From: Akkermansia muciniphila | GTDB lineage: Bacteria > Verrucomicrobiota > Verrucomicrobiia > Limisphaerales > BJHT01 | Assembly (NCBI GenBank): GCA_945861535.1 | Contig: CAMAUZ010000029.1 | Location: 7,935 to 71,934 of the forward strand | Reading direction: 5' to 3' | DNA length: 64,000 nucleotides | Shown here: one piece after another, positions 1-64,000 of the stretch | How the letters are laid out: each line of letters opens with the position of its first letter | Position numbering within the stretch: the first letter of the stretch is position 1 | The notes under the pieces: generated by a model | What the model was told of the DNA's origin: nothing | Database searches by the model: none | Seen by the model: the letters and a program-made list of their open reading frames with translations, nothing else | Program-made: the position numbers and the translations under genes

Positions 1-686
1 GCGCGGTGAAAAATTTCGAGGCCAGCGAATCCGCCAAACTCATGGACGCCAACTTCGCCGGGGCCTACCGCGTGATGACCAGCCAGCAGGCGCGCGAAGC
101 CTTCGACCTCACCAAGGAACCGCTGAAAGTCCGTGAGCGTTACGGCCTCAACCGCTTCGGCCAGTGCTGCCTCCTCGCGCGCCGCCTCGTCGAGGCCGGC
201 GTGCGCTTCGTCACCATCAACACCTTCATCACCGTCTTCGGCGAAATCACCTGGGACATCCACGGCTCGAAGCCGTTCACCTCGATCGAAGGCATGCGCG
301 ACCTCATCTGCCCGATGTACGACCAGGGCTACACCGCCCTCCTCGAAGACCTCCACCAGCGCGGCCTCCTCGACGACACCATGGTCTGCAACCTCGCCGA
401 ATTCGGCCGCACTCCCAAGGTCAACCCCGCCGGCGGCCGCGACCACTGGCCGAACTGCTGGACCATGGGCTTCGCCGGCGGCGGCGTGAAAGGCGGCCGT
501 GCCATCGGCAAATCCGACGAAATCGGCGGCTACCCCGCCGAGCGCCCCGTCAATCCCCCGATGGTCGTGGCCACCATCTTCGAGAGCCTCGGTCTCGACC
601 TCGACACCCACCTCCCCGGCCCCGCCGGCCGCCCCTTCCCGCTGGTGGATTTTGGAACGCAGCCGATCAAGGAGCTGTTCGCGTAA
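1..686 (+). CDS. DUF1501 family protein (sulfatase-like), C-terminal part; 5' end lies outside the window
   Basis: The reading frame of ORF 6..686 stays open to the window edge. 'GRTPKVNPAGGRDHWPNCW' and 'GGGVKGGRAIGKSD' are typical of the C-terminal half of PVC DUF1501 proteins. Confidence 0.85.
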   Translation, partial: AVKNFEASESAKLMDANFAGAYRVMTSQQAREAFDLTKEPLKVRERYGLNRFGQCCLLARRLVEAGVRFVTINTFITVFGEITWDIHGSKPFTSIEGMRDLICPMYDQGYTALLEDLHQRGLLDDTMVCNLAEFGRTPKVNPAGGRDHWPNCWTMGFAGGGVKGGRAIGKSDEIGGYPAERPVNPPMVVATIFESLGLDLDTHLPGPAGRPFPLVDFGTQPIKELFA

Positions 687-755
687 GGATTCACGTGCCG
701 ATGTGGATTGATCGCGCTCATTGCGAAATGAATCTTGAAAGCCCGCAACTCCCTC

Positions 756-1004
756 GCCCCGGAGGGGCATCGCAGAATATTAGCCGGGGGCAAGCGAGGA
801 ACGAGCGCAGCCCCCGGTCCACCGCGTCGAACCGGGCATGCCCCGGAGGGGCACCGGAGGAAAATCCCGCGACCCACGCCACCCACCGCCCGGTTTTTCA
901 ACCGATGCCCCTCCGGGGCACGACCGCAAGTCATCACCCGTTCCGGGGGCCGCGCTCGTTCCTCGCTTGCCCCCGGCTAATTTCCTGCGGCGTCCCTCCG
1001 GGAC
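756..1004. repeat. Family-1 composite palindromic repeat, unit 1
   Basis: Left arm 'CCCCGGAGGGGCATCGCAGAATATTAGCCGGGGGCAAGCGAGGAACGAGCGCAGCCCCCGG'. Two internal hairpins, GCCCCGGAGGGGC and GCCCCTCCGGGGC. Right arm is the inverted copy 'CCGGGGGCCGCGCTCGTTCCTCGCTTGCCCCCGGCTAATTTCC...CCCTCCGGGAC'. Confidence 0.85.
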
Positions 1005-1135
1005 CAACTCCACGTCCTGTGCGCGCGCCAGACGAAACCGGGATCGCGCAACCCAGCAACGCAGGCTCGCTCTTTCTCGCACGTCCGAGCGCCCTCGCGT
1101 TCGCACCTTGCGATGCCGCGCCTTCGCGCGCCCCG

Positions 1136-1388
1136 CTTCGCCCCAGAGGGGCTTCGGAGAACATTAGCCGGGGGCAAGCGAGGAACGAGCGCAGCCCCCG
1201 GTCCATCGCGCCCTACATGCCATGCCCCGGAGGGGCACCGAAGGAAAACCCCGCGACTCACGCCATCCGCCGCCCGATTTTTCTACCGATGCCCCTCCGG
1301 GGCACGGCCGCAAGTCATCACCCGTTCCGGGGGCCGCGCTCGTTCCTCGCTTGCCCCCGGCTAATTTCCTGCGGCGTCCCTCCGGGAC
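1136..1388. repeat. Family-1 composite palindromic repeat, unit 2
   Basis: Same architecture and near-identical sequence to 756..1004. Ends 50 bp upstream of the RAYT-1 start codon. Confidence 0.85.
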
Positions 1389-1437
1389 AAAACCTTCTCG
1401 TTCGCACCTTTAACAACCAACCACTAAGAAAAACGTT

Positions 1438-1884
1438 ATGGGTTCCACCTACCTGAGCCTCCATTACCACATCGTCTGGGCGACCAAAGCCCGGCGCAAT
1501 CTGATCGAGCCACGGTGGGACCCGAAACTTCACGCCTTTCTCGGCGGCCTTCTGAAAAACCTCGGTGGCGTCGCCGAAACCATCAACGGCACCCGCGACC
1601 ATCTCCACATTCTCGCCGGCCTGCGCGCGACCCACGCCCTCGCCGACGTTGTCCGCGATTTGAAATCGCTCTCCGCCGAATGGGTTCACAAGGAACTCAA
1701 GGGTTGGGACTTCGGCTGGCAGGAAGGTTACTTCGCCGCCACCGTCAGTCCGACCCAACGCCCGTCCGTGCGCCGCTACATCGCCAAGCAAAAGGAACAT
1801 CACAAAACCGAGTCCTCGAAAACCGAACTCGAACGACTCCTCAAACGCGCTGAAATCAAATATGACCCGCAATACTTTGAGTAA
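1438..1884 (+). CDS. IS200/IS605-family Y1 (HUH) transposase, RAYT-like (copy 1)
   Basis: 148 aa. N-terminus 'LSLHYHIVWATKARR', HUH motif 'HLHIL', 'WQEGYFAATVS', and the catalytic Tyr-x3-Gln 'YIAKQ'. Flanked by hairpin repeats. No tnpB partner. Confidence 0.85.
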   Translation: MGSTYLSLHYHIVWATKARRNLIEPRWDPKLHAFLGGLLKNLGGVAETINGTRDHLHILAGLRATHALADVVRDLKSLSAEWVHKELKGWDFGWQEGYFAATVSPTQRPSVRRYIAKQKEHHKTESSKTELERLLKRAEIKYDPQYFE

Positions 1885-1902
1885 CTCGAAAGGGGTTCTC
1901 AC

Positions 1903-2003
1903 GATGCCCCTCCGGGGCATGGCCACCTTGAGCACCGCGTTCCGGGGGCTGCGCTCGTCCCTCGCTTGCCCCCGGCTAATTTCCTCCGGCGTCCCTCCGG
2001 GAC
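1903..2003. repeat. Family-1 half unit (GCCCCTCCGGGGC hairpin plus right arm)
   Basis: Begins 18 bp after the RAYT-1 stop. Same orientation as the arm at about 1288..1388 on the other side of the gene. Confidence 0.8.
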
Positions 2004-2173
2004 CAGTTCCACATCCTACCTGCGCACCAAAAGAAACCGCGCTCCCGCACTCCCTCAACGCAACCTCATTCCGCGGCGTATCTCCGCACGCCGTCGTCAT
2101 CGCGCCATTCCGCAACCCACCTCCGCGCACGATTGCCGCCGCACCACCCCATAACGCATTTCCATGCGCCCCG

Positions 2174-2426
2174 CTTCGCCCCGGAGGGGCATCGCAGAAC
2201 ATTAGCCGGGGGCCAGCGAGGAACGAGAGCAGCCCCCGGTCTGCCGCGCCCCACGCTCCATGCCCCGGAGGGGCACCGAAGGAAAAGCCCGCCACACCCA
2301 CGGCCCACCGTAAGCTATTTCTGACGATGCCCCTCCGGGGCACGGCCGCAAATCCTCCCGCGTTCCGGGGGCTGCGCTCGTTCCTCGCTGGCCCCCGGCT
2401 AATTTCCTGCGGAGTCCCTCCGGGAC
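2174..2426. repeat. Family-1 composite palindromic repeat, unit 3
   Basis: Full unit, near-identical to 756..1004 and 1136..1388. Ends 30 bp upstream of the ATG at 2456. Confidence 0.85.
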
Positions 2427-2455
2427 AAATCACGACCATTCCCCGCTCCTTTCCC

Positions 2456-4921
2456 ATGCGAACATTTATTTTCCTCCTCACCCTCGCTCTCTTCGCCCTC
2501 TCGAATTTCGCGACCTTCGCCGCCGACTCCCTCCTCCTCCTCCCGCGCGAAATCTCCCTCACCGGCCCCGAAGCCCGCCAGAGCCTCCTCGTGGAAAAAT
2601 CCGACGGCACCCACTTCACCGGCCAGATCACCAACGCCATCACCTTCTCCACCAGCGATCCCAAAATCGCCCGCCTCGACGGCGCCACTGTCATCCCCGT
2701 TGCCAACGGCTCCGCCACCATCCGCGCCACCGTCAACGGCCAGACCCTCTCCGCCCCCGTCACCGTTGCCCGCATGGACACGCCCTTCGCCTGGAGTTTC
2801 CGCAACCACATCCAGCCCGTCCTCACCAAGTCCGGCTGCAACGCCGGCGCGTGCCACGGCGCGGCCGCCGGCCAGAACGGCTTCCGCGTCTCCCTCCGCG
2901 GCTACGACGACGACGGCGACCACACCATCCTCACCCGCGGCGCGATGAACCGCCGCATCACCCTCGCCGATCCCGCACGCAGCCTGTTGCTCCTCAAATC
3001 CACCGCCACCATCCCCCACAAAGGCGGCGAGCGCTTCAAGACCGGCTCCTTCGAATACCGTGTCCTCTCCGAATGGATCGCCGCCGGCGCGCCCGGCCCG
3101 CGCCCCGACGATCCGCGCATCACCCGCCTCGAAGTCCTCCCGCCCGCCGCGTTGCTCCAGCCCGGCGCGACGCAGCAACTCTCCGTCCGCGCCACCTTCA
3201 GCGACGGCCACACCGAGGACGTCACCCGCTGGGCCAAGTTCAACGCCGTCAACACCTCCGTCGCCGGCGTGGACGAATCCGGTCGCGTCACCGTTTCCGG
3301 TCACGGCGAAACCAGCGTCAGCGCCTGGTATCTCAGTCAGCTCGCCATCACCACCGTCACCTCGCCTTACGCGAAGCCCGTCCCCGCCGCGCTCTTCACG
3401 AACTCCCCGCGCCGCAATTTCATCGACGACTTCGTCCTCGAAAAACTCCGCGAACTCAACCTCCCGCCCTCGCCCCGCAGCACCGACAGCGAATTCCTCC
3501 GGCGCGCCTTCCTCGACACCATCGGCGTGCCGCCCACCGCCGACGAAACTCGCGCCTTCCTCGCCGACCGCTCCGCCGGCAAGCGCGACGCCCTCATCGA
3601 TACCCTCCTCGCGCGCCCCGAATTCATCGACTACTGGAGCTACCGCTGGAGCGACCTCCTCCTCGTCAACAGCGACAAACTCCCGCCCACCGCCATGTGG
3701 GCCTACTACAACTGGATTCGCAAAAACGTCGCCGCCAACACGCCGTGGGACCGCTTCGTCCGCGACCTCGTCACCGCCACCGGCAGCACCCTCGAACACG
3801 GCGCGGGCAATTTTTACATCCTCCACGACGAACCCACCAAGATGGCCGAGACCGTCTCCGTCGCTTTCCTCGGCTTCTCCATCAACTGCGCCAAATGCCA
3901 CAACCATCCGCTCGAAAAATGGACCAACGACGAATACTTCGGCTTCGCCAATCTCTTCGCCCGCACCCGCTCCAAACGCGGCGTCGCCCCCGATGAACAA
4001 ATCATCTTCTCCGCCACCGAAGGCGACCTCGTCCAGCCGCTCACCGGCCGCCCCCAAGCCCCGAAACCCCTCGACGCCGCCCCCATTTCCCTCACCGCCA
4101 AAGAAGACCGCCGCGCCCCCCTCGCCGCGTGGCTCACATCTCCGAAAAACGAGCAGTTCAGCAAAACCATCGTGAACCGTGTCTGGGCCAACTTCTTCGG
4201 CCTCGGCCTCGTCGAGTCCGTGGACGACATCCGCGTCGCCAACCCCGCCAGCAACGAAAAACTTTTCACCGCCGCCGCCGCGCACCTTGTGAAAAACCAG
4301 TTCGACCTCAAGGCCCTCATGCGCACGATTCTCCAGAGCGAAACCTACCAGCGCTCCAGCCTCGCCCTGCCCGAGAACCAGGACGACACCCGCTACCTCG
4401 CCCGCTTCTACCCGCGCCGCCTCAAAGCCGAAGTCCTCCTCGACGCCTTCTCCGCCGCCACCGCCGTCCCCACCACCTTCCGCATCGACGCCCGCAACGC
4501 CAACCGCGGCCTCGGCCGCATGTACCCCGAAGGCTTCCGCGCCCTCCAGCTCCCCGACTCGAATGTCGCCTCCTACTTCCTGAAAAGCTTCGGCCGCCCC
4601 GAGCGCCTCGCCACCTGCGAATGCGAGCGCACCAGCGAACCCAGCATGGCCCAGGCCCTCCACCTCGCCAACGGCGACACCCTCAACGACAAGCTCGCCA
4701 AAAAAGGCAACCGCCTCGACCAACTCCTCGCCAAAAAACTCCTCGACGCCGAACTCCTCGAAGAAACCTACCTCCTCACCCTCAACCGCCCGCCCACCCC
4801 CGCCGAAAAAACCAAACTCACCCAAGCCCTCGCCACCACGCCCGCCCCCGACCGCCGCGCCGCCGTGGAGGACATTTTCTGGAGCCTCCTGAGCAGTCGG
4901 GAGTTTTTGTTTAACCACTGA
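2456..4921 (+). CDS. DUF1549/DUF1553 (PSCyt2/PSD1) domain protein with N-terminal Big_2-like domain and signal peptide
   Basis: ATG at 2456 gives the signal peptide 'MRTFIFLLTLALFALSNFATFAA'. Motifs 'CNAGACHG' and 'CAKCHNHPLEKWTNDEY', and a C-terminal DUF1553-type region. The ORF track's upstream extension (1862..) only translates repeats. Confidence 0.9.
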   Translation: MRTFIFLLTLALFALSNFATFAADSLLLLPREISLTGPEARQSLLVEKSDGTHFTGQITNAITFSTSDPKIARLDGATVIPVANGSATIRATVNGQTLSAPVTVARMDTPFAWSFRNHIQPVLTKSGCNAGACHGAAAGQNGFRVSLRGYDDDGDHTILTRGAMNRRITLADPARSLLLLKSTATIPHKGGERFKTGSFEYRVLSEWIAAGAPGPRPDDPRITRLEVLPPAALLQPGATQQLSVRATFSDGHTEDVTRWAKFNAVNTSVAGVDESGRVTVSGHGETSVSAWYLSQLAITTVTSPYAKPVPAALFTNSPRRNFIDDFVLEKLRELNLPPSPRSTDSEFLRRAFLDTIGVPPTADETRAFLADRSAGKRDALIDTLLARPEFIDYWSYRWSDLLLVNSDKLPPTAMWAYYNWIRKNVAANTPWDRFVRDLVTATGSTLEHGAGNFYILHDEPTKMAETVSVAFLGFSINCAKCHNHPLEKWTNDEYFGFANLFARTRSKRGVAPDEQIIFSATEGDLVQPLTGRPQAPKPLDAAPISLTAKEDRRAPLAAWLTSPKNEQFSKTIVNRVWANFFGLGLVESVDDIRVANPASNEKLFTAAAAHLVKNQFDLKALMRTILQSETYQRSSLALPENQDDTRYLARFYPRRLKAEVLLDAFSAATAVPTTFRIDARNANRGLGRMYPEGFRALQLPDSNVASYFLKSFGRPERLATCECERTSEPSMAQALHLANGDTLNDKLAKKGNRLDQLLAKKLLDAELLEETYLLTLNRPPTPAEKTKLTQALATTPAPDRRAAVEDIFWSLLSSREFLFNH

Positions 4922-4940
4922 GGCGACAGGATCAGGAGCG

Positions 4941-5840
4941 ATGAGAGGCATTTTGAAAAAGATCGGGTTGGTGGCAGCAATCATCTGCGCTCTTTTCGTC
5001 AGCACCGAACCAAACACGATGAACGCCAAACCCGAAGTTGACCTGGTCTACGAGACATTCAGCCAAGCGCTGAACGTGAGAGGCTTCACGTTGCTTCGCA
5101 AAGTCGACGAGGACGTTTACGAGGTGAAAAACAAGGATGGAAAGCGAACTGTCAGCCTGAGAAACGGGCGGAAGCAATTTCTTCAGGACAAGGATGCCGA
5201 AGGATTGAAACGATTCGTGGACAGGCTCCTCATAGATTTGGCGATCTTGCCAAACTGGAACGAAGCCAAAGCTCGCGTGCGCCTACAGGTGGAGCCAGCG
5301 GATCACGATTTTGGGAAGGCGATTCACGAGAAGATTTCCGACGTGGTTTCTTTTGTTGCGGTTTACGTGTCCGCAGACGGGGCACACATTACTTGGATTG
5401 ACGAAAGCCAATTGAAAACGTGGAAAATTGGTCGCGAAGAACTCGTCGGAGCGGCAAAGAAAAATCTTAATCACTTGGTAAACGCTGCGAAGCTGGAAGT
5501 GCAAGACATCGACGGGATGAAGCTCGGCTTCTTGTCCGTCAACACCGAGTCCGAATCTGCCTTCAAAGCCTCACTCATTCTCGCGCCAGCGCTGAAAACA
5601 ATAATTTCAAAGGAATTGGGATGGCCCGTTCATGCAGTCATTCCAGCACGCGACTTCCTCTATCTCGTTCCCCTTCGCGACAAGGGTTTGATCCCACGAA
5701 TAGGGCGCGTCGTCGTGGGCGAATACTCCAAGTCTGCCTATCCCCTGACTACCGAAGTGTTTGTTCTGAGCGATGAGAAGGCTGATGCCATTGGTGCATT
5801 TCCAGTCGAAACAAAAATCCCAGCGAAGACTCTGAAATAA
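4941..5840 (+). CDS. Secreted hypothetical protein, possibly DUF1444/YtpQ-like
   Basis: AGGAG lies 3-7 nt upstream of the ATG and there is an N-terminal hydrophobic signal. The C-terminal pattern 'VIPARDFLYLVP...PLTTEVFVL' resembles DUF1444 from memory only. The gene is markedly more A/T-rich than its neighbours. Confidence 0.7.
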   Translation: MRGILKKIGLVAAIICALFVSTEPNTMNAKPEVDLVYETFSQALNVRGFTLLRKVDEDVYEVKNKDGKRTVSLRNGRKQFLQDKDAEGLKRFVDRLLIDLAILPNWNEAKARVRLQVEPADHDFGKAIHEKISDVVSFVAVYVSADGAHITWIDESQLKTWKIGREELVGAAKKNLNHLVNAAKLEVQDIDGMKLGFLSVNTESESAFKASLILAPALKTIISKELGWPVHAVIPARDFLYLVPLRDKGLIPRIGRVVVGEYSKSAYPLTTEVFVLSDEKADAIGAFPVETKIPAKTLK

Positions 5841-5841
5841 A

Positions 5842-8800
5842 ATGAACTCTCTCTGCCCCTTATTTGCTCGAAAGCTGAGGCAACCTTTCGCCACTTCCGT
5901 TTTCGCGTTCTTTGTGCTCTTTCGCGGCCCTTCCTCCTCCGCCGAAGCCCCCGACTTCGCCCGCCACATCGCCCCCCTCTTCCAGCAGCACTGCCTCGAC
6001 TGCCACGCCAAGCAGGACCCCGAAGGTGGCCTCGTCCTAGAGGACCACGCCTCGCTCCTCAAAGGCGGCGACTCCGGCCCCGCCATCCTCCCTGGCAAAA
6101 GCTCCGACAGCCGGCTCGTGAAATTTCTCGAAGGCCGCTCCGGCAAAGAAGGCAAAAACCAATTCATGCCCCCCGGCAAAAAGAAGCACCTCGACCCCGC
6201 CGAAATCGCCCTCATCAAATCGTGGATCGACGCCGGTGCCAAAGCCCCCGCCGCCCCCACCATTGCCTCACTCAACATCCCGAAAATCACGCCCAAGACC
6301 GCTCCCGCGCGCTCCATCACCGCCCTCGCTTTCTCCGCGCCCGCCAAGCTTCTCGCCGCCGGCCGCTACGGCGAAATCGATCTCCTCGACGCCACCACGC
6401 GCCAGATTCTCCGCACCCTCCCCGGCCATCGCGGCAACATCACCGCCCTCGCCTTCTCCGCCGACGGCACCCAACTCTTCGCCGCCGCCGGCGACCCCGG
6501 TCTCGTCGGCGAAGTCCGCCAATGGAACCTCACCGACCCCGCCCAGCCCAAACTCCTCCGTGCTTGGGACGCCCACCCCGACGCCCTCTACGCCCTCGCC
6601 CTCGCGCCCGACGGCCAGACCCTCGCCACCGGCAGCTACGACCAGCGCATCAAACTCTGGGACACCGCGACCGGCGCGGAACGCCGCACCCTCAAAGGCC
6701 ACAACGGCGCCGTCTTCGGCCTCGCCTTCCGCCCCGACGGACGCGTCCTCGCCAGCGCCAGCGCCGACCGCACCGTGAAACTCTGGGACCCCGCCACCGG
6801 CGCGCGCCTCGACACCCTCTCGCAACCCACCAAGGAACTCTTCACCATCGCCTTCGCCCCCGACGGCAAAACCCTCGCCGCCGGCGGTGCCGACAACCGC
6901 ATCCGCCTCTGGCAGGTCACCGACCGCGCCCTGGAAGGCAGCAACAAACTCCTCTACGCCCGCTTCGGCCACGAAGGCTCCGTGCTGAAACTCGCCTTCA
7001 CCCCCGACGGCAAAACCCTCGTCAGCACCGCCGCCGACAAATCCGTGAAACTCTGGACCACCGCCGAACTCACCGAACGCTCCGTGCTTGAACCCCAATC
7101 CGACTGGGCCTCCGCCCTCGTCCTCACCACCACCGGCCAGCTCATCATCGGCCGCCTCGACGGCACCCTCGGTTTCTACAACGCCACCACCGGCACCGCC
7201 CTCGCCCCCGCCGCCAAAAAATCCGCCCGCGGAGCGCCGATCTCCGATCCGGCGCTTCTCTCTGTAGCCGCCGACGTGAGGAGGCGGATGCTCCCCGCAA
7301 CCGAGCTGCCATCATTCAAAAAAATGCCGGAACCCTTCGCCTCGAAACCACCCGCCGGGTCGGAGACCGGCGCTCCTTCCGCGCGCGTACTCCGCCGTCT
7401 CCTCGCCGCCAATCCCACCGCCTTCTTCGCCCAAACCGCGAAGAAAAACGACAAGCCCGCCGCCGCCAAAGCCGCGCAAACGAAAGCCGTCGCCGACAAA
7501 AAAGCCGCCGCCGCCGGCAAGCCCGTCCTCACCCGCCTCGAACCTCCCGCCCTCCAGCGCGGCGCAACCTCCGAAATAAAACTCTTCGGCAAAAACCTCG
7601 CCGAACTCACCGGCCTCAAATTCTCGAACCCCAAACTCCTCGCCGAAATCCTCCCCGCCGATCCCGCCAAACCCGACGAAGCCCGCGTCAAAATCACCGC
7701 CGACGCCTCGCTCCCCCGCGCCCCCATCGAAGTCAGCGCCGTCACCGCCGCCGGCGAGAGCGAGAAACTCAAACTCACCCTCGACGACCTCCCCCAAATC
7801 GCCGCGCCCCTCGCGCCCAAACCCGGCGCACCCGTCCCGCTCGCCTCGCTGCCCGTCGGCATCTGGGGTGTCCTCAAAGAAGCCGGCGCGCGCTCCGAAT
7901 TCGTCTTCGCCGCCCGCGCCGGACAAACCCTCGTCTTCGATCTCGCAGCCCGCCGCATCGCCTCCAAAGCCGTCACCCCCGCGCTGCAATTGTTCGACGA
8001 TCGCGGCGTCCTCGTCGCCAGCAATTACGGCATGGAAAACAACACCGACCCGCTCCTCGCCTTCCACGTTCCGCGCGACGCCCGCTACACCATCCGCGTC
8101 AGCGAGGTCACGCTCGAAGGCTCCACCGATCACACCTACCACCTCACCCTCGGCGCGCTCCCCTACGTCACCGGCTTCTTCCCGATCAGCGCCGGCACAA
8201 ACAAGGAAATCGAAGTCACCCTCGCCGGCTACAATCTCCCCGCGCCCACCGTCCGCGTCACCACCACCGCGCCCGGCAACGCCAAGCTTCCCCTCGCCCC
8301 CACGATCCGAACGCGCGGCACGCCCGAACTCCTCGTCACCGACGCCACCGAACTCATCGAAACCGAACCCAACGACACGTCCGCCCAAGCCCAGTTCCTC
8401 CCGATTCCCAGCTCCGTCAACGGCCGCCTCTTCTCCTCGCGCGACGCCGCCCGAACCGCCAACGCCACCGCCGCCCCCGACGCCGACCTCTTCGCCTTCG
8501 AGGCCAAACGCGGCCAGCAGCTCGTCCTCGAAACCCTCGCCGCCCGCGCCGGTTCGCTCGCCGACACCAAGCTCGAAATCCTTTTCCCCAACGGCGAACC
8601 CGTGCCGCGCCTGCGCTTCCAGGCTGTGCGCGATTCCTGGATTAATTTCCGCCGCCAGGACGCCAACGCCGTCGGCGTGCGCATCGCCAACTGGGAGGAA
8701 ATGGACCTCAGCCAATACGTGTGGTTCAACGGCGACATCCAGCGCGTCGTGCAAATGCCGCGCGGCCCCGACGCCGACATGATCTTCGCCAACAACAACG

Positions 8801-9831
8801 GCAAACGCCGCGCCTACTTCGACACCACCGCCACCGCCCACGCCCTCGACGACACCTGCTACGTCGTCGAGCCGCGCCCGCTCGACGCCAAGCTCCTCCC
8901 CAACGGCCTCCCCGTTTTCACGCTCCACTACGCCAACGACGACGACGGCGACCGCGTCCTCGGCGCCGATTCCAAGCTCCACTTCACCGCGCCCGCCGAT
9001 GGCCGCTACCTCGTCCGCGTCACCGACACCCGCGGCACCGGCGGCGAGCGGTACACCTACCGCCTCACGATCCGCCCCGCCCAGCCTGATTTCCAAATCA
9101 CCCTGCAAGGCGCTAACCCCACCGTCGCCGCCGGTGCGGGCGCGAGCTTCGGCTTCCGCGCCGACCGCCTCGATGGCTTCGCCGACACCATCCGCATCAA
9201 CATCGCCAACCTCCCCGCCGGCTACTCCGCCGCCACGCCCATCACCATCCAGCCCGACCGGCTGCTCGCCGAGACCACACTCTTCGCCGCGCCCGACGCG
9301 AAGCCCGCCGACGCCGCGGCGTGGGCCAAAGTAAAAATCACCGCCACCGCCAGCATCGCCGGCCAGACCGTCACCCACGACCTGATGAACCTCGGCACCG
9401 TCAAACTCGGCCCGCCCGCCAACGTGCAAATCGTCCTCGAACCCGGCGGCGACTCGACCCTGAAAACCGCGCCGAACCCCGCGCCCGAACGCCCGCTCGA
9501 AATCACCATCACCCCCGGCGAAACCGTCGCCGCCTGGATACGCACCATCCGGCACGGCAACACCAACCTCGTGAACCTTGACATCAGCGGCCTCCCCTTC
9601 GGCATCATCGTGGACAACATCGGCCTCAACGGCGTGCAAGTCCGCGCCGGCGAAACCGTGCGCGACATCTACCTCACCGCCGCCCGCTGGGTCCCCGAGC
9701 AAGACCGCCCCTGCTTCGCCGTCACCCAATCCGCCCGCAACGACGCCCCCAGCACCCCCGGCACCCAAACCTCCTTCCCCGTCCTCCTCAAAGTCCGCAA
9801 AGCCACGACCTCAGCGGTGAGTCAGAAGTAG
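5842..9831 (+). CDS. Giant secreted protein: PSCyt1 (CxxCH) domain, WD40 beta-propeller, Ig-like and pre-peptidase C-terminal (PPC)-like domains
   Basis: 'CLDCHAKQDPEGGLVLE...IKSWIDAGA' (PSCyt1). About seven WD40 repeats, e.g. 'GHRGNITALAFSADG' and 'GHNGAVFGLAFRPDG'. 'ETEPNDTSAQAQ...DADLFAFEAKRGQ' (PPC-like). The start lies 1 nt after the previous stop. Confidence 0.85.
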   Translation: MNSLCPLFARKLRQPFATSVFAFFVLFRGPSSSAEAPDFARHIAPLFQQHCLDCHAKQDPEGGLVLEDHASLLKGGDSGPAILPGKSSDSRLVKFLEGRSGKEGKNQFMPPGKKKHLDPAEIALIKSWIDAGAKAPAAPTIASLNIPKITPKTAPARSITALAFSAPAKLLAAGRYGEIDLLDATTRQILRTLPGHRGNITALAFSADGTQLFAAAGDPGLVGEVRQWNLTDPAQPKLLRAWDAHPDALYALALAPDGQTLATGSYDQRIKLWDTATGAERRTLKGHNGAVFGLAFRPDGRVLASASADRTVKLWDPATGARLDTLSQPTKELFTIAFAPDGKTLAAGGADNRIRLWQVTDRALEGSNKLLYARFGHEGSVLKLAFTPDGKTLVSTAADKSVKLWTTAELTERSVLEPQSDWASALVLTTTGQLIIGRLDGTLGFYNATTGTALAPAAKKSARGAPISDPALLSVAADVRRRMLPATELPSFKKMPEPFASKPPAGSETGAPSARVLRRLLAANPTAFFAQTAKKNDKPAAAKAAQTKAVADKKAAAAGKPVLTRLEPPALQRGATSEIKLFGKNLAELTGLKFSNPKLLAEILPADPAKPDEARVKITADASLPRAPIEVSAVTAAGESEKLKLTLDDLPQIAAPLAPKPGAPVPLASLPVGIWGVLKEAGARSEFVFAARAGQTLVFDLAARRIASKAVTPALQLFDDRGVLVASNYGMENNTDPLLAFHVPRDARYTIRVSEVTLEGSTDHTYHLTLGALPYVTGFFPISAGTNKEIEVTLAGYNLPAPTVRVTTTAPGNAKLPLAPTIRTRGTPELLVTDATELIETEPNDTSAQAQFLPIPSSVNGRLFSSRDAARTANATAAPDADLFAFEAKRGQQLVLETLAARAGSLADTKLEILFPNGEPVPRLRFQAVRDSWINFRRQDANAVGVRIANWEEMDLSQYVWFNGDIQRVVQMPRGPDADMIFANNNGKRRAYFDTTATAHALDDTCYVVEPRPLDAKLLPNGLPVFTLHYANDDDGDRVLGADSKLHFTAPADGRYLVRVTDTRGTGGERYTYRLTIRPAQPDFQITLQGANPTVAAGAGASFGFRADRLDGFADTIRINIANLPAGYSAATPITIQPDRLLAETTLFAAPDAKPADAAAWAKVKITATASIAGQTVTHDLMNLGTVKLGPPANVQIVLEPGGDSTLKTAPNPAPERPLEITITPGETVAAWIRTIRHGNTNLVNLDISGLPFGIIVDNIGLNGVQVRAGETVRDIYLTAARWVPEQDRPCFAVTQSARNDAPSTPGTQTSFPVLLKVRKATTSAVSQK
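7264..7289 (+). repeat. GTAG-hairpin mini-REP copy located inside the giant CDS
   Basis: 'GTAGCCGCCGACGTGAGGAGGCGGAT' = GTAG, stem CCGCC, loop GACGTGAGGA, stem GGCGG. The same element occurs in intergenic DNA at 14618 and 57287. Confidence 0.8.
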
Positions 9832-9962
9832 AAACCCGAGCGCGGGCGGCCCGGCTGCAAGACTTTTGGCAAAGGAATGGGGGAATGGATTTGAGTCCTC
9901 GCGGCTATCTCAACTGCTCCCATTCCTTTGCCCCAAATTCCTTTGCCAAGAATCCCCTGCCC

Positions 9963-9988
9963 GTGGCCGCCGAGGTGAGGAGGCGGAA
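9963..9988 (+). repeat. GTAG-hairpin mini-REP, variant (GTGG)
   Basis: 'GTGGCCGCCGAGGTGAGGAGGCGGAA', intergenic, downstream of the giant gene. Confidence 0.65.
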
Positions 9989-10032
9989 CCAATGGCGGAC
10001 TCGGAAGGAGAACGAAATCTGCGGAGGACGGA

Positions 10033-10224
10033 TTATCCCGCCGTGCCCAGCTCGCGTTCGAGCATGGCAACGAAAACGTGTTTCCAGCGCGCCTTCTGCC
10101 GCGCGACGGACTCGGTGGAATCGAGCCGCTTCTCCAAGAACAGTCCCGACTGCGGCTCGCTGAAACGCAGGATGCGCCCGCCATCGGCGAGCTTGAGCAG
10201 GAGCAGTTCGACATCGCGTTTCAT
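10033..10224 (-). CDS. Hypothetical small protein (63 aa), no recognisable domain
   Basis: ATG start 9 nt after the stop of the upstream minus-strand ORF. The composition looks protein-like. The mirror plus-strand ORF (10078..10653) is E/Q/G-rich, as antisense ORFs usually are. Confidence 0.35.
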   Translation of the reverse strand: MKRDVELLLLKLADGGRILRFSEPQSGLFLEKRLDSTESVARQKARWKHVFVAMLERELGTAG

Positions 10225-10233
10225 GGGCGCAGT

Positions 10234-10695
10234 TTAGGCGGGGAATCCGAAATCTGCCACGAGCAGGTTCAGGGTTCGGGGGGAGGCGAGACCCAGGCGT
10301 TGGTGGGCGGCCTGGGCGGCTTGCTCGAAGTGCCCCTCGTTGAGTTCGAGCACGGCATCGGGCGGACGCTCGGCGGCGACCGTCGCCGCTTCCAGCACCT
10401 CGTGATACAGGGAAACGAACAACTCGCGTTCGTCCAGGTCGGCGCGCAGATAGATGTGAAAGTGGTGGCCGTGAATCAAGGTCTGGGCGGTGGCCGCCCG
10501 TTCGATTGGGTCAAGGAGCGGCTGGGCCGTCAGCCGGACTTCGACCAGCAAATAGCCGCCGCGCAGGGCAAGATTCTGAAACGGCGAGAGATCAAGCACG
10601 GCCTGATTGTGGGTGGCACCCGGAAGCGGCTTCAACCGGAAAGCGGCCGATGAAATCGTTACGCAAGTCGCCGATGGGAGGACAAAAGCCAGCAA
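10234..10695 (-). CDS. Hypothetical protein; faint ImmA/IrrE-like layout with HEVLE in place of HExxH; start uncertain (no ATG in the ORF)
   Basis: 'HIYLRADLDERELFVSLYHEVLEAAT' parallels the '...IYIN....E.RFT.AHELGH' segment of M78 peptidases but lacks the second His. The only candidate starts are TTG or GTG. Confidence 0.35.
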   Translation of the reverse strand: MLAFVLPSATCVTISSAAFRLKPLPGATHNQAVLDLSPFQNLALRGGYLLVEVRLTAQPLLDPIERAATAQTLIHGHHFHIYLRADLDERELFVSLYHEVLEAATVAAERPPDAVLELNEGHFEQAAQAAHQRLGLASPRTLNLLVADFGFPA

Positions 10696-10746
10696 TCGCC
10701 GCCAACCTTTTGGCTTGGGAAATCAGCCGGGTGGCCACTCTCTCTC

Positions 10747-10772
10747 GTAACTAACGACGTGAGGAGGCGGAT
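10747..10772 (+). repeat. GTAG-hairpin mini-REP, degenerate copy
   Basis: 'GTAACTAACGACGTGAGGAGGCGGAT'. Loop and 3' stem are conserved; the 5' stem is decayed. Confidence 0.6.
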
Positions 10773-10777
10773 CGCGT

Positions 10778-10856
10778 GGTAGGGCGCGTCTGTCCCCAGC
10801 GCGCCGGTTGCGTGTCCGTACGGCCCGCGGCGCGCTGCGGACAGACGCGCCCTACC
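10778..10856. repeat. Long GTAG...CTAC palindrome
   Basis: 'GGTAGGGCGCGTCTGTCCCCAGCGCGCC' pairs with 'GGCGCGCTGCGGACAGACGCGCCCTACC' across a 23-nt spacer. Confidence 0.8.
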
Positions 10857-11045
10857 CACCCCAATTCGTCGCCGCCGCCGTGCGGAGGCGGAGCTCCGCC
10901 AAACATTGGCGATACGAATTATGTCGGCGAGGCTGCGCCCCGCTGGTATCGGTCATCCAGCAATGAAGCGTGAGAGCAATCAACCCGTTTGCCTATTTCT
11001 CCTCCTCAGCGTGGAAGAGAACAACACTATGTGGGGCTTGATCTC

Positions 11046-11369
11046 ATGAAGCCGTTTGAGCTGCCGGTGTTCCGCGAGGCGGTGGCGTCCGGGAGAATCG
11101 AGTGGCGCAAACATGTGCTGCAAAAGCTCGCCGAACGCGGCATTCCGCAGCAGGCCGTCCGCGAGGTGCTGCTCGCGGGCGAACGGATTCGGGACTATGC
11201 CGATGACAAACCTTTTCCGAGCGCGCTGTTTTTAGGGTATGTGTCGGGCCGTCCGCTGCATGTGGTGGCAGCGTGCGACGAAGGCAGCGCGCGGGCGTTC
11301 ATCATCACGGCCTATGAACCATCGCTGGAAATTTTTGAAGCCGACCATCGAACCCGACGAAAATCATGA
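11046..11369 (+). CDS. DUF4258 domain toxin (type II TA toxin candidate)
   Basis: 'IEWRKHVLQKLAERGIPQQAVREVLLAGERI...PLHVVAA...AFIITAYEP' fits the DUF4258 pattern. 4-bp ATGA overlap with the downstream antitoxin gene. ATG at 11046 preferred over the TTG of the ORF track. Confidence 0.8.
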   Translation: MKPFELPVFREAVASGRIEWRKHVLQKLAERGIPQQAVREVLLAGERIRDYADDKPFPSALFLGYVSGRPLHVVAACDEGSARAFIITAYEPSLEIFEADHRTRRKS

Positions 11370-11599
11370 ACACGCAAAATGACCGATGCCCGCTCTGCGG
11401 CGGAAACCGAGCGGCGGGGGTGACCACGTTCACCGCGGATTTGGGGAGCGGGGTGGTCGTGGTGCGCAGGGTGAGCGCCACGGTGTGCTCGCAGTGTGGG
11501 GAAGAATGGATCGAGGACGCTGTCGCCCGCCGCCTGGAACAGGTGGTGATCGACGCGCGCCGGCAGCAGCGTGAGGTGGATGTCACGGCCTTCGCGTAG
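11366..11599 (+). CDS. YgiT-type zinc-finger protein, MqsA-family antitoxin candidate
   Basis: 'CPLCGG...TTFTADLG.GVVVVRRVSATVCSQCGEEW' carries two CxxC pairs typical of the YgiT/MqsA N-terminal zinc finger. Confidence 0.8.
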   Translation: MNTQNDRCPLCGGNRAAGVTTFTADLGSGVVVVRRVSATVCSQCGEEWIEDAVARRLEQVVIDARRQQREVDVTAFA

Positions 11600-11690
11600 T
11601 TTTTTTCGCGCCCGGCATGGGCCTTCGGGCGAGAGCGGACGCGCCGCGAGGTTTGGGCGCTAAAGCGGCGTGAACGCCGCGCGACGCCCG

Positions 11691-11715
11691 CTCGCCTCCT
11701 CACGTCGTCGGCTAC
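11691..11715 (-). repeat. GTAG-hairpin mini-REP (minus orientation, imperfect stem)
   Basis: The reverse complement reads 'GTAGCCGACGACGTGAGGAGGCGAG'. Confidence 0.6.
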
Positions 11716-11718
11716 CAG

Positions 11719-11773
11719 CTTGCTCCTTGTCCCTTCCCTTGAGCTTTATCCTTTGAGCTTTGAGCTTCGCCCC
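11719..11773 (-). repeat. Stop-codon-proximal purine-rich element (AAGCTCAAAG repeats)
   Basis: The plus strand reads 'CTTGTCCCTTCCCTTGAGCTTTATCCTTTGAGCTTTGAGCTT'. It lies 3 nt beyond the stop of the minus-strand gene 11776..14424. Confidence 0.75.
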
Positions 11774-11775
11774 GC

Positions 11776-14424
11776 TCAGTGCTGAAACAAAAACTCGTTG
11801 AGATTCAGCACCGACCACGCCACATCCGACAGCGCCGCCCCGCGATCTGCGCGCCCCGCGACATACCGCGTCGCCGTCGCCAATTCCGAGTCCGTCGGCG
11901 GACGGCACAGCGCCGCGCGATACAGGTCCGCGATGATCTCCCCATCCTTGCGCCCCTCCGCGATCTGCTTCCGCCACTGGTTGTTCGCCGACTGCAATTT
12001 CCCGTGCAACAGCGGCCCGTTGAAGAGCTGCAGCGCCTGCCCGAGATGCGTCGTCGTCGGACGCTCGCACGCGCACGCGGTCTGGCGCGGCGGCTGGCCG
12101 AACGTGCTGAGAAACGCGTTGTTCGCCTCGGGCGCGGGAAGCTGCGTCGCGAGCGTGCCGGGCGGGAGATTCGCGAACGTTTCTGGCAACCCGCTCACCT
12201 GACACACCGCGTCGAGCAACTGCTCCGCCGTGAGCAACCGCTGCCGATAGCGCGAAAAAAACTGCCGGTCGTCGTGATTAAAACGGTTCGGCGTCGAGCT
12301 GGTCTGATACGTGCGGCTGTTGAGAATCGTGCGCAGCAGTTGCTTGCGGTCGAAACGCTGCGTCGCGAACTCCTTCGCCAGCGCGTCGAGCAACTCGACA
12401 TTCGAGGGCGGATTGGAATCCCGGAAATCATCAATCGGCTCGACGATCCCCTGACCCATCACCTGCGCCCAGATGCGGTTCGCCTCGGCGCGCGCGAAGA
12501 ACGCATTGGTCGGCTGCGTGAGCCACTCGACGAACGCCGCGCGCCGGTCGGCCTCGGGCGGCAGGTTCATCTCCCCGCGATTCGGCGCCCACGGTTTCAT
12601 CTCCTTGCCCGTGCGCGGCTGCATCACTTCGCCCCGCCGCGCGACCCAGATGATTTGTTCGCCCGCGCGATTGCCCGGCTGCCGCTGGAGCCGCTCGAAC
12701 ACCGCGTTCATCCCGTAATAATTATCCTGCGTCCACCGCTCGAAGGGATGGTTGTGACAGCGCGCGCACTGGATGCGAACGCCGAGAAAAATCTGCGCCG
12801 TCGTCTCCGTCGCGTCGCTGCCCGTGGCGGCGGTGCGATAATAATTCGCCGCGGGATTCTCCAGCGTGCTCCCGTCCGCGAGCAGCAGTTCGCGCACGAA
12901 CTGGTCATACGGCTGGTTCACCTCGAACGCGCGCACGAGCCAGCGATGGAACTTATGCACGCCGCCCGCGCCCAGCGCCGTCGGATTCAGCCGCAGCCAG
13001 TCGCCCCATTTCAATGCCCAGAACCGCGGAAACTCCGGCCGCGCGAGCAGCTCATCAATCAGCCGCGCCCGCTTGTCCTTGGCCACGTCACCCAGAAAGC
13101 GCCGCGTCTCCGCCAGCGTCGGCAGCAGCCCGATCACATCGAGATAAACCCGCCGCACAAACTCCTCGTCGGTCGCCGGCTCCGACGGCAGGAACTGCAA
13201 CTGCCGCAGCTTCGCCTGCACGAGCGTGTCGATGAAATTGCTCACCGGCGGCGCCTGCCACACGAATCCCTCGATGTCCCGCACGAACGTAAAGCCCACC
13301 GTCTCAACATCCTCCAGAAACCGCACGCTCACCGCGACCTGCCCCCGTCCCTGACCCACGACCAATCCCTCCGGCGTCACCGTGGCAATCGCCTCGTCCG
13401 AACTCGCATACATCGCCAGCCGCGTGATGTCCCGCTCGGTGCCGTCGGCGAAGCGCGCCATCACCTGCAATTGCTGCGTGTGCGCCGGCCATTTCAGCAA
13501 CCGGCTCGCGCCCGGATGCACCACGATCCCCGTGCAGGCCGGAGCCTCCGCGCGATCAAACGCGCAGCCCTGATTGATCCAATCCACCAGCAGCCCATGC
13601 GCCTCCTCGCCCGCCCGCAGCCGCTGTCCGCCGCGATGCGCCACCTGCGCGAGCGGTTTGCGCAAGAGCAGGCTCGCCTCCGGTTCCAGCAGGTTGATGC
13701 GCCGGCTGAAGACCTCGCGCACCAGCGCATTCTTGTCCGCCTCCGGATCGAACGCGAACAGCGACAACGCAAATCCCCCCTTGCCACTCGGCGTCCCGTG
13801 ACACCCGCCCGAATTGCAACCCTGCTTGCTCAATGCCGCCAGCACGCCGTATTTGAACCCGACCGGCGCAGCCGCTCCCTGCGCCGCCACCTCCACCGGC
13901 ACCCGCGTCTCGCGCCCGCCCACGCTCACCCGCAGTTCCGTCCGCCCATCGCCCACCGGCGACACCCAGCCCGCCTCGACCCGGGCGACCTTCGCATCCG
14001 CGCTCTCGATGCGCGCCGCCCGCGTGAGATCCTGCATCGCCCCGTCCGCATAAAATCCCGTCACCACCACCTGCGCCCGCGCCCGCGCCCCCGCGAGCTT
14101 CACCGCCGCCGGATGCACCACCACCCGTGTCACCGCGCCGACCAGCACCGGCTGCAACTCCGCCGCCCTGCCCTCCCGCTCCACCTTCTCCGCCGCGGCC
14201 GCACTCGCGACGAACAACATCCCTAGCAGCAGCAACCCCAAACTCCGAAACCAAACGGGGAGCGCACGCGGCCCGCGTGCCGGTTTGGGTGGCCCGCCCA
14301 AACCGTCGTTCCCCGGTCTGACCAGCCCTCCGCCGGAAAAAGTGAGTGGAACGAAGTTTTCGGCGGGCCGCCGAAAACTGCACGCCAGCGGCGTGCGCTC
14401 CCCGGACCGTCGGGCGTTGTCCAT
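11776..14424 (-). CDS. DUF1549/DUF1553 (PSCyt2/PSD1) domain protein with Big_2-like N-terminal domain
   Basis: 'CNSGGCHGTPSGKGGF', 'CARCHNHPFERWTQDNYY', and a DUF1553-type C-terminus ending 'EFLFQH', as the paralogue at 2456 ends 'EFLFNH'. The start is set at 'MDNARRSG'; upstream parts of the ORF translate repeats. The start remains uncertain. Confidence 0.85.
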   Translation of the reverse strand: MDNARRSGERTPLACSFRRPAENFVPLTFSGGGLVRPGNDGLGGPPKPARGPRALPVWFRSLGLLLLGMLFVASAAAAEKVEREGRAAELQPVLVGAVTRVVVHPAAVKLAGARARAQVVVTGFYADGAMQDLTRAARIESADAKVARVEAGWVSPVGDGRTELRVSVGGRETRVPVEVAAQGAAAPVGFKYGVLAALSKQGCNSGGCHGTPSGKGGFALSLFAFDPEADKNALVREVFSRRINLLEPEASLLLRKPLAQVAHRGGQRLRAGEEAHGLLVDWINQGCAFDRAEAPACTGIVVHPGASRLLKWPAHTQQLQVMARFADGTERDITRLAMYASSDEAIATVTPEGLVVGQGRGQVAVSVRFLEDVETVGFTFVRDIEGFVWQAPPVSNFIDTLVQAKLRQLQFLPSEPATDEEFVRRVYLDVIGLLPTLAETRRFLGDVAKDKRARLIDELLARPEFPRFWALKWGDWLRLNPTALGAGGVHKFHRWLVRAFEVNQPYDQFVRELLLADGSTLENPAANYYRTAATGSDATETTAQIFLGVRIQCARCHNHPFERWTQDNYYGMNAVFERLQRQPGNRAGEQIIWVARRGEVMQPRTGKEMKPWAPNRGEMNLPPEADRRAAFVEWLTQPTNAFFARAEANRIWAQVMGQGIVEPIDDFRDSNPPSNVELLDALAKEFATQRFDRKQLLRTILNSRTYQTSSTPNRFNHDDRQFFSRYRQRLLTAEQLLDAVCQVSGLPETFANLPPGTLATQLPAPEANNAFLSTFGQPPRQTACACERPTTTHLGQALQLFNGPLLHGKLQSANNQWRKQIAEGRKDGEIIADLYRAALCRPPTDSELATATRYVAGRADRGAALSDVAWSVLNLNEFLFQH

Positions 14425-14617
14425 CTTCGGCTTCGGAGTTCGGCTCAACACCGCTCCGGCAAGGCGCGTCGCCCTGCGCCCCGCGGTCGCTCGTACCCAC
14501 GGCACGGCATCGGAAGGACAAGGAGAAATCGCGGACAGCAAAAGCACAAGTGGTGGGTTTTGGTTAATGACCGCGGACTGACTCAGAGTGGAAAACCCCG
14601 ATTCATAAATCCTCCCC

Positions 14618-14643
14618 GTAGCCGCCGAAGTGAGGAGGCGGAT
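14618..14643 (+). repeat. GTAG-hairpin mini-REP
   Basis: 'GTAGCCGCCGAAGTGAGGAGGCGGAT'. Confidence 0.8.
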
Positions 14644-14747
14644 CGGGGGCTGCGCGCGGGCCGTCCGCCGATCCATGAACTTGGGCATGGGGCGCCGAGC
14701 ATTGCTCGGCATGGGGTGCGGGAGATGCCCGAGCCGAGCAACGATGT

Positions 14748-14961
14748 GTTTAGCGCCAAAGGCGCGGCTCATACCAGCCTGGGGCAACGCCCCAGGTCAG
14801 ATGTCAGCCAATGAATTCAGGGGCTGAAAGCCCGTTCCATCTTCCTGATGAAGGGTGATCCGTCCCCGCGATGGACCGCGCTTTCAGCGCTCAAATGGTA
14901 AATGGCTCGTTTCCTGGGGCGTTGCCCCAGGCTGGGATAAGTCCACGCCTTTGGCGCTAAA
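14748..14961. repeat. Family-4 composite palindrome (TTTAGCGCC...GGCGCTAAA)
   Basis: Six symmetric small hairpins: GCGCCAAAGGCGC, CCTGGGGCAACGCCCCAGG, GGGCTGAAAGCCC, GCGCTTTCAGCGC, CCTGGGGCGTTGCCCCAGG and CGCCTTTGGCG. Confidence 0.8.
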
Positions 14962-15169
14962 CAGATACGCCGAGCCAAGCTCGGCGCTCCGATTCAAGAG
15001 CACGCGACCCGACGTTGCGTCGTGTGGTTCTCCTTGCCCTGAGTTGGAACTGGCGGCGAGACGCCGCCCGAACTCGCAGGCGAGGACGCCTGCGGTACAA
15101 GCCGGCCCGCGGGCCACCCGTGCTCCTGCCGTTCGCTACGCTCTCCACCACCGCCGCCAGCCTCGGACT

Positions 15170-15226
15170 GGTCCTTGAAACTTGTCCCTTCCCTTGAGCT
15201 TTGAGCTTTATCCTTTGAGCTTTTTT
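15170..15226 (-). repeat. Stop-codon-proximal purine-rich element (AAGCTCAAAG repeats)
   Basis: The plus strand reads 'CTTGTCCCTTCCCTTGAGCTTTGAGCTTTATCCTTTGAGCTTTTTT'. It lies 7 nt beyond the stop of the minus-strand gene 15233..16405. Confidence 0.75.
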
Positions 15227-15232
15227 CCGGCG

Positions 15233-16405
15233 TCACTTCGCCACCGGTTTCCCAAACTTCTCCTCCGCCCATTTCTTGAACTCGCCCTGCGCCTTGCCGC
15301 CATCGAACGGGAAGCCGCCGTGCTGCACCATCCACACGGTGACCAGACCGCGCGCCGGATCAATGTTCATGCCGGTCGCGTGCGCGCCGCCGTGGCCGAA
15401 GCCGCCCTGGTTCACGCTGAACCCGAGGCCGTAGCTGTCCTTCAGCGTGGCCGCCGTCTGCCGCGTGCCGAGCTGCTTCACCGCCGCTTCGGACAACACG
15501 CGCTTGCCGTCCAGCGTCCCGCCATTCAGCAGCATCTGGCAGAACCGCGCCGTGTCCTGCGCCGTCGAGAACAACCCGCCCGCCGGCATCGGATAGCGGT
15601 TCACGCGATCCGTGAGCGGATAGATCAGTTGCGAAATCTTGAACTCCTCGAGGTTCAGCTTGTCCGCCGTGGGCCGATACGATTTCGCCAGCCGGCTCAC
15701 CTGCTCGTCGTTCGGCCAGAACGTCGTGTCCTTCATGCCCAGCACGTCGAACAGCCGCTTCTGCATAAAAGCCTCGTAGCTCATCCCGCTCACCACCTCG
15801 AGAATGCGCGCCGCCGTGTTGATGCCCGCGTTGCTGTACAAAAACTTCGAGTCCGGCTCGAACTGCAGCGGCATCATCGCGTAGCTCCGCACCGCCAGGC
15901 GCAACGACAGATTGTCCAGCGTCGGCTCCTCGACCCCGGACTTGAACGCCAGCCCGCTCGTGTGCGCGAGGACGTTGCGCACGGTGATCGGATGCTTCGG
16001 CTTCTTCAGCAACACATGCTCGCCATCCTTCTCCGCGATGACCATCTGGCCCTTGAACTCCGGCAGATATTTTTCGACCGCGTCGTCGAGCGACAGTTTG
16101 CCCTCGTCCACGAGCATCATCACCGCCGCCGCCGTCATCGGCTTGGACTGCGACGCGATCCAGAACAGCGCGTTCTCCGCCATCGGCTTCTGCGACTTGA
16201 TGTCGGCGAAACCCACCGTCTCGACGCTCAGCAGCTTCTCCCCCGACGCCACCAGTGCCACCGCGCCCGCGAGCGCATGGCGATCCACAAACGGCTGCAA
16301 GATCACCGCGGCCTTTGCCGCCGGCTCGGCGGCGACGACGTTGAAGTTGAGCAAAGCCAACGCGAGCAACGAAACGAAAGAGGCCGGAGGGAGCAGGTAT
16401 TTCAT
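15233..16405 (-). CDS. Serine hydrolase, beta-lactamase/PBP4-like family (class C fold), secreted
   Basis: SxxK 'SQSK', 'YSN', 'HGG', and the signal peptide 'MKYLLPPASFVSLLALALLNFNVVAA'. Confidence 0.85.
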   Translation of the reverse strand: MKYLLPPASFVSLLALALLNFNVVAAEPAAKAAVILQPFVDRHALAGAVALVASGEKLLSVETVGFADIKSQKPMAENALFWIASQSKPMTAAAVMMLVDEGKLSLDDAVEKYLPEFKGQMVIAEKDGEHVLLKKPKHPITVRNVLAHTSGLAFKSGVEEPTLDNLSLRLAVRSYAMMPLQFEPDSKFLYSNAGINTAARILEVVSGMSYEAFMQKRLFDVLGMKDTTFWPNDEQVSRLAKSYRPTADKLNLEEFKISQLIYPLTDRVNRYPMPAGGLFSTAQDTARFCQMLLNGGTLDGKRVLSEAAVKQLGTRQTAATLKDSYGLGFSVNQGGFGHGGAHATGMNIDPARGLVTVWMVQHGGFPFDGGKAQGEFKKWAEEKFGKPVAK

Positions 16406-16635
16406 CGTTCGACCGTGGAGACGGCCACGCGAAAATGCACGCAATTCCCTCGGGATCGGGCGGGCCGCGGGGCCGCGCCGGTGATTGCGCGTGGACGGTC
16501 CGCGGGGATTCGTTCAGGCTCGCGGGCGTGGGTTACACGGTCAAACAACTGGAGCAGATGCAGCAGCGGCTGGCGCGTCCGAAGCGGGCGTCCGGCCCGG
16601 CGGTGGAGGCGGCGCTGGTCCCGGCGGCGAACGCG

Positions 16636-17136
16636 GTGCGGACGATTCTGGGGATTGATCCGTCGCTGCGCGGCACCGGGTATGGGGTGATCACGACGGG
16701 CCGGCCGCACGCGCGGGCGCTGGCGTTCGGGACGATTGTGTGTCCGGCGAAGTGGGAGCATTCGCGTTGTCTGTTGCAGATCGCGCAGACGTTGCGGGAC
16801 GTGTTAAAGGCGCATCCGCCGGAAGTCTGCGTGGTGGAGGGATTGTTTTACGCGCAGAATTTTCAGACGGCGCTGATCATGGGCGCGGCGCGCGGCGCGG
16901 CGTTGGTCGCGGTGGCGGAGGCGGGGCTGCCGGTGTTTGAGATGGCGCCGCGCAAGGTGAAGCTGGCGGTGGTGGGACACGGCGCGGCGCAGAAGCTCGC
17001 CGTGGCCAAGATGGTGCAACGGATGCTGGCGCTGGCGGAACTGCCGGAGCCGGACGCGGCGGACGCGCTGGCGCTCGCGCTGGCGTATGCGCAGGAGACG
17101 GGAAGGTACAGTTTGAATTCTCCCAAAAAGGTCTGA
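16636..17136 (+). CDS. ruvC: Crossover junction endodeoxyribonuclease RuvC
   Basis: 'ILGIDPSLRGTGYGVI', 'VVEGLFYAQNFQTALIMGAARG', 'PDAADALALALAY'. A GTG at 16636 gives the canonical length. An ATG at 16558 is an alternative start. Confidence 0.85.
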   Translation: MRTILGIDPSLRGTGYGVITTGRPHARALAFGTIVCPAKWEHSRCLLQIAQTLRDVLKAHPPEVCVVEGLFYAQNFQTALIMGAARGAALVAVAEAGLPVFEMAPRKVKLAVVGHGAAQKLAVAKMVQRMLALAELPEPDAADALALALAYAQETGRYSLNSPKKV

Positions 17137-17139
17137 AGT

Positions 17140-17346
17140 ATGAGTACGAGCATGAGCTTTGTCGGACTGTTTGTAATTCTCGGGGCGGTGATTCTGCTGG
17201 GCACGCTGGTCGTGGGCGGCGCGGTGATGTTGTTCAAACTGCTGCGGCGGCCGGCGAAACCGTCCGAGCCTGCGTCGCCGCCGCCGCCGCCCGCGCAGTC
17301 GGGTGCCGGGAACGCGGGGCAGCCGCCGCGACTGCCGGGCACGTGA
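17140..17346 (+). CDS. Small single-pass membrane protein with Pro-rich tail (hypothetical)
   Basis: Starts 3 nt after the ruvC stop. One clear TM helix, 'FVGLFVILGAVILLGTLVVGGAVMLF'. Confidence 0.35.
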   Translation: MSTSMSFVGLFVILGAVILLGTLVVGGAVMLFKLLRRPAKPSEPASPPPPPAQSGAGNAGQPPRLPGT

Positions 17347-17360
17347 CGGAAGCGGTTGGG

Positions 17361-17588
17361 GTGAAGCTCAAAGCCCAAAGCTCAAAGCTCAAGGGAAGGA
17401 CCAATCTCCAAGCTCCGGTGCCGCGCGGTGCTTGGTGGGTTTGGCGGGCGTGCTGTCAACCTGACCGGCCGCTGCAACCGCCGCACGGCACAGTTTCTCC
17501 CATCACCGTAAGCCGCCGCGGTGCTGAGCAGCTTGTTCCTTGGTTCTTCCCTTGAGCTTTGAGCTTTATCCTTTGAACTTCCGCCCCC
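17361..17588. repeat. Inverted pair of the AAGCTCAAAG purine-rich element
   Basis: 17361..17412 ('GAAGCTCAAAGCCCAAAGCTCAAAGCTCAAGGGAAGGAC') and its inverted copy at 17532..17588, separated by about 120 bp, between the ruvC operon and the peptidase gene. Confidence 0.75.
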
Positions 17589-17672
17589 TCGGCACCGACA
17601 ATCTCGGGAGGCGCCCGCCAAACGCACAGGCGGCGATTGACCACTCCGCGCCGCGTCCGCAATATCGCGCCA

Positions 17673-19805
17673 ATGTTTTCTCGATTCGCCGTTGGTTTCG
17701 CCATCGCTGTCGCCGTGGCGACGGCGGGTTGCCGGCATTCTTTCCCACCTGTGAATTATCCTCCGACCGCTCGTACCGACCACGTTGACACCTATCACGG
17801 CGTGGCCGTCGCCGACCCGTATCGCTGGCTGGAGGATGACAATTCGGGGGAGACCAAGGCGTGGGTGGCCGCGCAGAACCGCGTAACGTTCGGCTATCTG
17901 GAGAAGCTGCCGCAGCGGGCGGCGTTGCGGGAGCGCCTGGCGACGCTGTGGAACTACGAGCGCTACGGCGTGCCGTTCAAGCAGGGCGGGCGCTACTTTT
18001 TCACGAAGAACGACGGGTTGCAGAATCAGGCGGTGCTGTATGTGACGGAAGCTCTGGACGCCGTGCCGCGCGTGCTGCTGGACCCGAACAAATTGTCGAC
18101 CGATGGCACGGTGGCGTTGAGCGGGTACAGCATCAGCGAGGACGGAAATTTCATGGCGTATGGGTTGTCCGCCGCCGGTTCGGACTGGCAGGAATGGCAG
18201 GTGCGCGACGTGCGGACCAGCGCGGATCTGGCCGACAAGCTGAAGTGGATCAAGTTTTCCGGGGCGTCGTGGACGAAGGATGGCAAGGGCTTTTTCTACA
18301 GTCGTTACGATGAGCCGAGGACCGGCGAGACGTTGAAGGGGGCGAATTATTTTCAGAAGCTGTTTTTCCACCGGCTCGGGACCGCGCAGGCGGAGGATAC
18401 GCTGATTTATGAGCGTCCCGATCAGAAGGAATGGGGCTTCGGCGGGCAGGTGACGGACGACGGGCGGTATCTGGTGATCAATGTCTGGCAGGGGACGGAT
18501 CATCGGAACCGGGTTTTTTACCGGGACCTGCAGGCGCCTGACGCGAAGGTGGTGGAGCTACTGAACGACTTCGATGCGCATTACTCGGTGGTGGACAATG
18601 ACGGGACGACGTTCTGGTTTTCCACCGATCTGGATGCCCCACGCAGTCGCGTGATTGCCATCGACCTCGCGCGACCGGAGCGGGCGAACTGGCGCGAGGT
18701 CATCCCGCAGGCGGCCGAGACGCTCAAGGGCGTGAACCTGCTGCACGACCAGTTTGTCTGCACGTATCTCAAGGACGCGCGGAGTCAGGTGAAAATCTTC
18801 GCGCGCGACGGACGCCCGGTGCGCGAAGTGGAACTGCCGGGGATTGGTTCCGCCGGGGGCTTTGGCGGGCGGCGGACGGACACGGAGACTTTTTACTCGT
18901 TCACCAGTTTCAATGTGCCGGGCACGGTTTATCGCCACGACATGGTGAGCGGGCGCAGCACGGTTTTCCGCGAACCGCAGGTGGCCTTCAACCCGGCGGA
19001 CTACGAGACGAAGCTGGTCTTTTACGCGAGCAAGGACGGCACGCGCGTGCCGATGTTCCTCGCGCACAAACGCGGGCTGAAATTGGACGGGAACAATCCG
19101 ACGTATCTCTATGGCTACGGGGGCTTTAACATCAGTCTGACGCCCAGTTTTTCGATCTCGATGTTGACATGGATGGAGCAAGGTGGTTTGTACGCGCGTC
19201 CAAACCTCCGCGGCGGCGGGGAATACGGCGAGGACTGGCATCAGGCCGGGACGAAACTGAAAAAACAGAATGTGTTCGATGATTTTATTGCGGCGGCGGA
19301 ATGGCTTGTCGCCAATGGCTACACCCGGAGCGGCCGGCTGGCCATCGCGGGGGGAAGCAACGGGGGACTGCTGGTCGGTGCGTGCCTGGCCCAGCGACCG
19401 GAATTGTTTGGCGTGGCGCTCCCCGATGTCGGCGTCATGGACATGCTCCGGTTCCACAAATTTACCATCGGCTGGGCGTGGACCAGCGACTACGGCAGCG
19501 CGGAAAAGGCCGATGAATTCAAAGCCCTCCACGCCTACTCGCCCCTGCACAATCTCCGTCCCGGCGTCCGCTACCCCGCCACCCTCGTAACCACCGCTGA
19601 CCACGACGACCGGGTGGTGCCGGCGCACAGCTTCAAGTTCGCCGCCCGCCTGCAGGAGTGTCAGGCCAAGGTCGGTCCGCCGGTCCTGATTCGCATCGAA
19701 ACCAAAGCCGGTCACGGGGCGGGAAAGCCCACGGCGAAGCTGATCGATGAAGCGGCGGACAAGCTGGCATTTGTGCTGGCTGAGTTTGGGATGAAAAAAC
19801 CCTGA
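17673..19805 (+). CDS. Prolyl oligopeptidase (S9A family), lipoprotein-type signal
   Basis: 'GGSNGGLLVGA' catalytic Ser motif, 'TADHDDRVVPAHSFKF', 'GHGAGKP', an N-terminal beta-propeller region, and the lipobox-like 'VATAGC'. Confidence 0.9.
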   Translation: MFSRFAVGFAIAVAVATAGCRHSFPPVNYPPTARTDHVDTYHGVAVADPYRWLEDDNSGETKAWVAAQNRVTFGYLEKLPQRAALRERLATLWNYERYGVPFKQGGRYFFTKNDGLQNQAVLYVTEALDAVPRVLLDPNKLSTDGTVALSGYSISEDGNFMAYGLSAAGSDWQEWQVRDVRTSADLADKLKWIKFSGASWTKDGKGFFYSRYDEPRTGETLKGANYFQKLFFHRLGTAQAEDTLIYERPDQKEWGFGGQVTDDGRYLVINVWQGTDHRNRVFYRDLQAPDAKVVELLNDFDAHYSVVDNDGTTFWFSTDLDAPRSRVIAIDLARPERANWREVIPQAAETLKGVNLLHDQFVCTYLKDARSQVKIFARDGRPVREVELPGIGSAGGFGGRRTDTETFYSFTSFNVPGTVYRHDMVSGRSTVFREPQVAFNPADYETKLVFYASKDGTRVPMFLAHKRGLKLDGNNPTYLYGYGGFNISLTPSFSISMLTWMEQGGLYARPNLRGGGEYGEDWHQAGTKLKKQNVFDDFIAAAEWLVANGYTRSGRLAIAGGSNGGLLVGACLAQRPELFGVALPDVGVMDMLRFHKFTIGWAWTSDYGSAEKADEFKALHAYSPLHNLRPGVRYPATLVTTADHDDRVVPAHSFKFAARLQECQAKVGPPVLIRIETKAGHGAGKPTAKLIDEAADKLAFVLAEFGMKKP

Positions 19806-20258
19806 CATCAGTGGAGTGCTGGAAGGTACGGTTACCTGAAGGCCTTGGAATCGATGGTCGAAGGGGCGGGCACGGCTCTGGCATTCGCCCTTGGGTACGA
19901 GAGTTTGCGAGTTGCAGTGGGGATGATCGCCGGCTGCCGACGCGGCGCGGTTGGGGCCGACTGGCTGCCACGCAGTCATTGCAGGCAATGATGCGGGCCA
20001 TCGTCCGGGTGGCCGGGTGGCTGCCGAGCTTGCCGCCGTCGGCTGGCTGTGGATTGGCATCGCCAAAGCCGCCCGGGCGGCTTTGGTTGTGAAGGGTGGC
20101 GAACCCACGGGCACGAAGTGTGCCGATGAGATGCGCACAAGTGCGCAGGATTGGGGTGAAAACGGATGTCGGCGCGGCGCGGTCGTTTTCCACCCACCAA
20201 CAAGGTCGTATGAACAGCAATCGGTTGCGCTGATATAAAAGGCACGGTACTCTGGCCC

Positions 20259-22460
20259 ATGAATTCAAGCTTTTGTAGTCGTTTGGCGTTTGTTGGCTTG
20301 GTTGCGCTGACGGGCGCGAGTTGGGGCGCTTCTGAAGTCCGGGCAGAAGAAGGGGGCGGCGTGCCGGGTTTCACTTTTCGGGTTATCATCAATACGGACA
20401 AATCGCTGGTAGTTCAAACCACGACCAATTCGGTGGACTGGCAGGGGCTTTTCCAAGTGGCGTCACCCGGGGGAGGCTTTGCCGTTGTCGATCCCGCGAC
20501 GGAAACCAATTTCATGCAGTTCTTTCGCGCCGTAGATCCGGAGGTTCCGCCGTTCGTGATCAACTCGAGCTTCCCGGATTTGCAGGCGGCCAAATGGGGC
20601 TTCAATACCAGCCGTTTTGTGGACACGAGCGTCACCACCAACCATGTGCTGCGGTTCGGCTGGAACGCTGAGGAAACAGATCCGAACCAACCCGTGTGGG
20701 TGCAACGCTTCGAGAGCGACTGGGCGACACCGAACGGGGACCGCTTGATGGAGTGGTACCTGACCCATCGCAATACCAATGGTGAGTACGTGCGGCCCAT
20801 CATGGTGACGGTGTCGCGGCTGACCCAAGAGGTGCGCGGAAACCTGGCGGGCGAGTGGTCCTTTGTGAATCCCAAGGATCCGGGCAAGCAGGTGATGATT
20901 GTCCAAACCGATCCGATCCCCCGAGTTACCATCGGTCGTGCCCCGCGAACGAACCTGTTCGAAGTCTATAGCGAGACTACCGGCGAGACGATGTTCCTCG
21001 GCGGCGTTGCCCGAGGTATTCCCGATGTGGCTTCGCTGAATTTCTACGCTCAGAATGGTGCCAATGCGCCGACTTACGCGCGTTTGAGCCTGGGGGTGGT
21101 GAATGGCGCGGCTGGACTGGAGACGGGCAACCTGGGCTTCTGGACCCGCTTCAGCGGGGTCATGGCTGAACGCGCGCGATTGCTCTACAACGGCAACTTC
21201 GGCATCGGAAACACCGAACCGGCGTTCAAACTCGATGTCGATGGCGACGTGCGAATCCGTGGCTCCAGCGCGCTACGGTTCGGTGGAAATAATGGGGGGA
21301 CCGATACGGCGATCTTCCGGTCAGGATCCGGTTTGTTGACGCTCGATGCCAATGTAATCATGCCCGCCGGTAGATCGCTTTCGGTGGCATCCCTTGCAGT
21401 GGGATCCCTTGCGGTGGGATCCCTTGCGGTGGGATCGTCCGATGCCGGAGGCAGTGGACTGCGCTTCGATTCGGGTACCAATTTGTTGACGCTGAATGCC
21501 AACGTGATCGTGCCCGCCGGTCGATCTCTTTCAGTGGCATCCCTTGCAGTGGGATCCCTTGCAGTGGGATCCCTTGCGGTGGGATCGTCCGATGCCGGGG
21601 GCAGTGGACTGCGCTTCGATTCGGGAACCAATTTGTTGACGCTCGATGCCAACGTGATCGTGCCCACGGGCCGATACCTTTCGGTGGGCACCCCCGATGC
21701 TAGGGGCAGCGAAGTGCGCATCTATCGATCTGCGGATGATCTGGCAACCGTGGAAGGAGCTTTGGCGCTCCGGCGCAACAACACCACCAGCTTGGCACTG
21801 GGCGCGTTTACCGCCTCCGACTCGCAGTTTCGGCTGGCCATCATGGCAGATGGCGGGCTGTTTTTCGGCAGCGGCTTGAGCGCTCCGGATGTGTTTCTGG
21901 GGCGCTCGGGACCGCGGACGCTCGCGGTTGGCACCTCGGCGGCACCCGGAGATCTCAATGTCTTTGGGGCGGCCCAGGTGCGGGTGCGCAACACGACTAC
22001 GATGACGGCGGTGCCGGGCCGTTTCCATGTTGACGCCACCCTCACCAAGTCCACGAACACCACGGTCTCCACGTTGCGGAGCGTGTCCGTGCCCGGTGGC
22101 ACGTTTACGAAGACAGGCGATGCCTTGGAAATGCGCTGCAGCGGTTTTTTTGGCCCGTCCGGAGGTGCCAAGACTCTAAATCTGCATTACGGCAATTCGT
22201 TGGTCTTCACCACGGGTTCGCAGGCGTTTATCAATGCGTCTTGGGTGATTACCGCCGAGATCCTCCGCGCTGGCACGACTGCCCAAATCGTCAATGTGAC
22301 GTTCGCCTCGGACAGCTCCCTGTTGCGGTCCTCCGCAAACGTCACGGTCACCGCTGAGGATAACGCCGCCAGCAACCAGATCCGTTTCACTGCCAGCGGC
22401 GACGTGACGGGCGCGGTGAATCAGCGAACCTGCACGATCGACTGGAAGCCAGCCAATTAA
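20259..22460 (+). CDS. Secreted repeat protein with tail-fibre-like 'GNFGIGNTEPAFKLDVDGDVRI' motif
   Basis: Signal peptide. Internal 50-aa tandem repeats contain (SLAVG)x3. The motif resembles the 'GNVGIGT..P..KLDV.G' segments of phage tail-fibre-like surface proteins, from memory. Confidence 0.75.
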   Translation: MNSSFCSRLAFVGLVALTGASWGASEVRAEEGGGVPGFTFRVIINTDKSLVVQTTTNSVDWQGLFQVASPGGGFAVVDPATETNFMQFFRAVDPEVPPFVINSSFPDLQAAKWGFNTSRFVDTSVTTNHVLRFGWNAEETDPNQPVWVQRFESDWATPNGDRLMEWYLTHRNTNGEYVRPIMVTVSRLTQEVRGNLAGEWSFVNPKDPGKQVMIVQTDPIPRVTIGRAPRTNLFEVYSETTGETMFLGGVARGIPDVASLNFYAQNGANAPTYARLSLGVVNGAAGLETGNLGFWTRFSGVMAERARLLYNGNFGIGNTEPAFKLDVDGDVRIRGSSALRFGGNNGGTDTAIFRSGSGLLTLDANVIMPAGRSLSVASLAVGSLAVGSLAVGSSDAGGSGLRFDSGTNLLTLNANVIVPAGRSLSVASLAVGSLAVGSLAVGSSDAGGSGLRFDSGTNLLTLDANVIVPTGRYLSVGTPDARGSEVRIYRSADDLATVEGALALRRNNTTSLALGAFTASDSQFRLAIMADGGLFFGSGLSAPDVFLGRSGPRTLAVGTSAAPGDLNVFGAAQVRVRNTTTMTAVPGRFHVDATLTKSTNTTVSTLRSVSVPGGTFTKTGDALEMRCSGFFGPSGGAKTLNLHYGNSLVFTTGSQAFINASWVITAEILRAGTTAQIVNVTFASDSSLLRSSANVTVTAEDNAASNQIRFTASGDVTGAVNQRTCTIDWKPAN
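21275..21690 (+). repeat. 150-bp tandem repeat (about 2.7 copies) with nested 15-bp microrepeats, inside the CDS
   Basis: Copies start at 21333, 21483 and 21633 ('TTGTTGACGCT(C/G)(G/A)ATGCCAA...'). The nested repeat is 'GCATCCCTTGCAGTGGGATCCCTTGCGGTGGGATCCCTTGCGGTGGGA'. Confidence 0.85.
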
Positions 22461-22585
22461 TGGACGGCCAAACCGGTCCCCCCCACCCGCCTCCACGGAG
22501 TTGGTGGGCGCGAGATGCCGTAGGGTGTCAGTGGGTAAGCGGAGAGGGTTGGGAGGAAGATTAGGACAGGGAGTTTTTCAGCACC

Positions 22586-24499
22586 ATGTGCGGAATTGCC
22601 GGAGTGATTCGAAGTGCCACCGGGCCGATTGACGCCCGTTTTGCGCTCGCCCTCGAACACCGTGGTCCCGATGACCGCGGCTGGCTCGTGTATGACGACG
22701 GTCGCAGCATCGCCACCGGGCGCGATCCGCGTCCCGCCTTCGAGGGGCGCCTGCTTCTCTGGCACCAGCGGCTTTCGATCATTGATCTTTCACCGACTGG
22801 GGCGCAGCCCATGAGCTATGGGGATGGCCGCTGGCACATTGTTTTCAACGGCGAGATTTACAACTACCTCGAACTAAAGCAGGAGCTGGAGGCTGCGGGC
22901 TGCCGGTTCAAATCCACCAGCGATACCGAGGTTCTGCTGGCAGGCTACGCCACCTGGGGCAAGGCGATGCTGCGTCGTCTGACCGGGATGTTCGCGTTTG
23001 CGATCTTTGACCAGCAAACACGCAGGGTGTTCCTCGCCCGCGACCCGTTCGGGATCAAGCCGCTTTACTACACGCAGGTGCCGTCCGGGCTGGCCTTTGC
23101 CTCGGAAATCAAGGCGTTGGTGAAGTTGGACGGCGCGCTGCGGCGGGCGAATCCGCAACGGGTTTACGACTACCTCCAGACCGGCCTGGGCGAAGCCGGC
23201 AACGCGGAGACCTTTTACCGCGACATCCAGCAACTCCCAGGCGCGCACTGCGCGGAGATCGACTTGGACACCCCGGCCAAGCTCCGCTGCGAGCGGTATT
23301 GGCAGATTGACCCGGAACGCCGGACGCAGTGCTCGTTTGCAGAGGCCGTCGCACAAATTCGCAACCTCTTTTTGGAGAACATCCGGCTGCACCTGCGCAG
23401 CGATGTCACGGTGGGCAGCACCCTGTCGGGTGGCATCGACTCCTCCTCCGTGGTGTCGGCCGTCCGGCATTTGCACCCGGCGGAGGCCCTGCACACGTTC
23501 AGCCTCGTGGTGCCCGAGGCCGCGGTGAACGAGGAACCTTGGATCAACATCGTGGCCGAGGCCTGCCGCACCCAACAGCATAAGACTACCGCCACCGCGG
23601 AGGGGCTTTTCGCGGATATCGGGACGCTGATTTACACGCAGGACGAGCCTTTTGGCGGAACCTCGATGTACGGTGAGTACTGCATCCACCGGTTGATTCG
23701 GCAGGCCGGGCTTAAGGTCGTGTTGGTGGGGGACGGCGGGGACGAGATCTTCGCGGGGTATCAGGCGTTTTTGGGAGCCTATCTGGCGTCCCTGACCACG
23801 CGTGGCCGGTTGGTGTCGGCGGCGCGATTTGCCCGAGTGGCGGCGCGCTTTCCAGGCATGAATCTCCTGCGGGTGTGTGCGTATGCGACCGAGTGCAGTC
23901 TCAAACCAGACCAGCAACGAGGGTTGCGTGCCCTGCTGGGAAAGAGCTTCTTCCCGCCATGGATGAAGGCCGGGTGGTTCGAGGCGGCCGGGGTCGAACC
24001 CACGACCAAGTTTGTGTCAGGCGGGGAAAAACTGCGGGCGCTGCTGGTGAAAATGCTCACCGAATCCGCCCTGCCAGGCCATCTCCGCTGCCAGGATCGC
24101 AATTCGATGGCGCATTCCATTGAAAGTCGCCAGCCGTTCCTGACACCCAATCTCGTGGAATTCGTGCTATCGCTGCCGGAGGAGTTTTTCTTTTCGTCCG
24201 CCGGCGGCACCAAACACTTGCTGCGGGAAGCCATGCGCGGACTGCTGCCCGAGCCGATCCGGCAGCGGCGCGACAAGATCGGTTTTGCCACCAATGAAGC
24301 CACGCTCCTCCGGCAACACTCGGGATGGGTGGAGCAGGCCTTCCGATCCGACCGGTTCCACACCTTGCAGGCTTTGGCCCCGGATGTGGTCATGGCCCAG
24401 TGGAGCCGGGTGCGAGACGGGGCGGCACCCTACGACGGGCGGGTGTGGCGCTGGCTGAACTTGGTTCTGTGGGCGGATAGGTTCGATGTCACTTTTTGA
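22586..24499 (+). CDS. asnB: Asparagine synthase (glutamine-hydrolysing)-like amidotransferase
   Basis: 'MCGIAG' N-terminal nucleophile and the PP-loop 'LSGGIDSS'. It is the first gene of the polysaccharide cluster, a WbpS-like context. Confidence 0.85.
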   Translation: MCGIAGVIRSATGPIDARFALALEHRGPDDRGWLVYDDGRSIATGRDPRPAFEGRLLLWHQRLSIIDLSPTGAQPMSYGDGRWHIVFNGEIYNYLELKQELEAAGCRFKSTSDTEVLLAGYATWGKAMLRRLTGMFAFAIFDQQTRRVFLARDPFGIKPLYYTQVPSGLAFASEIKALVKLDGALRRANPQRVYDYLQTGLGEAGNAETFYRDIQQLPGAHCAEIDLDTPAKLRCERYWQIDPERRTQCSFAEAVAQIRNLFLENIRLHLRSDVTVGSTLSGGIDSSSVVSAVRHLHPAEALHTFSLVVPEAAVNEEPWINIVAEACRTQQHKTTATAEGLFADIGTLIYTQDEPFGGTSMYGEYCIHRLIRQAGLKVVLVGDGGDEIFAGYQAFLGAYLASLTTRGRLVSAARFARVAARFPGMNLLRVCAYATECSLKPDQQRGLRALLGKSFFPPWMKAGWFEAAGVEPTTKFVSGGEKLRALLVKMLTESALPGHLRCQDRNSMAHSIESRQPFLTPNLVEFVLSLPEEFFFSSAGGTKHLLREAMRGLLPEPIRQRRDKIGFATNEATLLRQHSGWVEQAFRSDRFHTLQALAPDVVMAQWSRVRDGAAPYDGRVWRWLNLVLWADRFDVTF

Positions 24500-24592
24500 C
24501 AAATCCGTTGCCGGGGATGGCGCTGGTGAGAAGCCCGGGGTAACCCGGTCGCTCGTGGGGTGGCCGGTTTGGGGGTGTGCGAGAGAGGTTTC

Positions 24593-25843
24593 ATGACAGC
24601 ACTGGACAAAGAACCCGGGGTGCCAAACCGCTCCCCCTCCGTGCCCGGAGAGCCGCCGTTGTGGCGTTCGAATCTCCATGTTTACTACTCGCCGATCCAA
24701 TTCGAGAATCGCATCGGCAAGATCACCAAGTCACTCGTCACGCAAAACATTGTCGGCCAGGTGTGGATTGTCGGCATCTGGGCCGAAGGGCTGGCGGTGG
24801 ATGAGCCGTTGGATGATCGACGCACCATTCATCGCATCCGGCTCCGCATACCCAAGGTCGCCGGCAACGGGGCGGCGCAATTGCTGCGCATGGCCGAATT
24901 CTCCTTCCGCACCTTCTGGTTTGCCTGGCGCCGCAAGGTTGACTTGGTCAACTGCCGGATGCTGTTCTTCCTCCCGGTGTGCGTCGCGCTCAAATACCTA
25001 CGGCGGACGACACTCGTATATGACGCCCATGAGATAGAGAGTGAGCAAGAAGGTTTTCAAGGTTGGCGAAAACGCCTGCTGCAGTTCGTGGAACGCCGGC
25101 TGGTGAAATGTGCCGACCTGATGATTATCGCGGGCCGATCCTATGCGGACTGGTATGAGCGGGAATACGGTCTTAGCAACGTGGGCGTGCTTAACAATGT
25201 TCCTCCCCGGGGCAATCCCGAACCCATTGTCCGCCAGCGGACACTCCGCGAACCATTCGGCATTGGGGAAGACGAACTCCTTTTTATCTACCAGGGGCTG
25301 CTCGTCGAAGAACGGGGCATACTGCTGTTATTGCGGGCTTTCGCAGCGTGCCCTGACAAGTCGCGCCACATCGTTTTCATGGGATTCGGTCCCTTGCAGG
25401 AGCTGGTCGAGGCCCATGCGCGCGAACATCGGAATATCCATTTCCACCCCGCGGTCCCGGCGGCGAAAATCAAGTCATATACCTGTAGTGCCGACGTGGG
25501 CTTTTCCGCTCCGCTCCACACCTCCCTGAACAACTACCTCTGCAATCCGAACAAGACCTACGAGTATCTGCTGGCGGGGGTGCCGATGATTGTTAGCAAT
25601 TTCCCCGAACTCACCAGGTTCGTGGCCGAGAACCAGTGCGGGTGGGTCGTGGAGCCGGAGGAACGCACCATTGCGGACTTGATTGCCCGGATTTCGCCAA
25701 CGGAGATTGCAGTACTTCGCCGTAACATCGCGGTCAGCCGTCTCCGGCATGGCTGGGAAAATGAAGAGGAAAACCTCGTGCGCTACTATCACGATCTGGC
25801 CCGCCGCCGCGGGCTGCAGCTACCAATCCAATCGCCCGCATGA
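24593..25843 (+). CDS. Glycosyltransferase (GT4/GT1 fold)
   Basis: C-terminal GT-B region, 'PNKTYEYLLAGVPMIVSNFPEL'. GAGAGG lies upstream of the ATG at 24593. The ORF-track start at 24560 is an alternative. Confidence 0.75.
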   Translation: MTALDKEPGVPNRSPSVPGEPPLWRSNLHVYYSPIQFENRIGKITKSLVTQNIVGQVWIVGIWAEGLAVDEPLDDRRTIHRIRLRIPKVAGNGAAQLLRMAEFSFRTFWFAWRRKVDLVNCRMLFFLPVCVALKYLRRTTLVYDAHEIESEQEGFQGWRKRLLQFVERRLVKCADLMIIAGRSYADWYEREYGLSNVGVLNNVPPRGNPEPIVRQRTLREPFGIGEDELLFIYQGLLVEERGILLLLRAFAACPDKSRHIVFMGFGPLQELVEAHAREHRNIHFHPAVPAAKIKSYTCSADVGFSAPLHTSLNNYLCNPNKTYEYLLAGVPMIVSNFPELTRFVAENQCGWVVEPEERTIADLIARISPTEIAVLRRNIAVSRLRHGWENEEENLVRYYHDLARRRGLQLPIQSPA

Positions 25844-26457
25844 TCGTAGTGATTGACTACGGAATGGGGAACATCGGGTCCATCCTCAACATCCTCCGCA
25901 AGGCCGATGGCCGCGCCGTCGCGTCCGCCGACCCGGCGGTGATTGCGCAGGCCGAGAAACTCATTTTGCCCGGCGTGGGAGCCTTTGATAACGCCGTAAC
26001 CCGCCTCCGGCAACTTGGAATCGTGGACCTGCTCACGCAGAAGGCCACCGTGGAAAAAGTGCCGGTACTTGGCATCTGCCTGGGGATGCAACTGCTCGGC
26101 CATGCCAGTGAGGAAGGCGTGGAAAAGGGACTGGGCTGGATCGACGCCGACACCCGCCGCTTCCAGTTCGATGCGCCGGAGACACGTCGGAAAATCCCTC
26201 ACATGGGCTGGAACATCTTGCGGCCGCGCTCCGCCACGGGTGCCTTTGCGGACTTGGATTCGGAGGAAACCCGGTTCTACTTCGTCCACTCCTTCCACGT
26301 AGTCTGTCACGATCCGGCGGATGTACTCGCCACCTCGCACTACGGCTTCGAGTTCACGGCGGCGGCGGGGCGTGGGAATATTGTCGGGGTTCAGTTCCAT
26401 CCCGAGAAGAGCCATCGGTTCGGCCTGCAATTGATGCGGAATTTTGTCCGACTGTGA
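25840..26457 (+). CDS. hisH: Imidazole glycerol phosphate synthase HisH-like glutamine amidotransferase (polysaccharide-cluster paralogue)
   Basis: 'LPGVGAF', 'GICLGMQLL' (Cys nucleophile), 'FHPEKS'. ATGA overlap with the upstream gene. Confidence 0.85.
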   Translation: MIVVIDYGMGNIGSILNILRKADGRAVASADPAVIAQAEKLILPGVGAFDNAVTRLRQLGIVDLLTQKATVEKVPVLGICLGMQLLGHASEEGVEKGLGWIDADTRRFQFDAPETRRKIPHMGWNILRPRSATGAFADLDSEETRFYFVHSFHVVCHDPADVLATSHYGFEFTAAAGRGNIVGVQFHPEKSHRFGLQLMRNFVRL

Positions 26458-27221
26458 CCATGTTGCTTCCCCGGGTCATCCCTTGTTTGTTGCTGCAGGG
26501 CCGGGGTCTGGTCAAGACGGTCAAATTCGCGGACCCGGTCTATCTAGGGGATCCAATCAACATCGTCAAAATCTTCAATGACAAGGAAGTCGATGAGTTG
26601 GTGTTACTGGACATTGCGGCAACACGAAATCGGCGCGGCCCGAATTTCGAGTTGCTGGCCGAAATTGCCAGCGAGGCGTTTGTGCCGCTGGCCTACGGGG
26701 GCGGGATCACGAAGGTCGAGGAGATTCAGCGTATCCTGAACCTCGGTTACGAGAAGGTGGTGTTGAACTCCAGCGCCTTCGAGATTCCGGACCTGGTGCG
26801 GCGGGCGGCGGACCAGGTCGGCAGCCAGAGCATTGTCGTCTCGATTGATGTCCGGCGCAGTTTGCTGGGCGCGAGCAAGGTTCTTACCCACTGTGGGGAG
26901 AAACCCGTGGGCGGGGACCCGGTGGAATGGGCGCAGCGCTTTGCAGGTCTGGGCGCCGGCGAGATACTCATCACAGCGGTCGATCGTGACGGCACCTTGA
27001 AAGGCTACGATCTGGAGTTGGTGCGCAAGGTATCCCAGGCGGTCGGAGTGCCCGTCATTGCGAGCGGCGGTGCGGCGACGGTGGCCGACTTCGGTCGGGC
27101 GGTCAAACAGGCCGGAGCTTCGGCGGTCGCCGCCGGCAGTCTGTTTGTCTTTGTCGGCCCCAATCGCGCGGTGTTGATCACATTTCCAAAACGAACCGAA
27201 CTGAAAAGTGTTTTCTCATGA
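26454..27221 (+). CDS. hisF: HisF-like cyclase subunit (polysaccharide-cluster paralogue)
   Basis: 'RVIPCLLL', 'GAGEILITAVDRDGTLKGYD', 'IASGGA'. Start at GTG 26454 or ATG 26460. Confidence 0.85.
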   Translation: MTMLLPRVIPCLLLQGRGLVKTVKFADPVYLGDPINIVKIFNDKEVDELVLLDIAATRNRRGPNFELLAEIASEAFVPLAYGGGITKVEEIQRILNLGYEKVVLNSSAFEIPDLVRRAADQVGSQSIVVSIDVRRSLLGASKVLTHCGEKPVGGDPVEWAQRFAGLGAGEILITAVDRDGTLKGYDLELVRKVSQAVGVPVIASGGAATVADFGRAVKQAGASAVAAGSLFVFVGPNRAVLITFPKRTELKSVFS

Positions 27222-28393
27222 GTGAAACTTTAAGCGCTGTTACCGCAGTGGACGGCAGTCCTAATTACCGGATTTGCCCGCGGTGCATCATGGACACCAC
27301 AGACCCGGAGATTCGGTTCGACCGCGACGGGGTTTGCCACCACTGCCAGGACGCCGAGCGGTTGTTTGCCGTGAAGTGGCCGCTGTACAAAACGGGACCG
27401 TTTCAAATTGACCGGATCACCCAGGCGATCAAGGCGGCCGGCAAAGGCAAGCGCTACGATTGTGTGATCGGGGTGAGCGGCGGGGTGGACAGCACCTACT
27501 TGGCGTACGTGGCGCACCAGTACGGCCTGCGACCGGTGGCGGTCCATTTCGATAACGGCTGGAACTCTGAGCTGGCGGTCAAGAACATCGAGAATACCCT
27601 CCACACGCTCGGCATCGATCTGGACACGTTCGTGATGGACTGGGAAGAGTTCCGCGACCTCCAACTCTCCTTTCTCAAGGCTTCGGTGCCTGACTTAGAA
27701 GTGCCTACGGACCACGCGATCATGGCGGTGCTTCTCCAGACGGCCATCCGGCATGACGTCCAGTACGTTTTGCTCGGCACCAACCTGTCCACCGAATCCA
27801 TCCTCCCCCGCCGGTGGGCGTATGGCTACACCGACTGGCGCTATATAAAGGCCATCCAAGCTCGCTTCGGCACCGTGCCCGTTAAAAGGTTCCCGCACTA
27901 TTCGCTGACGCGGATGGCCTATTACACCGGAATCCGGCGACTAAAGACCGTCAGCCTGCTCAACTCCGTTGAGTATACCAAGGAGCGCGCCATGGAAGTC
28001 CTGCTCAAGGAACTGGGTTGGCGCAATTACGGCAGCAAACATCACGAATCAATCATTACCAAGTTTCTCCAGACCTACATCCTCCCGAAGAAGTTCAACA
28101 TCGACAAACGCCGCGCCCACCTGTCGTCGCTCATCATGTCCGGACAGGTCACTCGCGCCGCCGCGCTGGAAGAGATGAAACAAGCCCCTTACGACGAGAA
28201 AACCCTCAAGGAGGACAAGATCTATGTTGCCAAAAAATTCGGACTGACCGAAGGCGAGTTTGATGAGCTGATGGCCCGGCCGCCCCGGTGCTATCACGAT
28301 TATCCGAACAGCTTCCACAGACTCGAACGGCTCAAACAATTCCGCAACCTGCTCCAACGATGCCATTTCCTCCCCAAGCAGGTGGGCTGGTAA
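27218..28393 (+). CDS. N-acetyl sugar amidotransferase (WbpG/LfnA-like, PP-loop ATPase)
   Basis: N-terminal Cys cluster 'CPRC...CHHC' and the PP-loop 'GVSGGVDSTYLAY'. Sits directly after hisH/hisF paralogues, as in known acetamidino-sugar loci. Confidence 0.8.
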   Translation: MSETLSAVTAVDGSPNYRICPRCIMDTTDPEIRFDRDGVCHHCQDAERLFAVKWPLYKTGPFQIDRITQAIKAAGKGKRYDCVIGVSGGVDSTYLAYVAHQYGLRPVAVHFDNGWNSELAVKNIENTLHTLGIDLDTFVMDWEEFRDLQLSFLKASVPDLEVPTDHAIMAVLLQTAIRHDVQYVLLGTNLSTESILPRRWAYGYTDWRYIKAIQARFGTVPVKRFPHYSLTRMAYYTGIRRLKTVSLLNSVEYTKERAMEVLLKELGWRNYGSKHHESIITKFLQTYILPKKFNIDKRRAHLSSLIMSGQVTRAAALEEMKQAPYDEKTLKEDKIYVAKKFGLTEGEFDELMARPPRCYHDYPNSFHRLERLKQFRNLLQRCHFLPKQVGW

Positions 28394-28607
28394 GCGCGTG
28401 TTTGAAAACCCAAGCGACCCGTCGCGTGAGGACACGCGGCCTGCACAATTTGACCGAAAAGCCCGCCATCTGTAGGACGATTTTTCAAGCCGGCTCTGAG
28501 ATTCCTCTCATCGTGCCGGAATGACTTGCCGGCACGGCCAGAGATAACTGCGAAGCGTGCCCGGAAAAATCCCGTGAGGGTTCCCGATTGAACTCCCATC
28601 CATCCCG

Positions 28608-29918
28608 GTGATCGCCACCCTCGGAACCTTGATTGCTCGCGGACGGATTTCCGGCTTTACCCGGCATGTGGCCACCATGAGCCTCGGCAGTTTCGGGGGG
28701 CAGGGCATTGCCTATTGCTGCACCCCACTGCTTACCCGATTTTACACCCCCTTGGAGATGGGAGCGGCTGCGGTCATCGTCACCGTGGCAAACATTCTTG
28801 GCCAGGCCGCGACGGGAAAGTACGACATGGCCATCTGTCTGCCGGAGCGGGACGACGAAGCATGGTCCGTGTTTGTCATTTCGCTGCTGGCCTCGTTCAC
28901 GAGTCTGATCTTGCTGCTGATGGTGTGGCTTACCAGCGCCGCGCAGATTGCGGATCTTTTCGGCATCCATCACGCAGCGCCATGGCTGGGGTTCGTGCCG
29001 TTGATTGTGTTTCTGATGGGTTGCCAACAAAGCGTACAGATGCTCCTAAGTCGCCGCCAAGCCTGGGGACGGGTTTCTGCCAGCCTCGGTTTCCAAGCTG
29101 TGGGCACGGCTGGAGGGCGGCTCGGGTTTGGGGTCGTGGGTTGGGGCACGACCGGCATGTTGCTCGGCACGCTTTGCGGCCTGTTGGTCGCCAACGCGAC
29201 GATGGTTGGATGTGCATTGCGGAATGATTGGCGTGCCGCGTGGGCATCCCTCCATGACTGGAAAAGAATGCGCGGTCTGGCCGCCAGATATGCCGAGTTT
29301 CCACGCTGGTTTTGCCTTACCTCGATAGTCAACGGGCTTGGCTCGGCCATTCCGCTCTTTGTGATTAACAAGGTTTACGGTGGGGAGGAGGCGGGGCGGT
29401 TCAATCTGGCCTATCTCGTGGTGGGAGTGCCGGCCTCGGTGGTCGCCTCGGCGGTCGCCCAAGTTTTCCAGCAGCGCATCGCCGATCAATGGCGCGCCAA
29501 TTTGCCGGTCAAACCTTTGGTCTGGGCACTGGCAACCCGGCTGGCGTGTCTGGCCCTGCCGGCGTTGGTAGTGTTGCTCGCCTTCGGTCCCGAATTATTC
29601 CGGGTCGCGTTCGGGGAAAAGTGGGAACTGGCGGGACACTATGCGCGAGTGACCGGGGTTGCATATGCGGTGCAGTTCGTTATCTCGCCATTGAGCATGG
29701 TGTTTCATGTGGTGGGGGCGGTGAAACTGAGCAGCCTTTGGAAGGTGGCTTTCTTCTGCACGAGTCTTGCCACCGCGCTGGCGGCATCCCGGCTCCCAAT
29801 TAATTCGTTCTTGCTGGCTTATGCGATCCACGATGTGGTGCTATATTCAGCCTATGGCTGGCTGGCCGTCTCCTGTGTGGTGCGGACCCGCGGTCGAAGT
29901 CTGGATCGAAAAAAATAG
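28608..29918 (+). CDS. wzx: Polysaccharide flippase (Wzx/MOP family)
   Basis: About 12 predicted TM segments; the N-terminal 'PLLTRFYTPLEMG' is typical of Wzx. Start uncertain (GTG 28608 or ATG 28677). Confidence 0.7.
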   Translation: MIATLGTLIARGRISGFTRHVATMSLGSFGGQGIAYCCTPLLTRFYTPLEMGAAAVIVTVANILGQAATGKYDMAICLPERDDEAWSVFVISLLASFTSLILLLMVWLTSAAQIADLFGIHHAAPWLGFVPLIVFLMGCQQSVQMLLSRRQAWGRVSASLGFQAVGTAGGRLGFGVVGWGTTGMLLGTLCGLLVANATMVGCALRNDWRAAWASLHDWKRMRGLAARYAEFPRWFCLTSIVNGLGSAIPLFVINKVYGGEEAGRFNLAYLVVGVPASVVASAVAQVFQQRIADQWRANLPVKPLVWALATRLACLALPALVVLLAFGPELFRVAFGEKWELAGHYARVTGVAYAVQFVISPLSMVFHVVGAVKLSSLWKVAFFCTSLATALAASRLPINSFLLAYAIHDVVLYSAYGWLAVSCVVRTRGRSLDRKK

Positions 29919-29951
29919 TTGCCGGCGGGCGAAGCTTGAGGACAAATTAGC

Positions 29952-31358
29952 GTGTCGCTGTTCATAGGAATTCTTGATTATCTCGGATTGGCTGGCGTCT
30001 TGATTCTGGCTTGGATGGTGCTTCGAGCCTTTCATGGCGCGAGTCTGCTGGCCGTGTATGTCATATGCGCCGGACTCCAGACGGGCTTGGCTGTCTTCAG
30101 CGCCGTGGAAGCGGCGGGGCAAGATGTCTCGGTGGACATCTCCAGTACGGCAGCGGACCGGTTTGGCATTGCGCTTCTGATTTTCTACGCCATTACCGGT
30201 TTATTCCTTTATCTCCTTTTGCGATTGCGAAAGCAGAAGGCGTCAACTATTGAGTCCAAGATTGTCCATTTGCCGGAAACTTGGAAAATCGCCGCGGTCG
30301 CGATGCTGGTGCTGTTTCTCGGGGTCCGGATGCTATCACCAACCAGTGCCCGCGTGATTGAGCAGGGGGGGGGGGCAATTGCGTCCGGGCAGTACTACGA
30401 GTTGCGCGGCGAGATTATCGACTTGGATTTGGCAGAAATCAATTCGCGGACTATGTTTTATTTGGAAACCACACTGCGACGCGTGCTGTTCGTCATTCTA
30501 ATCGTGAGTGCCTTCGAGTTACTTACCGTGCCGAGTACCCGGGCCTTGGTTTTTATGGCCATCCTGTTCGTGGGGTTGACGCTGGCAGAGATGAGTCGTT
30601 TCCAGAAAGGACCGGTGGCTTGGGTTGTCGCGGCCGCGGTGGTGCCGTTCATCCTTGGCCGCTCCAGACTTGGAACGGGCAGTCCCTACTCCACAATCGC
30701 TAAAATCGGCACCTCCGCAGGTGTGTTAATCCTCATCAGCGGCGCGCTGTACTCACTCACTGAAGATTTATCGTTTGGGGAGGGCTTTGGACGGGTGATT
30801 AACCGGTTCTTTGTGGTGCCCGCCTATACCAGCATGATGTACTTCGAGGTGTATCCCTTCAGGCTGCCGCATGTGGAGTGGGCAGATTTGCGTCCTGTGC
30901 GGGAACTGTTCGGAACGACATCACTGCAACCGGCCAACGGTCTGATTGCAATCGATGTCGCCGAATCCCTCACCGGCATTAGGTGGTCTTCCAATGCCGG
31001 GATCGTCGCTGAGTCGTGGGCTGCCGCAGGTTACCTCGGAGTGGTTCTCGGGACCTTGGCCTTGTGTGCCTTTGGATTTGTAGTGGACCGCAATACCTCT
31101 CAACGGCTCGGGAAAATCAACATGACCCCGTTAGCGATCTATTATTGGCTCGGACTACTGGTGTATGGTAATTCGGCCTTGCTCTATGCGCTTGCCGAGC
31201 ACGGGCTTTGGTTTGTGCCATTCCTCTACTGCTTCGCCATAGACCGGGCGACGCGAATGTTACGGCGTCGGCGCCAGGCACTTGCTACCCAGCGGGCGAA
31301 CCGGACTTCCGCCGGTTCGATTTATCTCCCGGGCGCTCCGCCTGTGAAACCTGTCTAG
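29952..31358 (+). CDS. Polytopic membrane protein, candidate O-antigen polymerase (Wzy-like)
   Basis: Many hydrophobic segments, the most A/T-rich gene of the cluster, positioned next to wzx. No diagnostic motif; the call rests on context. Confidence 0.5.
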   Translation: MSLFIGILDYLGLAGVLILAWMVLRAFHGASLLAVYVICAGLQTGLAVFSAVEAAGQDVSVDISSTAADRFGIALLIFYAITGLFLYLLLRLRKQKASTIESKIVHLPETWKIAAVAMLVLFLGVRMLSPTSARVIEQGGGAIASGQYYELRGEIIDLDLAEINSRTMFYLETTLRRVLFVILIVSAFELLTVPSTRALVFMAILFVGLTLAEMSRFQKGPVAWVVAAAVVPFILGRSRLGTGSPYSTIAKIGTSAGVLILISGALYSLTEDLSFGEGFGRVINRFFVVPAYTSMMYFEVYPFRLPHVEWADLRPVRELFGTTSLQPANGLIAIDVAESLTGIRWSSNAGIVAESWAAAGYLGVVLGTLALCAFGFVVDRNTSQRLGKINMTPLAIYYWLGLLVYGNSALLYALAEHGLWFVPFLYCFAIDRATRMLRRRRQALATQRANRTSAGSIYLPGAPPVKPV

Positions 31359-31420
31359 CCGTTCCTGCGGTGCATACACCGGCGCCTGCTCGTGGATGAC
31401 GCCCCCACCATTATTATCTT

Positions 31421-32482
31421 ATGATACGATTCGGACTTCTGGGCTGCGGCAAGATTGCCGAACGGCACGCCAAATTGCTCGCGGGCAATCACATTCAAGG
31501 CGCCAAACTGCAGGCGGTGTGCGATCCGAATCGTGAACGCGCACAGCAATTTGCCACCGCCTATGGAGCCCGCGCCTGCGGAACCATCACGGAGCTGATG
31601 TCTCCGGGCGATGTGGATGCTGTCGCGGTCCTCACGCCCAGCGGCTTGCACGCGGAAAACATCCTCCAGCTTTCCGCCTATCGCTGCCCCATCGTGGTGG
31701 AAAAACCGATGGCGCTCACGCTCGATGATGCCGACCGGATCATCGAAGTGTGCGATCGCCACCGGATCAAGCTGTTTGTGGTGAAGCAGAATCGTTTCAA
31801 TGTGCCGGTACAACGGCTGCGGCAGGCACTGGACGGAGGACGTCTTGGCAAGCTCGTGCTCGGCACCGTGCGCGTGCGCTGGTGTCGGCGACAGGATTAT
31901 TACGATCAGGCGAGCTGGCGCGGCACTTGGGCATTCGATGGCGGTGTGCTCGCCAACCAGGCCAGCCATCATGTTGACTTGCTCGAATGGATGATGGGGC
32001 CGGTCGATTCGGTATTTGGCATTGCGACCACAGCCTTGGCTCGAATCGAGGCCGAGGATACCGCGGCTGTCACCCTGCGTTTCCGGAACGGCGCGATCGG
32101 CATCATTGAGGCCACGACGGCTGCGCGCCCCAAGGACATCGAAGGCTCGCTGTCTGTGCTCGGCGAAAGCGGGGCCGTGGAAATTGGCGGTTTCGCGGTG
32201 GACAAATTGAAGGTGTGGCAGTTCGCGCCCGAAAGCATGTCGGATCGCGACGCCTTCACCGAGGCCGGCTCAAATCCACCGCATCCGGTGGGATATGCCC
32301 ATGCTCGATACTACGAGCATGTCATCGATTGCATCGAGAACAACCGACAGCAGTTGGTCGATGGTCTGGCCGGCCGCCGCAGCCTTGAACTCATCAGCGC
32401 GATCTATGAGTCTGTCGAGACCGCTCGCGAGGTGTCGCTACGGTTCAAACCGCATCAGTGCAAGCTCGGAATCACCAAGTGA
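31421..32482 (+). CDS. Gfo/Idh/MocA oxidoreductase (WbpB-like)
   Basis: Rossmann motif 'FGLLGCGKIAERH'. Adjacent to the acetyltransferase and aminotransferase genes. Confidence 0.8.
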   Translation: MIRFGLLGCGKIAERHAKLLAGNHIQGAKLQAVCDPNRERAQQFATAYGARACGTITELMSPGDVDAVAVLTPSGLHAENILQLSAYRCPIVVEKPMALTLDDADRIIEVCDRHRIKLFVVKQNRFNVPVQRLRQALDGGRLGKLVLGTVRVRWCRRQDYYDQASWRGTWAFDGGVLANQASHHVDLLEWMMGPVDSVFGIATTALARIEAEDTAAVTLRFRNGAIGIIEATTAARPKDIEGSLSVLGESGAVEIGGFAVDKLKVWQFAPESMSDRDAFTEAGSNPPHPVGYAHARYYEHVIDCIENNRQQLVDGLAGRRSLELISAIYESVETAREVSLRFKPHQCKLGITK

Positions 32483-32512
32483 GAGGAATTGCACCCTTGG
32501 CATTGTAAGACT

Positions 32513-32977
32513 ATGGAAGCGTTCAAAGTGCGCAAAGTCGGAATCGTTGGGGTGACGTTTGGCGAGGGTGTCACGATAGTCGAACCGGTCAATCTCTACG
32601 GCTGCGTGATTGGCAGCGGGACGTTTATCGGACCGTTTGTCGAAATCCAGCGCGACGTCCGGATCGGCAGCCGCTGCAAGGTACAGTCCCATGCGTTTAT
32701 CTGCGACCTCGTGACGATTGGTGACGACTGTTTCATCGGGCATGGAGTAATGTTCGTCAACGATACCTTTGCCCGTGGCGGCCCTGCCCGCGGCGACCGC
32801 AGCCTTTGGAAATCCACCAGCATTGGCAACCATGTGAGCATCGGCTCCAATGCCACCATCCTGCCGGTGAGCATTTGCGATCATGTCGTGATCGGAGCCG
32901 GAGCGGTAGTAACCAAAGCCATCACTGTTTCGGGTGTCTATGCCGGCAACCCGGCACGTAAGTTGCGTCCCCTATAA
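32513..32977 (+). CDS. Left-handed beta-helix (hexapeptide) N-acetyltransferase (WbpD-like)
   Basis: Hexapeptide repeats, e.g. 'IGSNATILPVSICDHVVIGAGAVV'. ATG at 32513. Confidence 0.8.
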   Translation: MEAFKVRKVGIVGVTFGEGVTIVEPVNLYGCVIGSGTFIGPFVEIQRDVRIGSRCKVQSHAFICDLVTIGDDCFIGHGVMFVNDTFARGGPARGDRSLWKSTSIGNHVSIGSNATILPVSICDHVVIGAGAVVTKAITVSGVYAGNPARKLRPL

Positions 32978-32987
32978 TAATTACCTT

Positions 32988-34088
32988 ATGAATGTTCCCT
33001 TTGTTGATCTCCATGCGCAGTATCTGACCATCAAGCCTCAAATCGATGCGGCCATCGGCGAAGTCATCAGCGAATCCGCCTACATCCGCGGCTCCCATGT
33101 TGAGGCGTTCGAGGCGGGTTGGTCGCGGGTGACCGGGATGAAGCACTGTGTCTCATGTGCCAACGGCACCGACGCGCTTTACATCGCCATGCGGGGGTTG
33201 GGCCTGAAGCCGGGCGACGAGGTCATAACCACCGCCCACTCGTGGATCTCGACGACGGAGACCATCACCCAGGCCGGCGGGCGCGTCGTGTTCTGTGACA
33301 CGGATTATCAGTCCTTCACCATCGATCCGGCCCAGATTGAGGCGAAGATCACGCCGCGAACCGTTGGCATCATTCCCGTTCATCTTTACGGACAGTCGGC
33401 GGACATGGACGCCATTATGGAGATGGCCCGTCGACATCGCCTGTGGGTGGTTGAGGACTGCGCCCAAGCGCATCTGGCGACCTTCAAAGGCCGGCAGGTC
33501 GGCACCTTTGGCAACGCGGCAACCTTTTCGTTTTATCCGGGCAAGAATCTTGGAGCTTACGGTGATGCCGGCGCAATTGTCACCAACGATGCTCGTTTGG
33601 CCGAATGGATGGCCACCTACGCGCGACACGGGGGAAAGGGTGAGCATCTAATGGAAGGCATCAACAGCCGGCTCGATGGACTCCAGGCCGCGATTTTGAA
33701 TGTCAAGCTGCCGCATTTGGCCCGCTGGACCGAACTGCGTCAGGCGGTGGCCCGTCAATACGATGGGTTGCTCGGGAATATCGACGTGCTTGTTACTCCG
33801 CAGGTTGTCCCCGGCCGCGATCACGTCTATCACCTGTATGTGATCCGAACGGACAAGCGCGACGCCCTCAAGAAACACCTCGCTGACCAAGGGATCAGTT
33901 CGGTCCTGAATTATCCCAAGGCACTGCCCTTCTACCCCGCGTACGCCTATTTGGGACACAAGCCCGAGGATTTTCCGATCGCGTATGCCAACCAGTCCCG
34001 CATTTTGTCGTTGCCGATTTACCCCGAAATGACCGCCGATATGATCTACCATGTCGCAGCGACCATCCGACAGTTTCTCGGAAAGTAG
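32988..34088 (+). CDS. DegT/DnrJ/EryC1/StrS aminotransferase (WbpE-like)
   Basis: 'MNVPFVDL', and 'SFYPGKNLGAYGDAGAIVTND' carrying the PLP lysine. Confidence 0.85.
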   Translation: MNVPFVDLHAQYLTIKPQIDAAIGEVISESAYIRGSHVEAFEAGWSRVTGMKHCVSCANGTDALYIAMRGLGLKPGDEVITTAHSWISTTETITQAGGRVVFCDTDYQSFTIDPAQIEAKITPRTVGIIPVHLYGQSADMDAIMEMARRHRLWVVEDCAQAHLATFKGRQVGTFGNAATFSFYPGKNLGAYGDAGAIVTNDARLAEWMATYARHGGKGEHLMEGINSRLDGLQAAILNVKLPHLARWTELRQAVARQYDGLLGNIDVLVTPQVVPGRDHVYHLYVIRTDKRDALKKHLADQGISSVLNYPKALPFYPAYAYLGHKPEDFPIAYANQSRILSLPIYPEMTADMIYHVAATIRQFLGK

Positions 34089-34202
34089 ATGGCGGGGAAC
34101 GAGGTTGCGCCACCTCAGTGACGCCGGAAATGGAGACACCAATGCATGGTGGTTCTCATGGTTTCCCGTTGTGGCTCTTACTAACGCCTGTCGGCCCGTA
34201 GA

Positions 34203-35447
34203 ATGTGTATGAGAGTGCTCTATGTGCAAATGGTCAGCAGTCCGCACAGCCCCGTTGACGGATCGACGATGAGCATGATGCACCTCATCAAGTCGTTCCC
34301 TCCGGGCGAAGTCCAGGCCCGGGTGCTCTGTCCACCAGGCAAGGTCGCAGAGTTTCTTCAGAAGAACGGTGTTGATTGGAGCGCGATTCCATCCGTGTCC
34401 CTGTTGCAGAGCACGGCAGGCATTCCAATTCGGGGAGCACGGCGACTAGATGTACTTCGGGCGTTGTGGGATACCCGGCATGGCGGAGTCATTCGCCGGA
34501 TTGTCAGCGAATGGAGGCCCGACCTAGTTCATTTGAACGAACGTGGGATGCTGCATGCAGCCCGCGCGGTTGACCAAATCGGGGTTCCGGTGGTCATGCA
34601 TGCGCGACAAGTCGCTGACCCAACCAACTCAGTGGTTCATTCGCGGTCAATCCAGTGGATTAACCGACATGTCGCCCGGACCATTGCGATCGATGAAAGC
34701 GTCCGCAGCTCGCTGCGAGGCATTCAGCGCTGCGAGGTTGTTTACAATCCCCTGCCGGAATCGCTGTTGTCATCGCCTGGGCCGGAACGCCCCGGGGCGC
34801 TCCGAAATGGGACGGGGGATGAAATGAACGTCACCTACTTGGCGACGCTCAGTACGGTCAAGGGCGTTTGGGACTTGTTGGAGGCCGCCGACCGGCTTCG
34901 TAACCATCGTGGGATTCGGTTCTCGTTGGTTGGCGGCAATAGCCGTTCAGCTGCGTTTCATAAGTCGCTTATCGGGCGCGTGGCACGTGTCCTCGGACTG
35001 GCCTCTGACACGGAACGGAAGTTAAGCGAGGCGATTGGCATTCGCCGCTTGGAAAATATCCGCCTGCTTGGGCGGGTAAGCGATATCCAGACGGTCCTGG
35101 CCGGAACGGATCTTCTGGTTTTCCCGAGTCACTTGAACGGTCCCGGGCGGGCTGTCTTCGAGGCCGGAGTGATGGGAATCCCCTCAATAGTTGCGATGAA
35201 GGACAAAGTCGAGGACGTGGTTCAGCACGGGGTGACCGGTTTGATAGTCCCCGAACGCAATCCAGTCGAACTCGCAGCCGCAATCCAAAGATTGGCTGAC
35301 GATCCCAGCCTAAGAGTCCGAATGGGCGCTGCTGCTCGGGAGCGATATGTCCGGCAGTTCGATCCCCGCTGTGCAGCCGAGGCGGTGCTGGGCATTTACC
35401 GGCAGATAGTCACCGCCCGGTCCCAGCGCGCGGTTGACCAGCAGTGA
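34203..35447 (+). CDS. Glycosyltransferase family 4
   Basis: 'MRVLYV'-type N-terminus and a C-terminal GT-B region, 'LVFPSHLNGPGRAVFEAGVMGIPSIV'. Confidence 0.8.
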   Translation: MCMRVLYVQMVSSPHSPVDGSTMSMMHLIKSFPPGEVQARVLCPPGKVAEFLQKNGVDWSAIPSVSLLQSTAGIPIRGARRLDVLRALWDTRHGGVIRRIVSEWRPDLVHLNERGMLHAARAVDQIGVPVVMHARQVADPTNSVVHSRSIQWINRHVARTIAIDESVRSSLRGIQRCEVVYNPLPESLLSSPGPERPGALRNGTGDEMNVTYLATLSTVKGVWDLLEAADRLRNHRGIRFSLVGGNSRSAAFHKSLIGRVARVLGLASDTERKLSEAIGIRRLENIRLLGRVSDIQTVLAGTDLLVFPSHLNGPGRAVFEAGVMGIPSIVAMKDKVEDVVQHGVTGLIVPERNPVELAAAIQRLADDPSLRVRMGAAARERYVRQFDPRCAAEAVLGIYRQIVTARSQRAVDQQ

Positions 35448-35501
35448 ATCGCTGGCCTGCTCGAACTCTTGCCCCGGTCCGGTCTAAATGAATTCAAGGC
35501 C

Positions 35502-36533
35502 ATGAGACTACTTATCACGGGCAGTTCCGGCTTCATTGGCAGTCATCTGGTGGTGGCGGCATTGAAAAGAAGCGCCCTGGTGGCGGGGGTTGACACTGCG
35601 CCAACCGCACTAAGGCATGAGTCGTTCACTTATCTCTCTTGCGATATTTTGGAGGCCGAAAAATTGCGGGCTATCTTCTCCCAGTTTCAGCCAGACCATG
35701 TCGTACATCTGGCTGCCACACATGATATTTCAACACCTGTCAATGAGAACCTTGGACTGGCGGGCTACCGGGTTAACACAGATGGGACCGCTAACTTGAT
35801 TGCAGCCATCAGGGACTATGGAAGAGTGCGGCGTGCGGTCTTTACTTCAACCCAGCTGGTTTCGCGAATTGGGCATGTCCCCGCAAATGACCAGGATTAT
35901 CATCCCTCCACCTACTATGGCCGCAGCAAGTTGATCGCTGAGAGATTGATTCGTGAGCAGCAGGGCGGTGGGACGGAGTGGGTGATTGTTCGGCCCACGA
36001 CTGTGTGGGGACCGGGCATGATGAAGCACTATCAGCGGTTCCTTGAGCTAATCAAGCAGGGCAGATACATCCACACCGGACGCAGGCAACTGTTCAAGAC
36101 CTACGGGTATGTGGGCAACATCGCCACCCAATACTGCGAACTCCTAACGGCGCCGGCCAAGCAGGTTCACGAGAAAGTTTTTTATCTTGCTGATTATGAT
36201 CCGTTATCACTCCGTGCCTACGCAGATGCCCTGGCCCATGAAATGGACGCGCCGCCTATCAGGACGATTCCGGAGCCGCTGATGTGGGCGGCGGCCAAAG
36301 CCGGGGATGTGCTGAATTACTGCGGTTGGAGTCGCTTCCCGCTGAACTCGTTTCGGTTGACCAATATCTTAACCGAGTATCAGGTGGACATGGTCAAGAC
36401 GCAGGAGGTTTGCGGGCGTTTGCCTTATACCTTCGAGGAAGGGATTAGGGAGACAGTTGCGTGGTTCCTGACTGTTCGGCCGGGCGGGGATATGAGTCAA
36501 CGAGGGGGGCTGGCTTCCTCGTCAGAGCGCTAG
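35502..36533 (+). CDS. NAD-dependent epimerase/dehydratase (SDR)
   Basis: 'MRLLITGSSGFIGSHL' and the catalytic 'YGRSK'. Confidence 0.8.
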   Translation: MRLLITGSSGFIGSHLVVAALKRSALVAGVDTAPTALRHESFTYLSCDILEAEKLRAIFSQFQPDHVVHLAATHDISTPVNENLGLAGYRVNTDGTANLIAAIRDYGRVRRAVFTSTQLVSRIGHVPANDQDYHPSTYYGRSKLIAERLIREQQGGGTEWVIVRPTTVWGPGMMKHYQRFLELIKQGRYIHTGRRQLFKTYGYVGNIATQYCELLTAPAKQVHEKVFYLADYDPLSLRAYADALAHEMDAPPIRTIPEPLMWAAAKAGDVLNYCGWSRFPLNSFRLTNILTEYQVDMVKTQEVCGRLPYTFEEGIRETVAWFLTVRPGGDMSQRGGLASSSER

Positions 36534-36711
36534 GTCAGGTTGAAGTCGCGGGGGTAGCCAAGCGCATGACTAGTATTTCAACATTGGTGGGAACACCTGG
36601 TCGCGCTACATGGGGGAAATGTCTTCACCGGCATAAATTTCGACCTGCCTGGGGAGCGGTTCTTGCCTCGTTTGAGGGGTGGGCCGGGCATGAATCTTGG
36701 CGGACTCTCGC

Positions 36712-37944
36712 ATGATTTCGGAGGTGCCAAACCCAGTGTCCAAGGTGGTTTTGTTTTCGGAAATGTTTTACCCGGACACAACTTCGACCGCGTACTATTT
36801 GACTGAGATAGCCCGGGGATTGTCCGTTGAGTTCCCGGTCACGGTGGTGACGGCCAAATCCGATCATGCGGGGGAGTCCTTGGCTGGGATTCGGATTTAT
36901 CGTTGCGCGACCGCTGGAGCGGGGCACGGGAGCCTGTTGGCTCGGGGTTTGGCCTCAGTTGGATTTTGCCTGTCGGCGTTATGGCGTGGCATCCGAGTTG
37001 TGCGGCGTGGAGATGTCGTATTTACCGTCACCAACCCGCCGCTGCTGCCCTATTTCGCCTTGCTGCTGGCGTATTTCAAGTCGGCGCGATTTGTATTGTT
37101 GGTCCATGATGTCTATCCCGAGGTGCTCGCCACCGCTGGGATTCTGCGGAGCGATTCCCTGCCCTATAAATGTCTGGCTGCTTGCTCGCGCTACTTGCTC
37201 CGACGTTCTCGACCTGTCATTGCCTTGGGCCGTGACATGCAGGCCGTGTTTACCAGAAAAGGTTGTTCTCCTGCTCAAATTCACCTAATCCCCAACTGGG
37301 CCGAGAACGAACTGATCCCAGTATTGCCAAAACGGGATAACCAATGGCTGGCCAAACTGGGTCTCAGAGACGCCTTCATTATCCTTTACGCCGGCAACTC
37401 TGGGCGGACACATGACATTGAGGTGATCCTTGGCGCGGCGCGTCATTTGCGGGCGGAGAAATCCCTGCACTTCCTCATCGCTGGTTTTGGCCGGCGGTTG
37501 GAAGATCTCCAGAACTCGATCCGCCGGGATTCGCTCGCCAATATTTCGGTCGAACCGTTTGCCTTCCCGCGGGCCGAGCAGGTGCAAACCTTGTCCGCAG
37601 GCGACGTTGCTCTCATTACATTTGTGCCCGGCATGGCGGGAGTTTCGGTGCCGAGCCGCATGTACAACGTGATGGCCGCTGGTCGCCCGATCATTGCGGT
37701 GGCCGATGCGGAATCTGAACTCGCGCGCGTGGTGACAGAGGAAGCAATTGGGTGGGTGGTGCCTCCCGGCGACGCACGGGGATTGGCGGCGGCAGTGCTC
37801 GCCGCCCGTGACCATCCGGTAGAGACCCGGCAAATGGGCGAGCGCGCCGCCCGCGCGGCGCGGGAGAAGTATTCTCTGGAATTGGCGCTTGCGGGCTATC
37901 GGACCGCCGTGCGCAAGGTTGCAGCGCCTGTTTCCAAGCCGTAA
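36712..37944 (+). CDS. Glycosyltransferase family 4 (WcaI-like)
   Basis: 'KVVLFSEMFYPDTTSTAYYL' and a C-terminal GT-B region, 'VPSRMYNVMAAGRPIIAV'. Confidence 0.8.
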   Translation: MISEVPNPVSKVVLFSEMFYPDTTSTAYYLTEIARGLSVEFPVTVVTAKSDHAGESLAGIRIYRCATAGAGHGSLLARGLASVGFCLSALWRGIRVVRRGDVVFTVTNPPLLPYFALLLAYFKSARFVLLVHDVYPEVLATAGILRSDSLPYKCLAACSRYLLRRSRPVIALGRDMQAVFTRKGCSPAQIHLIPNWAENELIPVLPKRDNQWLAKLGLRDAFIILYAGNSGRTHDIEVILGAARHLRAEKSLHFLIAGFGRRLEDLQNSIRRDSLANISVEPFAFPRAEQVQTLSAGDVALITFVPGMAGVSVPSRMYNVMAAGRPIIAVADAESELARVVTEEAIGWVVPPGDARGLAAAVLAARDHPVETRQMGERAARAAREKYSLELALAGYRTAVRKVAAPVSKP

Positions 37945-37995
37945 CAACTTAGTCGTAGCGCGGACGGGCAGCCGACCAGCGGCAACCCGCCTGCG

Positions 37996-39264
37996 TCATC
38001 CAACCGTCTCCGGGGGCGTCAGCAGCGGGCGCCGCGCCACTAGGATGAACTCCGACGACAGTTTCGGCCTCGCCCGGAGCCAATCCGCGCCATGTATCAT
38101 GCGGACGGCGCGGTAATAGAGCGCCGAGTCCCATTTGTAGCTCGGCGTGGCCTCCAACACCTGGTGGAAGCGAAACCCCTCTAGGATGTCAACAGCGAAG
38201 CCCGCCGCGCGGAATTGCTCCTCCCAACGGGGGAGGCGCCACTCTCGCATCTCGTGCCTTGCGTTGCGATAGTGCTGCCCGTGTGTCCGCGGCGTGAGCG
38301 AGAACCGCAGTCGGTTAATCCGCCCGCGAAAATGCAACTCCATGCAGCGCAGCAATTCTTCGACGGAGACGCCGTGCTCGCGCGCAATCTCGTCGAGCAC
38401 GATACGATTGTAGCTGGGGAAATACAGGTAGTGGTAGAGACGCGCGTAGTGGGCGCGAACATTTACCCGCGAGCGCAACGCGGCAGCGGCAGCGGCAGCC
38501 GGCCGTTCCAGACCCGCCACCGCCCCTAGGCGCCGGTCCACGCGCTGGAGCCGCTCGGCGACTTTCCCCCGCGTCGCCACTGAAATCCCGGCCGCGGCCA
38601 GCGCCGCCGTAGCCAGCCGGGACGCCCAGCCCAGCTCGCGAGCGACGGCGACGGCCAAGATGAACGGCAGCTTCAAGACGAAGCCTCCAACGAACCGGAA
38701 CGCGCACAACATCGGCGTTCCCGTGATGCAAATGCAGATGCCGCCGGGCTTCAACACCCGCAGCACCTCCTGGTTGTAGGCCACGACATCGGGCACGTGC
38801 TCGATGACGGAATTGTGGAACACGATGTCGAACGTGCGGTCGGGGTAGGGGAGCCGACGTCCGTCGTTGTGGGCGAATTGCACCTCGCCTTTTGCCAGTC
38901 CGCGCAACACCGTCTCGCGCCCCGACCCTACGTCGTGATTTGCGCCGACGAAGCTGCCGGGAACCTGCAGCTCCGTGGCTGACACCCGTCCGAACTGGCT
39001 GAGCAATGCACTGTGGACCCCGTAACCGCAGCCGATCTCCAAAATCGTTTCGTGCGGATGCCGCGCCACAATCGGATATACGAAATCGAAAATGGCCAGC
39101 TTCTGTAGCAGATGGTGCCGCGAGACCAGCCCGGGGTGTTCATCGGCGAACGCCACAAACCGAGCCAACTCGTCATCCGACATGTGGAGCAGCCGGTTAC
39201 GGATCGGCAGTCTGGGTTTTTCCGCCCCGCCTTGGGGGGCTGATTGCTTTTGTGTCGAACTCAT
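37996..39264 (-). CDS. Class I SAM-dependent methyltransferase with a large internal insertion
   Basis: Motif I 'ILEIGCGYG', 'FDIVFHNSVIEHV', 'LKPGGICICITG'. About 150 aa of hydrophobic/Ala-rich insert precede the terminal strands '...SEFILVARR'. It is the only minus-strand gene in the cluster. Confidence 0.7.
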   Translation of the reverse strand: MSSTQKQSAPQGGAEKPRLPIRNRLLHMSDDELARFVAFADEHPGLVSRHHLLQKLAIFDFVYPIVARHPHETILEIGCGYGVHSALLSQFGRVSATELQVPGSFVGANHDVGSGRETVLRGLAKGEVQFAHNDGRRLPYPDRTFDIVFHNSVIEHVPDVVAYNQEVLRVLKPGGICICITGTPMLCAFRFVGGFVLKLPFILAVAVARELGWASRLATAALAAAGISVATRGKVAERLQRVDRRLGAVAGLERPAAAAAAALRSRVNVRAHYARLYHYLYFPSYNRIVLDEIAREHGVSVEELLRCMELHFRGRINRLRFSLTPRTHGQHYRNARHEMREWRLPRWEEQFRAAGFAVDILEGFRFHQVLEATPSYKWDSALYYRAVRMIHGADWLRARPKLSSEFILVARRPLLTPPETVG

Positions 39265-39450
39265 TCGCGGCGACTCTATTTCCCGGGGGAGCCGGGAAAC
39301 AAGTGTACAGTTTTGTAGATCGGCAAATTTTGGCGGTCTGCGGACAGTTCAGCACCCGTCCCGCTCCCCCGAAAAGCGTACCCGGAACCGCGCCCGGGGA
39401 AAACCGCTCCGCCATCCGTAGGCCAGCGGATTAACAACGGAATCTGGCCC

Positions 39451-40410
39451 ATGCAACATGTCATCGTCACGGGGGCTTCGGGCTGGTTGGGGAGCCGAAT
39501 TTGCGCCGCCCTGGAGCACGACGGAAGGACGGTCCGACGGGTAGTTCGCCAGCGCGGCACCGGTGGTGAATTCGGCTGGGATTTCGGCCGCAGCGACGCG
39601 TTGGGTCCGTTGGTCGCGTTCCTTCGCGGCAGTGACACGATCATTCATTGTGCCGCCCGGGTGCATGTCGGCAGTGACGGGGACGATGCGGCGAAAGCAC
39701 ATAACGCCGTCAACGCCGTGGGCACCCGCCAGTTGGTGCAGGCGGCGCGGGAAGCAAGCGTTCAGCGGTTCGTCTTTCTCAGCACCATTGCCGTGTATCA
39801 TTGCGAGGGGCTATCCCGGCCGGCCACCGAGGATCTCGTCGGATCTGGCGAGTCCGCCTATGCAAAATCCAAGCGGACGGCAGAGCAATTTGTCGCCGAG
39901 TCCGGTTTGGATTGGCGCATCGCCCGCCTTGCCACCGTGTTCGGCGAGGGGGACATCGCCAATTTTCTGCGACTGGCACGGGCGATCCGGCGCCGCCGTT
40001 TTTTTGTGCCGGGCGAAGGGTGTTCCCGGAAAAGCGTCGTACCGATCGACCGGGCGGTGGAAATCATTCAGCGGCTGGCGGCGATCCATGCCCCGCGCCA
40101 CCGCCTGCTCAATGTCGGCAGCCCCATTCGTCCGACGCTACGGGAAATCTCGGACGCGTTTTCGGACCTCTGCGGCTTCGCCCGCGTTCCGTCGCTGGGA
40201 CTGGCAGCCAGCCGGTGGCTGGCGCGGATGGGAGATGGCTTGCGCTTGGCCGGCCTCGCCGCGCCCTACGACAGCGCGACGCTGAAGAAGCTCACCACCG
40301 GCACGATTGTTGACGTGCAGCGCCAGCAGGAGCTTTTCCCGGACTTGCAGTGGGGAAGTTTCCACGACGATTTGCGCCGCCATCGCGACTATTATCTGGC
40401 CGCCACCTGA
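39451..40410 (+). CDS. NAD-dependent epimerase/dehydratase family protein
   Basis: 'VIVTGASGWLGSRI' and 'YAKSK'. Confidence 0.8.
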   Translation: MQHVIVTGASGWLGSRICAALEHDGRTVRRVVRQRGTGGEFGWDFGRSDALGPLVAFLRGSDTIIHCAARVHVGSDGDDAAKAHNAVNAVGTRQLVQAAREASVQRFVFLSTIAVYHCEGLSRPATEDLVGSGESAYAKSKRTAEQFVAESGLDWRIARLATVFGEGDIANFLRLARAIRRRRFFVPGEGCSRKSVVPIDRAVEIIQRLAAIHAPRHRLLNVGSPIRPTLREISDAFSDLCGFARVPSLGLAASRWLARMGDGLRLAGLAAPYDSATLKKLTTGTIVDVQRQQELFPDLQWGSFHDDLRRHRDYYLAAT

Positions 40411-40475
40411 ATCGAGGTGGCCAAGCCGGAACTGCGGCGGCGGTTCCTCCGTCCAACCTCAGCACCTCTGCCGTC

Positions 40476-40504
40476 AAGCCGCGTTTACGCGGCTTTTTTG
40501 TTTT
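40476..40504 (+). terminator. Rho-independent terminator closing the polysaccharide cluster
   Basis: 'AAGCCGCGTTTACGCGGCTT' (8-bp GC-rich stem) followed by TTTTGTTTT. Confidence 0.75.
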
Positions 40505-40603
40505 GGGGCGGAAGCGGGAGGCGCACCGGCGATTCGTTGGCGAACGCGCGCCACCGCGCGCTTATCGCCTTGCACCGGCAGTGGCGGTGGCTAGGGTGCG
40601 ACC

Positions 40604-41578
40604 ATGCCGAAACAAACGTGGTATATCGCCGCCATTCTCTCGTTGCTTGCCGTGCTGGCGTTCGTGGGTCTCACGTCCTGGCAGCGCTCTTCCGAACTGG
40701 AAAAAATCCGCGCTGAGATGGCCCGGACGCGCACGCTCGCCGAGCAGGCGGCGCAGCAGTTCCAGAGCGCCAATCAGAAGCTCGCCGAGAAGGAGTCGCT
40801 GGTGGCGCAACTCGAACAGGAGCGGCAGGTGGCCGTCGCCGCGCAGAAGGGGCTCGAAGATCAGATGCGCGCGTCGCTCCAGTCCAAGGACATCACCATT
40901 TCTCAGCTTCAGGGCAAGCTGACGGTGAACATCCTCGACCGCATCTTGTTCGACTCGGGAGAGGTGCTGTTGAAGCCCGAAGGGGAGCAGATTCTGCTGA
41001 AGATCGCCGGCGTGCTCTCGCAGTTTCCCAACCGCCAGATTCACGTCGTGGGCCACACGGACGACGTGCCGCTGAGCGCCAATCTGCGACAGCGCTTTCC
41101 CAGCAACTGGGAATTGTCCACCGCCCGCGCCACCGCAGCGGTGCGGTTTCTTGAGGAGAAGGCCAGTGTCGATCCGCGTCGCATTGGTGCGGTTGGTTAC
41201 GGGGAATTCCATCCCATCGCGCCCAACACCACGGCGGAGGGGCGCGCGCTAAACCGCCGCATTGCCCTCGTCGTGCTGCCCGAGGAACTCGCTGGCGCGG
41301 ACATCCCGCCGCCCGCCGGCAGCGCAAAACCCAAGCCTGTGCTAGAATCGCCCGCGCCGCCGGTTCCGCCGGCACCAACACCTGCGCCCACAACCGGGCC
41401 CACACCCACACCCGCGCCCGCGCCGCCTGCGCCGCCCGCGCCTCCAGCCCCGGCTCCAAATCCCTCCAATCCCACGCCCCCGCCCGCCCCAAGCGCGGAC
41501 ACCGGTCCTTTCAAACCCGTGCCGGCTGTTCCTCCCGCTCCCGTTCCGTCGCTGGAAGGTCCGAAGAAAAACCCTTAA
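40604..41578 (+). CDS. OmpA/MotB-domain protein with N-terminal TM helix, coiled coil and Pro-rich tail
   Basis: 'HVVGHTDDVPL', 'NWELSTARATAAVRFL', 'NRRIALVV'. The C-terminus is a run of PAP/PTP repeats. Confidence 0.85.
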   Translation: MPKQTWYIAAILSLLAVLAFVGLTSWQRSSELEKIRAEMARTRTLAEQAAQQFQSANQKLAEKESLVAQLEQERQVAVAAQKGLEDQMRASLQSKDITISQLQGKLTVNILDRILFDSGEVLLKPEGEQILLKIAGVLSQFPNRQIHVVGHTDDVPLSANLRQRFPSNWELSTARATAAVRFLEEKASVDPRRIGAVGYGEFHPIAPNTTAEGRALNRRIALVVLPEELAGADIPPPAGSAKPKPVLESPAPPVPPAPTPAPTTGPTPTPAPAPPAPPAPPAPAPNPSNPTPPPAPSADTGPFKPVPAVPPAPVPSLEGPKKNP

Positions 41579-41995
41579 TCTGCGGGCCTCGCTGCGGACG
41601 CACGCACGGAGTTTGCTCGGTGTGCGCGCGGTATCTCCAGCCTTCCGTCCGACCTCCCCGGTCGGACTTTTCATTTCCCGACCGCTTTCCCCAAGCGGCA
41701 CCTCCGGACGCACGACCAATCCTCCGCCGCGCGACCTGATCTTGTTCCCTTCTCCCCTCCCTCACGGCGTTTTCCGCGCCCAGGCGCGAGCCAGTCTGCC
41801 TCAACTCGCGCCTGGCAATCACCCTTACCCAAGACCAAGCTTCCCTGCGGCGTTTACGGACCGGTGATCGCTTGGCCCCAACCATTATCACGCCCACTCG
41901 CAAAAATAATTCCTCTGTTTTCTGCTCCCACCACGCCCGCGGCTTCCCTAGTCTCGACCTGTCCCTGCAACTCAACCCTGAACGGAAAACCCACC

Positions 41996-42865
41996 ATGAA
42001 AACCCACATCCCAATCCGCCTCACACTTCTCGCCAGTGTCGCCACGCTCGTGCTTGTCGGCTGCCACACGTTCCACAACGCGAAGTCCAGCCACCAATCC
42101 AGCAGCGTCGTCAACTATCTCTATCCCAATCAGGCCAATCCCGTCGTCCAGCCCGCGATTCCCGTGCTGTCACTGCCGTTGAAAGTGGGCGTCGCCTTCG
42201 TGCCGGGCGACTCCGGGCGCGCCTCGTCGCATGCTGGCAGCGGCCCGCTCTCGGAGACCCAGAAATTCGCGCTCATCAACGAAGTCAGTGAAAGCTTCAA
42301 GAAATTCCCCTTCGTCAAGTCGATTGAAGTCATCCCTTCTTCCTATCTCACGCCCCGCGGCAGCTTCGCCAACCTAGACCAGATTCGTTCCATGTATGGC
42401 GTCGATGTCGTCGCGCTCCTCTCCTACGACCAGGTCCAATTCACCGATACCGGACTACTCTCGTTAACTTACTGGACGCTGGTCGGCGCCTATGTGGTGA
42501 AGGGTGAGAAAAATGACACCCAGACCATGCTCGACGCCGCCGTGTATGACATCCGGAGCCGCAAGCTGCTCTTCCGCGCCCCTGGCATCAGTCGGGTGCA
42601 GAATTCCGCGACCCCGGTCAATCTTACCGAAAAACTCCGCCTCGACCGCGACGAAGGCTTTCGGCTCGCCGCGACCGAACTGGTCACCAACCTCCACCGC
42701 GAACTCGAACTCTTCCGCGAACGCGTGAAGAAATCCCCGGACGAAGTCAAAATCGTCCACCAGCCTGGCTACACCGGCGCGGGGAGTCTCGGCGCTTGGG
42801 AGGTCGCCCTCGTCGCCGCGCTTGCCGCCCTGCAACTCCGGCGCCGACCAACCCCGCGCGCCTGA
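41996..42865 (+). CDS. Rhombosortase-associated lipoprotein with GlyGly-CTERM-like tail ('rhombotail' lipoprotein)
   Basis: Lipobox 'LVLVGC'. C-terminus 'GAGSLGAWEVALVAALAALQLRRR' = Gly-rich motif, TM helix and basic cluster. Directly upstream of the rhombosortase gene. Confidence 0.7.
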   Translation: MKTHIPIRLTLLASVATLVLVGCHTFHNAKSSHQSSSVVNYLYPNQANPVVQPAIPVLSLPLKVGVAFVPGDSGRASSHAGSGPLSETQKFALINEVSESFKKFPFVKSIEVIPSSYLTPRGSFANLDQIRSMYGVDVVALLSYDQVQFTDTGLLSLTYWTLVGAYVVKGEKNDTQTMLDAAVYDIRSRKLLFRAPGISRVQNSATPVNLTEKLRLDRDEGFRLAATELVTNLHRELELFRERVKKSPDEVKIVHQPGYTGAGSLGAWEVALVAALAALQLRRRPTPRA

Positions 42866-42944
42866 TCCATGCGCGCACGAGTCATCCAATCCGGCTCCGC
42901 AGCCGCCGAGGTTGATAGGCAGCTTCCTATCCCGCGTCGGGGCG

Positions 42945-42969
42945 TACGCCTCGTCACCTCGGCAGCTAC
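42945..42969 (-). repeat. GTAG-hairpin mini-REP, diverged copy
   Basis: The reverse complement reads 'GTAGCTGCCGAGGTGACGAGGCGTA'. It lies between the lipoprotein stop and the likely rhombosortase start. Confidence 0.5.
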
Positions 42970-42997
42970 TGACTGTGGACGTTCCCTGCGCGACAGC

Positions 42998-43624
42998 GTG
43001 ACTCGGAAGCTACTCTCGCCGACAGCCCTCGCGCTCGCGGCCGCCTTGCTGGTATTCGCCCTGCCGCACTGCCAGTCGCTGCTTATCTACGACCGGGAAG
43101 CCATTCTGGCGGGCGAACTCTGGCGGCTCTTCACCGGTCACTGGGTCCATTTCTCGGCCATGCACCTCGGCTGCAATCTCGCGGTGCTCGCCGTGGCTGG
43201 ACTGATCTTGGAATCCGGGACCGCCATCCGCACCGCGCAGTTGCTCCTTCTCGCGCCGTGGTTCATCAGCACCGGCCTTCTTGTCTGTGAGCCGCAACTG
43301 CGCCGCTACGGCGGTCTCTCCGGCCTCGCCACGGCCGCTGTCATTGCGCTCGCCATTGACGCGTTCGCCAGACGTCGGCAAGCCCCGCTCGCCGGTTGGA
43401 CGGCGGCCCTGCTGCTACTGCTCTTTGGATTAAAAACTGGTCTTGAGTGGCACACCCAGCGCGCGCTACTCGCCCTCGAGGCCGATGCCGGCTACACCGT
43501 TGTCCCCCTCAGTCATCTACTTGGTGGACTGGCGGCGCTCCTCCTTCACCGGCTGCCCGGTTCCGGGTGCGCTGGCGACACACCCGCGAACGGCTCCCGC
43601 AGATTCAAGGCGACCACAGATTGA
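42998..43624 (+). CDS. Rhombosortase (rhomboid-family intramembrane serine protease, RrtA-like)
   Basis: 'GELWRLFTGHWVHFSAMHLGCNL', the 'GGLSGL' catalytic Ser motif, and 'SHLLGGL'. GTG at 42998 is preferred because the ATG at 42869 would translate a repeat. Confidence 0.8.
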   Translation: MTRKLLSPTALALAAALLVFALPHCQSLLIYDREAILAGELWRLFTGHWVHFSAMHLGCNLAVLAVAGLILESGTAIRTAQLLLLAPWFISTGLLVCEPQLRRYGGLSGLATAAVIALAIDAFARRRQAPLAGWTAALLLLLFGLKTGLEWHTQRALLALEADAGYTVVPLSHLLGGLAALLLHRLPGSGCAGDTPANGSRRFKATTD

Positions 43625-43652
43625 ATTCGACATCTGTGGTCGCTTTGAATCT
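43601..43652. other. 21-bp-stem hairpin spanning the rhombosortase stop codon
   Basis: 'AGATTCAAGGCGACCACAGAT' (10-nt loop) 'ATCTGTGGTCGCTTTGAATCT', with one G-U position and no trailing T-run. Confidence 0.7.
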
Positions 43653-43971
43653 CTGGGAACTCTCTGACAGTTGGTCGGAGGAATTTAAGTCTAACCCCGG
43701 ATAGACATGAATTAACCCGGATAGGTTTAGGGATTTTTAATTCCCTACTTTCGTCTGGTAGGTACACCCAGGGAGGTCGAGTCACATCCGTGTTCATCAG
43801 TGTTTCTCCGAGGGATCTCAAGGCCAGCTTCCTTTTCGAACTTCGCCGCCCGGAAGCGCGTGCGGATCTGGTTGGGTTTGAAACCTATCCGCAGATTCTT
43901 CCTGATTGGAGACGCCGTAGGGAGGCGCAAACCATCCTTAGTCCAACCACGCTGCTCTCGCGGAAAAAGTT

Positions 43972-43996
43972 AGAGACTCCTTACGTCGTCTCCTAC
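43972..43996 (-). repeat. GTAG-hairpin mini-REP with alternative stem (GAGAC/GTCTC); possible recN terminator
   Basis: The reverse complement reads 'GTAGGAGACGACGTAAGGAGTCTCT', followed by AACTTTTTCC on the recN strand. Loop GACGTAAGGA is conserved and the stem is replaced by compensatory bases. Confidence 0.6.
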
Positions 43997-44018
43997 AAGG
44001 AGTTGGCGCTTCGCGGGG

Positions 44019-45716
44019 CTATTTGGAGACCACCGGCTGCAGGAGCGCCTCGGCGTGTTGGCGGGCGGCGTCGCTGTGGCCGCCCAACATGCGGGCGAGT
44101 TCGGTGATGCGCGCCGGTTTCTCGAGGCGCTGGATTTGCGAAACAGTGCGGCCGTCCTTGATTTGTTTGAGGACGACGAAATGGGTCGCGGCGGCGGCGG
44201 CGACGGGCGCGAGGTGGGTGATGCAGAGCACCTGATGTTGCCGGGCGATCTGGCGCATTTTGTCGCCGACGGCGTTGGCGGTTTCGCCGCCGACGTTGGC
44301 ATCGACCTCATCGAAGATCAGCACGGGCACCTCGTCTTCGCTGGCGAGGACGGTCTTGAGGGCGAGCATCACCCGCGCCATTTCGCCGGAGGAGGCGATG
44401 GCGCGGAGCGGGCGTGCGGGTTCGCCGGGGTTGGGTGCGAATTGAAACTCGATGACGTCCAAACCCGTGCTGGCCGGGCGAAAATCGGGGTGGGCGAATT
44501 CCTCGGCGCTGACGCCTTTGAGCGCGATGTCAAGCTGGCTTTGCTGAAAGCCGAGGTCTTCAAGTTGGCGCGTGGCGGCTTTGGCGAGTTTCGGGATGAC
44601 TTTGCGGCGGCGCGCGGAGAGGTCGGAGCCGGCGCGCCAGAGTTCAGCTTTCACCTGGTCGAGCGCGGCGTGGAGGCGCGCGAGTTCGGCCTCGCGCTGT
44701 TCGAGGCTGGCGAGTTTGCGGCGGGACTCGTCGCCGAACGCGATGACGTCGGCGAGCGAGCCGCCGTATTTGCGTTTGAGCGAGTGGAGGAGGTTCAGGC
44801 GCTCTTCCATTTCCTGAAGCCGGGCAGGATCGACTTCGACGCGGTCGGCGTAGCGGGTGAGGACGGTCTGCAAATCGTGCAGCGTGCTGGCGGCGCTTTC
44901 GTGCGTTTGCGCGAGCGGCGCGGCGGCGGAATCGATGCGCTGGATTTCCTGAAGCAACCGGCCGACGGCGCCGAGCTGGGTGAGGAGGGAATTGTCGTCT
45001 TCGCCGAGCAGATTGAGCGCGCTCTGCGCAAGCTGGAGGAGGCGCGCGCTGTTGCTGGCGCGGTGAAATTCCTGTTCGAGCGCGGCTTCTTCGTCGGGGT
45101 GAAGTTTGGCAGCGGTGATCTCGGTGGCCTGGTGGCGGAGGAGTTCGAGTTGTTGCGCGTAGGTGCGGTCGTCGATGATGAGCGCGGCCTTTTCGGTTTC
45201 GAGTTCGACGCGGCGACGGACGAGCTGGGCGAAGAGTTCGCGTTGGGCGACGAGGCCGCCGAAGGCATCGAGAATGGCGAGCTGTCGCGTGGGTTGGAGG
45301 AGTGACTGGTGGTCGTGCGGGCCGTGCATGTCCACGAGCCATTGGCCGATGGAGCCGAGGAGCGCAAGCGTGGTGGGCGAGCCGTTGACGAACTGGCGGT
45401 TGGCCCCGGCGGCGGTGAAGGTGCGCTTGAGGACGAGCTGCGCGCCTTCGCAGGGTTCGACGCCGTTTTCTTCGAGGAGGGTGGCGAGTTCAGGGCGGAT
45501 GGCGGGGAGATCGAACACGGCCTCGACGGAGCAACTGTCCGCGCCGCTGCGGATGAGCTGGCGGTCGGCGCGTTCGCCGAGGACGAGGTTGAGCGCGCCG
45601 ATGATGATGGATTTGCCCGCGCCGGTTTCGCCAGTGATGGCGTTGTAGCCGGGCAGCAGCTCGAGGGTCAGGTCGGAGACCAGGGCGAGGTTTTTGATTC
45701 GCAGCGTTGTGAGCAT
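44019..45716 (-). CDS. recN: DNA repair protein RecN
   Basis: '[13 protein letters not shown]', Walker A 'GETGAGKS', long coiled coils, and the C-terminal '[12 protein letters not shown]'. Confidence 0.9.
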
Positions 45717-45835
45717 GGCAAAAAGACTGTCGGCGACTGTGTCGCGTTTGTTACGCTGCGGCAAAACGAAAGTGCCCCGGAGCGCGGGCGGCGCGCCGGC
45801 GAGTTCGGCGGCGGCCCGCAGAGGGCGCGGCCCCC

Positions 45836-45991
45836 GTAGCGCAGGTTTCCAAACCTGCTGTATCGCCGATTTCTAAATCGGCAGGGGCCGCGAGGTTCGG
45901 GGCGCGTGCGGCGAGCCGGGGTCTTGCGGGTGGCTGGACGGGCCGCAGGTTTGGAAACCCGCGATACAGCAGACTTGGAAGTCTGCGCTAC
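45836..45991. repeat. Family-6 composite palindrome (GTAGCGCAG...CTGCGCTAC) with four sub-hairpins
   Basis: Sub-hairpins GCAGGTTTCCAAACCTGC, GCCGATTTCTAAATCGGC, GCAGGTTTGGAAACCCGC and GCAGACTTGGAAGTCTGC. Confidence 0.85.
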
Positions 45992-46057
45992 ACCGCGGCC
46001 GCCGCGCTCCGGGCCGGCGGGCGGCGGGCGGCGGGGAATTCGGGCAGTGTTACAGCG

Positions 46058-46843
46058 ATGTCTTTTTACTTTGTGTTTCTCGGAACCGGCACGTCGGTGG
46101 GCGTGCCGGTGATCGGTCGTGATTATCCCGCGGCGTTTCTGGCGAACCCGAAGAATCACCGGACGCGCACCTCGATCTATGTGGCGACGGAGGCGACGCG
46201 GCTGGTGGTGGACACAACGCCGGAGTTTCGCCTCCAAGCCTTGCGCGAAAAGATCGGCTGGCTAGACGCGGTGATCATCACACACGCGCACGCGGATCAC
46301 ATCATGGGCCTGGATGATTGCCGGCGGATTTGCGATCTGCGCGGCGGGGCGCTGCCGGTGTATGCCGGGGCGGCGACGATGGCGGATTTGCAGCGGGTGT
46401 TTTCGTACGCTTTTCATGCCGGGCCGCATCCGAAGGGCTACTTCGTGCCGGAGCCGCGGATCGTGGAGGGGCCGTTCCCGGTGAACGATCTCGAGGTCAC
46501 ACCGCTGGCGTTGCCGCATGGGAAAACCCAGACGAATGGCTATCTCTTCACGCAGGGCGGGCGCAAGCGGCTGGCGTATCTGAGTGATTGCAAGGAGGTG
46601 CCGGCGGCGGTGGTGGACCTGATCCGCGGGGTCGAGGTGGTGGTGCTGGATGCGTTGCGCAAGGAACCGCACTGGACGCACATGTGCCTGGATGAAGCGC
46701 TCACGGCGGCACGGCGCATCGGCGCAGGGCGAACTTTTCTCACGCATCTCACGCATGACTACGACCACGACGTGGATCAGGCGGAACTGCCGCCGGGCGT
46801 GGAACTGGCGTATGACGGGCTGAAGGTGTTCGGGGAGGCGTGA
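46058..46843 (+). CDS. MBL-fold metallo-hydrolase (PhnP/GPMB-like)
   Basis: '[11 protein letters not shown]' and '[12 protein letters not shown]'. Confidence 0.8.
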
Positions 46844-46903
46844 GGCAGGGAAATTATGAACAAGAGAATTAGGGAATTTGGCAGGGGAATTTGGGGCAGG
46901 GGA

Positions 46904-48517
46904 ATGGGGAGGAGGGTTGGTGCGTGGTCGGGGGTGCTCTGGTTGGTGTTGGGGAATGCGCTGGCGTTCGCGGAGACCGGCGATTCGGTGGCGATTGTCT
47001 TCAACCGCCGCGTGCCCGAGTCGCGCAGGGTGGCGGAATATTACGCGGAAAAGCGGCGCGTGCCGGCGGCGCAGATTTTTGGTTTTGACCTGCCGGAGGG
47101 CGAGGCGATCACGCGGAAGGAGTATCGCGAGCAGTTGGAGCAGCCGCTGCTGGAAGAGTTGGTGCGGCGAAAGTTGTTCACGTTTCGCGAGGTCATGCGC
47201 CCGGCGACGCCGCAGAGAGCGGCGGCGCTGGTCCATCAGGTGGTCGAGGCGAAGATTCGTTATCTGGTGCTCTGTTACGGCATGCCGGCGCGGATTCTGG
47301 CCGAGGCGAACTGGCAGGAGCCGGAGATGGACCGGTGGATTCCGCAGTTCAAACGCAATGAGGCGGCGGTGGACAATGAGTTGTGCCTCCTGCCCGCCAA
47401 CCGCCAGAACCTCGCGCTCTTCGGCATGATCACCAATCCCTACTACGGCGCGACCAACGCCAATGTCTTCAATCCCACCAACGGCATGATCATGGTCGCG
47501 CGGCTCGATGGGCCGTCGGCCGTGATCGCGCGCGGGTTGGTGGACAAGGCGCTGCAGGCGGAGACGGACGGCCTGTGGGGCCGCGCGTATGTCGATGCAC
47601 GGGGCCTGACGAACGGCGTCTATCAAATGGGCGATGACTGGATGCGTGGCGCGGCGGAGGTGACGCGCAAGCTGGGCTTCGAGACCGTGTTGGATGAAAA
47701 GCCGGCGACGTTTCCGGCGACGATGCCGCTGAGTCAGGTGGCTTTCTATGCCGGCTGGTATGATGGGAATGCCTCGGGACCGTTTCTGCGCAAGCCGGTG
47801 GAATTCATGCCGGGGGCGTTTGCGTATCATCTGCATTCGTTCAGCGCGCACGCGATTCGCAGCACGGACGGGCACTGGGTGGGACCGCTGCTGGCGCGCG
47901 GGGCGACGATCACGATGGGGTGCGTAGAAGAGCCGTATCTCCAGTTCACGCCGAACATCGCGATCTTCGCGGCGCGGTTTTTGTACAGCGGCTTCAGTTT
48001 TGGCGAGGCGGCCTATGCCTCGCAGCAGGCGCTCTCGTGGCAGACCACCGTGATTGGCGATCCGCTGTATCGGCCGCGGTCCGTGAACGGCGCGGCGCGA
48101 CATGCGGACCTCCAGCGGCGCGGCAGCAGCCTGCTGGAGTGGTCGCATCTCGCCGTGGTGAACATGAATCTGGCGAAGGACTCGCCCGCCCTTGCGGCGG
48201 TGGAATATCTCGAGCGCGAGCCAGGCACGCGCTCCAGCGCCGTGTTGCAGGAGAAGCTGAGCGATCTCTACCAGGCCGCCGGCAAGCCGCTCAGTTCGCT
48301 GGATGCCTGCGTGAAGGCGCTGAAACTCAATCCCAGCCGCGAGCAAACGCTCCGGCTGTTGCACACGCTGGCGCGAAAACAGGCGGCGCTCGGACGGCCG
48401 GAGGAGGCCTTGGAAACCTTGCGGCAACTCCAGGCGAAGTTCCCAGATCACCCGGCCAGCGCCGAGGCCGGACCGCGGATTATGGAGTTGCTCGGGCAGT
48501 TGAAGAAGTCGCGATGA
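46904..48517 (+). CDS. Secreted protein with C-terminal TPR-like repeats (resembles the TIGR03790-type family, from memory)
   Basis: Signal peptide 'WSGVLWLVLGNALAFA' and 'VAIVFNRRVPESRRVAEYYAEKRRVP'. The ORF-track start at 46856 translates a GGGGAATTTGG-type repeat, so the ATG at 46904 is preferred. Confidence 0.6.
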   Translation: MGRRVGAWSGVLWLVLGNALAFAETGDSVAIVFNRRVPESRRVAEYYAEKRRVPAAQIFGFDLPEGEAITRKEYREQLEQPLLEELVRRKLFTFREVMRPATPQRAAALVHQVVEAKIRYLVLCYGMPARILAEANWQEPEMDRWIPQFKRNEAAVDNELCLLPANRQNLALFGMITNPYYGATNANVFNPTNGMIMVARLDGPSAVIARGLVDKALQAETDGLWGRAYVDARGLTNGVYQMGDDWMRGAAEVTRKLGFETVLDEKPATFPATMPLSQVAFYAGWYDGNASGPFLRKPVEFMPGAFAYHLHSFSAHAIRSTDGHWVGPLLARGATITMGCVEEPYLQFTPNIAIFAARFLYSGFSFGEAAYASQQALSWQTTVIGDPLYRPRSVNGAARHADLQRRGSSLLEWSHLAVVNMNLAKDSPALAAVEYLEREPGTRSSAVLQEKLSDLYQAAGKPLSSLDACVKALKLNPSREQTLRLLHTLARKQAALGRPEEALETLRQLQAKFPDHPASAEAGPRIMELLGQLKKSR

Positions 48518-48612
48518 AAGAGGGGCGAGGGCCGGAGAGACTCGGCGCTTGCCGCCAACATAGTTGCGGGCGGGCAGGCACGCAGCGAGGTCGCAGCGCC
48601 ATTTATATTGCT

Positions 48613-49473
48613 TCACTGCCGGCGTGCCGATCTCACCGCCCTCGGCACCCGACCGCTCTGAGCGACCGAGACGCTCGCACTCCCTCCTGACTCACCCCCG
48701 CTCCGAAACTGCGTCGGCGTCACCCCGGTCACCGCCCGAAACGCCCGGGTAAACGCGCTGTGGTCATAAAATCCGCACGCCAGCGCAATGTCCGCCACCG
48801 CGTGCTCCGTCTCGCGCAACAGCCTCGACGCCGCCGCCATCCGGGTCTTCGCAATGAACTGGCTCGGCGTCAGCCCGAAGAACCGCTTCATCAACCGCGC
48901 AAACCGGTGCGGCGCGAGCCGCGCCCGCTGCGCCAGCTTCGACGGCGTGACCGGCGCCGCCACGTCGCTCTCGAATTCATGCAACGCCGCCGCGAACCCC
49001 ACCGGAATCTCGCTCGTTTCAATCGGCGCCCGCACATCGCGCGAGATGCCGATCAACCCCACGATGCCGCCCTTCGCGTCCCGCAGCGGCAGCTTGGTCG
49101 TGAGACACCAACCCGGCTGGTGCGGCCGATACCAGTGCAGCTCCAGGTGATCCAGCAGCGGCCGTCCCGTGCGCAACACCGCGGCATCCTGCGCCGCCGG
49201 GACGCGCCCGAATTCTCCCGGACAGATGCCGCAGGGCCGCTTGCCCAGCACCTGGGATTTGTGTCGCAGCCCATGCCGCTCGACCAGCGAGGCATTCGCC
49301 GCCACGTACCGACCCGTCGCATCCTTGATGAAAAACGCCACGTCCGGCGCTTGATCGAACAGCTTCTCCAACACCGCCACCGCCACGGGCGACGGCGACG
49401 CCGCCACCAGCGCCACCACCGATGCCGTTGCCGATGCCGCCGTGCCGGAGCGCTGAGTTATGCGGGTTTTCAC
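48613..49473 (-). CDS. AraC-family transcriptional regulator with N-terminal PAS-like sensor
   Basis: C-terminal double HTH, 'IALACGFYDHSAFTRAFRAVTGVTPTQFR'. The N-terminal 'FFIKDATGRYVAANASLVERHG' is PAS-like. Confidence 0.8.
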   Translation of the reverse strand: MKTRITQRSGTAASATASVVALVAASPSPVAVAVLEKLFDQAPDVAFFIKDATGRYVAANASLVERHGLRHKSQVLGKRPCGICPGEFGRVPAAQDAAVLRTGRPLLDHLELHWYRPHQPGWCLTTKLPLRDAKGGIVGLIGISRDVRAPIETSEIPVGFAAALHEFESDVAAPVTPSKLAQRARLAPHRFARLMKRFFGLTPSQFIAKTRMAAASRLLRETEHAVADIALACGFYDHSAFTRAFRAVTGVTPTQFRSGGESGGSASVSVAQSGRVPRAVRSARRQ

Positions 49474-49530
49474 GTCAGCCGCAGGTTCTAATCCAAGACG
49501 CCGCGCCGGGCGATGCGATAAAGTTCACCC

Positions 49531-50634
49531 GTGAAAATCACCCGCATCTTTGCACATCGCGTCGAACTCCCGCTGCACGAGACCACCTACAAATGGTCCG
49601 GCGGCAAATCCGTCACCGTCTTTGACAGCACCGTCGTCGGTGTCGAGACCGACACCGGCCTCGTCGGCTACGGCGAGGTCTGTCCGCTCGGACCATTTTA
49701 TCTCCCCGCCTACGCCGACGGCGTCCGCGCCGGCCTGCGCGAACTCGGACCGCACCTGATCGGCGAAGATCCGCACCAGCTCACCAAACTCAACCGCACG
49801 ATGGACGCCGCGCTGAAGGGCCACCCCTACGTGAAGAGCGGCATCGACATCGCCTGCTGGGACCTCCTCGGCCACGCGACCGGCCTGCCCGTCTGCGAAC
49901 TGCTCGGCGGCCGTTATGGCGCGGACGTGCATCTCTACCGCGCCATCTCGCAGGAATCGCCCGAGCAGATGGCCGCGAAAGTCGCGGGCTATCGCGCCGA
50001 AGGCTACCGCCGCTTCCAGCTCAAGGTCGGCGGCAATCCTGACACGGACATCGCGCGGATCTTCGCCGTCGCCGCCCAGCTTCAGCCTGGCGACCGCCTC
50101 GTCGCCGACGCCAACACCGGCTGGGTCCAGCACGAAGCCGTGCGCGTCGCCAAGGCCGTGCGCGACGTGGACGTTTACATCGAGCAGCCCTGCCTGACCT
50201 ATGAGGAATGCCTCGCCGTCCGCCGCCAGATTCCGCATCCGTTCGTGCTCGACGAAAACATCGACGACCTCGGCATTCTCCTCCGCGCCAAGGCCGACCT
50301 CGCGATGGACGTGGTGAATCTGAAAATCAGCAAGCTCGGCGGCCTCACGAAAATCAAACAAGCCCGTGACCTCTGCGTGAGCATGGGCATCGGCATGACC
50401 CTCGAAGATTCCTGGGGCGGCGACATCGCCACCGCCGCCATCGCGCATCTCGCGCAGAGCACGCCCACCGAGTTCCTCTTCAGCACCACCGACTTCAACA
50501 GCTACGGCCCGGTGAGCATCGCCGACGGCGCGCCGCAACGCGTGAACGGCCGCATGGCCGCCAGCACCGCGCCCGGCCTCGGCATCATCCCGAAACTCGA
50601 CGTGCTCGGCAAACGCGTGGTCGTCGTGGAATGA
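49531..50634 (+). CDS. Enolase-superfamily enzyme (mandelate racemase/muconate lactonising enzyme family)
   Basis: 'FQLKVGG', 'ADANTGW', 'IEQP', 'LDENI', 'NLKISKLGG' (metal ligands and catalytic Lys positions). Divergent from the AraC gene. Confidence 0.8.
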
Positions 50635-50673
50635 AGCGCAGACAAAAAAATTGGGCGAGCACACGCACCTCGC

Positions 50674-50812
50674 ATGTGGGGCAGGCATCCCTGCCTGCCA
50701 GTTACGGGGCATCCCTGCCCCGTGTTCCTATTTGTTACACACCGCACACTTCTCGAAGAAACGGGCGGCAGGGATGCCGCCCGAACTGGCAGGCTAGAAG
50801 CCTGCCCCACGT
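50674..50812. repeat. Family-7 composite palindrome with four GC-rich sub-hairpins
   Basis: Sub-hairpins GGCAGGCATCCCTGCCTGCC, ACGGGGCATCCCTGCCCCGT, CGGGCGGCAGGGATGCCGCCCG and GGCAGGCTAGAAGCCTGCC. Confidence 0.85.
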
Positions 50813-50873
50813 TGCCAGCGCACCCGAAGGTAGGTACGCTCCCCCTCTCAACACGCATGACCTCACCCCGCCC

Positions 50874-53063
50874 ATGAAACTCCTCCTCACCACCCTCCTG
50901 CTCCTCACCTCCCTCGCAGCCACTCCTGTCTCCTCGGCCCCCGCGCCCAATGCCCAAGCCCCTTATCGCCGCATGGACTTCGGCCCCGTGCTCTTCTGCA
51001 CCTACCAGGTTGCGCCCGGAAACATTGCGCAGAAAGGCCTCGCCATCCGCCTCGACGACGGCCCCGGCGGCGTGAGCAAAGGCCGCGCCTGGCTGGTGTA
51101 CGACCACGACACCATGCGCGTCGCCGCCGCAACGACCGGCGATTTCGTCGATTGGAAAGGCATCGCCTACGACGGCAGCCACGGCACCCACACCGGCTTG
51201 ACCGGCGACCGCCATTTCATCACGCCCGACGCGCCGGGCTGGGCCTCGCCCGACGGAAAATGGGACGACGTGCGCATCGAGGGCCGTGACAAGCGGCGCT
51301 TTGGTCCCCTGCCCCGCACCTGGATACACTACGAGGGACTCTACCTCCATGGAGCCAAAGCCGTCATCGCCGCGACCATCGGCGGCACCCGCGTGCTCGA
51401 ATCTCCCGGCTGGATTGAAAACGGTACGACCCCCGTCTTCACCCGCACGCTGAATGTCGCCGCCGCGAAAAAACCGCTGTCGCTCCGCGTCGCGCCCGAC
51501 TCGATCAACGTCGCCCTCACCGGCGATGGTTCGCTCCGCAAAGACGCCGGCTTCTGGCTCGCCGAACTGCCCGGTGCCGCCAAGACGCGCCTGTTCATCT
51601 CCCGCGCCGAACCCTCGGCACTCGCAGTGCTCGCGAAATCCACCACCACATCAACCGACCTCGATCCGCTCACCCACGGCGGCCCGTCGCGCTGGACGCA
51701 GGAAGTCACCACCACCTCGGTGCCCGGCAACGCCGACGGCGCGTTCATTGCCGACACCTTCCCGCTGCCCCTCGACAACCCGTGGCAAAGCTGGCTGCGC
51801 CCCGGCGGCGTCGATTTCACCCCGGACGGCAAAGCCGCCATCGTCGCCATGTGGAACGGCGATGTCTGGCGCGTCGATGGCCTCATGGCCGCCGCGCCCG
51901 CCCCGCTGCGCTGGAAGCGCCTCGCGAGCGGTCTCTTCCAGCCGCTCGGCGTGAAATTCCGCGGCGACGAACTTTTCATCACCTGCCGTGACCAGCTCGT
52001 GCGCCTGCGCGACCTCAACGGCGACGGCGAGATCGACTACCTCGAAAGCTTCAACAGCGACCACCAAGTCACCGAACATTTCCACGAATTCGCGATGGGC
52101 CTCCAGCTCGATGCGGCGGGAAATTTCTATTACGCCAAGTCCGCCCGCCACGCGCTGACCGCGCTCGTGCCGCACCACGGCACGCTCCTGCGCGTGAGCG
52201 CCGACGGCCAGCGCACCGACATCCTCGCCAATGGCTTTCGCGCCGCGAACGGCGTGTGCCTGAACGACGACGGCAGCTTTTTTGTCACCGATCAGGAAGG
52301 TCATTGGACCCCGAAGAACCGCATCAACCGCGTGAAGCCCGGCGGTTTCTACGGCAACATTTTCGGCTACACCGCCGTGACCAACACCGCGGATTCCGCG
52401 ATGGAACAGCCGATGGTGTGGATCACCAACGCCAAGGACCGCAGCCCCGCCGAACTGCTCTGGGTGCCGAAAAGTGCGTGGGGTTCCCTCGGCGGTTCGC
52501 TCCTCAATCTCAGCTACGGCACCGGCCGCGCCTTCATCGTGCCGCACGAAGAAATCGCCGGCCAATTCCAAGGCGCGGTGTGCGAACTGCCCCTGCCCAA
52601 TTTCCCCACCGGCATCATGCGCGGACGCTTCGCCGCCGATGGGGCGCTCTACACCTGCGGCCTGTTTGGCTGGGCGGGCAATGCCACCGCGCCCGGCGGC
52701 TTCCATCGCATCCGCCGCGGCACGCCACCCGCGCACGTCCCGCTGACGATCCACGCCGCGAAAGGCGCGCTGTCCGTGACCTTCAGCGACCCGCTCACGC
52801 CCGCCAGTATCAAGCCCGACGCGTTCGCCATGAAAGTCTGGTTCCTCAAACGCAGCGCCAGCTATGGCTCCAAGCACCACGAAGAACACCCGCTCGAAAT
52901 CACCGGCGCGCGCCTCGGCCCCGACGCCCGCACCGTGATCCTCACCATCCCGGCCCTCGTCCCCACGCAGTGCTACGAACTGAAAGTCAGCCTCCCGCTC
53001 CCCGACGGCACCACCCTCACCCGCTCGCTGCACGGAACGATTCACCAGCTTGCGGAGAAATGA
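50874..53063 (+). CDS. Secreted beta-propeller protein (SGL/soluble glucose dehydrogenase-like 'membrane-bound dehydrogenase domain' type)
   Basis: Signal peptide 'MKLLLTTLLLLTSLAATPVSSA'. 'RDLNGDGEIDY', 'ANGFRAANGVCLNDDGSFFVTDQEG' and 'VKPGGFYG' are typical of this PVC family. No heme-binding CxxCH tail was seen. Confidence 0.65.
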   Translation: MKLLLTTLLLLTSLAATPVSSAPAPNAQAPYRRMDFGPVLFCTYQVAPGNIAQKGLAIRLDDGPGGVSKGRAWLVYDHDTMRVAAATTGDFVDWKGIAYDGSHGTHTGLTGDRHFITPDAPGWASPDGKWDDVRIEGRDKRRFGPLPRTWIHYEGLYLHGAKAVIAATIGGTRVLESPGWIENGTTPVFTRTLNVAAAKKPLSLRVAPDSINVALTGDGSLRKDAGFWLAELPGAAKTRLFISRAEPSALAVLAKSTTTSTDLDPLTHGGPSRWTQEVTTTSVPGNADGAFIADTFPLPLDNPWQSWLRPGGVDFTPDGKAAIVAMWNGDVWRVDGLMAAAPAPLRWKRLASGLFQPLGVKFRGDELFITCRDQLVRLRDLNGDGEIDYLESFNSDHQVTEHFHEFAMGLQLDAAGNFYYAKSARHALTALVPHHGTLLRVSADGQRTDILANGFRAANGVCLNDDGSFFVTDQEGHWTPKNRINRVKPGGFYGNIFGYTAVTNTADSAMEQPMVWITNAKDRSPAELLWVPKSAWGSLGGSLLNLSYGTGRAFIVPHEEIAGQFQGAVCELPLPNFPTGIMRGRFAADGALYTCGLFGWAGNATAPGGFHRIRRGTPPAHVPLTIHAAKGALSVTFSDPLTPASIKPDAFAMKVWFLKRSASYGSKHHEEHPLEITGARLGPDARTVILTIPALVPTQCYELKVSLPLPDGTTLTRSLHGTIHQLAEK

Positions 53064-53548
53064 TCCCCGCACCGGGGGGCGGCTCGTTCCCGCCAACCAG
53101 TCGGCGACAGAACTGTTGCCGCCCCCATTGGGTTTTGGGCGCCTGACGACCCCGCGGCGGATTCGGTGGTTCGGTTTTCGCGGCGGCGCGGATTCTCTCA
53201 CGGTCCGCCACCTCGGGCTGCCGTCCGCGAATACACCCATCGCAGCCACGCCGCGACCCTGGCGGATTCTGCGGCCGGGAGCCGCCCTGTTGGCTGTGCT
53301 AGACGGACACCAAACTCCAGTTCAGCGCGTTGGCCCCAATCCCGTCCCCACGCCGATTTGGAATTCGGCGCTCCGCAAAACGCGCCGCGACGGCCCTGCG
53401 CAAACCTCAATTAGCTCCCCTCAAGCCCCCAACCCGCGAGAAGCATTTCTAAGTCACAAGCGCCCCGCATTCCGCGCGATAAATACTTTTCCCGCTCCGC
53501 CCGAGACATTAGTTGACGCGATTGGCGCCGTGCCCTTCCATCGCCGCC

Positions 53549-54427
53549 ATGCAAATCGAGAGTTTGAAAGTCTTCTGCGACCTCACCGAAACCGAAAGCT
53601 TCACCAAGGCCGCCCACATCAACGGCGTCACCCAGTCCGCGGTGAGCCAGCAGATCAGCTCCCTTGAGCGGCACTTCAAGTCCATGCTCATCGAGCGGAG
53701 CAAGAAGAAGTTCCGCCTCACCCGCGAAGGCCAGGTGCTCTACGAATACTGCAAACAGATCATCCAGACCTTCGACGCCCTCCACAATCGCATCCAGGAA
53801 ATCAAGGACATCGTCTCCGGCACCATCCGCGTCGCCACCATTTACAGCATCGGCCTGCACGACCTGCCGCCCTACATCAAGCGCTTCCTCAAGGCCTATC
53901 CCACGGTCAATGTCCACGTCGAGTACCGCCGCTCCAACCAGGTCTATGAAGACGTCCTCGGCAACGTCGTGGACCTCGGGTTGGTCGCCTATCCCACCAA
54001 GGATCCGCGCCTGGAAATCCTCCCGCTCCGCAAGGACATGCTCGCGATGATCTGTCATCCCAATCATCCCCTGGCGAAAAACCGCACGGTGAAACTCAGC
54101 TCGATCGCGGGTCAAAAATTCATCGGCTTCGAACCCGACATCCCCACCCGCAAAGCCATCGACAAAATCCTCAAGGACCGCGCCATCGCCGTGCAGCACG
54201 TCATGGAGTTCGACAATGTCGAAACCGTGAAACGCGCCGTCGAGATCGACGCCGGCATCTCCATCGTCCCCCAGGGAACCGTGGTGCAGGAAGTCGCCAA
54301 ACAAACGCTGATCCAGTTGCAGATCGAGGACGCCGATTTCTTCCGCCCCCTCGCCGCGATCTACAAAAAGAACAAGGTCCTCTCGCCGGCGATGAAACAG
54401 TTCCTGTCGATCGTGAAGGAGAGCTGA
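53549..54427 (+). CDS. LysR-family transcriptional regulator
   Basis: 'MQIESLKVFCDLTETESFTKAAHINGVTQSAVSQQISSLE' wHTH plus a LysR substrate-binding domain. Confidence 0.9.
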   Translation: MQIESLKVFCDLTETESFTKAAHINGVTQSAVSQQISSLERHFKSMLIERSKKKFRLTREGQVLYEYCKQIIQTFDALHNRIQEIKDIVSGTIRVATIYSIGLHDLPPYIKRFLKAYPTVNVHVEYRRSNQVYEDVLGNVVDLGLVAYPTKDPRLEILPLRKDMLAMICHPNHPLAKNRTVKLSSIAGQKFIGFEPDIPTRKAIDKILKDRAIAVQHVMEFDNVETVKRAVEIDAGISIVPQGTVVQEVAKQTLIQLQIEDADFFRPLAAIYKKNKVLSPAMKQFLSIVKES

Positions 54428-54557
54428 GCGCAGGCGGGTTTGCCCCGGAGTGCGCCCGTCCCCGGGCGCAGCGACGTCCAAAGTCATGGGCGCGGTGAAT
54501 CGGTCTCGGCAGCGCCCGAGAATCCCAGCCCACGGTCCCGCCCACGATGCCCTCCCC

Positions 54558-54654
54558 GATCCCGGAGGGATCGAAGAAATTAGCCGGTGGTGAAGCGCAG
54601 CGGAACCACCGGACAAGCCCTCCCCAGAACCGAGATTGCGTCCCGGAGGGACGC
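54558..54654. repeat. Family-2 left end (TTAG-hairpin arm plus GCGTCCCGGAGGGACGC hairpin)
   Basis: 'GAAATTAGCCGGTGGTGAAGCGCAGCGGAACCACCGG' followed by 'GCGTCCCGGAGGGACGC'. Confidence 0.8.
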
Positions 54655-54925
54655 GAGAGGCGCGGAAATGGAGATGGTGGTCAGTCATCCCGGCGCTGCG
54701 GTGGGGCGCGGGCACCGTCCCACGATGACACGCCCGGCGGGGACATAGCTCGCTTCTTTGAATCGGTCTCGCGTTTCCCCATCCCGTTGCCAACCGCCGT
54801 GATCATCCCAACCTCCGCCTTGGAGTTCTCCCTTTCGGGACCAAAGCAACCGGATGCCGAAAATGCGCGGCGCAACGGCTTGAAAAACGGATTGCTCATC
54901 GTCGCCGCGCAAGGATGCTTTCGTC

Positions 54926-55372
54926 ATGCCCTCAACACATCTCTCGCTTCATTACCATCTGGTTTTCAGCACCAAGGATCGTGAGCCGTGGTTCCGTCCA
55001 GATTTGCGGCCGCGAATTCACCAATACCTTGGCGGGGTGATTCGCAGTCTGGATGGCATCCCGCACGGAGTCGGCGGCATGGCCGATCATGTGCATGTCT
55101 TCGCAGGGTTGCGGGCCACTCATTGTCTGGCCGATGTGATGCGCGAACTGAAGAGCGACTCATCGCAGTGGGTGCATAAGGAACTCAAGCTGGGTGGCTT
55201 TGCGTGGCAGGAGGGGTATGGAGGATTCACGGTCAGCGCTTCAAATCTGGAGTCGGTGCGGAACTACGTCCTGAATCAGGAACGGCACCATCGGACCAAG
55301 ACGTTTCAGGAAGAGTATGTCGGGATGTTGAAACGGGGATTGGTGGAATACAAAGAAGCGCATCTGTGGTGA
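54926..55372 (+). CDS. IS200/IS605-family Y1 (HUH) transposase, RAYT-like (copy 2)
   Basis: 148 aa. 'LSLHYHLVFSTKDRE', HUH 'HVHVF', 'WQEGYGGFTVS', and Tyr-x3-Gln 'YVLNQ'. Clearly diverged from copy 1, so these are paralogues rather than copies of one IS. Confidence 0.85.
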   Translation: MPSTHLSLHYHLVFSTKDREPWFRPDLRPRIHQYLGGVIRSLDGIPHGVGGMADHVHVFAGLRATHCLADVMRELKSDSSQWVHKELKLGGFAWQEGYGGFTVSASNLESVRNYVLNQERHHRTKTFQEEYVGMLKRGLVEYKEAHLW

Positions 55373-55400
55373 GACGCCTTTCGCGGGTGCCACGCTTCTC

Positions 55401-55494
55401 TCGCCCCTCCGGGGCGAAGCATTGTTTTTGCCGTTGATCCGGTGGTTCCGCTGCGCTTCACCACCGGCTAATTTCTTTCGTGCCTCCGGCACGA
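55401..55494. repeat. Family-2 right end (CGCCCCTCCGGGGCG hairpin plus inverted TTAG-hairpin arm)
   Basis: 'CCGGTGGTTCCGCTGCGCTTCACCACCGGCTAATTTC'. Confidence 0.8.
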
Positions 55495-55504
55495 CGTCGG
55501 CCTC

Positions 55505-57202
55505 TCACCTCCCCACTTCCACCAACTCATACCGGGGCCACAGCACCACGGAGAAATGGAACATGATGGCCGGCAAATACGGCGCGCTCGAGTGGTACAC
55601 CGCGTCGCCCGTGTTGCCGTTGAGCACCGCCGCGAGCAGCGGCAGACGCAACCCCTTCAAATCGTAGCTCCCATCCGCGCGACGACGCTCCGCCGGTGCG
55701 CCGAGGCCGGCCCACGGCAGGCGGATTTCGCCCGTGTAGCCGGTGTCGCGGTCGGTCGGGTCGTTCACCGTCGAGGGCCGGCCATCGGCGCGGGGCTTGA
55801 GCTGCACGGCGCGGGCGACGGTGAAGGCACCGTCGTCATCCACGTAGCGTTCACGATGGAAGGTCACGTCCTTGTAGGAAGGCTTGGGGATTTTCGCCAG
55901 CGCCTCGGCGGAGGGCAGCTCGATCCCGAGATTGTTCAGGTGATTGGCCGCGTTGTGATGGATTTCCCAAAACGTCCGCACGCTGCCGAAGGAGATGAAG
56001 AACTCGACGAGATCCAACTTTTTCTCCGGCAGATACTCCTCGCTCATCGGCCGGCGATTGGCCGGCGGCCCGCTCTCGCGCCCGGAGGCGATGGCCACGA
56101 GGTTCGTGTCGTTCACCTCGTAACCGATGTAGAGATACCGCTCGTCCCACGCGAGACGCGCCGTCACCGGGGGCGGCTGCGTGCGCTGACCGTGTGCGGC
56201 GTAAGGAAACGCGACCACGACCGGAACCGCCCGTTTCCAGCACTCCTCATCCAGTTTCCCATCCATCGCCGGCGCGACCGACGTGCGGTAAATCGGCGCG
56301 GGCGGGACGGTCTCGGTCCCGGTCGCCGCCGCGCGGTCGCGCGCGAACTGCGGTGACTCAAAGTACCCGGCCGGCGGCGTCCACACCGTGCGGAAGCCGA
56401 CGTGATAATACGTTTCATCCGGTTTGAAACCGAAGCGCTTGGCCGCGTAGAAACCCACCCAGCCGTGATACCACGAGCCGCCGCGCAGACTGACGACCTT
56501 TCCGTAGTCGCGCATCTTCTCAGCCTGCGGGTTGCCCGGATACGGCTCCAGCCAGTCGGCGGTCCACTCGTATTGGTTGCCGATAAGATCAAGCACGCCG
56601 TAGGGCGAACGGCCTTTGGGATAACTGCCCGCCTGCGTGTAGAGCGGCGGCTGCTTGCCCTTCGCGCCAAGGTGCCCGTGGTCGGGCGTGGGCGCGTCGT
56701 TGCCCCACGGATAAAGCCGACCGTCGGTGCCACGCGCGGCCTTCTCCCACTGCGCATCGGTGGGCAGCGCCTTGCCGGCCCAGCGGGCGTAGGTCTTCGC
56801 TTCGTCCCAGGTGATCTCGCCGGCCGGCAGCGACTGCGACTCGGGCCGGTCGAAGTGCCGCGTCGTTTCTTTGAACTTGGTTTTGTGTCCCGTGGCGGTG
56901 ACGAACTGCTTCCAACGCGCGACCGTCGCCTCGCATTCGTCGATGAAGTAGCCGGGCAGTTCCACCGTGCGGCGCGGATAACAATCCCACGCCCACAACG
57001 TCGCGGCGTCCTTCGCACCCAAGTGCTGCGCCACGACATTCGCCTCGGCCTCATCGAGGCCCATGATGAACTTGCCCGCGGGGACATACACCATCCGCGC
57101 GCCGTCGCCGGGATGAACGATGAGCGTACCCGCCGCCGGCTCGGCGGCTCGACTGGAAACGCCCGACCATGCCCAACAGGCGAACGCGACAAGGAGAAAC
57201 AC
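55505..57202 (-). CDS. Formylglycine-generating-enzyme (SUMF1/FGE-sulfatase) domain protein with C-terminal CBM9/DOMON-like domain
   Basis: 'VSLRGGSWYHGW', 'YRVNRGGS'-type FGE signature region, and the C-terminal 'WDERYLYIGYEV'. Start provisional (GTG at 57202); the ORF-track N-terminal extension crosses a mini-REP. Confidence 0.75.
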   Translation of the reverse strand: MFLLVAFACWAWSGVSSRAAEPAAGTLIVHPGDGARMVYVPAGKFIMGLDEAEANVVAQHLGAKDAATLWAWDCYPRRTVELPGYFIDECEATVARWKQFVTATGHKTKFKETTRHFDRPESQSLPAGEITWDEAKTYARWAGKALPTDAQWEKAARGTDGRLYPWGNDAPTPDHGHLGAKGKQPPLYTQAGSYPKGRSPYGVLDLIGNQYEWTADWLEPYPGNPQAEKMRDYGKVVSLRGGSWYHGWVGFYAAKRFGFKPDETYYHVGFRTVWTPPAGYFESPQFARDRAAATGTETVPPAPIYRTSVAPAMDGKLDEECWKRAVPVVVAFPYAAHGQRTQPPPVTARLAWDERYLYIGYEVNDTNLVAIASGRESGPPANRRPMSEEYLPEKKLDLVEFFISFGSVRTFWEIHHNAANHLNNLGIELPSAEALAKIPKPSYKDVTFHRERYVDDDGAFTVARAVQLKPRADGRPSTVNDPTDRDTGYTGEIRLPWAGLGAPAERRRADGSYDLKGLRLPLLAAVLNGNTGDAVYHSSAPYLPAIMFHFSVVLWPRYELVEVGR

Positions 57203-57286
57203 CCGGTGGAAAATGCCACGTCCTGTCGTGGCGGCGGCGCAACGGGCCGGCTTGAAACGTCCCCGAGAAATGTCCGCCGCAGACCC

Positions 57287-57312
57287 GTAGCCGCCGACGT
57301 GAGGAGGCGGAT
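57287..57312 (+). repeat. GTAG-hairpin mini-REP
   Basis: 'GTAGCCGCCGACGTGAGGAGGCGGAT'. Confidence 0.8.
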
Positions 57313-57543
57313 TTCCCCGGAGCTCCCGCGTTTCCATCCGCCTGCCGATGCACGGCACCGCAGGCGTCTCGCCTGCGGCACGGCGGCCGCGGCCGACTGA
57401 CTCGCCGCGCTCGACGCAGATACGATCACCGCAAGCAGCGCTTTTCCTTGGCGCTGCGGTTCTCCTCAGGGCGACGGCTGCGTCGTCACAGAAGCTTCGG
57501 AAACCGGCGCTCCCGGCGGGTGTGTCGTTGGTTGGTTGTGTGT

Positions 57544-58437
57544 TCATTCTGCCTTCACTCCACTCAAGGGATGTTGCACCGCGGCCTGCCACGCCAGTTC
57601 TTGCAGCAGTTTCACCAGCGCCGGATCGGCCTTCGGGCCGCCGAGCATCGCCGGAGCCGTCAGCCCCACCGGACTGCGGCGGTACGTCACGGCGAAATGG
57701 CAATACGCCACGAGCGCCTGCAACGGCGGTCTGGCGTGACCAATCGGGTCGGTAAAGAGGCTGTCCTGCGTCTTGAGTCCCGGCACCTCACCCGCGACGA
57801 TCTTCTCGCGCAGCGCCAGCACCGCCTGGCCGACCGGCACGACCAAGATTGCGGGCTTGCCGAGCTTCTGGTTCAGCTCCCGCACATGCGCGTCCATCGC
57901 CTCGAAATAGCCGGCGTGCCGTTTGCGCAGCTCCCCGATGGTCACCGCGCTGTGATTGGTCGCCTTGGGATCGCGGAGCATCGCTGGCGGCTCATACCAG
58001 TCATAGGGCAACCAGAATTCCTGCACCGTGATGCGGATGTTCGGATTCCCCTCCAGCGCGAGCTTCGCAAAATTCTCGATCCCCGGATCGGGCAGGAAAA
58101 TCGGCGCAAGCGTGAGCACATCCACCTTGCCCGTGCGCAACGACACCTTGGACTTGTTCTTGTCGTCCACCACATCCCAGTGCTGGATCACGCGCGAGCC
58201 GCCGATGGAGGACAGCCCGACCCGCGTGTGATTCGTGATGCCCGCCGCCTGCGCGATGTCCTGCAAAATCGGCGGCATGAACACATGAAAACTGTGGCCG
58301 ACCGAATAAATCCGCACGCCCTGCGTGATGGCGGCGGCCGATTTGGCGGGCGCGCTATCCTGCCCGAACACAGAGGCCGCAAGCACCGCGAGGCCGATGG
58401 CGGACAGGGCGAAGGCTTTTCCCAAAGGGTGAAACAT
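57544..58437 (-). CDS. Secreted hypothetical protein, possible SGNH-like hydrolase fold
   Basis: Signal peptide 'MFHPLGKAFALSAIGLAVLAASVFG'. 'IYSVGHSFH' sits at the position of SGNH block I. The assignment is weak. Confidence 0.55.
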   Translation of the reverse strand: MFHPLGKAFALSAIGLAVLAASVFGQDSAPAKSAAAITQGVRIYSVGHSFHVFMPPILQDIAQAAGITNHTRVGLSSIGGSRVIQHWDVVDDKNKSKVSLRTGKVDVLTLAPIFLPDPGIENFAKLALEGNPNIRITVQEFWLPYDWYEPPAMLRDPKATNHSAVTIGELRKRHAGYFEAMDAHVRELNQKLGKPAILVVPVGQAVLALREKIVAGEVPGLKTQDSLFTDPIGHARPPLQALVAYCHFAVTYRRSPVGLTAPAMLGGPKADPALVKLLQELAWQAAVQHPLSGVKAE

Positions 58438-58589
58438 GGCGCGCAGGCTTGTACCAAAACCGGTGGTGGGCAAACTATTTCATCCAGCGCGTCCGGGTTT
58501 GGCGAATCGACGACGATGAAGCCGAAGTTGCAGCGCGAGTTCCGTCCCGCCCTGCCGCAGGAAGCACACGCCGCAGGAATCCCGTCCCC

Positions 58590-58858
58590 GTCGTGCCGGA
58601 GGCACGCAAGAAATTAGCCGGTGGTGCAGCGCAGCGGAACCACCGGATTAATCGCCGAAAGAAGCCCTTCGCCCCGGCGGGGCGAGAGAACTGCAAAACT
58701 CGCCACCCCGCGTCGCCACCCAGGACCTCTTCGCTCCCTTCTCGGCCCGCCTTCTCGCGTCCCTCCGGGACGCAATCACGATTTGGGTGGGGTCGATATC
58801 CGGTGGTTCCGCTGCGCTCCACCACCGGCTAATTTCTCTGCTCCCGCCGGGAGCAAGG
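58590..58858. repeat. Family-2 composite element (269 bp), RAYT-less
   Basis: TTAG arm, GCCCCGGCGGGGC hairpin, 68-bp core, GCGTCCCTCCGGGACGC hairpin, inverted arm. Both halves match the ends of locus 54558..55494 in inverted orientation. Confidence 0.85.
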
Positions 58859-58924
58859 CACACGGGCCGCCACCACGAAACCGCTGCGGGCCGGCCGGCC
58901 GCGCTCCTGCCGTGCCCACCACCG

Positions 58925-59938
58925 TCACTTCTTTTTCCCCGGCAGTTCCAGCACCGGCCACGGATCGCGGGCGAACGCCTCCCATTGCTGATTCAGCGCC
59001 TCCGCCGTCGGCCGGCCCGCGTGAACATAAATGCCGTAGCGCACCCGCAGCGACTCGCCGGCCCGCAGCGTGAGCGGCGCGCCGAACGTGAACGCCGCCC
59101 CCATCCAACCATCGTCGCGCACATGATAGGTCGCCGGATGCCCGGGGTTCTTCGGGTGATCCAGCAGCGTCGCGCCTTCGAGCACGTTCGGAGCAATCAG
59201 GCCCGAATAATCAACCCAGCGCGCCGGTTGCCAGAACACGCCCTTTTCGTTCACGCCGCCCGCCGAGTTGCGAATCATGCCGCCGCCATCGTGAACGCCG
59301 ATGGTCTTCGCCATCCGCACCGCCGCGAGACCGAACGGCGTTTTGCCAAACACCACCTCGGGCGGCTTCGCCTCGAATTGCGAATCCACCACCAGCAGCC
59401 ACTCGCGATCCGGCAGCAGTTTCACCGCCGTGCGCCGCCGTTCCTGGAGCAGGACTTTGCCGCGCGGATCGGTCCACGCATTGATCGTCTGGATGAAGGC
59501 CACGTCGTCGCCGTCCTCCAGCAACTCGATCCGCTGATGCACGATGCGGCCGGCATTCGTGCCGCGGTCGGCCCAGAACGTGACCCCATTCACGTCGTTG
59601 TGCGCGAGCCACGCCGAGTTGTGATGACTGTGGCTCTCCGGATCGCGCGGATGCCCCAGGCGCGTGACCGACACACCCGCCGGACCGATCAGGGGAAAAA
59701 CAAACGGGCGGGGCAACGTCGGGCCGTAGTGATACCGCCCGATCTCAACGCCGCCGCGCTGGAACGACACCTGATGATACGGCTGCGGGATGACCTGCAA
59801 CCGCGGCACCGGCTTGGGCGCGGACAACGGCGGAGCGTCCTGCGCCGCCCCGGTGTTAAATGAAAAAGCCGCCGCCGCGAGCACCACCACCAGCAGGACG
59901 CGCGACGATGGGAGGGAAGGGTGTCGGAGGTTTTTCAT
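58925..59938 (-). CDS. DUF6807/PmoA-like family secreted protein
   Basis: Signal peptide. 'YHYGPTLPRPFVFPLIGPAG' and 'HPRDPESHSHHNS' resemble the PmoA-like family common in PVC genomes, from memory. Confidence 0.6.
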   Translation of the reverse strand: MKNLRHPSLPSSRVLLVVVLAAAAFSFNTGAAQDAPPLSAPKPVPRLQVIPQPYHQVSFQRGGVEIGRYHYGPTLPRPFVFPLIGPAGVSVTRLGHPRDPESHSHHNSAWLAHNDVNGVTFWADRGTNAGRIVHQRIELLEDGDDVAFIQTINAWTDPRGKVLLQERRRTAVKLLPDREWLLVVDSQFEAKPPEVVFGKTPFGLAAVRMAKTIGVHDGGGMIRNSAGGVNEKGVFWQPARWVDYSGLIAPNVLEGATLLDHPKNPGHPATYHVRDDGWMGAAFTFGAPLTLRAGESLRVRYGIYVHAGRPTAEALNQQWEAFARDPWPVLELPGKKK

Positions 59939-60113
59939 GGCAAAGTCGTAACGCATTCGCAGACGCACAGTCTGGCCATGAACTGCGGCGGAGCGCCGGG
60001 CATCGCTCGGCCCGGCCAGGTGCGGGCGATTCGGGCCGAGCAATGGTCGGCGCTCCGGACAATGAAGATATAACCCCATCCCGCCCGCCCCCACCTCGCC
60101 GCCCGCCGCAGAT

Positions 60114-60851
60114 TCACGGCGAATAGCCGAGGGTCGTGACCACCGACGGCGGACTCTTCACCGTCTCGACGTGCCAGTCGAAAAAGAGCCGGTTGTATTG
60201 CACCTCATGCGACGGGCGTTTGCTGAGGTTCGGATACCACGCCCAGTTCGGCGCCTGGCACAGTTGCTGGTCCACATCGGTCATCGCCCAGATGTCCGTG
60301 GGCGAGGCGTATTGGCTGAGCTGCGAATGCTTCATCGGCCGCGTCACCGTGGGGTTGCTGTAGCCAAAGGGCTTGGTCGGAACAATCGCGTCGGCCGTAC
60401 TGCCCGTGCCCCAGTTCAGGCAATAGGCGCGGGCCTGGATGTTGCTGAGGGCGACGGGACTGCTGTTGAGGGCATTGCGATAATAAGAGTTGCAGACCAG
60501 CACCCGCATGATGTTCGTCTGGCCCACGGCCAGTTCGCCGGGATGCGGATAGCCGAGGTAGGGGGCGAGAAAATATCCAAGGCGGGTGGCGTCACTCCTC
60601 GAATAGCTCTGCGGCACGCCAATGTCGATCGGCCCCGGGAAGAAGTCGTCGTTTTCATCCACCATCAATTGCATGGCGACGCCGGTCTGCTTGAGGCCGT
60701 TCTTGCACTGCACGAGGTCGGCCTTCTTCTTCGCGCTGCCCAACGCGGGCAGCAACATGCTGGCCAGGATGCCAATGATGGCGATGACCACGAGGAGTTC
60801 GATCAGAGTAAAAGCGGTGAGCGCCCGCCGACGGATGGATTCGTAATTCAT
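60114..60851 (-). CDS. Prepilin-type N-terminal cleavage/methylation domain protein (DUF1559-like)
   Basis: '[25 protein letters not shown]' and the C-terminal '[10 protein letters not shown]'. Confidence 0.85.
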
Positions 60852-60907
60852 AAAAAAATACTGCTGGCACCACTGAAAACCTGCCCGGCTGAGAAAACCT
60901 GCTCTGA

Positions 60908-62023
60908 CTAAAGTTTCCGTTTCGCCTCGTTCAGCTCGATGGGCGAGAGCTTCGCGGTCAGGAGCTTCAACTCTGCCGCCGCTTTCTCCAGTCCCTGTTG
61001 CTCAGCCCGCACCAGCCAGCGATAGGCGTTGATGCGGTTGCGCGGCACGCCCTGCCCCTTCACATACGCCAGGCCCAGCTCGAACTGCGCTTCGGCGTAG
61101 CCCTGATCTGCCGCCTTGCGAAACCACGCCGCCGCCTCCGCCGGATCGCCCGGCACGCACTTGCCCTTGGCCGACATGAGACCGAGCTGGTACTGCGCGA
61201 TGGCCCCGCTCTGCTCGGCCGCCTTGCGAAACCACTTCAACGCCTGCTCGCAATCGCGCGGCAAACCGAGTCCGTCGAGATAACAGATCGCGAGATAAGT
61301 CTGCGCCTTGGAATTGTCCTGGTCGGCCGCCTTGTAAAACCATTTGGCCGCCTCGCCATAATTCTGCGGCACGCCCAAACCCTCCGCGAAACACACCCCC
61401 AACGCCGCCTGCCCTTTCGGGTTCCCCTGCTCCGCCGAACGCCGGTACCACGCCGCCGCCTCCGGCAAATCCTTCGGCACGCCGTGGCCGTTCTCGTACA
61501 TCGCACCCAGGTTTTTCTGCGCCTCCGAGTAGCCGCGATCCGCCGCCAGCCGGAACCATTTCGCCGCCTCGACAAAATCCTGCGGCACGCCGTCGGCCTT
61601 GGCGAAAACCACGGCCACCGTGTTCTGCGTGTCGGGATCGCCCTGCGCCGCGGCCTTGCGCATCCATTTGACCGCCTCCTCCACGCTCGGCTCGAAGCCG
61701 ATCCCGCGCGCCACCATGTAGCCGACCTTGAGCTGCGCGTCCGCGTGCCCCTGCTCGGCCGCCCGGAGATACCAGCGGGCCGCCAGGACGAAATCGCGCG
61801 GCATTCCCGTGCCCTTTTCCAACGCCAGACCCAGCTCGAATTGCGCCGCCGCTTCGCCCTTTTCCGCGCGCCCGATCAGCGCCTTGATGTCCGCCGCGTC
61901 CGCCGCCCCGCCGGTCCCCTGCCCCGCCGCCAGCGCGCCCACCACCAGCACCACGCCCGCCAACGCCCGCGCACTCCGCGTCCAGCGCAGCCAATTATTC
62001 CCAATGTAGTGATGCAAAATCAT
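60908..62023 (-). CDS. Sel1-like repeat (SLR/TPR) protein
   Basis: About eight SLR units, e.g. '[33 protein letters not shown]'. Start at 'MILHHY' with one TM/signal segment. Confidence 0.85.
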
Positions 62024-62350
62024 GTCGCGACGAATCCGAACCGCGAAGCGGACAGCGGTGGCGCTACTTCTAACGGGATGCGTCTGGAACGCAATGCCCC
62101 GCTCGATCCGGCACCGGCGGGACTGATCAGGCAGGCCGGAAAACCGGAAACGGAAGCGGAGCGGAACGATGGCGTCACCTCCTCCCGCCTCGCCATGAAA
62201 AACAGGCACTGCCAGTCAAGGTATCAGTCTTTGCGAAAGTTCGTGCTGTCCGGACCGGGGTCGCTGGCTCCCTGCAAAAAAGCTCGTGCTGCAAGTGGTC
62301 TCCAGCAGCGGCCGGTCGATCAGGCGGGCTCGGTTCAGGTCGCCCACGGC

Positions 62351-62589
62351 CGAACCCCGGAGGGGTTCCCGGTGAATAGCCGGGGGTGGAGCGAGGCACG
62401 AGCAAGCCCCCCGGAAACCAGCCGCCGCGCTCCCGAACCCCGGAGGGGTTCCCCGATCACCGGACCGTCCGCAACTCCCCAGAAGGGGCTACCCCTGCGG
62501 GGTAGAGGCTGATTCTCCGCCCCTTCCCGGGGGTACGCTCGTTCCTCGCGCACCCCCGGCTATTCACCGGGAACCCCTCCGGGGTTCGG
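62351..62589. repeat. Family-3 composite palindrome (ATAG-hairpin arms)
   Basis: 'GAACCCCGGAGGGGTTCCCGGTGAATAGCCGGGGGTGGAGCGAGGCACGAGCAAGCCCCCCGG' and the inverted 'CCCGGGGGTACGCTCGTTCCTCGCGCACCCCCGGCTATTCACCGGGAACCCCTCCGGGGTTC'. Confidence 0.85.
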
Positions 62590-62651
62590 CTGCCGGAGTC
62601 CGGCACCGCTACGGATTCCGCAAGCTGCCCCCGCCCCCCGCCGCCACTTCC

Positions 62652-64000
62652 TCATTCGCCAAAGCAATAGAGATGCTTCTCGGTCCGCAGATAAATCCGC
62701 CCCTCCACCACCGCCGGCGAGGACATCACCTTCTCGCCGAGTTCATTTCGTGCCAGCACCTTGAACGTGTCGCCCGCTTCGAGCACCACCATCACGCCGT
62801 TCTGCGACGCGGCGTAAATCCGCCCGCCCGCCGCGACGGCGGACGAATAGTAATCCCCGACCGCGCCCACGCGCTCGGCGGTGTACACCGGCTTGCCGGT
62901 CTTCGCGTCGTAGCACGAGAACAGCCCGCCATTCTTCATCGTGTACACGCGGCCCTGATAAAACAGCGGCGACGAAATATACGGCAAATCGCGGCTGACC
63001 TTCCATGCGACGTGCGTGCTCGTGATCTCGCCCTGACCGCCGGGACGCAGGGCGAAGAGCGCGTTCTCCGACTGCGCAAACACCACTTCCATCGACTCGA
63101 ATTCCTCGCGGCTCACGAACCCATCCTTGTTCGCATCGAACTGGGAGAAGCGCTCGCGAAACGGTCCCGACGGAATCTCATCCTTCGAGAATTTGCCATC
63201 CTTGTTCTTGTCATTCGCCGCCGCGAAATCCTTGTAGGTCGGCAACTGCAACCGATCCCCCGCGTCACCCCCGATGTTCCAGCTCGACACGAACACGAGG
63301 CCGTCGCCCACCACCGGCGACGCATTCGCCACCCGCGCCATGCCGCGCACCGACCAGCGCTCCTTGCCATCCTTCAGATTGTACCCGCGCAGCCAGACCG
63401 AACCGCACACGACCAGTTCCTCGACGTCATCGTGCCGCCACACCAGCGGCGTCGAGAAGCCGCGGCGAAATTCCGCACGCTCGGTTTTCCACACGGTCTT
63501 CCCCGTTTTCCGATCCACGGCCAGCAGGTAGGAATCCACATCCGCATCGCACAAGAGCACCACCAACTCGCCCGCGACGACCGGCGACGAACTCGAACCG
63601 AACTCAACCACCGGCGTCGGGAGCGGACGCCGCCACTGCTCGGCACCGGCGAAATCGTACGCCAGCAAGCCGAACGAACCGAAATAGACATAGACCCGCT
63701 CGCCATCCGTCGCGACCGTCGGCGCGGCCGGGCTGGCGATGCGATGCGTCGGCTCGATCTTTTCCGCGGGCGCGGCCTGCCGCCACACGGTGCGCCCGTC
63801 CTTGCGGTCGAGACACAGCGTCTCCAGCCGGTTCTTCTCCACCACCGCGGTCAGAAAAATGCGGTCGCCCCAGATGCACGGTGACGAATGGCCCGCCGGC
63901 AATTCCACCTGCCACAGCACGTTTTTCTTCGGCCCAAACTCGACCGGCGGCGTGCCCTCCGCCGCGACGCCCAACCCGCCCGGACCGCGAAACTGCGGCC
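62652..64000 (-). CDS. PQQ-like (BamB-type) beta-propeller protein with inserted EF-hand pair; 5' end lies outside the window
   Basis: The frame stays open to the window edge ('PQFRGPGGLGVA...'). Repeated 'G.(V/I)Y....G.L.A.D..TG...W' blades. EF-hand loops 'NDKNKDGKFSKDE' and 'DANKDGFVSREE'. Confidence 0.8.
   Translation of the reverse strand, partial: PQFRGPGGLGVAAEGTPPVEFGPKKNVLWQVELPAGHSSPCIWGDRIFLTAVVEKNRLETLCLDRKDGRTVWRQAAPAEKIEPTHRIASPAAPTVATDGERVYVYFGSFGLLAYDFAGAEQWRRPLPTPVVEFGSSSSPVVAGELVVLLCDADVDSYLLAVDRKTGKTVWKTERAEFRRGFSTPLVWRHDDVEELVVCGSVWLRGYNLKDGKERWSVRGMARVANASPVVGDGLVFVSSWNIGGDAGDRLQLPTYKDFAAANDKNKDGKFSKDEIPSGPFRERFSQFDANKDGFVSREEFESMEVVFAQSENALFALRPGGQGEITSTHVAWKVSRDLPYISSPLFYQGRVYTMKNGGLFSCYDAKTGKPVYTAERVGAVGDYYSSAVAAGGRIYAASQNGVMVVLEAGDTFKVLARNELGEKVMSSPAVVEGRIYLRTEKHLYCFGE

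Follow-up and report, generated by a model that had tools for sequence, protein, structure and literature searches.

A probable REPtron pairing an IS200-like Y1 gene with a cluster of 250-nt tagged REP doublets

The locus at positions 756-2426 of the window, the stretch of 64,000 nucleotides that was analysed, is best explained as a REPtron, at a probability of roughly three in four: a low-copy HUH/Y1 gene, inherited vertically and encoding a single-strand DNA nuclease-ligase, together with its cognate REPs and a BIME-like cluster of gene-less REP doublets, in which the same-strand bracket around the gene would be a secondary feature. The Y1_Tnp gene, here called RAYT-1 (1438-1884), is surrounded by three imperfect palindromes of 250 nt and one half unit (Table 1). 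Firstly, a Y1 gene flanked by REPs tagged at their 5' foot is found here, in all orthologues, and in most of 80 related metagenome loci. Secondly, as in REPINs, the REPs occur as inverted pairs able to form a single long hairpin. Thirdly, these pairs are clustered in the manner of BIMEs, with alternating orientation, a direct period of 384 nt, and homologous spacers that are 74% alike (939-1129 against 1938-2128). REPs and REPINs, with their Y1 enzymes, are the classic example of a transposase that has been domesticated and maintains a population of non-autonomous repeats. The arrangement of gene plus repeats is itself already known, from the REPtron and from REPIN-type doublets; the presence of REPs in this enzyme subclass is what contrasts with the reference survey.

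Table 1. Features of the RAYT-1 locus and of the other REP loci in the window, numbered from the first nucleotide of the window.
Feature	Position	Strand	Remarks
Unit U1	756..1004	.	Family-1 REP doublet, tags outward; 92% identical to U2
U1 parts	left arm 756-852; centre 853-906; right arm 907-1004
U1 left-arm features	hairpin 1 756-768; TTAG 780-783; REP 784-817; hairpin 2 840-852
U1 right-arm features	hairpin 2' 907-919; REP' 943-976; CTAA 977-980; hairpin 1' 992-1004
Spacer S1	1005..1139	+	Part of 384-nt period; repeat families D1, D2
Unit U2	1140..1388	.	Complete doublet immediately 5' of gene; long hairpin fold, z = -12
Leader	1389..1437	+	49 nt, non-canonical, right arm to ATG
RAYT-1, Y1/HUH gene	1438..1884	+	148 aa; Pfam PF01797
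Half unit h	1896..2003	-	Single right arm; 95% identical to L004 orthologue
Half unit h features	hairpin 2' 1906-1918; REP' 1942-1975; CTAA 1976-1979; hairpin 1' 1991-2003
Spacer S2	2004..2177	+	Homologue of S1; repeat family D2, 74%
Unit U3	2178..2426	.	Doublet; ends 29 nt 5' of DUF1549/DUF1553 ATG
Second REPtron	54560..55492	+	Paralogue 54926-55372; inverted family-2 arms
Gene-less family-2 doublet	58593..58850	.
Gene-less family-3 doublet	62347..62585	.	ATAG tag, CCGGGGGT stem

The three full units and one half unit listed by the first-pass annotation are all present in the sequence, and their ends are exact; the starts that it gave for the second and third full units (1136 and 2174) lie 4 nt 5' of the first hairpin. 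Along the locus the arms follow the order + - + - gene - + -, with TTAG and CCGGGGGC(18)GCCCCCGG on either side of the gene. Within a unit, arms of 65 nt that are 85-90% complementary are separated by 125 nt, and the single-stranded DNA fold of a whole unit (1140-1391) is one long hairpin of -93.4 kcal/mol (z = -12). The two arms of each doublet differ systematically, having GCCCC versus GTCCC outer hairpins. All family-1 REPs of the 64-kb window belong to this locus. The motif TTAGCCGGGGGC has seven exact sites in the window, all within 780-2402, and 21 sites at up to two mismatches (9.6 +/- 3.2 in shuffles), and GCCCCTCCGGGGC has 12 sites at up to one mismatch, where 0.5 were expected. Within the window, the U1 and U2 right arms share 98% identity, yet they are only 84-86% identical to their counterparts in the related locus L004, which indicates concerted evolution. 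The 3' part of S1 is found again next to a dispersed unit in L012. The array was rejected as a known RNA family, as Rfam searches of the whole window at the gathering threshold, and of 650-2500 at E <= 1, gave nothing beyond generic miRNA-type hairpins far below threshold. An 18-nt likeness between S1 (1092-1109) and the leader (1393-1410) is too short for interpretation.

The first-pass annotation had called the gene an IS200/RAYT-type Y1 gene, which is supported by the match of RAYT-1 to PF01797 (Y1_Tnp; E 1.5e-22, 80.5 bits, cutoff 23), by its match to the NCBIfam IS200 model NF033573 (65.5 bits, cutoff 55), and by its catalytic motifs. These comprise the HUH motif D54-H55-L56-H57, W94-Q95, and Y114-x3-Q118-x2-H121-H122, with H55, H57, Y114 and Q118 invariant among 32 sequences. 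RAYT-1 hence has the profile, HUH and Y-x3-Q that define IS200/IS605-type Y1 transposases, and has neither of the hallmarks of classical class 2 RAYT/TnpA-REP proteins: it scores 16.1 bits against the NCBIfam RAYT model NF047646, under the cutoff of 80, and its tyrosine motif is YIAKQKEHH, without YxxxNP. Residues E130, L135 and D143 are conserved towards the C terminus. The best PDB matches are the IS200/IS605 TnpA structures 2fyx, 2xm3 and 2a6m; the eight PDB matches at E <= 0.01 are all IS200/IS605-type transposases, and no E. coli TnpA-REP chain is among them. Judged by its sequence, RAYT-1 is nearer to IS200/IS605 TnpA than to classical RAYTs. The dN/dS of the gene is 0.05-0.17, out to dS of ~1, which implies long vertical descent under purifying selection.

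Within the TnpAY1 classification of Quentin, Siguier, Chandler and Fichant (2018), the description that RAYT-1 fits is subclass 1.2, which is recorded as 'REP: no' and occurs mostly in Cyanobacteria and Bacteroidetes (PMC6006769). RAYT-1 has the signature of this subclass (DH[IV]H-type HuH, WQ, and a YIKNQKEHH-type tyrosine motif), its median length of 148 aa, and its C-terminal tail; likewise the copies per genome appear to be few (two in the window), identity between copies is low, and insertion-sequence properties seem to be lacking. This assignment comes from a comparison with the descriptions in Table 1 of PMC6006769. The difference is that tagged REP modules flank the members here and in the 80 metagenome loci. 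Identity as a TIRYT or TIRtron was rejected, most TIRYTs being of subclass 2.1 with HTH tails (PMC6006769), unlike the 148-aa RAYT-1.

The arms were compared across the 80 related loci (numbered with the prefix L), which provided 144 arms, and of which 49 were scorable for arm orientation. Their canonical layout is hairpin 1, (T/G)TAG, REP hairpin and hairpin 2, then the gene, then the mirror image, and the proximal arms are inverted in 39 of the 49 scorable loci. Each arm is a three-hairpin module, consisting of a GGA-loop accessory hairpin, 6-11 nt, (T/G)TAG at the foot of the REP, ~21 nt, and a gene-side accessory hairpin; the foot consensus over all 144 arms is (T/G/A)TAGCC. Accessory hairpin 1 is present in 137 arms and accessory hairpin 2 in 136, against 11.7 and 17.4 expected from shuffles. 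In a sequence-only MAFFT alignment, 95.3% of hairpin 1 cells are paired, compared with 27-56% in slid controls, and 74 cells are altered on both sides, compared with 19.7 in shuffles (0 of 500 shuffles equalled this). Such a three-hairpin arm with compensatory changes offers a well-defined substrate in vitro. A motif following each accessory hairpin was considered as a cleavage site and dropped, there being just a weak preference for G (56-66%). Labelled hosts among the loci include Verrucomicrobiota and Acidobacteriota.

Against this family norm, RAYT-1 lies between two same-strand arms, 615 nt apart, both of which are ordinary doublet arms. As had been noticed at first reading, the same half unit stands on both sides in direct orientation, 1896-2003 matching 1281-1388 at 88%. 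The upstream partner of this pair is the right arm of U2 (1281-1388). The downstream partner, half unit h, corresponds to the downstream arm of the canonical layout, and its REP lies at the family-typical position ~40-60 nt past the stop codon. As a complete doublet lies upstream, the outer left arm of U2 (1140-1236) and the half unit still form a canonical inverted bracket. The 49-nt leader is without the hairpin 2 and the ribosome-binding site of canonical family members. Since identity is 95% between the half unit and its L004 orthologue but 88% between the direct arms, the pair is not a fresh duplication of a target or an end, and the right-arm duplication was rejected as a recent transposition footprint. 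The same geometry (+ - gene -) is also seen, independently, in L057 and L064, the former with a comparable leader of 47 nt. Sequence comparison with the family indicates that the same-strand bracket is a derived state.

Among the orthologues, this block is largely kept but differs in position. The arrangement 'doublet + 49 nt + gene + half unit' persists in relatives as far as ~80% identity: the upstream doublet is kept in L004, L013 and L099, with part visible in L102, and a leader of ~46-49 nt is kept in these four and in L101. The orthologue L100, at 84% identity, instead has the canonical order of left arm, ribosome-binding site and ATG. It had been proposed that the link between gene and repeats would fall if related strains carried the gene without them; every orthologue found carries family-1 arms, and hence this test does not overturn it. 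Relative to the DUF1549/DUF1553 gene, the block is upstream in the window and in L009 and downstream in L004, L013, L099 and L101, these relatives with the block on opposite sides being 93-96% identical. The boundaries of the rearrangement match arm ends, and L004 and L009, nearest to one another by their flanking genes (96%), differ in arrangement. S2 is missing from L004 at both of its positions. An assembly artefact is an unlikely cause of the two positions, as each arrangement occurs in at least two independent assemblies. They could reflect transposition, differential loss of two copies, or a circle that was excised and then reinserted through homologous recombination. Outside these loci, family-1 arms are found on other contigs of related genome bins, where L010, L012, L016 and L018 match the unit, and L017 shares the tag and stem but has a different loop. 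By an exact REP pattern, there is a handful of copies per genome bin, a number that looks low, although repeats are under-represented in bins.

These observations bear on a rival reading, considered very unlikely, in which an active IS200/IS605-type insertion sequence is formed either by the whole block or by the 615 nt of gene plus one right arm, and the right arms at 1281-1388 and 1896-2003 are its ends for single-strand 'peel and paste' transposition. Such an element would fit a class 1 protein that is IS200-like by sequence, the TTAG and hairpin on the bottom strand of both arms, the recovery of a regular 384-nt array when the 615 nt are taken out, the block's two positions among close relatives, and the independent emergence of the geometry in L057 and L064. 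However, neither the window nor the locus of any relative yielded a near-identical second copy of the gene, each relative having one copy at its locus, and the low dN/dS points to long vertical persistence. Nor are the direct arms as similar to each other as the half unit is to its orthologue, and the inversion of arms is family-wide, with the orthologue L100 being canonical. The 615-nt unit never stands alone, every context containing the full block bounded by inverted arms. The earlier reading of the direct arms as the LE/RE hairpins of an IS200/IS605 element is not supported in that form: the family norm is inverted, and what is found in different places is the doublet, gene and half unit rather than the 615-nt unit. 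In a related scenario, considered improbable, the upstream doublet gave a long-domesticated Y1 gene same-strand ends again, such that the gene plus arm, or the block, became mobile by IS200-like excision and insertion next to REPs. If true, this would explain why the block is upstream in the window and L009 and downstream in the other four, and would represent a REPtron transposing as a unit. To our knowledge, the literature describes REPtrons as not doing so.

The neighbouring genes are those originally named, DUF1501 and PSCyt2/PSD1 (that is, DUF1549/DUF1553), and the locus explains why 1.7 kb between two conserved genes looks 'non-coding' and contains several long ORFs that are spurious. 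The ATG at 2456 starts a plausible signal peptide; the array had been placed as ending 30 bp before it, a distance now amended to 29 nt. From position, U3 would lie in the promoter or 5' UTR of this gene. U3 occupies the same place in L004, with the same 29-nt spacing, while the remaining array is elsewhere, and a U3-type unit adjoins the gene in L009. Neither a sigma-70-like promoter nor an intrinsic terminator was detected in 600-2600. In another rival reading, the array would stem mainly from tandem duplication and homologous recombination, and would be retained for a host function such as stabilising transcripts, attenuation, or acting as a promoter for the DUF1549/DUF1553 gene, with the Y1 gene as an inactive passenger. 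The 384-nt period with its homologous spacers, the concerted evolution of the U1 and U2 right arms, the maintained position of U3, and the documented host roles of REP and BIME elements (PMC8266576, PMC3733652) would all be compatible with this. It is nevertheless unlikely, as the Y1 gene keeps its catalytic residues and evolves under strong purifying selection, the arms beside it show compensatory changes in their hairpins across phyla, no promoter-like or terminator-like site was detected in that region, and most of the L004 array is not upstream of the DUF1549/DUF1553 gene.

Under the favoured REPtron explanation, the 250-nt units may be regarded as a REPtron minus its gene; their centre retains GGAGGAAAA, a remnant of the ribosome-binding site. 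By analogy with E. coli TnpA-REP and the TnpA of IS608 and ISDra2, RAYT-1 would bind the folded REP hairpin on single-stranded DNA, with the 5' tetranucleotide positioning cleavage. Y114 would then make the 5'-phosphotyrosine link, and the strand would be rejoined at another REP, thereby copying or moving REP doublets and seeding rearrangements. Homologous recombination between units could subsequently account for the tandem repetition at 384 nt. As for the same-orientation bracket, it would have appeared once a whole doublet and the 49-nt leader had come to separate the ATG from the original left arm. Cleavage and mobilisation by RAYT-1 are thus inferred from these related enzymes. Natural variants inform both the origin of doublets and the rearrangement of REPtrons: the canonical orthologue, the doublet-upstream form, the block in its different positions, and an internally deleted copy, L005, in which the first ~25 codons are fused to the right arm, and which shares an Acidobacteriota bin with the intact REPtron L015.

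The locus resembles the RAYT-REPIN systems, or REPtrons, of E. coli (TnpA-REP and BIMEs) and Pseudomonas fluorescens (RAYTs and REPINs) in its low-copy Y1 gene with tagged REP flanks, apparently one REP family per gene, gene-less inverted doublets that seem to be both dispersed and clustered and that fold into long hairpins, and purifying selection on the gene. However, the enzyme is class 1 (Y-x3-Q-x2-HH, 148 aa) rather than class 2 (YxxxNP), most tags read TTAG and not GT[AG]G, the doublets reach 250 nt because every arm has two additional conserved GGA-loop hairpins, and in this lineage a whole doublet lies between the left arm and the gene. With the IS200/IS605 elements (IS608, ISDra2 and IS200) it shares the enzyme fold, HUH and Y-x3-Q, gene-adjacent hairpins, a 5' tetranucleotide positioned like a guide and, at this locus, two same-strand arms. 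Unlike them, it has no multiple identical copies and no tnpB, its hairpin modules also occur as gene-less doublets, and arms in the family are normally inverted and identical, whereas in the insertion sequences the left and right ends differ from each other and lie on the same strand. BIME and REP clusters, as in E. coli and the 'grouped' GTAG repeats of Di Nocera et al. 2013, similarly have alternating REPs with conserved linkers reiterated with flanking DNA, and the systematic difference between doublet arms resembles that of Y and Z REPs. Here the unit is much longer (250 nt, with a period of 384 nt), and one unit is interrupted by a Y1 gene. Such 'grouped' repeats reportedly include those of Opitutus terrae, a Verrucomicrobium. 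This locus and its 80 relatives tie tagged REPs to the IS200-like subclass 1.2; if the link is true, REPtron behaviour reaches class 1 enzymes, Verrucomicrobiota and Acidobacteriota.

A second instance is provided within the window by the paralogue at 54926-55372, which is 49% identical to RAYT-1 and is the only other Y1 copy there. As first described, it is flanked by inverted REPs, in the form of TTAG-CCGGTGGT arms, with TTAG at 54580 in the left and CTAA at 55468 in the right. In REPtrons, the pairing of each Y1 gene with one cognate REP family had been established earlier (PMC6006769, PMC3733652), and the suggestion that each paralogue has a repeat family of its own, with a common TTAGCC foot, is supported for both paralogues of the window.

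The array at 756-2426 surrounds a Y1 gene (1438-1884) with its own cognate REP hairpins, a REPtron, and has the organisation described in the first-pass annotation: three doublets (U1, U2 and U3), a half unit consisting of a single right arm (h), and the gene lying between arms of the same orientation are all present. Each left arm comprises a hairpin GCCCC-GGA-GGGGC, 11 nt, the tag TTAG, the REP hairpin CCGGGGGC(18 nt)GCCCCCGG, about 22 nt, and the hairpin GCCCCGGAGGGGC. The right arm mirrors this order, but its outer hairpin has the stem GTCCC...GGGAC; because the outer stems differ between the arms, the doublets are heterodimers. Within a unit, the 65-nt arms are 85-90% complementary and 125 nt apart. 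Across the window, TTAGCCGGGGGC has seven exact occurrences, none of them outside the array, and GCCCCTCCGGGGC occurs 12 times with at most one mismatch, against 0.5 expected. Folded as single-stranded DNA, U2 forms one long hairpin (-93.4 kcal/mol, z = -12), and single arms form three local hairpins each. Units and spacers together recur in direct orientation every 384 nt. The spacers are homologous (74% match, 939-1129 vs 1938-2128), and the same-orientation right arms on either side of the gene (1281-1388 and 1896-2003) are 88% identical.

Repeat units in the window
Feature	Position	Description
U1	756-1004	250-nt imperfect palindrome, family 1
U2	1140-1388	250-nt imperfect palindrome, family 1
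U3	2178-2426	250-nt imperfect palindrome, family 1
h	1896-2003	right-hand half unit, family 1
Gene-less doublet	58593-58850	family 2
Gene-less doublet	62347-62585	third family; ATAG tag, CCGGGGGT stem, GAACCCCGGAGGGGTTC accessory hairpins

The array lies between a DUF1501 gene and a PSCyt2/PSD1 (DUF1549/DUF1553) gene, whose ATG is 29 nt past U3. Searches of the array for promoters, terminators and Rfam families detected none. Long stop-free ORFs cross the repeats at 164-1456 (+), 1318-2841 (-) and 1862-4921 (+), one of them extending the DUF1549/1553 gene upstream, in frame, by 198 codons. These ORFs are probably artefacts arising from a high GC content, and gene callers could be misled by them.

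The gene encodes a conserved 148-aa member of the Y1 enzyme family with its catalytic residues (Pfam Y1_Tnp, E 1.5e-22). With 65.5 bits against a cutoff of 55 it passed the NCBIfam model for IS200/IS605, and it failed that for REP-associated tyrosine transposases (16 bits, cutoff 80). Among solved structures its closest counterparts are TnpA proteins of IS200/IS605 (2fyx, ISDra2 2xm3 and IS608 2a6m), and none of the eight structure matches at E <= 0.01 was an E. coli TnpA-REP chain. H55, H57, W94, Q95, Y114, Q118, H121 and H122 are invariant in the protein and 31 aligned relatives. The protein matches the IS200-like subclass 1.2 in four features: a Y-x3-Q-x2-HH signature, a WQ motif, a length of 148 aa and a conserved tail. 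Quentin et al. 2018 described this subclass as low-copy, lacking insertion-sequence properties and 'REP: no' (PMC6006769). No description linking subclass 1.2 enzymes to tagged three-hairpin REP arms was found in the literature searched. The gene is under purifying selection in all orthologues compared (dN/dS 0.05-0.17 at dS 0.2-1.2). The orthologous Y1 gene of L013 (JAYVOY010000076.1) has a 1-nt frameshift right before the catalytic Tyr codon (about 1370-1385), appearing as two frames in tblastn, and is either a pseudogene or affected by an assembly error.

The arms of the family are structured and co-varying. A profile-guided scan of metagenome contigs yielded 80 loci encoding proteins of 36-57% identity, in whose flanks one design recurs: an outer accessory hairpin (hairpin 1), 6-11 nt, (T/G/A)TAG, a REP hairpin starting CC(G/A)G, about 21 nt, a gene-side accessory hairpin (hairpin 2), a ribosome-binding-site-like GGAG, and ATG...stop, followed by the mirror image. 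When 144 arms were located by tag and REP alone, hairpin 1 was at the expected distance in 137 and hairpin 2 in 136, against 11.7 and 17.4 in composition-matched shuffles, with more than 40 different stem sequences in use. When 55 arms were aligned with MAFFT on sequence alone, the five base pairs of hairpin 1 were 95.3% paired (slid controls 27-56%), and both sides had changed in 74 cells, against 19.7 in shuffles, a count reached by 0/500. Therefore the accessory hairpins are selected structures, rather than chance GC palindromes.

Canonical relatives and the 84%-identical orthologue L100 have GCCGGAGGAAATCTGA-ATG after hairpin 2; the unit centre starts with ACCGGAGGAAAA after hairpin 2, and ends with TTTTTC(A/T)ACCGAT before the mirror-image hairpin 2'. 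Hence the 250-nt units correspond to a REPtron minus its gene. An Acidobacteriota genome bin (JBDTOZ) has the REP tag and stem TTAGCCGGGGGC...GCCCCCGG in common with the Verrucomicrobiota locus; the loops and accessory hairpins differ. One of its loci (L015, 7260-7925) has an intact gene between inverted arms, and another (L005, 772-1136) has the same arms, with only the first ~25 codons joined directly to hairpin 2' of the right arm. This pair, an intact REPtron and an internally deleted copy, is a direct example.

The same-strand bracket around the window gene is a derived state, and the proposal that its direct arms are IS200/IS605-type ends was not supported and is unlikely. Firstly, of the 49 loci where both flanks have a called REP, 39 have inverted proximal arms; five others are both '-', four both '+' and one reversed. 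The '-/-' loci are the window, its orthologues L004 and L013, and the independent L057 and L064. Secondly, the window gene is without the canonical left arm, hairpin 2 and ribosome-binding site, being preceded instead by U2 and a 49-nt leader, and the outer left arm of U2 still forms a canonical inverted pair with h. Thirdly, L100 retains the canonical layout. The REPs upstream of the gene form a complete doublet (+ -) in the window lineage and in L057, where the distal left arm shares its outer hairpin (CGAGCC) with the downstream arm, the right arm between them having CGTGCC; of the mirror-image cases, L079 has a doublet downstream. The arrangement of doublet, ~46-49 nt, gene and half unit is whole in L004, L013 and L099, and present in the orthologous loci L101 and L102 as far as their short contigs reach, with protein identities of about 65-98%. 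The window and L004 copies of h agree at 95% identity, whereas the U1 (897-1004) and U2 (1281-1388) right arms are 98% identical to one another, and only 84-86% identical to the same-position arms of L004. Therefore the tandem part of the array evolves in concert; the identities suggest that tandem duplication or gene conversion took place recently within it.

Family-1 repeats are dispersed in relatives, an exact REP scan of one genome per species finding 18 loci. Synteny with the window extends to three Verrucomicrobiota genome bins. The window and L009/L001 (91-95% identical) share DUF1501 - [U1 S1 U2 gene h S2 U3] - DUF1549/1553, S1 and S2 being spacers. In L004 (93%), only U3 is upstream of DUF1549/1553, and [U1 S1 U2 gene h] is downstream, followed by toxin-antitoxin-like genes. 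In L013 (80%) and L099 the order is DUF1549/1553 - [U gene h] - next gene; L101 shows the downstream part of this order (gene - h - next gene), and L102 has yet another right flank. Both arrangements occur in independent assemblies, and homology breaks coincide with arm ends (window 754 and 2009). Flanking-gene identities are 96% for L004-L009, 95% for window-L009, 93% for window-L004, and ~80% for all to L013; set against the block positions, these do not fit a single move. The differences may reflect enzyme-mediated relocation, recombination between units, or differential loss. Gene-distant family-1 arms are found on other contigs of related bins (L010, L012, L016-L018), in L012 with part of the S spacer. 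The intergenic region after DUF1549/1553 carries different cargo in each relative. In the window (region 4922-5841) this is a 299-aa ORF, in L009 (4266-4833) a small ORF with its own flanking inverted repeats, and in L004 (6452-7840) the Y1 block together with two pairs of toxin-antitoxin-like genes.

By analogy with E. coli TnpA-REP and IS608/ISDra2 (PMC8266576, PMC6006769), the enzyme would bind the folded REP on single-stranded DNA, with the 5' tetranucleotide positioning cleavage, and strand transfer would occur between REPs. Clusters reiterating doublets and flanking DNA, and a predominance of doublets with outward tags, have been documented, and GTAG repeats abound in the Verrucomicrobium Opitutus terrae (PMC3733652).

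The suggestion that each paralogue has a cognate repeat gains support from the second Y1 gene (54926-55372), which is 49% identical to the first and lies between inverted arms belonging to another family, TTAG-CCGGTGGT; the pairing of every Y1 gene with a REP family of its own was already known (PMC3733652). The left arm of this paralogue includes a hairpin at 54640-54652. Its layout at 54613-54925 is not tightly canonical, as ~270 nt of unrelated sequence separates the left arm from the ATG. The window contains no Y1 gene for the third, ATAG-tagged family.

An element of ~170 nt (14237-14404) is highly self-complementary, has the ends GGGGAGCGCACGC...GCGTGCGCTCCCC, contains several internal hairpins and matched no Rfam family. 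L016, from a related Verrucomicrobiota genome bin, has three copies at 84-86% identity (537-707, 4237-4415 and 4639-4809), two of which bracket a family-1 half unit. On the minus strand, 14752-14796 matches the Rfam Acido-Lenti-1 sRNA (RF01687) at 37.3 bits, against a gathering score of 37.

Follow-up and report, generated by a model that had tools for sequence, protein, structure and literature searches.

GTAG-tagged REPs were described by Di Nocera, De Gregorio & Rocco in 2013 (PMC3733652), who reported HH and TT dimers and the families GTAG-17 to GTAG-20 in Opitutus terrae. Verrucomicrobial GTAG REPs are already known from that study, together with the dimers they form and, in high counts, their insertions within genes. 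Other systems with which we compare our locus are the E. coli REP with its RAYT, TnpA-REP (PDB 4ER8; Messing et al. 2012, PMC3479197; Corneloup et al. 2021, PMC8266576), and the REPIN-RAYT systems of Pseudomonas (Bertels & Rainey 2011, PMC3116915).

Here we analysed a hairpin repeat that occurs eight times in a 64-kb stretch of Akkermansia muciniphila DNA (the window, meaning the whole stretch analysed). The element is very probably a GTAG-tagged REP of Verrucomicrobiota-wide distribution with a dedicated TnpA-REP-like RAYT that would copy its hairpins. Since the same hairpin brackets its own RAYT gene in other genomes, we regard it as a family of a well-known kind of element. GTAG REPs of Verrucomicrobia were known before, and the present family is absent from the literature searched, its DNA sequence and peptides being found neither there nor in the supplements of PMC3733652.

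The element is 24-26 nt long and consists of a 5' GTAG tag, a 5-bp lower stem and a conserved structured apex. The lower stem varies by sub-family (CCGCC, CAGCC, GAGAC, GAGCC and others), and the apex is modelled as a tandem G.A/A.G, one C-G or G-C pair and a GTRA (GNRA-like) tetraloop, which takes the forms GTGA, GTAA and GTCA. In the window, the exact 26-mer GTAGCCGCCGACGTGAGGAGGCGGAT is found at two sites, 7264 and 57287, with a one-mismatch copy at 14618 and a three-mismatch copy at 9963; shuffles give 0.00 expected matches to this pattern versus the four observed. The stem-free pattern GTAG-N5-GACGTRAGGA adds copies at 10747(+), 11715(-) and 43996(-), with 0.01 expected in shuffles. We built a covariance model on 146 distinct copies of other genomes; run on the whole window with filters off, it returned exactly eight matches of 23-41.5 bits, the next-best, at 16 bits, being noise. 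The eight dispersed copies pointed out by an earlier note on this DNA are thus recovered at their places, apart from minus-strand coordinates that were off by one base.

The eight copies differ in preservation and setting. Copy 1 (7264..7289, +; 40 bits) is intact, with a CCGCC/GGCGG stem, a C-G apex and a GTGA loop, and lies in frame within ORF 5842-9831, a PSCyt1 + WD40 protein, where it is read as VAADVRRRM in the interdomain linker. The homolog P0121 has the same two-domain architecture as this ORF, and the sole homolog spanning the site of copy 1 is 28% identical. Copy 2 (9963..9988, +; 32.1 bits), with a GTGG tag and a G.G apex mismatch, lies between convergent genes, 132 nt past the stop of the same ORF. 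Copy 3 (10747..10772, +; 23.2 bits) is decayed, having a GTAA tag and a lost 5' stem half (CTAAC), and is followed after 7 nt by a GTAGGGCGCG palindrome. The stem of copy 4 (11690..11715, -; 30.7 bits) is partly decayed (CCGAC/GGCGA); this copy sits in a convergent gene pair, 61 nt past the stop of a PSCyt2/PSD1 gene (11776-14787, minus strand). Upstream of that gene is copy 5 (14618..14643, +; 27.3 bits); its stem is intact, its apex is A.G (GAAGTGAGGA), and the copy is antisense to both of its minus-strand neighbours. Copy 6 (42944..42969, -; 31.6 bits) combines a swapped G-C apex (GAGGTGACGAG) with a weakened stem, CTGCC/GGCGT, and is located between rhombotarget lipoprotein and rhomboid genes, within the maximal 5' extension of the rhomboid ORF. 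Copy 7 (43971..43996, -; 41.5 bits) is intact with a GTAA loop, and, as the earlier note had seen, it swaps CCGCC/GGCGG for the alternative stem GAGAC/GTCTC with pairing kept; it lies 23 nt past the stop of a RecN/SMC-like gene (44019-45764, minus strand) and shares that gene's orientation. Copy 8 (57287..57312, +; 40 bits), intact and identical to copy 1, is placed between two minus-strand genes, antisense to both and upstream of an FGE-sulfatase-domain gene. All eight are dispersed singletons, one intragenic and one ambiguous, while doublets dominate elsewhere. Their tags are GTAG in six, GTGG in one and GTAA in one; the stems of the copies at 10747, 11715 and 42969 are broken, and in some others the tag or the apex pair is weakened.

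We examined the fold by covariation among the 146 distinct copies. Paired cells amount to 87.8%, as compared with 65.5 +/- 1.1% in shuffles, and drop to 27-46% when the register is slid. Double-change cells number 165 versus 60 +/- 5 in shuffles, and both-side changes are seen in five of the six pairs; these counts overstate independent events because repeat copies are related by descent. The compensatory stem change proposed in the earlier note is borne out by this excess, and the GAGAC/GTCTC stem turns out to be the third commonest class when 155 copies of other genomes are sorted by stem. Positions 12 and 17 also covary, with C-G in 101 copies, G-C in 37 and no pair in 6. Copies with the G-C apex were not picked by the search pattern, and GTAG is kept in 36 of 41 of them, counted without tag constraint. 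The free 10-nt loop displaying a Shine-Dalgarno sequence, as first pictured, gives way to a pair between these two positions, which would close the tetraloop above the tandem G.A/A.G. Nor does the loop always carry GGAGG/AGGA, since copy 6 reads GAGGTGACGAGG there. The G-C apex variant reads ACGAGG and therefore loses its Shine-Dalgarno resemblance; the Shine-Dalgarno look of the apex is incidental. With RNA parameters, the GTAG strand folds exactly to the proposed structure (-12.1 kcal/mol, 95% of the ensemble, z = -3.1) and the complementary strand forms the outer stem only (-7.8 kcal/mol). DNA parameters give the outer stem alone, the tandem-G.A/GNRA fold being predicted only with RNA parameters.

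The family extends well beyond the window. A pattern scan with one genome per species matched at least 119 loci, and 66 of 80 titles among the matches listed name Verrucomicrobiota (Akkermansia, Opitutaceae, Limisphaerales, Verrucomicrobiia). The 116 retained genome loci together with the window hold 237 copies. In the other genomes, 71 inverted doublets were counted, their GTAG tags pointing outward and their spacers having a median of 23 nt. This unit resembles the dominant unit of Pseudomonas REPINs, two inverted REPs with a short spacer, and the opposite-orientation dimers of GTAG REPs, whose spacers are 20-100 bp (PMC3733652). Unlike in Pseudomonas REPINs, 'heterodimers' whose apex pairs are swapped make up half of the doublets (35 vs 28), and the window has singletons only. 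A crude gene call places 29 of the 140 units strictly within genes and 85 outside called genes, leaving 26 ambiguous; 79 of the 85 sit between two called genes, with 45 between tandem, 23 between convergent and 11 between divergent pairs. As in Pseudomonas REPIN-RAYT systems, most units seem to lie between genes, yet about one fifth are intragenic, unlike Pseudomonas REPINs. A clean presence/absence polymorphism of copies, which would be a direct sign of mobility, was sought and none was found.

Within genes, copies occur in both orientations and several frames. The element is free of stop codons in five of its six reading frames, so that in-frame copies survive within genes. In the isoleucyl-tRNA synthetase of one genome locus (L050), an in-frame 23-residue insert, VAAEVTRRTHSAEADRLLTSAAT, corresponds to one doublet and is missing from PDB IleRS structures. 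Rickettsia palindromic elements (RPEs) are about 100-150 bp long. Like RPEs (general knowledge and Di Nocera 2013), the element is a palindromic repeat lying in frame in genes, even essential ones, where it adds a short peptide; RPEs are longer, carry no such GTAG-tagged hairpins and have no bracketed RAYT. With GTAG REPs (PMC3733652) the element shares several features: a short stem-loop with unpaired GTAG, sometimes GTGG, at one end, sub-families with alternative complementary stems, and many in-frame intragenic copies in Verrucomicrobia, tRNA synthetase genes included. In contrast to those REPs, the element conserves its apex rather than its stem, phylum-wide, and its peptides VAADVRRR and LLTSAAT differ from those of the O. 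terrae families (VGPALAAG, GTGVPPV, RGQRPRL, VAG...; PMC3733652). For annotation of Verrucomicrobiota, the element accounts for the recurrent spurious or odd peptides VAADVRRR, LLTSAAT and EPPHVGCY in predicted proteins, as well as for short in-frame inserts within real proteins.

Our analysis supports a RAYT family distinct from the window's IS200-type transposases as the cognate enzyme. The element adjoins the gene in all nine loci where this RAYT was seen (L019, L062, L200, L203, L204, L207, L208, L209 and L210), which upholds the earlier proposal of a GTAG-tagged REP tied to a RAYT-type enzyme. In L019, ORF 935-1561 lies between copies at 819(+) and 1516/1591(-); it matches NF047646 (REP-associated tyrosine transposase) with E = 7e-12 at 45 bits, the curated cut-off being 80, and has no match in Pfam. 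In L062, a partial homolog at the contig edge adjoins copies on one side only. Copies lie within about 110 nt of both gene ends in seven of seven fetched homolog loci, and hairpins stand on either side with GTAG outward in all eight loci with both flanks readable. Members of the RAYT family number at least 1,370; JGI calls many of them 'REP element-mobilizing transposase RayT', and PDHxHL and Y-x3-NP are invariant. Against PDB, its profile gave a sole match, 4ER8, E. coli TnpA-REP, in which the HUH and Tyr motifs align and the alignment runs across the whole catalytic domain; the similarity is nevertheless remote, at E = 6e-4. The element also shares with E. coli REP the GTAG 5' of an imperfect hairpin and the RAYT gene bracketed by its own REPs, and with Pseudomonas the dedicated RAYT gene. 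Its hairpin is much shorter than that of E. coli REP, with a 5-bp stem, and has a tandem G.A plus tetraloop apex instead of a bulged stem.

By analogy with E. coli, the element would be bound, cleaved and mobilised by this RAYT. Covariation and the RNA energy model suggest that, in single-stranded DNA, the GTAG strand would fold into the hairpin. By homology, an HUH/Y1 RAYT akin to TnpA-REP would bind both the hairpin and its GTAG foot, then cut and rejoin the strand. Such a process may spread single hairpins to new sites, and REPIN-like inverted doublets most of all. Scattered as singletons, three of them with decayed stems, and lacking a cognate RAYT nearby, the window copies most likely represent passive products or relics of this process; tblastn found no homolog of that enzyme in the 64 kb.

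The earlier note had implied that both Y1 transposases of the window are partners of the hairpin. These genes, at 1438-1884 and 54926-55372, do encode Y1 HUH enzymes of IS200/IS605 type and share the 64 kb with the eight copies. However, both are flanked by a different repeat of TTAGCCGG type (...CCGGGGGC..GCCCCCGGCTAA), and the closest copy of the element is more than 1.9 kb from either gene. In 80 metagenome loci (255 kb) with homologs of these IS200-type proteins, a search by model and regular expression found no copy of the element, whereas CCGGCTAA is present at 48 of the 80. It is thus highly improbable that the element is their substrate, and Y1 transposase genes close to a GTAG hairpin should not for that reason be taken as its partners. 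A chance or coding k-mer of GC-rich genes deserves virtually no credence. Copy 1 is in frame in a long ORF and five of six frames are open, but 4-6 copies were observed where shuffles predict 0.00-0.01 for the two patterns, copies are by the crude gene call mainly intergenic, those within genes take both orientations and several frames, and covariation is present; three Bacillaceae gene matches were recognised as chance and excluded. The counts against shuffle expectation rule out this identity.

A strand-specific RNA motif, whose GGAGG/GNRA apex in the transcribed hairpin would bind ribosomes or an RNA-binding protein as a Shine-Dalgarno mimic or titration site, agrees with the folding of the GTAG strand (-12.1 kcal/mol, z = -3.1, with apex pair, tandem G.A and tetraloop) but not its complement, with the phylum-wide apex, and with three window copies shortly after stop codons in sense orientation. 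Yet a single-strand HUH enzyme substrate predicts strand asymmetry equally, about a quarter of distinct copies have a G-C apex reading ACGAGG and not GGAGG, and copies elsewhere are mostly inverted doublets, many within coding sequence. Single copies are antisense as often as sense (13 vs 9 between tandem genes, 5 vs 6 within genes), and copies 5 and 8 each run antisense to both neighbours; no strand bias relative to transcription exists among single copies, which leaves the suggested titration of ribosomes or protein unsupported. Searched over the whole window at gathering threshold, Rfam 15 matched none of the copies, and no match came up at E <= 1 over 9800-11800 (2 kb, three copies). We consider this motif distinctly unlikely. 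A transcription terminator or 3' mRNA-stabilising hairpin serving the host, with its repeat nature secondary, seems very unlikely. Copies 2, 4 and 7 lie 23-132 nt past stops, and intergenic units favour tandem (45) and convergent (23) over divergent (11) pairs. In E. coli, REPs have an established role in stabilising upstream mRNA. Against this, none of 39 terminator-like sites (7000-15000 and 42000-58000 scanned) coincides with a copy, no T run follows the window copies when their flanks are read directly, copies also occur upstream of, antisense to and within genes, and RAYT adjacency is left unexplained. Co-option by the host is one reading of an apex that stays the same throughout Verrucomicrobiota as the lower stem drifts; the hairpin might for example serve as a site for a conserved nucleic-acid-binding protein, or as a recurrent peptide module (VAADVRRR...LLTSAAT) that essential enzymes tolerate. 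On this view, which we judge unlikely, the RAYT-REP pair would be beneficial and vertically inherited rather than parasitic.

Taken as a RAYT-copied REP, the element would be a very compact substrate of 24 nt. Its variable stem is clearly separable from the invariant structured apex, and its cognate RAYT family is identifiable, with more than 1,000 members; together these features make it a convenient system for RAYT recognition and REP-RAYT co-evolution. Other NTAG-tagged families noted earlier in the window fared unevenly. ATAGCCGG (3 observed vs 1.2 expected) and GTAGCGCAG (2 vs 0.3) are weak, while TTAGCCGG (11 vs 1.6), GTAGGGCGCG (4 vs 0.36) and TTTAGCGCC (3 vs 0.42) hold up.

The 26-mer GTAGCCGCCGACGTGAGGAGGCGGAT occurs exactly at 7264 and 57287 of the window, with one mismatch at 14618 and with three at 9963(+), and dinucleotide-preserving shuffles of the window contained no match to it. 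Freeing the stem in the search pattern (GTAG-N5-GACGTRAGGA) yielded further copies at 10747(+), 11715(-) and 43996(-), with 0.01 expected. We then ran R1, the covariance model of the element built from copies of other genomes, across the entire window with filters off and obtained eight matches of 23.2-41.5 bits, the next best reaching 16 bits. These are all eight places named in the earlier note, whose minus-strand coordinates were one base off, and the stem replacement it described at 43996(-), GAGAC/GTCTC instead of CCGCC/GGCGG, was borne out as well. All eight copies are singletons, and the stems of three (10747, 11715 and 42969) are damaged. The copy at 42969, GAGGTGACGAGG, has no GGAGG, contrary to the claim that the loop always contains GGAGG/AGGA. 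A possible decayed ninth copy, GTCGCCGCCGCCGTGCGGAGGCGGAG, lies at 10868-10893(+) (14.5 bits, E = 0.13, alone not significant) and departs from the consensus at four positions, three with A changed to C and one with T changed to G.

Scanning the pattern GTAGNNNNCGACGTRAGGAG against a set of genomes, one for each species, showed that at least 119 loci carry it. Verrucomicrobiota is named in 66 of 80 titles among the matches listed (Akkermansia, Opitutaceae, Limisphaerales, Verrucomicrobiia); three Bacillaceae matches, one chance match within a conserved gene, were left out. Among the 155 copies in the matches listed, the commonest stem classes are CAGCC/GGCTC (41), CCGCC/GGCGG (27), GAGAC/GTCTC (19) and GAGCC/GGCTC (8), followed by the rarer GAAAC/GTTTC, CCCCC/GGGGG and CCACC/GGTGG. 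Both stems found in the window are therefore common classes of a phylum-wide family.

We tested the structure ....(((((..(....)..))))).. on 146 distinct copies. Paired cells amounted to 87.8% versus 65.5 +/- 1.1% in shuffles and double-change cells to 165 versus 60 +/- 5, counts that overstate independent events owing to the shared descent of repeat copies; the covariation score was 0.484 versus 0.142. These figures support real compensatory changes in the stem. More robust measures are the slide control, in which pairing fell to only 27-46% once the register was slid, and the number of different pair types, of which 17 were seen in addition to the first. Of these copies, 101 have C-G as the inner pair (positions 12/17), 37 have G-C, and in 6 the two bases do not pair. 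Partner halves often read GAGGTAACGAG where the searched half is GACGTGAGGAG, with positions 12/17 swapped from C...G to G...C around GTGA, GTAA or GTCA. The G-C apex copies lie outside selection by the search pattern, and 36 of 41 of them carry the GTAG tag when counted without a tag constraint.

Folded in silico with RNA parameters, the GTAG strand adopts exactly the tested structure, which has -12.1 kcal/mol and makes up 95% of the ensemble, while the complementary strand forms the outer stem only (-7.8 kcal/mol). DNA parameters gave the outer stem only, with weak z-scores, so the apex fold rests on covariation and RNA parameters. The apparent 10-nt loop is accordingly modelled as a GNRA-like tetraloop closed by one Watson-Crick pair above a tandem G.A/A.G. 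Its Shine-Dalgarno look is a by-product, and the idea of a free loop displaying such a sequence does not hold, since the apex is structured by a covarying pair and the resemblance is gone in the G-C variant.

Copies in other genomes mostly form inverted doublets, GTAG-hairpin, spacer, hairpin'-CTAC. Across L001-L119, sequence loci from other genomes, 71 doublets have a median spacer of 23 nt, and the lower stems of the two halves are unlike in 35/71. Apex heterodimers, combining a C-G half with a G-C half, outnumber homodimers by 35 to 28; in the heterodimers each local hairpin is kept and the long palindrome carries two mismatches.

Clustering all ORFs of these 119 loci for a protein family enriched beside the element returned common families only, and tblastn with IS200-type TnpA gave two matches, neither adjacent. 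A RAYT came to light only by looking at ORFs between copies 0.4-2 kb apart. One such ORF (L019, 935-1561) encodes 208 residues with the motifs PDHIHLVW and YVLMNPV. Its product scores 45 bits (E = 7e-12) against NF047646, the model for REP-associated tyrosine transposases, where the curated cut-off is 80; against Pfam it gave no match. The gene is flanked by a doublet from 819(+) on one side and by 1516(-) and 1591(-) on the other, and in another locus (L062) a partial RAYT homolog at the locus edge adjoins three copies. The family comprises at least 1,370 members at E <= 1e-5, for many of which the JGI name is 'REP element-mobilizing transposase RayT'. All seven member loci fetched show R1 matches of 26-43 bits on both sides, no more than about 110 nt from the gene and with GTAG outward; one of these loci, L207, carries arrays of four and two doublets beside the RAYT. 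Across 17 aligned members neither D-H-x-H-L nor Y-x3-N-P varies, and a RAYT profile searched against all PDB sequences found a sole match, the E. coli TnpA-REP entry 4ER8, in which the two motifs line up. No RAYT homolog was detected in the 64-kb window by tblastn. The REP/RAYT reading of the earlier note thus stands in that a RAYT family is bracketed by the element elsewhere, and falls for the window's two proteins as partners.

Those two proteins are Y1 transposases of the IS200/IS605 type (model NF033573), encoded at 1438-1884(+) and 54926-55372(+). Both genes are flanked by a composite repeat of about 100 nt ending ...CCGGGGGC..GCCCCCGGCTAA, of the TTAGCCGG family (1290-1400, 1900-2010 and 55390-55500). 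We searched 80 metagenome loci with homologs of the window proteins, 255 kb in total, with R1 and a regular expression and found zero copies of the GTAG hairpin; CCGGCTAA is present in 48 of the 80. The different flanking repeat together with a hairpin count of 0/80 rules these transposases out as partners. The TTAGCCGG family has 11 copies in the window versus 1.6 expected, often as inverted pairs about 200 nt apart (780/980, 1164/1364, 2202/2402, 58614/58832), and, paired with the IS200/IS605 TnpA, has the look of a separate transposase-repeat system, the second in this genome.

Location relative to genes was assessed for 140 units away from locus edges, using a crude gene call (ORF length plus GC3 contrast) that reproduces the obvious window genes. 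Tandem genes border 45 units, convergent genes 23 and divergent genes 11; 29 lie strictly inside long ORFs, 26 are ambiguous, and in 6 one side lacks a called gene. Single copies have no preferred orientation relative to transcription, with 13 same versus 9 opposite between tandem genes and 5 versus 6 inside genes. An independent check of one intragenic case came from the isoleucyl-tRNA synthetase of L050, whose residues 1-436 and 459-590 align to PDB enzymes; the 23 extra residues, VAAEVTRRTHSAEADRLLTSAAT, correspond to exactly one doublet. Such in-frame copies are tolerated because five of the element's six frames are stop-free, the only stop codon being the TAG of the tag. A further in-frame insert in this enzyme, GSAAVPAASSETDTQKHAGETPALP, is about 25 residues long (L050 2313-2394, residues 591-616 of ORF 1207-4164(-)). 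Its coding DNA is a palindromic doublet of another kind, GGGAGCGCTGCCGTC...GACGCCAGCGCTCCC, and PDB IleRS sequences lack the insert. In the window, copy 1 (7264) is read in frame within the interdomain linker of a protein with PSCyt1 and WD40 domains. A search for homologs that might show copy 1 to be an insertion gave six weak matches, the best 28% identical and of the same two-domain architecture, with the linker not resolvable. Near-identical contigs compared for presence or absence of a copy (L200 and L201 versus L202) were not alignable in the region.

Taken together, the element is a REP. The analysis establishes the repeat family, its covariation, the strand asymmetry of the fold in silico, the RAYT gene bracketed by copies, the homology of that enzyme and one in-frame insertion; from these we infer that the RAYT binds, cleaves and mobilises the element. 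In the best-supported mechanism, by homology with E. coli, the GTAG strand would fold when single-stranded, the RAYT would recognise the hairpin apex and the GTAG foot, and cutting and rejoining of the strand would spread single hairpins and doublets. The window copies are most likely passive products, since they are singletons, have no RAYT nearby and include three decayed stems. Four other explanations are contradicted, namely that the element is a strand-specific RNA motif, that its primary role is that of a terminator or mRNA stabiliser, that the window's own TnpA transposases use it as substrate, and that it is a chance k-mer. Against them jointly stand the unbiased orientation of single copies, the G-C variant, the 0/80 homolog loci, the shuffles and the terminator scan, which found no T run after, or terminator-like site at, any window copy. 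Rfam, at both gathering and E-value thresholds, had no matching family at the copies.

Systems of the REP-RAYT and REPIN-RAYT type are already well documented (PMC3479197, PMC3116915, PMC8266576). GTAG-tagged REPs are known to include alternative-stem sub-families, dimers and degenerate GTGG tags (Di Nocera et al. 2013, PMC3733652), and those of Opitutus terrae, a verrucomicrobium, are unusually often intragenic (PMC3733652). The present element encodes peptides other than the ones listed for the O. terrae families, and text searches for its DNA and peptides in the supplements of PMC3733652 and in the literature covered returned unrelated primers only; it therefore represents a new family of a known REP kind, an addition to the GTAG-tagged REPs already described. 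Somewhat unusual are its very small size, the phylum-wide conservation of the apex and not the stem, the predicted tandem-G.A/tetraloop apex with a swapped closing pair, and the mixing of both apex types in half of the doublets (35 versus 28).

Several other features of the window were observed. Its only Rfam match at gathering threshold is the Acido-Lenti-1 sRNA (37.3 bits, cut-off 37) at 14752-14796(-). It coincides with a palindromic repeat bearing the tag TTTAGCGCC, also present at 14961(-) and 11664(-); what Rfam lists as an 'sRNA' family may be a REP-like repeat with an NTAG tag. A near-perfect 80-nt palindrome, GTAGGGCGCGTCTGTCCCC...GGACAGACGCGCCCTAC, occupies 10779-10858, 7 nt after copy 3 (10747). 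Its arm is also found at 1216(-), at 40269(-) and in L003, a locus of another verrucomicrobial MAG, and the palindrome draws chance miRNA-precursor matches in Rfam (E < 0.2). Between copies 2, 3 and 4 (9963, 10747 and 11690-11715) lie small gene pairs at 10989-11599(+) and 10033-10695(-), which by eye look like toxin-antitoxin modules, with a DUF4258-like ORF and, after it, a zinc-ribbon ORF (CxxC...CxxC); the 153-residue ORF 10234-10695(-) had no match in Pfam or NCBIfam. Finally, the block at 28000-38000, with a G+C of 0.575-0.60 versus 0.64-0.68 elsewhere, same-strand genes and zero element copies, may represent a gene cluster of horizontal origin or of polysaccharide type.

Follow-up and report, generated by a model that had tools for sequence, protein, structure and literature searches.

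A small Y1/HUH transposase gene lies between two structured ends in the DNA analysed here, a stretch of 64,000 nucleotides (the window), and the same ends recur 3 kb away with no gene between them. What kind of system do these parts form, and is the enzyme linked to the repeats? Among domesticated bacterial transposases that have a short-repeat population of their own, those of REP/RAYT pairs have been studied best, and their origin from IS200-type elements is unsettled. Briefly, the locus probably belongs to the REPtron/REPIN type, in which the gene of a single-stranded-DNA Y1/HUH transposase is bracketed by its own recognition repeats and accompanied by gene-less pairs of them. The arrangement itself is the known one of REP/RAYT (REPtron/REPIN) systems; what is new is that it is built on a transposase subclass reported in 2018 without such repeats.

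A gene-bearing element and a gene-less doublet with the same end modules

The sequence-only reading had placed the gene at 54926..55372 between two structured ends and had seen both ends again, inverted, at 58590..58858. The coordinates were confirmed, the modules being delimited at 54553-54663 and 55392-55498, and a four-way alignment matched the left arm of the short element with the right arm of the full one and the right arm of the short element with the left arm of the full one. The features of both elements are listed below; minus-strand parts are given in plus-strand coordinates.

54553..54663, plus strand: left end module, subtype A (covariance-model match 118.1 bits)
54557-54573, plus strand: H1 hairpin of the left module, CGATCCC-GGA-GGGATCG
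54580-54583, plus strand: TTAG foot of the left module
54584-54612, plus strand: core hairpin of the left module, CCGGTGGT, 13-nt loop, ACCACCGG; a linker follows
54638-54654, plus strand: H3 hairpin of the left module, GCGTCCC-GGA-GGGACGC, then GAGA
54664..54925, plus strand: spacer from left module to start codon, 262 nt, no recognised feature
54926..55372, plus strand: Y1/HUH transposase gene ("RAYT-2" in the sequence-only reading), 148-aa ORF with Pfam and NCBIfam matches
55392..55498, minus strand: right end module, subtype B (covariance-model match 118.6 bits)
55401-55417, minus strand: H3 of the right module, TCGCCCC-TCC-GGGGCGA, then a short T-rich run
55439-55467, minus strand: core of the right module
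55468-55471, minus strand: CTAA of the right module (TTAG on the minus strand)
55478-55494, minus strand: H1 of the right module, TCGTGCC-TCC-GGCACGA
58587-58859: whole gene-less doublet, 273 bp, subtypes A and B, inverted relative to the gene-bearing element
58587..58694, plus strand: left module of the doublet, subtype B, equivalent to the full element's right end (covariance-model match 117.4 bits)
58592-58606, 58614-58617, 58618-58646 and 58669-58685, plus strand: H1, TTAG, core and H3 of this module
58695..58747, no strand: doublet centre, without detectable homology to the gene-bearing element's interior
58748..58859, minus strand: right module of the doublet, subtype A, equivalent to the full element's left end (covariance-model match 113.4 bits)
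58757-58773, 58800-58828, 58829-58832 and 58840-58854, minus strand: H3, core, CTAA and H1 of this module

The full element thus has the layout A-gene-B over 54553-55498, with module ends inverted relative to each other (54562-54613 against 55438-55489, 92% over 52 nt). In the doublet the two modules enclose about 55 nt. Inverted-repeat pairs link its right end to the doublet (55422-55496 with 58589-58663, 75 nt, 89%; 55396-55419 with 58667-58690, 96%), as well as its left end (54560-54613 with 58799-58852, 91%; 54619-54658 with 58753-58792, 85%), and the two doublet modules to each other (58596-58648 with 58798-58850, 87%). Full and short elements agree in the polarity of the subtypes, A upstream and B downstream of the gene, here as well as in L055, a homologous locus of 88% identity.

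Folding of the arms as single-stranded DNA, a check proposed with the sequence-only reading, gave three hairpins in each module (z -2.8 to -4.4); the left module reached -25.4 kcal/mol (z -4.0) and the right module z -4.0 and -4.4. The segment 58585-58862 folds as one long hairpin of -92 kcal/mol (z -9.7). Its two ends had been described as joined by about 68 bp; the gap between the inner hairpins is indeed short, with a length of around 60 nt (58691-58752). The doublet consists of two inverted REPs with a short spacer and a one-hairpin fold, conserved as a unit, as is the case for a REPIN.

Whether the doublet is a deletion derivative of the gene-bearing element, as had been proposed, could not be demonstrated, since only the end modules are common to the two. 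Local alignments of the doublet centre with the full element's interior, tested by shuffling, gave p 0.16-0.39 and hence no significant similarity; the centre is weakly similar to that of one L055 doublet (score 27). A doublet of another species matches the window doublet at 79% identity over 281 nt, with core spacings of 185 and 186 nt; judged from this alignment, the doublet is a conserved lineage in its own right. No direct repeat indicating target-site duplication was found at the borders of either element (...ccctcccc/GATCCC...GGCACG/acgtcgg and ...cccgt/CGTGCC...GGGAGC/aaggcac), so the MITE definition, which asks for terminal inverted repeats and such a duplication, applies to the inverted ends only. 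For Y1 enzymes a missing target duplication is expected.

Conservation of the three-hairpin module and its co-occurrence with the gene family

All modules follow one plan of about 105-107 nt, consisting of the outer GC hairpin H1, AGAAATTAG, the core hairpin (CCGGTGGT, 13-nt loop, ACCACCGG), a variable linker and the inner GC hairpin H3. The 34-nt core TTAGCCGGTGGTGAAGCGCAGCGGAACCACCGGA occurs exactly four times in the window with at most one mismatch, against 0.00 expected from 100 shuffles, and the end similarity is thus far beyond chance. This TTAG-plus-core segment is identical in both gene-flanking modules and differs by one base in each doublet module. The 8-bp core hairpin, with an NTAG tetranucleotide (TTAG here) at its 5' foot, is 100% conserved, which is partly circular because the loci were picked by exact core match and the covariation alignment was fitted to the model.

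Covariance model R1 detects 143 modules in 52 sources, from Verrucomicrobiota and Acidobacteriota MAGs. Pairing is kept in 94.7% of cells (30-54% in slid controls), 19 of the 22 pairs vary on both sides, and 387 cells are compensatory compared with 93±13 in shuffles. The foot, determined for 141 modules, reads TTAG in 64, GTAG in 43, ATAG in 14 and CTAG in 3, a set that overlaps the canonical REP tag GTAG. Modules are nearly always arranged as head-to-head (+/-) doublets with TTAG outermost, whether or not they enclose a homologous gene. The cores of gene-bearing pairs lie about 570-620 nt apart, start to start, counted only where both cores fit the F2 core pattern, and about 860 nt apart in this window; those of gene-less pairs are separated by 124-280 nt. 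The distance from core to gene start is just 55-170 nt in other genomes.

The same layout recurs, 97-98% identical, in independent assemblies, two NCBI MAGs among them (L061-L064), and is therefore not an assembly artefact. The homologue of 88% identity has a different gene context, and an identical core was found in two phyla. Modules bracket this gene family in dozens of genomes from both, and the same plan flanks genes of 71-76% identity in Prosthecobacter debontii, Roseimicrobium gellanilyticum and a 2.3-Mb MAG contig. In another genome, two paralogues (93% aa, 80% nt) share DNA similarity over exactly module-gene-module, indicating duplication as a unit. Furthermore, gene-less doublets of 85-93% identity with sharp ends are dispersed within single MAGs, and other MAGs hold at least 4-5 gene-less copies on separate contigs. 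The sequence-only reading had linked a REP/BIME-like repeat directly to a Y1 enzyme, and this link is thus real, resting on the shared plan around homologous genes, the unit-wise duplication and the dispersed doublets. Copy number appears low, with four family-2 modules in 64 kb, a single gene-less doublet 3 kb from the gene and a handful of modules per MAG; the figures for MAGs are lower bounds, as the search was for the exact core. Classical REPs number hundreds of copies.

The enzyme, its sister system and their known relatives

The product of 54926..55372 is matched by Pfam Y1_Tnp (PF01797, E 1.1e-21) and NCBIfam transpos_IS200 (59.3 bits; cut-off 55). Its key residues are H55-V-H57 of the HUH motif, W94-Q95, the catalytic Y114, Q118 and H121-H122, within the motifs ADHVHV, AWQEGY and YVLNQERHH; the HUH, Y and WQ columns, H55-V-H57, Y114 and Q118 included, are invariant in an alignment of 30 homologues. 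The AF2 model (pLDDT 87) has ISDra2 and IS608 TnpA structures as its top Foldseek matches (E ~1e-8 to 1e-7); IS200/IS605 TnpA structures solved with hairpin DNA have this fold. The protein thus shows what defines the Y1 superfamily: a HUH motif, a catalytic Tyr on the C-terminal helix and the IS200 TnpA fold. The E. coli RAYT 4er8 comes only at rank 30 by Foldseek, with 11% identity, and is missing among the sequence matches at E<=1. Because the Y motif is Y---Q--HH and not Y---NP, and because sequence and fold are nearer to IS608 and ISDra2 TnpA, the protein falls outside the canonical RAYTs of class 2, and the earlier label "RAYT" is replaced by IS200-like TnpAY1 of subclass 1.2, assigned by motif signature against Table 1 of PMC6006769.

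Quentin, Siguier, Chandler & Fichant (2018) described subclass 1.2 as mostly cyanobacterial and Bacteroidetes enzymes without REP or IS-type end structures (PMC6006769). The present genes agree with it in DH[IV]H, WQ and Y---Q--HH, in the median length of 148 aa, in the lack of a tnpB partner, and in low copy number with divergent paralogues; they differ in belonging to Verrucomicrobiota and Acidobacteriota and in being bracketed by NTAG-tagged hairpin modules. The attribute "no REP or IS ends" fails both here and at homologous loci, where structured inverted modules flank the gene, and an example from Bacteroidota (Bernardetia) has flanking inverted repeats too.

REPtron and REPIN-RAYT systems, exemplified by E. 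coli TnpAREP with BIMEs and Pseudomonas RAYTs with REPINs, are the subject of Nunvar 2010, Bertels & Rainey 2011, Ton-Hoang 2012 and Quentin 2018; RAYT/TnpAREP proteins correspond to class 2 of Quentin 2018 and groups 1-5 of Bertels 2017. A REPtron is defined by a gene with two or more inverted cognate REPs around it, each a GT[AG]G-like tetranucleotide with a hairpin. The likeness is extensive: the Y1/HUH gene is flanked by inverted cognate repeats (TTAG and an 8-bp hairpin on each side), the repeat is a 5' tetranucleotide (G/T)TAG with a GC-rich hairpin, gene-less head-to-head doublets fold as one long hairpin, each doublet combines two subtypes, as Y and Z2 do in E. coli BIMEs, several families with their own enzymes coexist in one genome, and extra doublets cluster beside the gene. 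The differences lie in the enzyme, in the composite of about 105 nt and three hairpins where REPs have a single palindrome of 20-40 nt, in a copy number that appears low, and in a gene-bearing unit that seemingly still duplicates as a unit. This framework was taken from the REP/RAYT literature (PMC6006769, PMC3733652, PMC8266576). The sequence-only reading's remark that it knew of no such characterisation in Verrucomicrobiota stands only in part: REPs and a REPtron were already reported in Opitutus terrae, with a class 2 enzyme (PMC3733652).

Like IS200/IS605 elements and their PATE/MITE derivatives, the locus has a small Y1 TnpA with this fold; close to each end lies a hairpin with a guide tetranucleotide in front of it, the target is not visibly duplicated, and short gene-less derivatives retain the ends alone. 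It is not an IS200/IS605 insertion sequence, as its ends are inverted repeats over about 105 nt whereas IS200/IS605 ends are differing left and right hairpins on one strand; tnpB is also missing, and no near-identical multi-copy set was seen here. TIRYT/TIRtron systems (Di Nocera et al. 2013, PMC3733652) likewise combine Tyr-transposase genes with long inverted repeats and small repeat families, including in Acidobacteria; TIRYTs, however, are mostly of subclass 2.1 with a C-terminal HTH domain, and TIRs have a GGGGWSAS motif, neither of which applies here.

The window contains a sister system, family 1, and each family has one gene copy in 64 kb; two matches of family-2 modules to Rfam RF01687 are listed after the parts of family 1:

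696..2432, plus strand: family 1, a paralogous Y1 gene plus seven modules that share the plan but have another core
1438..1884: family 1 Y1 gene, Y---Q--HH motif
750-1010, 1134-1394 and 2172-2432: gene-less doublets of family 1
1894-2009: single module of family 1
55464-55493: sub-threshold RF01687 match, CTAA-plus-H1 part of the family-2 right module
58592-58621, minus strand: sub-threshold RF01687 match in the doublet left module

The two genes are 49% identical in a tblastn alignment and 47% in the 30-sequence alignment. The family 1 core is TTAG followed by CCGGGGGC...GCCCCCGG, and its modules score 25-39 bits with the covariance model. RF01687 is the Rfam family Acido-Lenti-1, an "sRNA" motif reportedly described by Weinberg et al. 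2010, with seed sequences from Koribacter (Acidobacteria) and Lentisphaera. On the opposite strand it shows a hairpin, CUA(A/C), a linker of about 8 nt and a small GC hairpin, corresponding to core, foot and H1; the Rfam model differs in its short first hairpin, in having no H3, and in being filed as an RNA gene without a transposase link. Acido-Lenti-1 seems to be a module of this kind. Family-2 modules are not formal members, with 28.6-28.9 bits here and at best 36.0 in related loci against a gathering score of 37; a different element of the window, 14752-14796, passes with 37.3 bits and is a member.

Competing explanations and a proposed mechanism

Both copies could be immobile relics of an IS200-like ancestor and a short relative of it that decayed in place, their hairpins persisting because they are harmless or have been co-opted, perhaps to form 3' ends or terminators. 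Across same-species MAGs of 97-98% identity the two elements are fixed at the same loci, with the gene syntenic and no mobility visible between these MAGs at either locus; the window has a single gene-less copy; the 262-nt spacer is unconserved, BLAST against L055 covering 54558-54660 and 54915-55496 only; and H3 at 55401-55417, directly after the stop codon, gives a terminator-like match. Where the window has ATG as start codon, four sister contigs have ACG, and the enzyme may be absent from these for want of translation. The ORF, however, is intact, with strain differences mostly synonymous (18 nt against 6 aa changes), the catalytic residues are all invariant, the 34-nt TTAG-plus-core is near-identical in all four modules, and pairing is kept by compensatory changes, which together argue for continuing selection on protein and DNA and make decay unlikely.

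Passive spread of the doublets by recombination, segmental duplication or carriage in repeats or MITEs with their own ends would dispense with the Y1 enzyme. It draws on MAG-13, where the doublets are part of a larger repeat that reaches past the modules and measures at least 560 nt, on a Blastocatellia MAG whose copies share flanking palindromes of two flavours, and on tandem arrays beside the gene in L008, L026 and L054; part of the dispersal may indeed have occurred in this way. As a general account we consider it very unlikely, as the window and L055 doublets share H1 boundaries and keep their core spacing at 185/186 nt from one species to the other, and the Blastocatellia copies are cut off sharply at TCCTGAGCCCC...GGGGCTCAGGA; REP dimers within palindromes have moreover been described for enzyme-linked REP families (PMC3733652). 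Least credence goes to the modules acting mainly at the RNA or host level, as an Acido-Lenti-1-like small RNA, an mRNA 3' structure or host-protein sites, with the Y1 link incidental or secondary. The RF01687 matches fit this, an RNA structure would give compensatory changes too, and both elements are intergenic and adjoin gene 3' ends. Against it, the modules are paired head to head, each pair containing both orientations, and hence keep no single transcript orientation, no promoter-like site was found beside them, the same gene family is bracketed in dozens of genomes of two phyla, and a tetranucleotide with a hairpin is the known single-stranded-DNA substrate format of this enzyme family (PMC8266576).

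The REPtron/REPIN-type system, which we prefer, can be given a mechanism modelled on the biochemistry of IS608 and ISDra2 and of the TnpAREP enzymes of E. coli, S. maltophilia and Marinomonas (PMC8266576). By analogy, TnpA would bind the core hairpin where it folds in single-stranded DNA, for instance at a replication fork, and the TAG foot would guide the choice of a nearby cleavage site. The strand would be cut and rejoined by Y114 and the H55/H57 metal site, so that a segment bounded by two inverted modules is moved or copied, with gene-less doublets presumably served in trans. Binding, the site of cleavage, the choice of strand and activity at the present day are all predictions; anatomy, two-phylum conservation with covariation, co-occurrence of modules and gene family, unit-wise duplication and gene-less dispersal are observed. 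Several of the points above count against this explanation too: the fixed copies, the low copy number, the ACG start codon of the sister MAGs, the doublets carried in larger repeats and the partial circularity of core-stem conservation. In addition, IS200-type TnpAs usually act on two same-strand hairpins, not on inverted ends.

As the enzyme is IS200-like, of subclass 1.2, and not a class 2 RAYT, the system seems to stand midway from IS200-type insertion sequences to domesticated RAYTs. Here a REPtron architecture goes with an enzyme whose sequence and fold are still IS200-like, in phyla scarcely searched for such systems. If the enzyme acts on the modules, it would offer a tractable intermediate for studying how recognition moved away from left and right ends on one strand towards inverted REPs, the "no REP" attribute published for subclass 1.2 would be corrected, and the Rfam "sRNA" would be re-annotated as a transposase substrate. 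More tentatively, and with somewhat more doubt than confidence, we suggest that subclass 1.2 TnpAY1 proteins are the enzymes of widespread, unrecognised composite repeats (three hairpins, NTAG-tagged) in Verrucomicrobiota, Acidobacteriota and possibly Bacteroidota, that the gene-bearing unit still transposes as a unit and propagates REPIN-like doublets as a living IS200-to-RAYT intermediate, and that Acido-Lenti-1 is a DNA recognition element and not an RNA gene.

The modules also leave traces in assemblies and annotations. They break metagenome assemblies, as in L002, which starts 362 nt upstream of the gene's start codon, by coordinate arithmetic within the left module. N-terminal extensions of the gene are mis-called owing to the modules, for example as KLAGG... 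peptides.

Module structure of the long and short elements

The product of the Y1 transposase gene at 54926..55372, named RAYT-2 in the sequence-only reading, matches the Pfam family Y1_Tnp (E 1.1e-21) and passes the NCBIfam IS200/IS605 transposase cut-off (59.3 vs 55 bits). Two modules (54553-54663 and 55392-55498) enclose the gene and form with it the long element, and a gene-less doublet at 58587-58859 is named the short element. The repeats below were identified by repeat finding over 54000-59500.

Transposase gene and repeat pairs of the long and short elements
54926..55372, + strand: Y1 transposase open reading frame, 148 aa
54562-54613 and 55438-55489: inverted-repeat pair, the two gene flanks, 92%
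55422-55496 and 58589-58663: repeat pair, 89%
55396-55419 and 58667-58690: repeat pair, 96%
54560-54613 and 58799-58852: repeat pair, 91%
54619-54658 and 58753-58792: repeat pair, 85%

Both arms of the long element are present again in the segment 58589-58858, and their matches place the short copy in inverted orientation relative to the long one. The description of the sequence and every repeat relationship claimed in the sequence-only reading were borne out, and its proposal that gene-bearing and gene-less elements have common ends and are linked to the enzyme is supported. With up to one mismatch allowed, the window has four occurrences of the 34-nt core TTAGCCGGTGGTGAAGCGCAGCGGAACCACCGGA, against none expected from 100 dinucleotide-preserving shuffles. 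Chance likeness of generic GC-rich hairpins was ruled out by this zero expectation and by a likeness that spans ~105 nt with A/B-specific linkers. An assembly chimera was likewise ruled out by the identical layout in independent assemblies: both elements are found at 97-98% identity in assemblies that include two NCBI MAGs (same-species contigs L061-L064), and the contig itself was recovered at 100% identity (L001).

The module was defined from an alignment of four arms, and then of eight after a related species was added. It is ~105 nt long and consists of the following parts.

Parts and subtypes of the module
H1: outer 7-bp GC hairpin
AGAAATTAG: sequence between H1 and the core hairpin
Core: invariant hairpin of CCGGTGGT, a 13-nt loop and ACCACCGG
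Linker: variable, ~20 nt, between the core and H3
H3: inner 7-bp GC hairpin, then GAGA
Subtype A: H1 GATCCC or GCTCCC; H3 CGTCCC..GGGACG
Subtype B: H1 CGTGCC; H3 CGCCCC..GGGGCG

Folding as ssDNA yields three hairpins in every arm (z -2.8 to -4.4), and the short element as a whole forms a single long hairpin (-92 kcal/mol, z -9.7). The H1 and H3 differences between subtypes A and B are compensatory. The gene-bearing element has the order A-gene-B and the short element carries B on the left and A on the right, which is the A-to-B polarity of the long element, reversed; in the related species (L055), too, the doublets pair A with B. No other local evidence for the kinship of the long and short forms is as strong as this asymmetry, which both have in common. 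H1 and H3 are kept as structures, with a CCGGAGG-type apex in the modules of the window, and may be secondary binding sites or stabilisers of module extrusion. As for the earlier label "deletion derivative", neither in the window nor in L055 does the centre of the short element significantly resemble the interior of the gene-bearing one (p 0.16-0.39), and a deletion is therefore something we infer. No tRNA or tmRNA attachment site was found in the window.

An IS200-like enzyme in a REPtron-like arrangement

H55-x-H57 (HUH), W94-Q95, Y114, Q118 and H121-H122 are invariant in 30 homologues. The signature DHVH / WQ / Y---Q--HH and the length of 148 aa match TnpAY1 subclass 1.2 (Quentin et al. 2018), which is close to IS200 transposases without having IS properties, is low in copy number, has "no" in the REP column of Table 1 and is found mostly in Cyanobacteria and Bacteroidetes (PMC6006769). 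The 148-aa protein lacks the class 2 RAYT signature Y---NP. A PDB sequence search matched ISDra2-like, IS608 and Sulfolobus TnpAs (best E 3e-5), with the E. coli RAYT not among the matches. The AlphaFold model (pLDDT 87) best matches the ISDra2 and IS608 TnpA-DNA complexes (E ~1e-8 to 1e-7), and the E. coli RAYT 4er8 ranks 30 by fold (E 3.5e-5, 11% identity). Motifs, PDB sequence search and fold ranking together rule out a canonical RAYT, and the original label "RAYT" had to be amended: the enzyme is IS200-like in sequence and fold, and the DNA architecture is REPtron-like.

The closest known system is REPtron/REPIN-RAYT, from which the arrangement in the window differs by another enzyme subclass, a composite three-hairpin module, a low copy number and an apparently retained unit-wise mobility of the gene-bearing element. 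REPs and a REPtron have already been reported in the verrucomicrobium Opitutus terrae (PMC3733652), where the enzyme Oter_2468 is a class 2 Y...NP protein; with this precedent, the earlier remark that such a system is uncharacterised in Verrucomicrobiota is only partly right. On the Bernardetia sp. plasmid NZ_CP147018.1 (L066), a Bacteroidota tnpA that is 36% identical and bears the subclass 1.2 signature (NYILNQPEHH) has two 32-nt inverted repeats with GTAG on each side (L066 1086-1182 and 1692-1764). These repeats suggest that the "no REP" attribute of subclass 1.2 reflects the search criteria of 2018.

Distribution and probable mobility of the modules

When 185,579 species-representative genomes were scanned by exact pattern for the core of family 2, the modules of RAYT-2, 47 loci were identified, all in MAGs of Verrucomicrobiota (Verrucomicrobiales, Chthoniobacterales, Limisphaerales, Opitutia) and Acidobacteriota (Blastocatellia). 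The cores are arranged as +/- pairs of two kinds. Gene-enclosing pairs have core starts ~570-620 nt apart where both cores match the family-2 pattern, and enclose a Y1 homologue 56-69% identical to that of the window, where the spacing is ~860 nt because of a 262-nt non-conserved stretch upstream of the gene. Gene-less pairs have core starts 124-280 nt apart, and tandem arrays adjoin the gene in some loci (L008, L026, L054). Modules on the same plan, their stems differing slightly, also bracket each of the 71-76% identical genes that lie in unrelated gene neighbourhoods of Prosthecobacter debontii, Roseimicrobium gellanilyticum and a 2.3-Mb MAG contig.

A covariance model (R1) built from eight modules matched 143 full-length three-hairpin modules from 52 sources. 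In their alignment, which was fitted to R1 and drawn from loci picked by exact core match, so that core-stem invariance is partly circular and H1/H3 covariation is unaffected, standard pairs make up 94.7% of pair cells, changes on both sides occur in 19 of 22 pairs, and 387 compensatory cells were observed vs 93±13 in shuffles; slid controls reached a pairing of only 30-54%. The foot at the core, counted in 141 modules, is TTAG (64), GTAG (43), ATAG (14) or CTAG (3), hence NTAG, overlapping the canonical GTAG tag of REPs.

The 29 specified core bases are unchanged across two phyla (L008-L054), beside transposases 56-69% identical to that of the window. A Prosthecobacter enzyme, 76% identical, has a variant core, and core identity follows protein identity in no simple way. 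As to vehicles for the cross-phylum core, no viral contig with the core was found, and on plasmids the protein has only distant matches (no more than 36% identity). Several homologous proteins (P0101, P0026, P0082, P0117, P0120) carry spurious N-terminal extensions (e.g. ...RKLAGGAARLGE...), which are the translated upstream TTAGCCGG module; the repeat thus misleads gene callers. The ~1.1-kb contig L002 starts 362 nt upstream of the start codon, within the left module by coordinate arithmetic.

A folded hairpin on ssDNA is the binding target both of the TnpAs of IS608 and ISDra2 and of the TnpAREPs of E. coli, S. maltophilia and Marinomonas, and the tetranucleotide 5' of the hairpin is a recognition element and/or a guide to the cleavage site (PMC8266576). 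By analogy, binding and guidance would fall to the core hairpin and its NTAG foot, and the cutting and rejoining of ssDNA to Y114 together with the H55/H57 metal site. A segment enclosed by two inverted modules, whether gene-bearing or gene-less, would be moved or copied, the replication fork being the probable place. We consider this REPtron-like explanation, with the enzyme acting on the modules as proposed, the probable one. The 2.3-Mb contig carries two paralogues at a distance of 95 kb, with proteins 93% identical. Their DNA similarity (80% over 847 nt) is bounded by the outer module edges, and module-gene-module was therefore copied as a unit. A RAYT-2 homologue (88% identical) lies in a different gene context with gene-less A/B doublets on both sides. 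Their core spacing is 186 nt, against 185 nt in the doublet of the window, which matches one of them at 79% over 281 nt; the doublet is therefore a conserved replicating unit and not a one-off deletion here.

That the elements are immobile relics is unlikely. Both elements are fixed in the same-species MAGs, and no polymorphism was found in the lineage of the window. The empty-site search returned no clean empty site, only same-species contigs with both elements and the 88% homologue in its other context. Spread by other means has quite a small chance of being the explanation. Two MAGs bear on mobility. One Blastocatellia MAG holds four gene-less ~215-nt doublets, 85-90% identical, and one gene-bearing copy; the doublets end sharply (TCCTGAGCCCC...GGGGCTCAGGA), and they lie in the middle of flanks that are palindromic and shared pairwise (L010, L013, L018, L038; MAG JBJXFM01). 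In MAG-13 (Verrucomicrobiales; L016, L037, L046, L048) one gene-bearing copy is accompanied by four or more gene-less ones, 90-92% identical. The repeated unit there reaches beyond the modules (at least 560 nt) with apparent outer inverted ends of its own, as judged by eye, and for lack of clean module ends MAG-13 was dropped as proof of enzyme-mediated mobility. These settings reflect either nesting inside a different repeat or a target preference for palindromes, into which REP dimers have been described to insert (PMC3733652). Carriage in other repeats may thus account for part of the spread.

A primarily RNA-level or host-level role of the elements is very improbable. The promoter and terminator scan gave counts no higher than the shuffled expectation, and its sole terminator-like feature is the H3 hairpin after the stop codon. 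At gathering thresholds no Rfam family matched the region of the long and short elements, and permissive thresholds yielded only sub-threshold matches to RF01687 Acido-Lenti-1, the sole Rfam family resembling the modules, which is filed as an sRNA. With a gathering score of 37, it reaches 28.6-28.9 bits on the CTAA-plus-H1 part of the window's modules and up to 36.0 bits on the whole core-foot-H1 stretch in related loci. Its seeds (Koribacter, Lentisphaera) read hairpin-CUAC/CUAA-linker-hairpin, which is GTAG or TTAG plus a hairpin on the opposite strand. We take this as a lead that Acido-Lenti-1 may itself be a REP-like DNA element.

Read as REPtron-like, the elements stand between IS200 elements and RAYT/REPIN systems as a concrete and testable intermediate, extend systems of this type to poorly studied phyla, and put one published attribute (subclass 1.2, "no REP") and one Rfam annotation in question. 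A specialist would not find this astonishing.

The gene in the same-species MAGs differs from that of the window by 18 nt and 6 aa. In the four contigs L061-L064 the ORF is intact except that it starts with ACG instead of ATG, because of which gene callers give a product of 114 aa. Of the 18 differences, 17 fall within 54927-55080 and none in 55081-55364, a clustering that may point to a recombination tract or to expression beginning to be lost.

Other repeats in the window

The sister system, family 1, is likewise complete and spans 696-2432. Its own Y1 gene (1438..1884) has an identity to the 54.9-kb gene of 49% by tblastn and 47% in the 30-sequence alignment. Seven three-hairpin modules crowd around this gene; they follow the plan of family 2 but differ in the core, TTAG + CCGGGGGC...GCCCCCGG. 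The window thus holds two enzyme/repeat pairs, as do genomes with several RAYT/REPIN families.

Further repeats in the window
750-1010, 1134-1394 and 2172-2432: family-1 gene-less doublets, ~260 nt
1894-2009: family-1 single module, just after the gene 1438..1884
7264-7289, 9963-9988, 14618-14643 and 57287-57312, all + strand: GTAG-tagged REP singletons

At 62352-62591 the same module plan recurs as a head-to-head doublet without a gene; its foot is ATAG, its core is CCGGGGGTGGAGCGAGGCACGAGCAAGCCCCCCGG, and no cognate gene for it was found in the window. The only above-threshold Rfam match in the window is RF01687 at 14752-14796 (minus strand, 37.3 bits), which is one arm of a ~300-nt inverted doublet (14689-14990) with three nested arm pairs, an arrangement that again points to Acido-Lenti-1 as a REP-like DNA element. 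The canonical short GTAG-tagged REP GTAGCCGCCGAnGTGAGGAGGCGGAT occurs as four singletons on the + strand, with none expected by chance. One of them lies in a strain-variable block of ~400 nt (57150-57546) between an FGE-sulfatase-like gene and the next gene, where a 97-98%-identical MAG has ~150 unrelated nt (L061 8123-8273).
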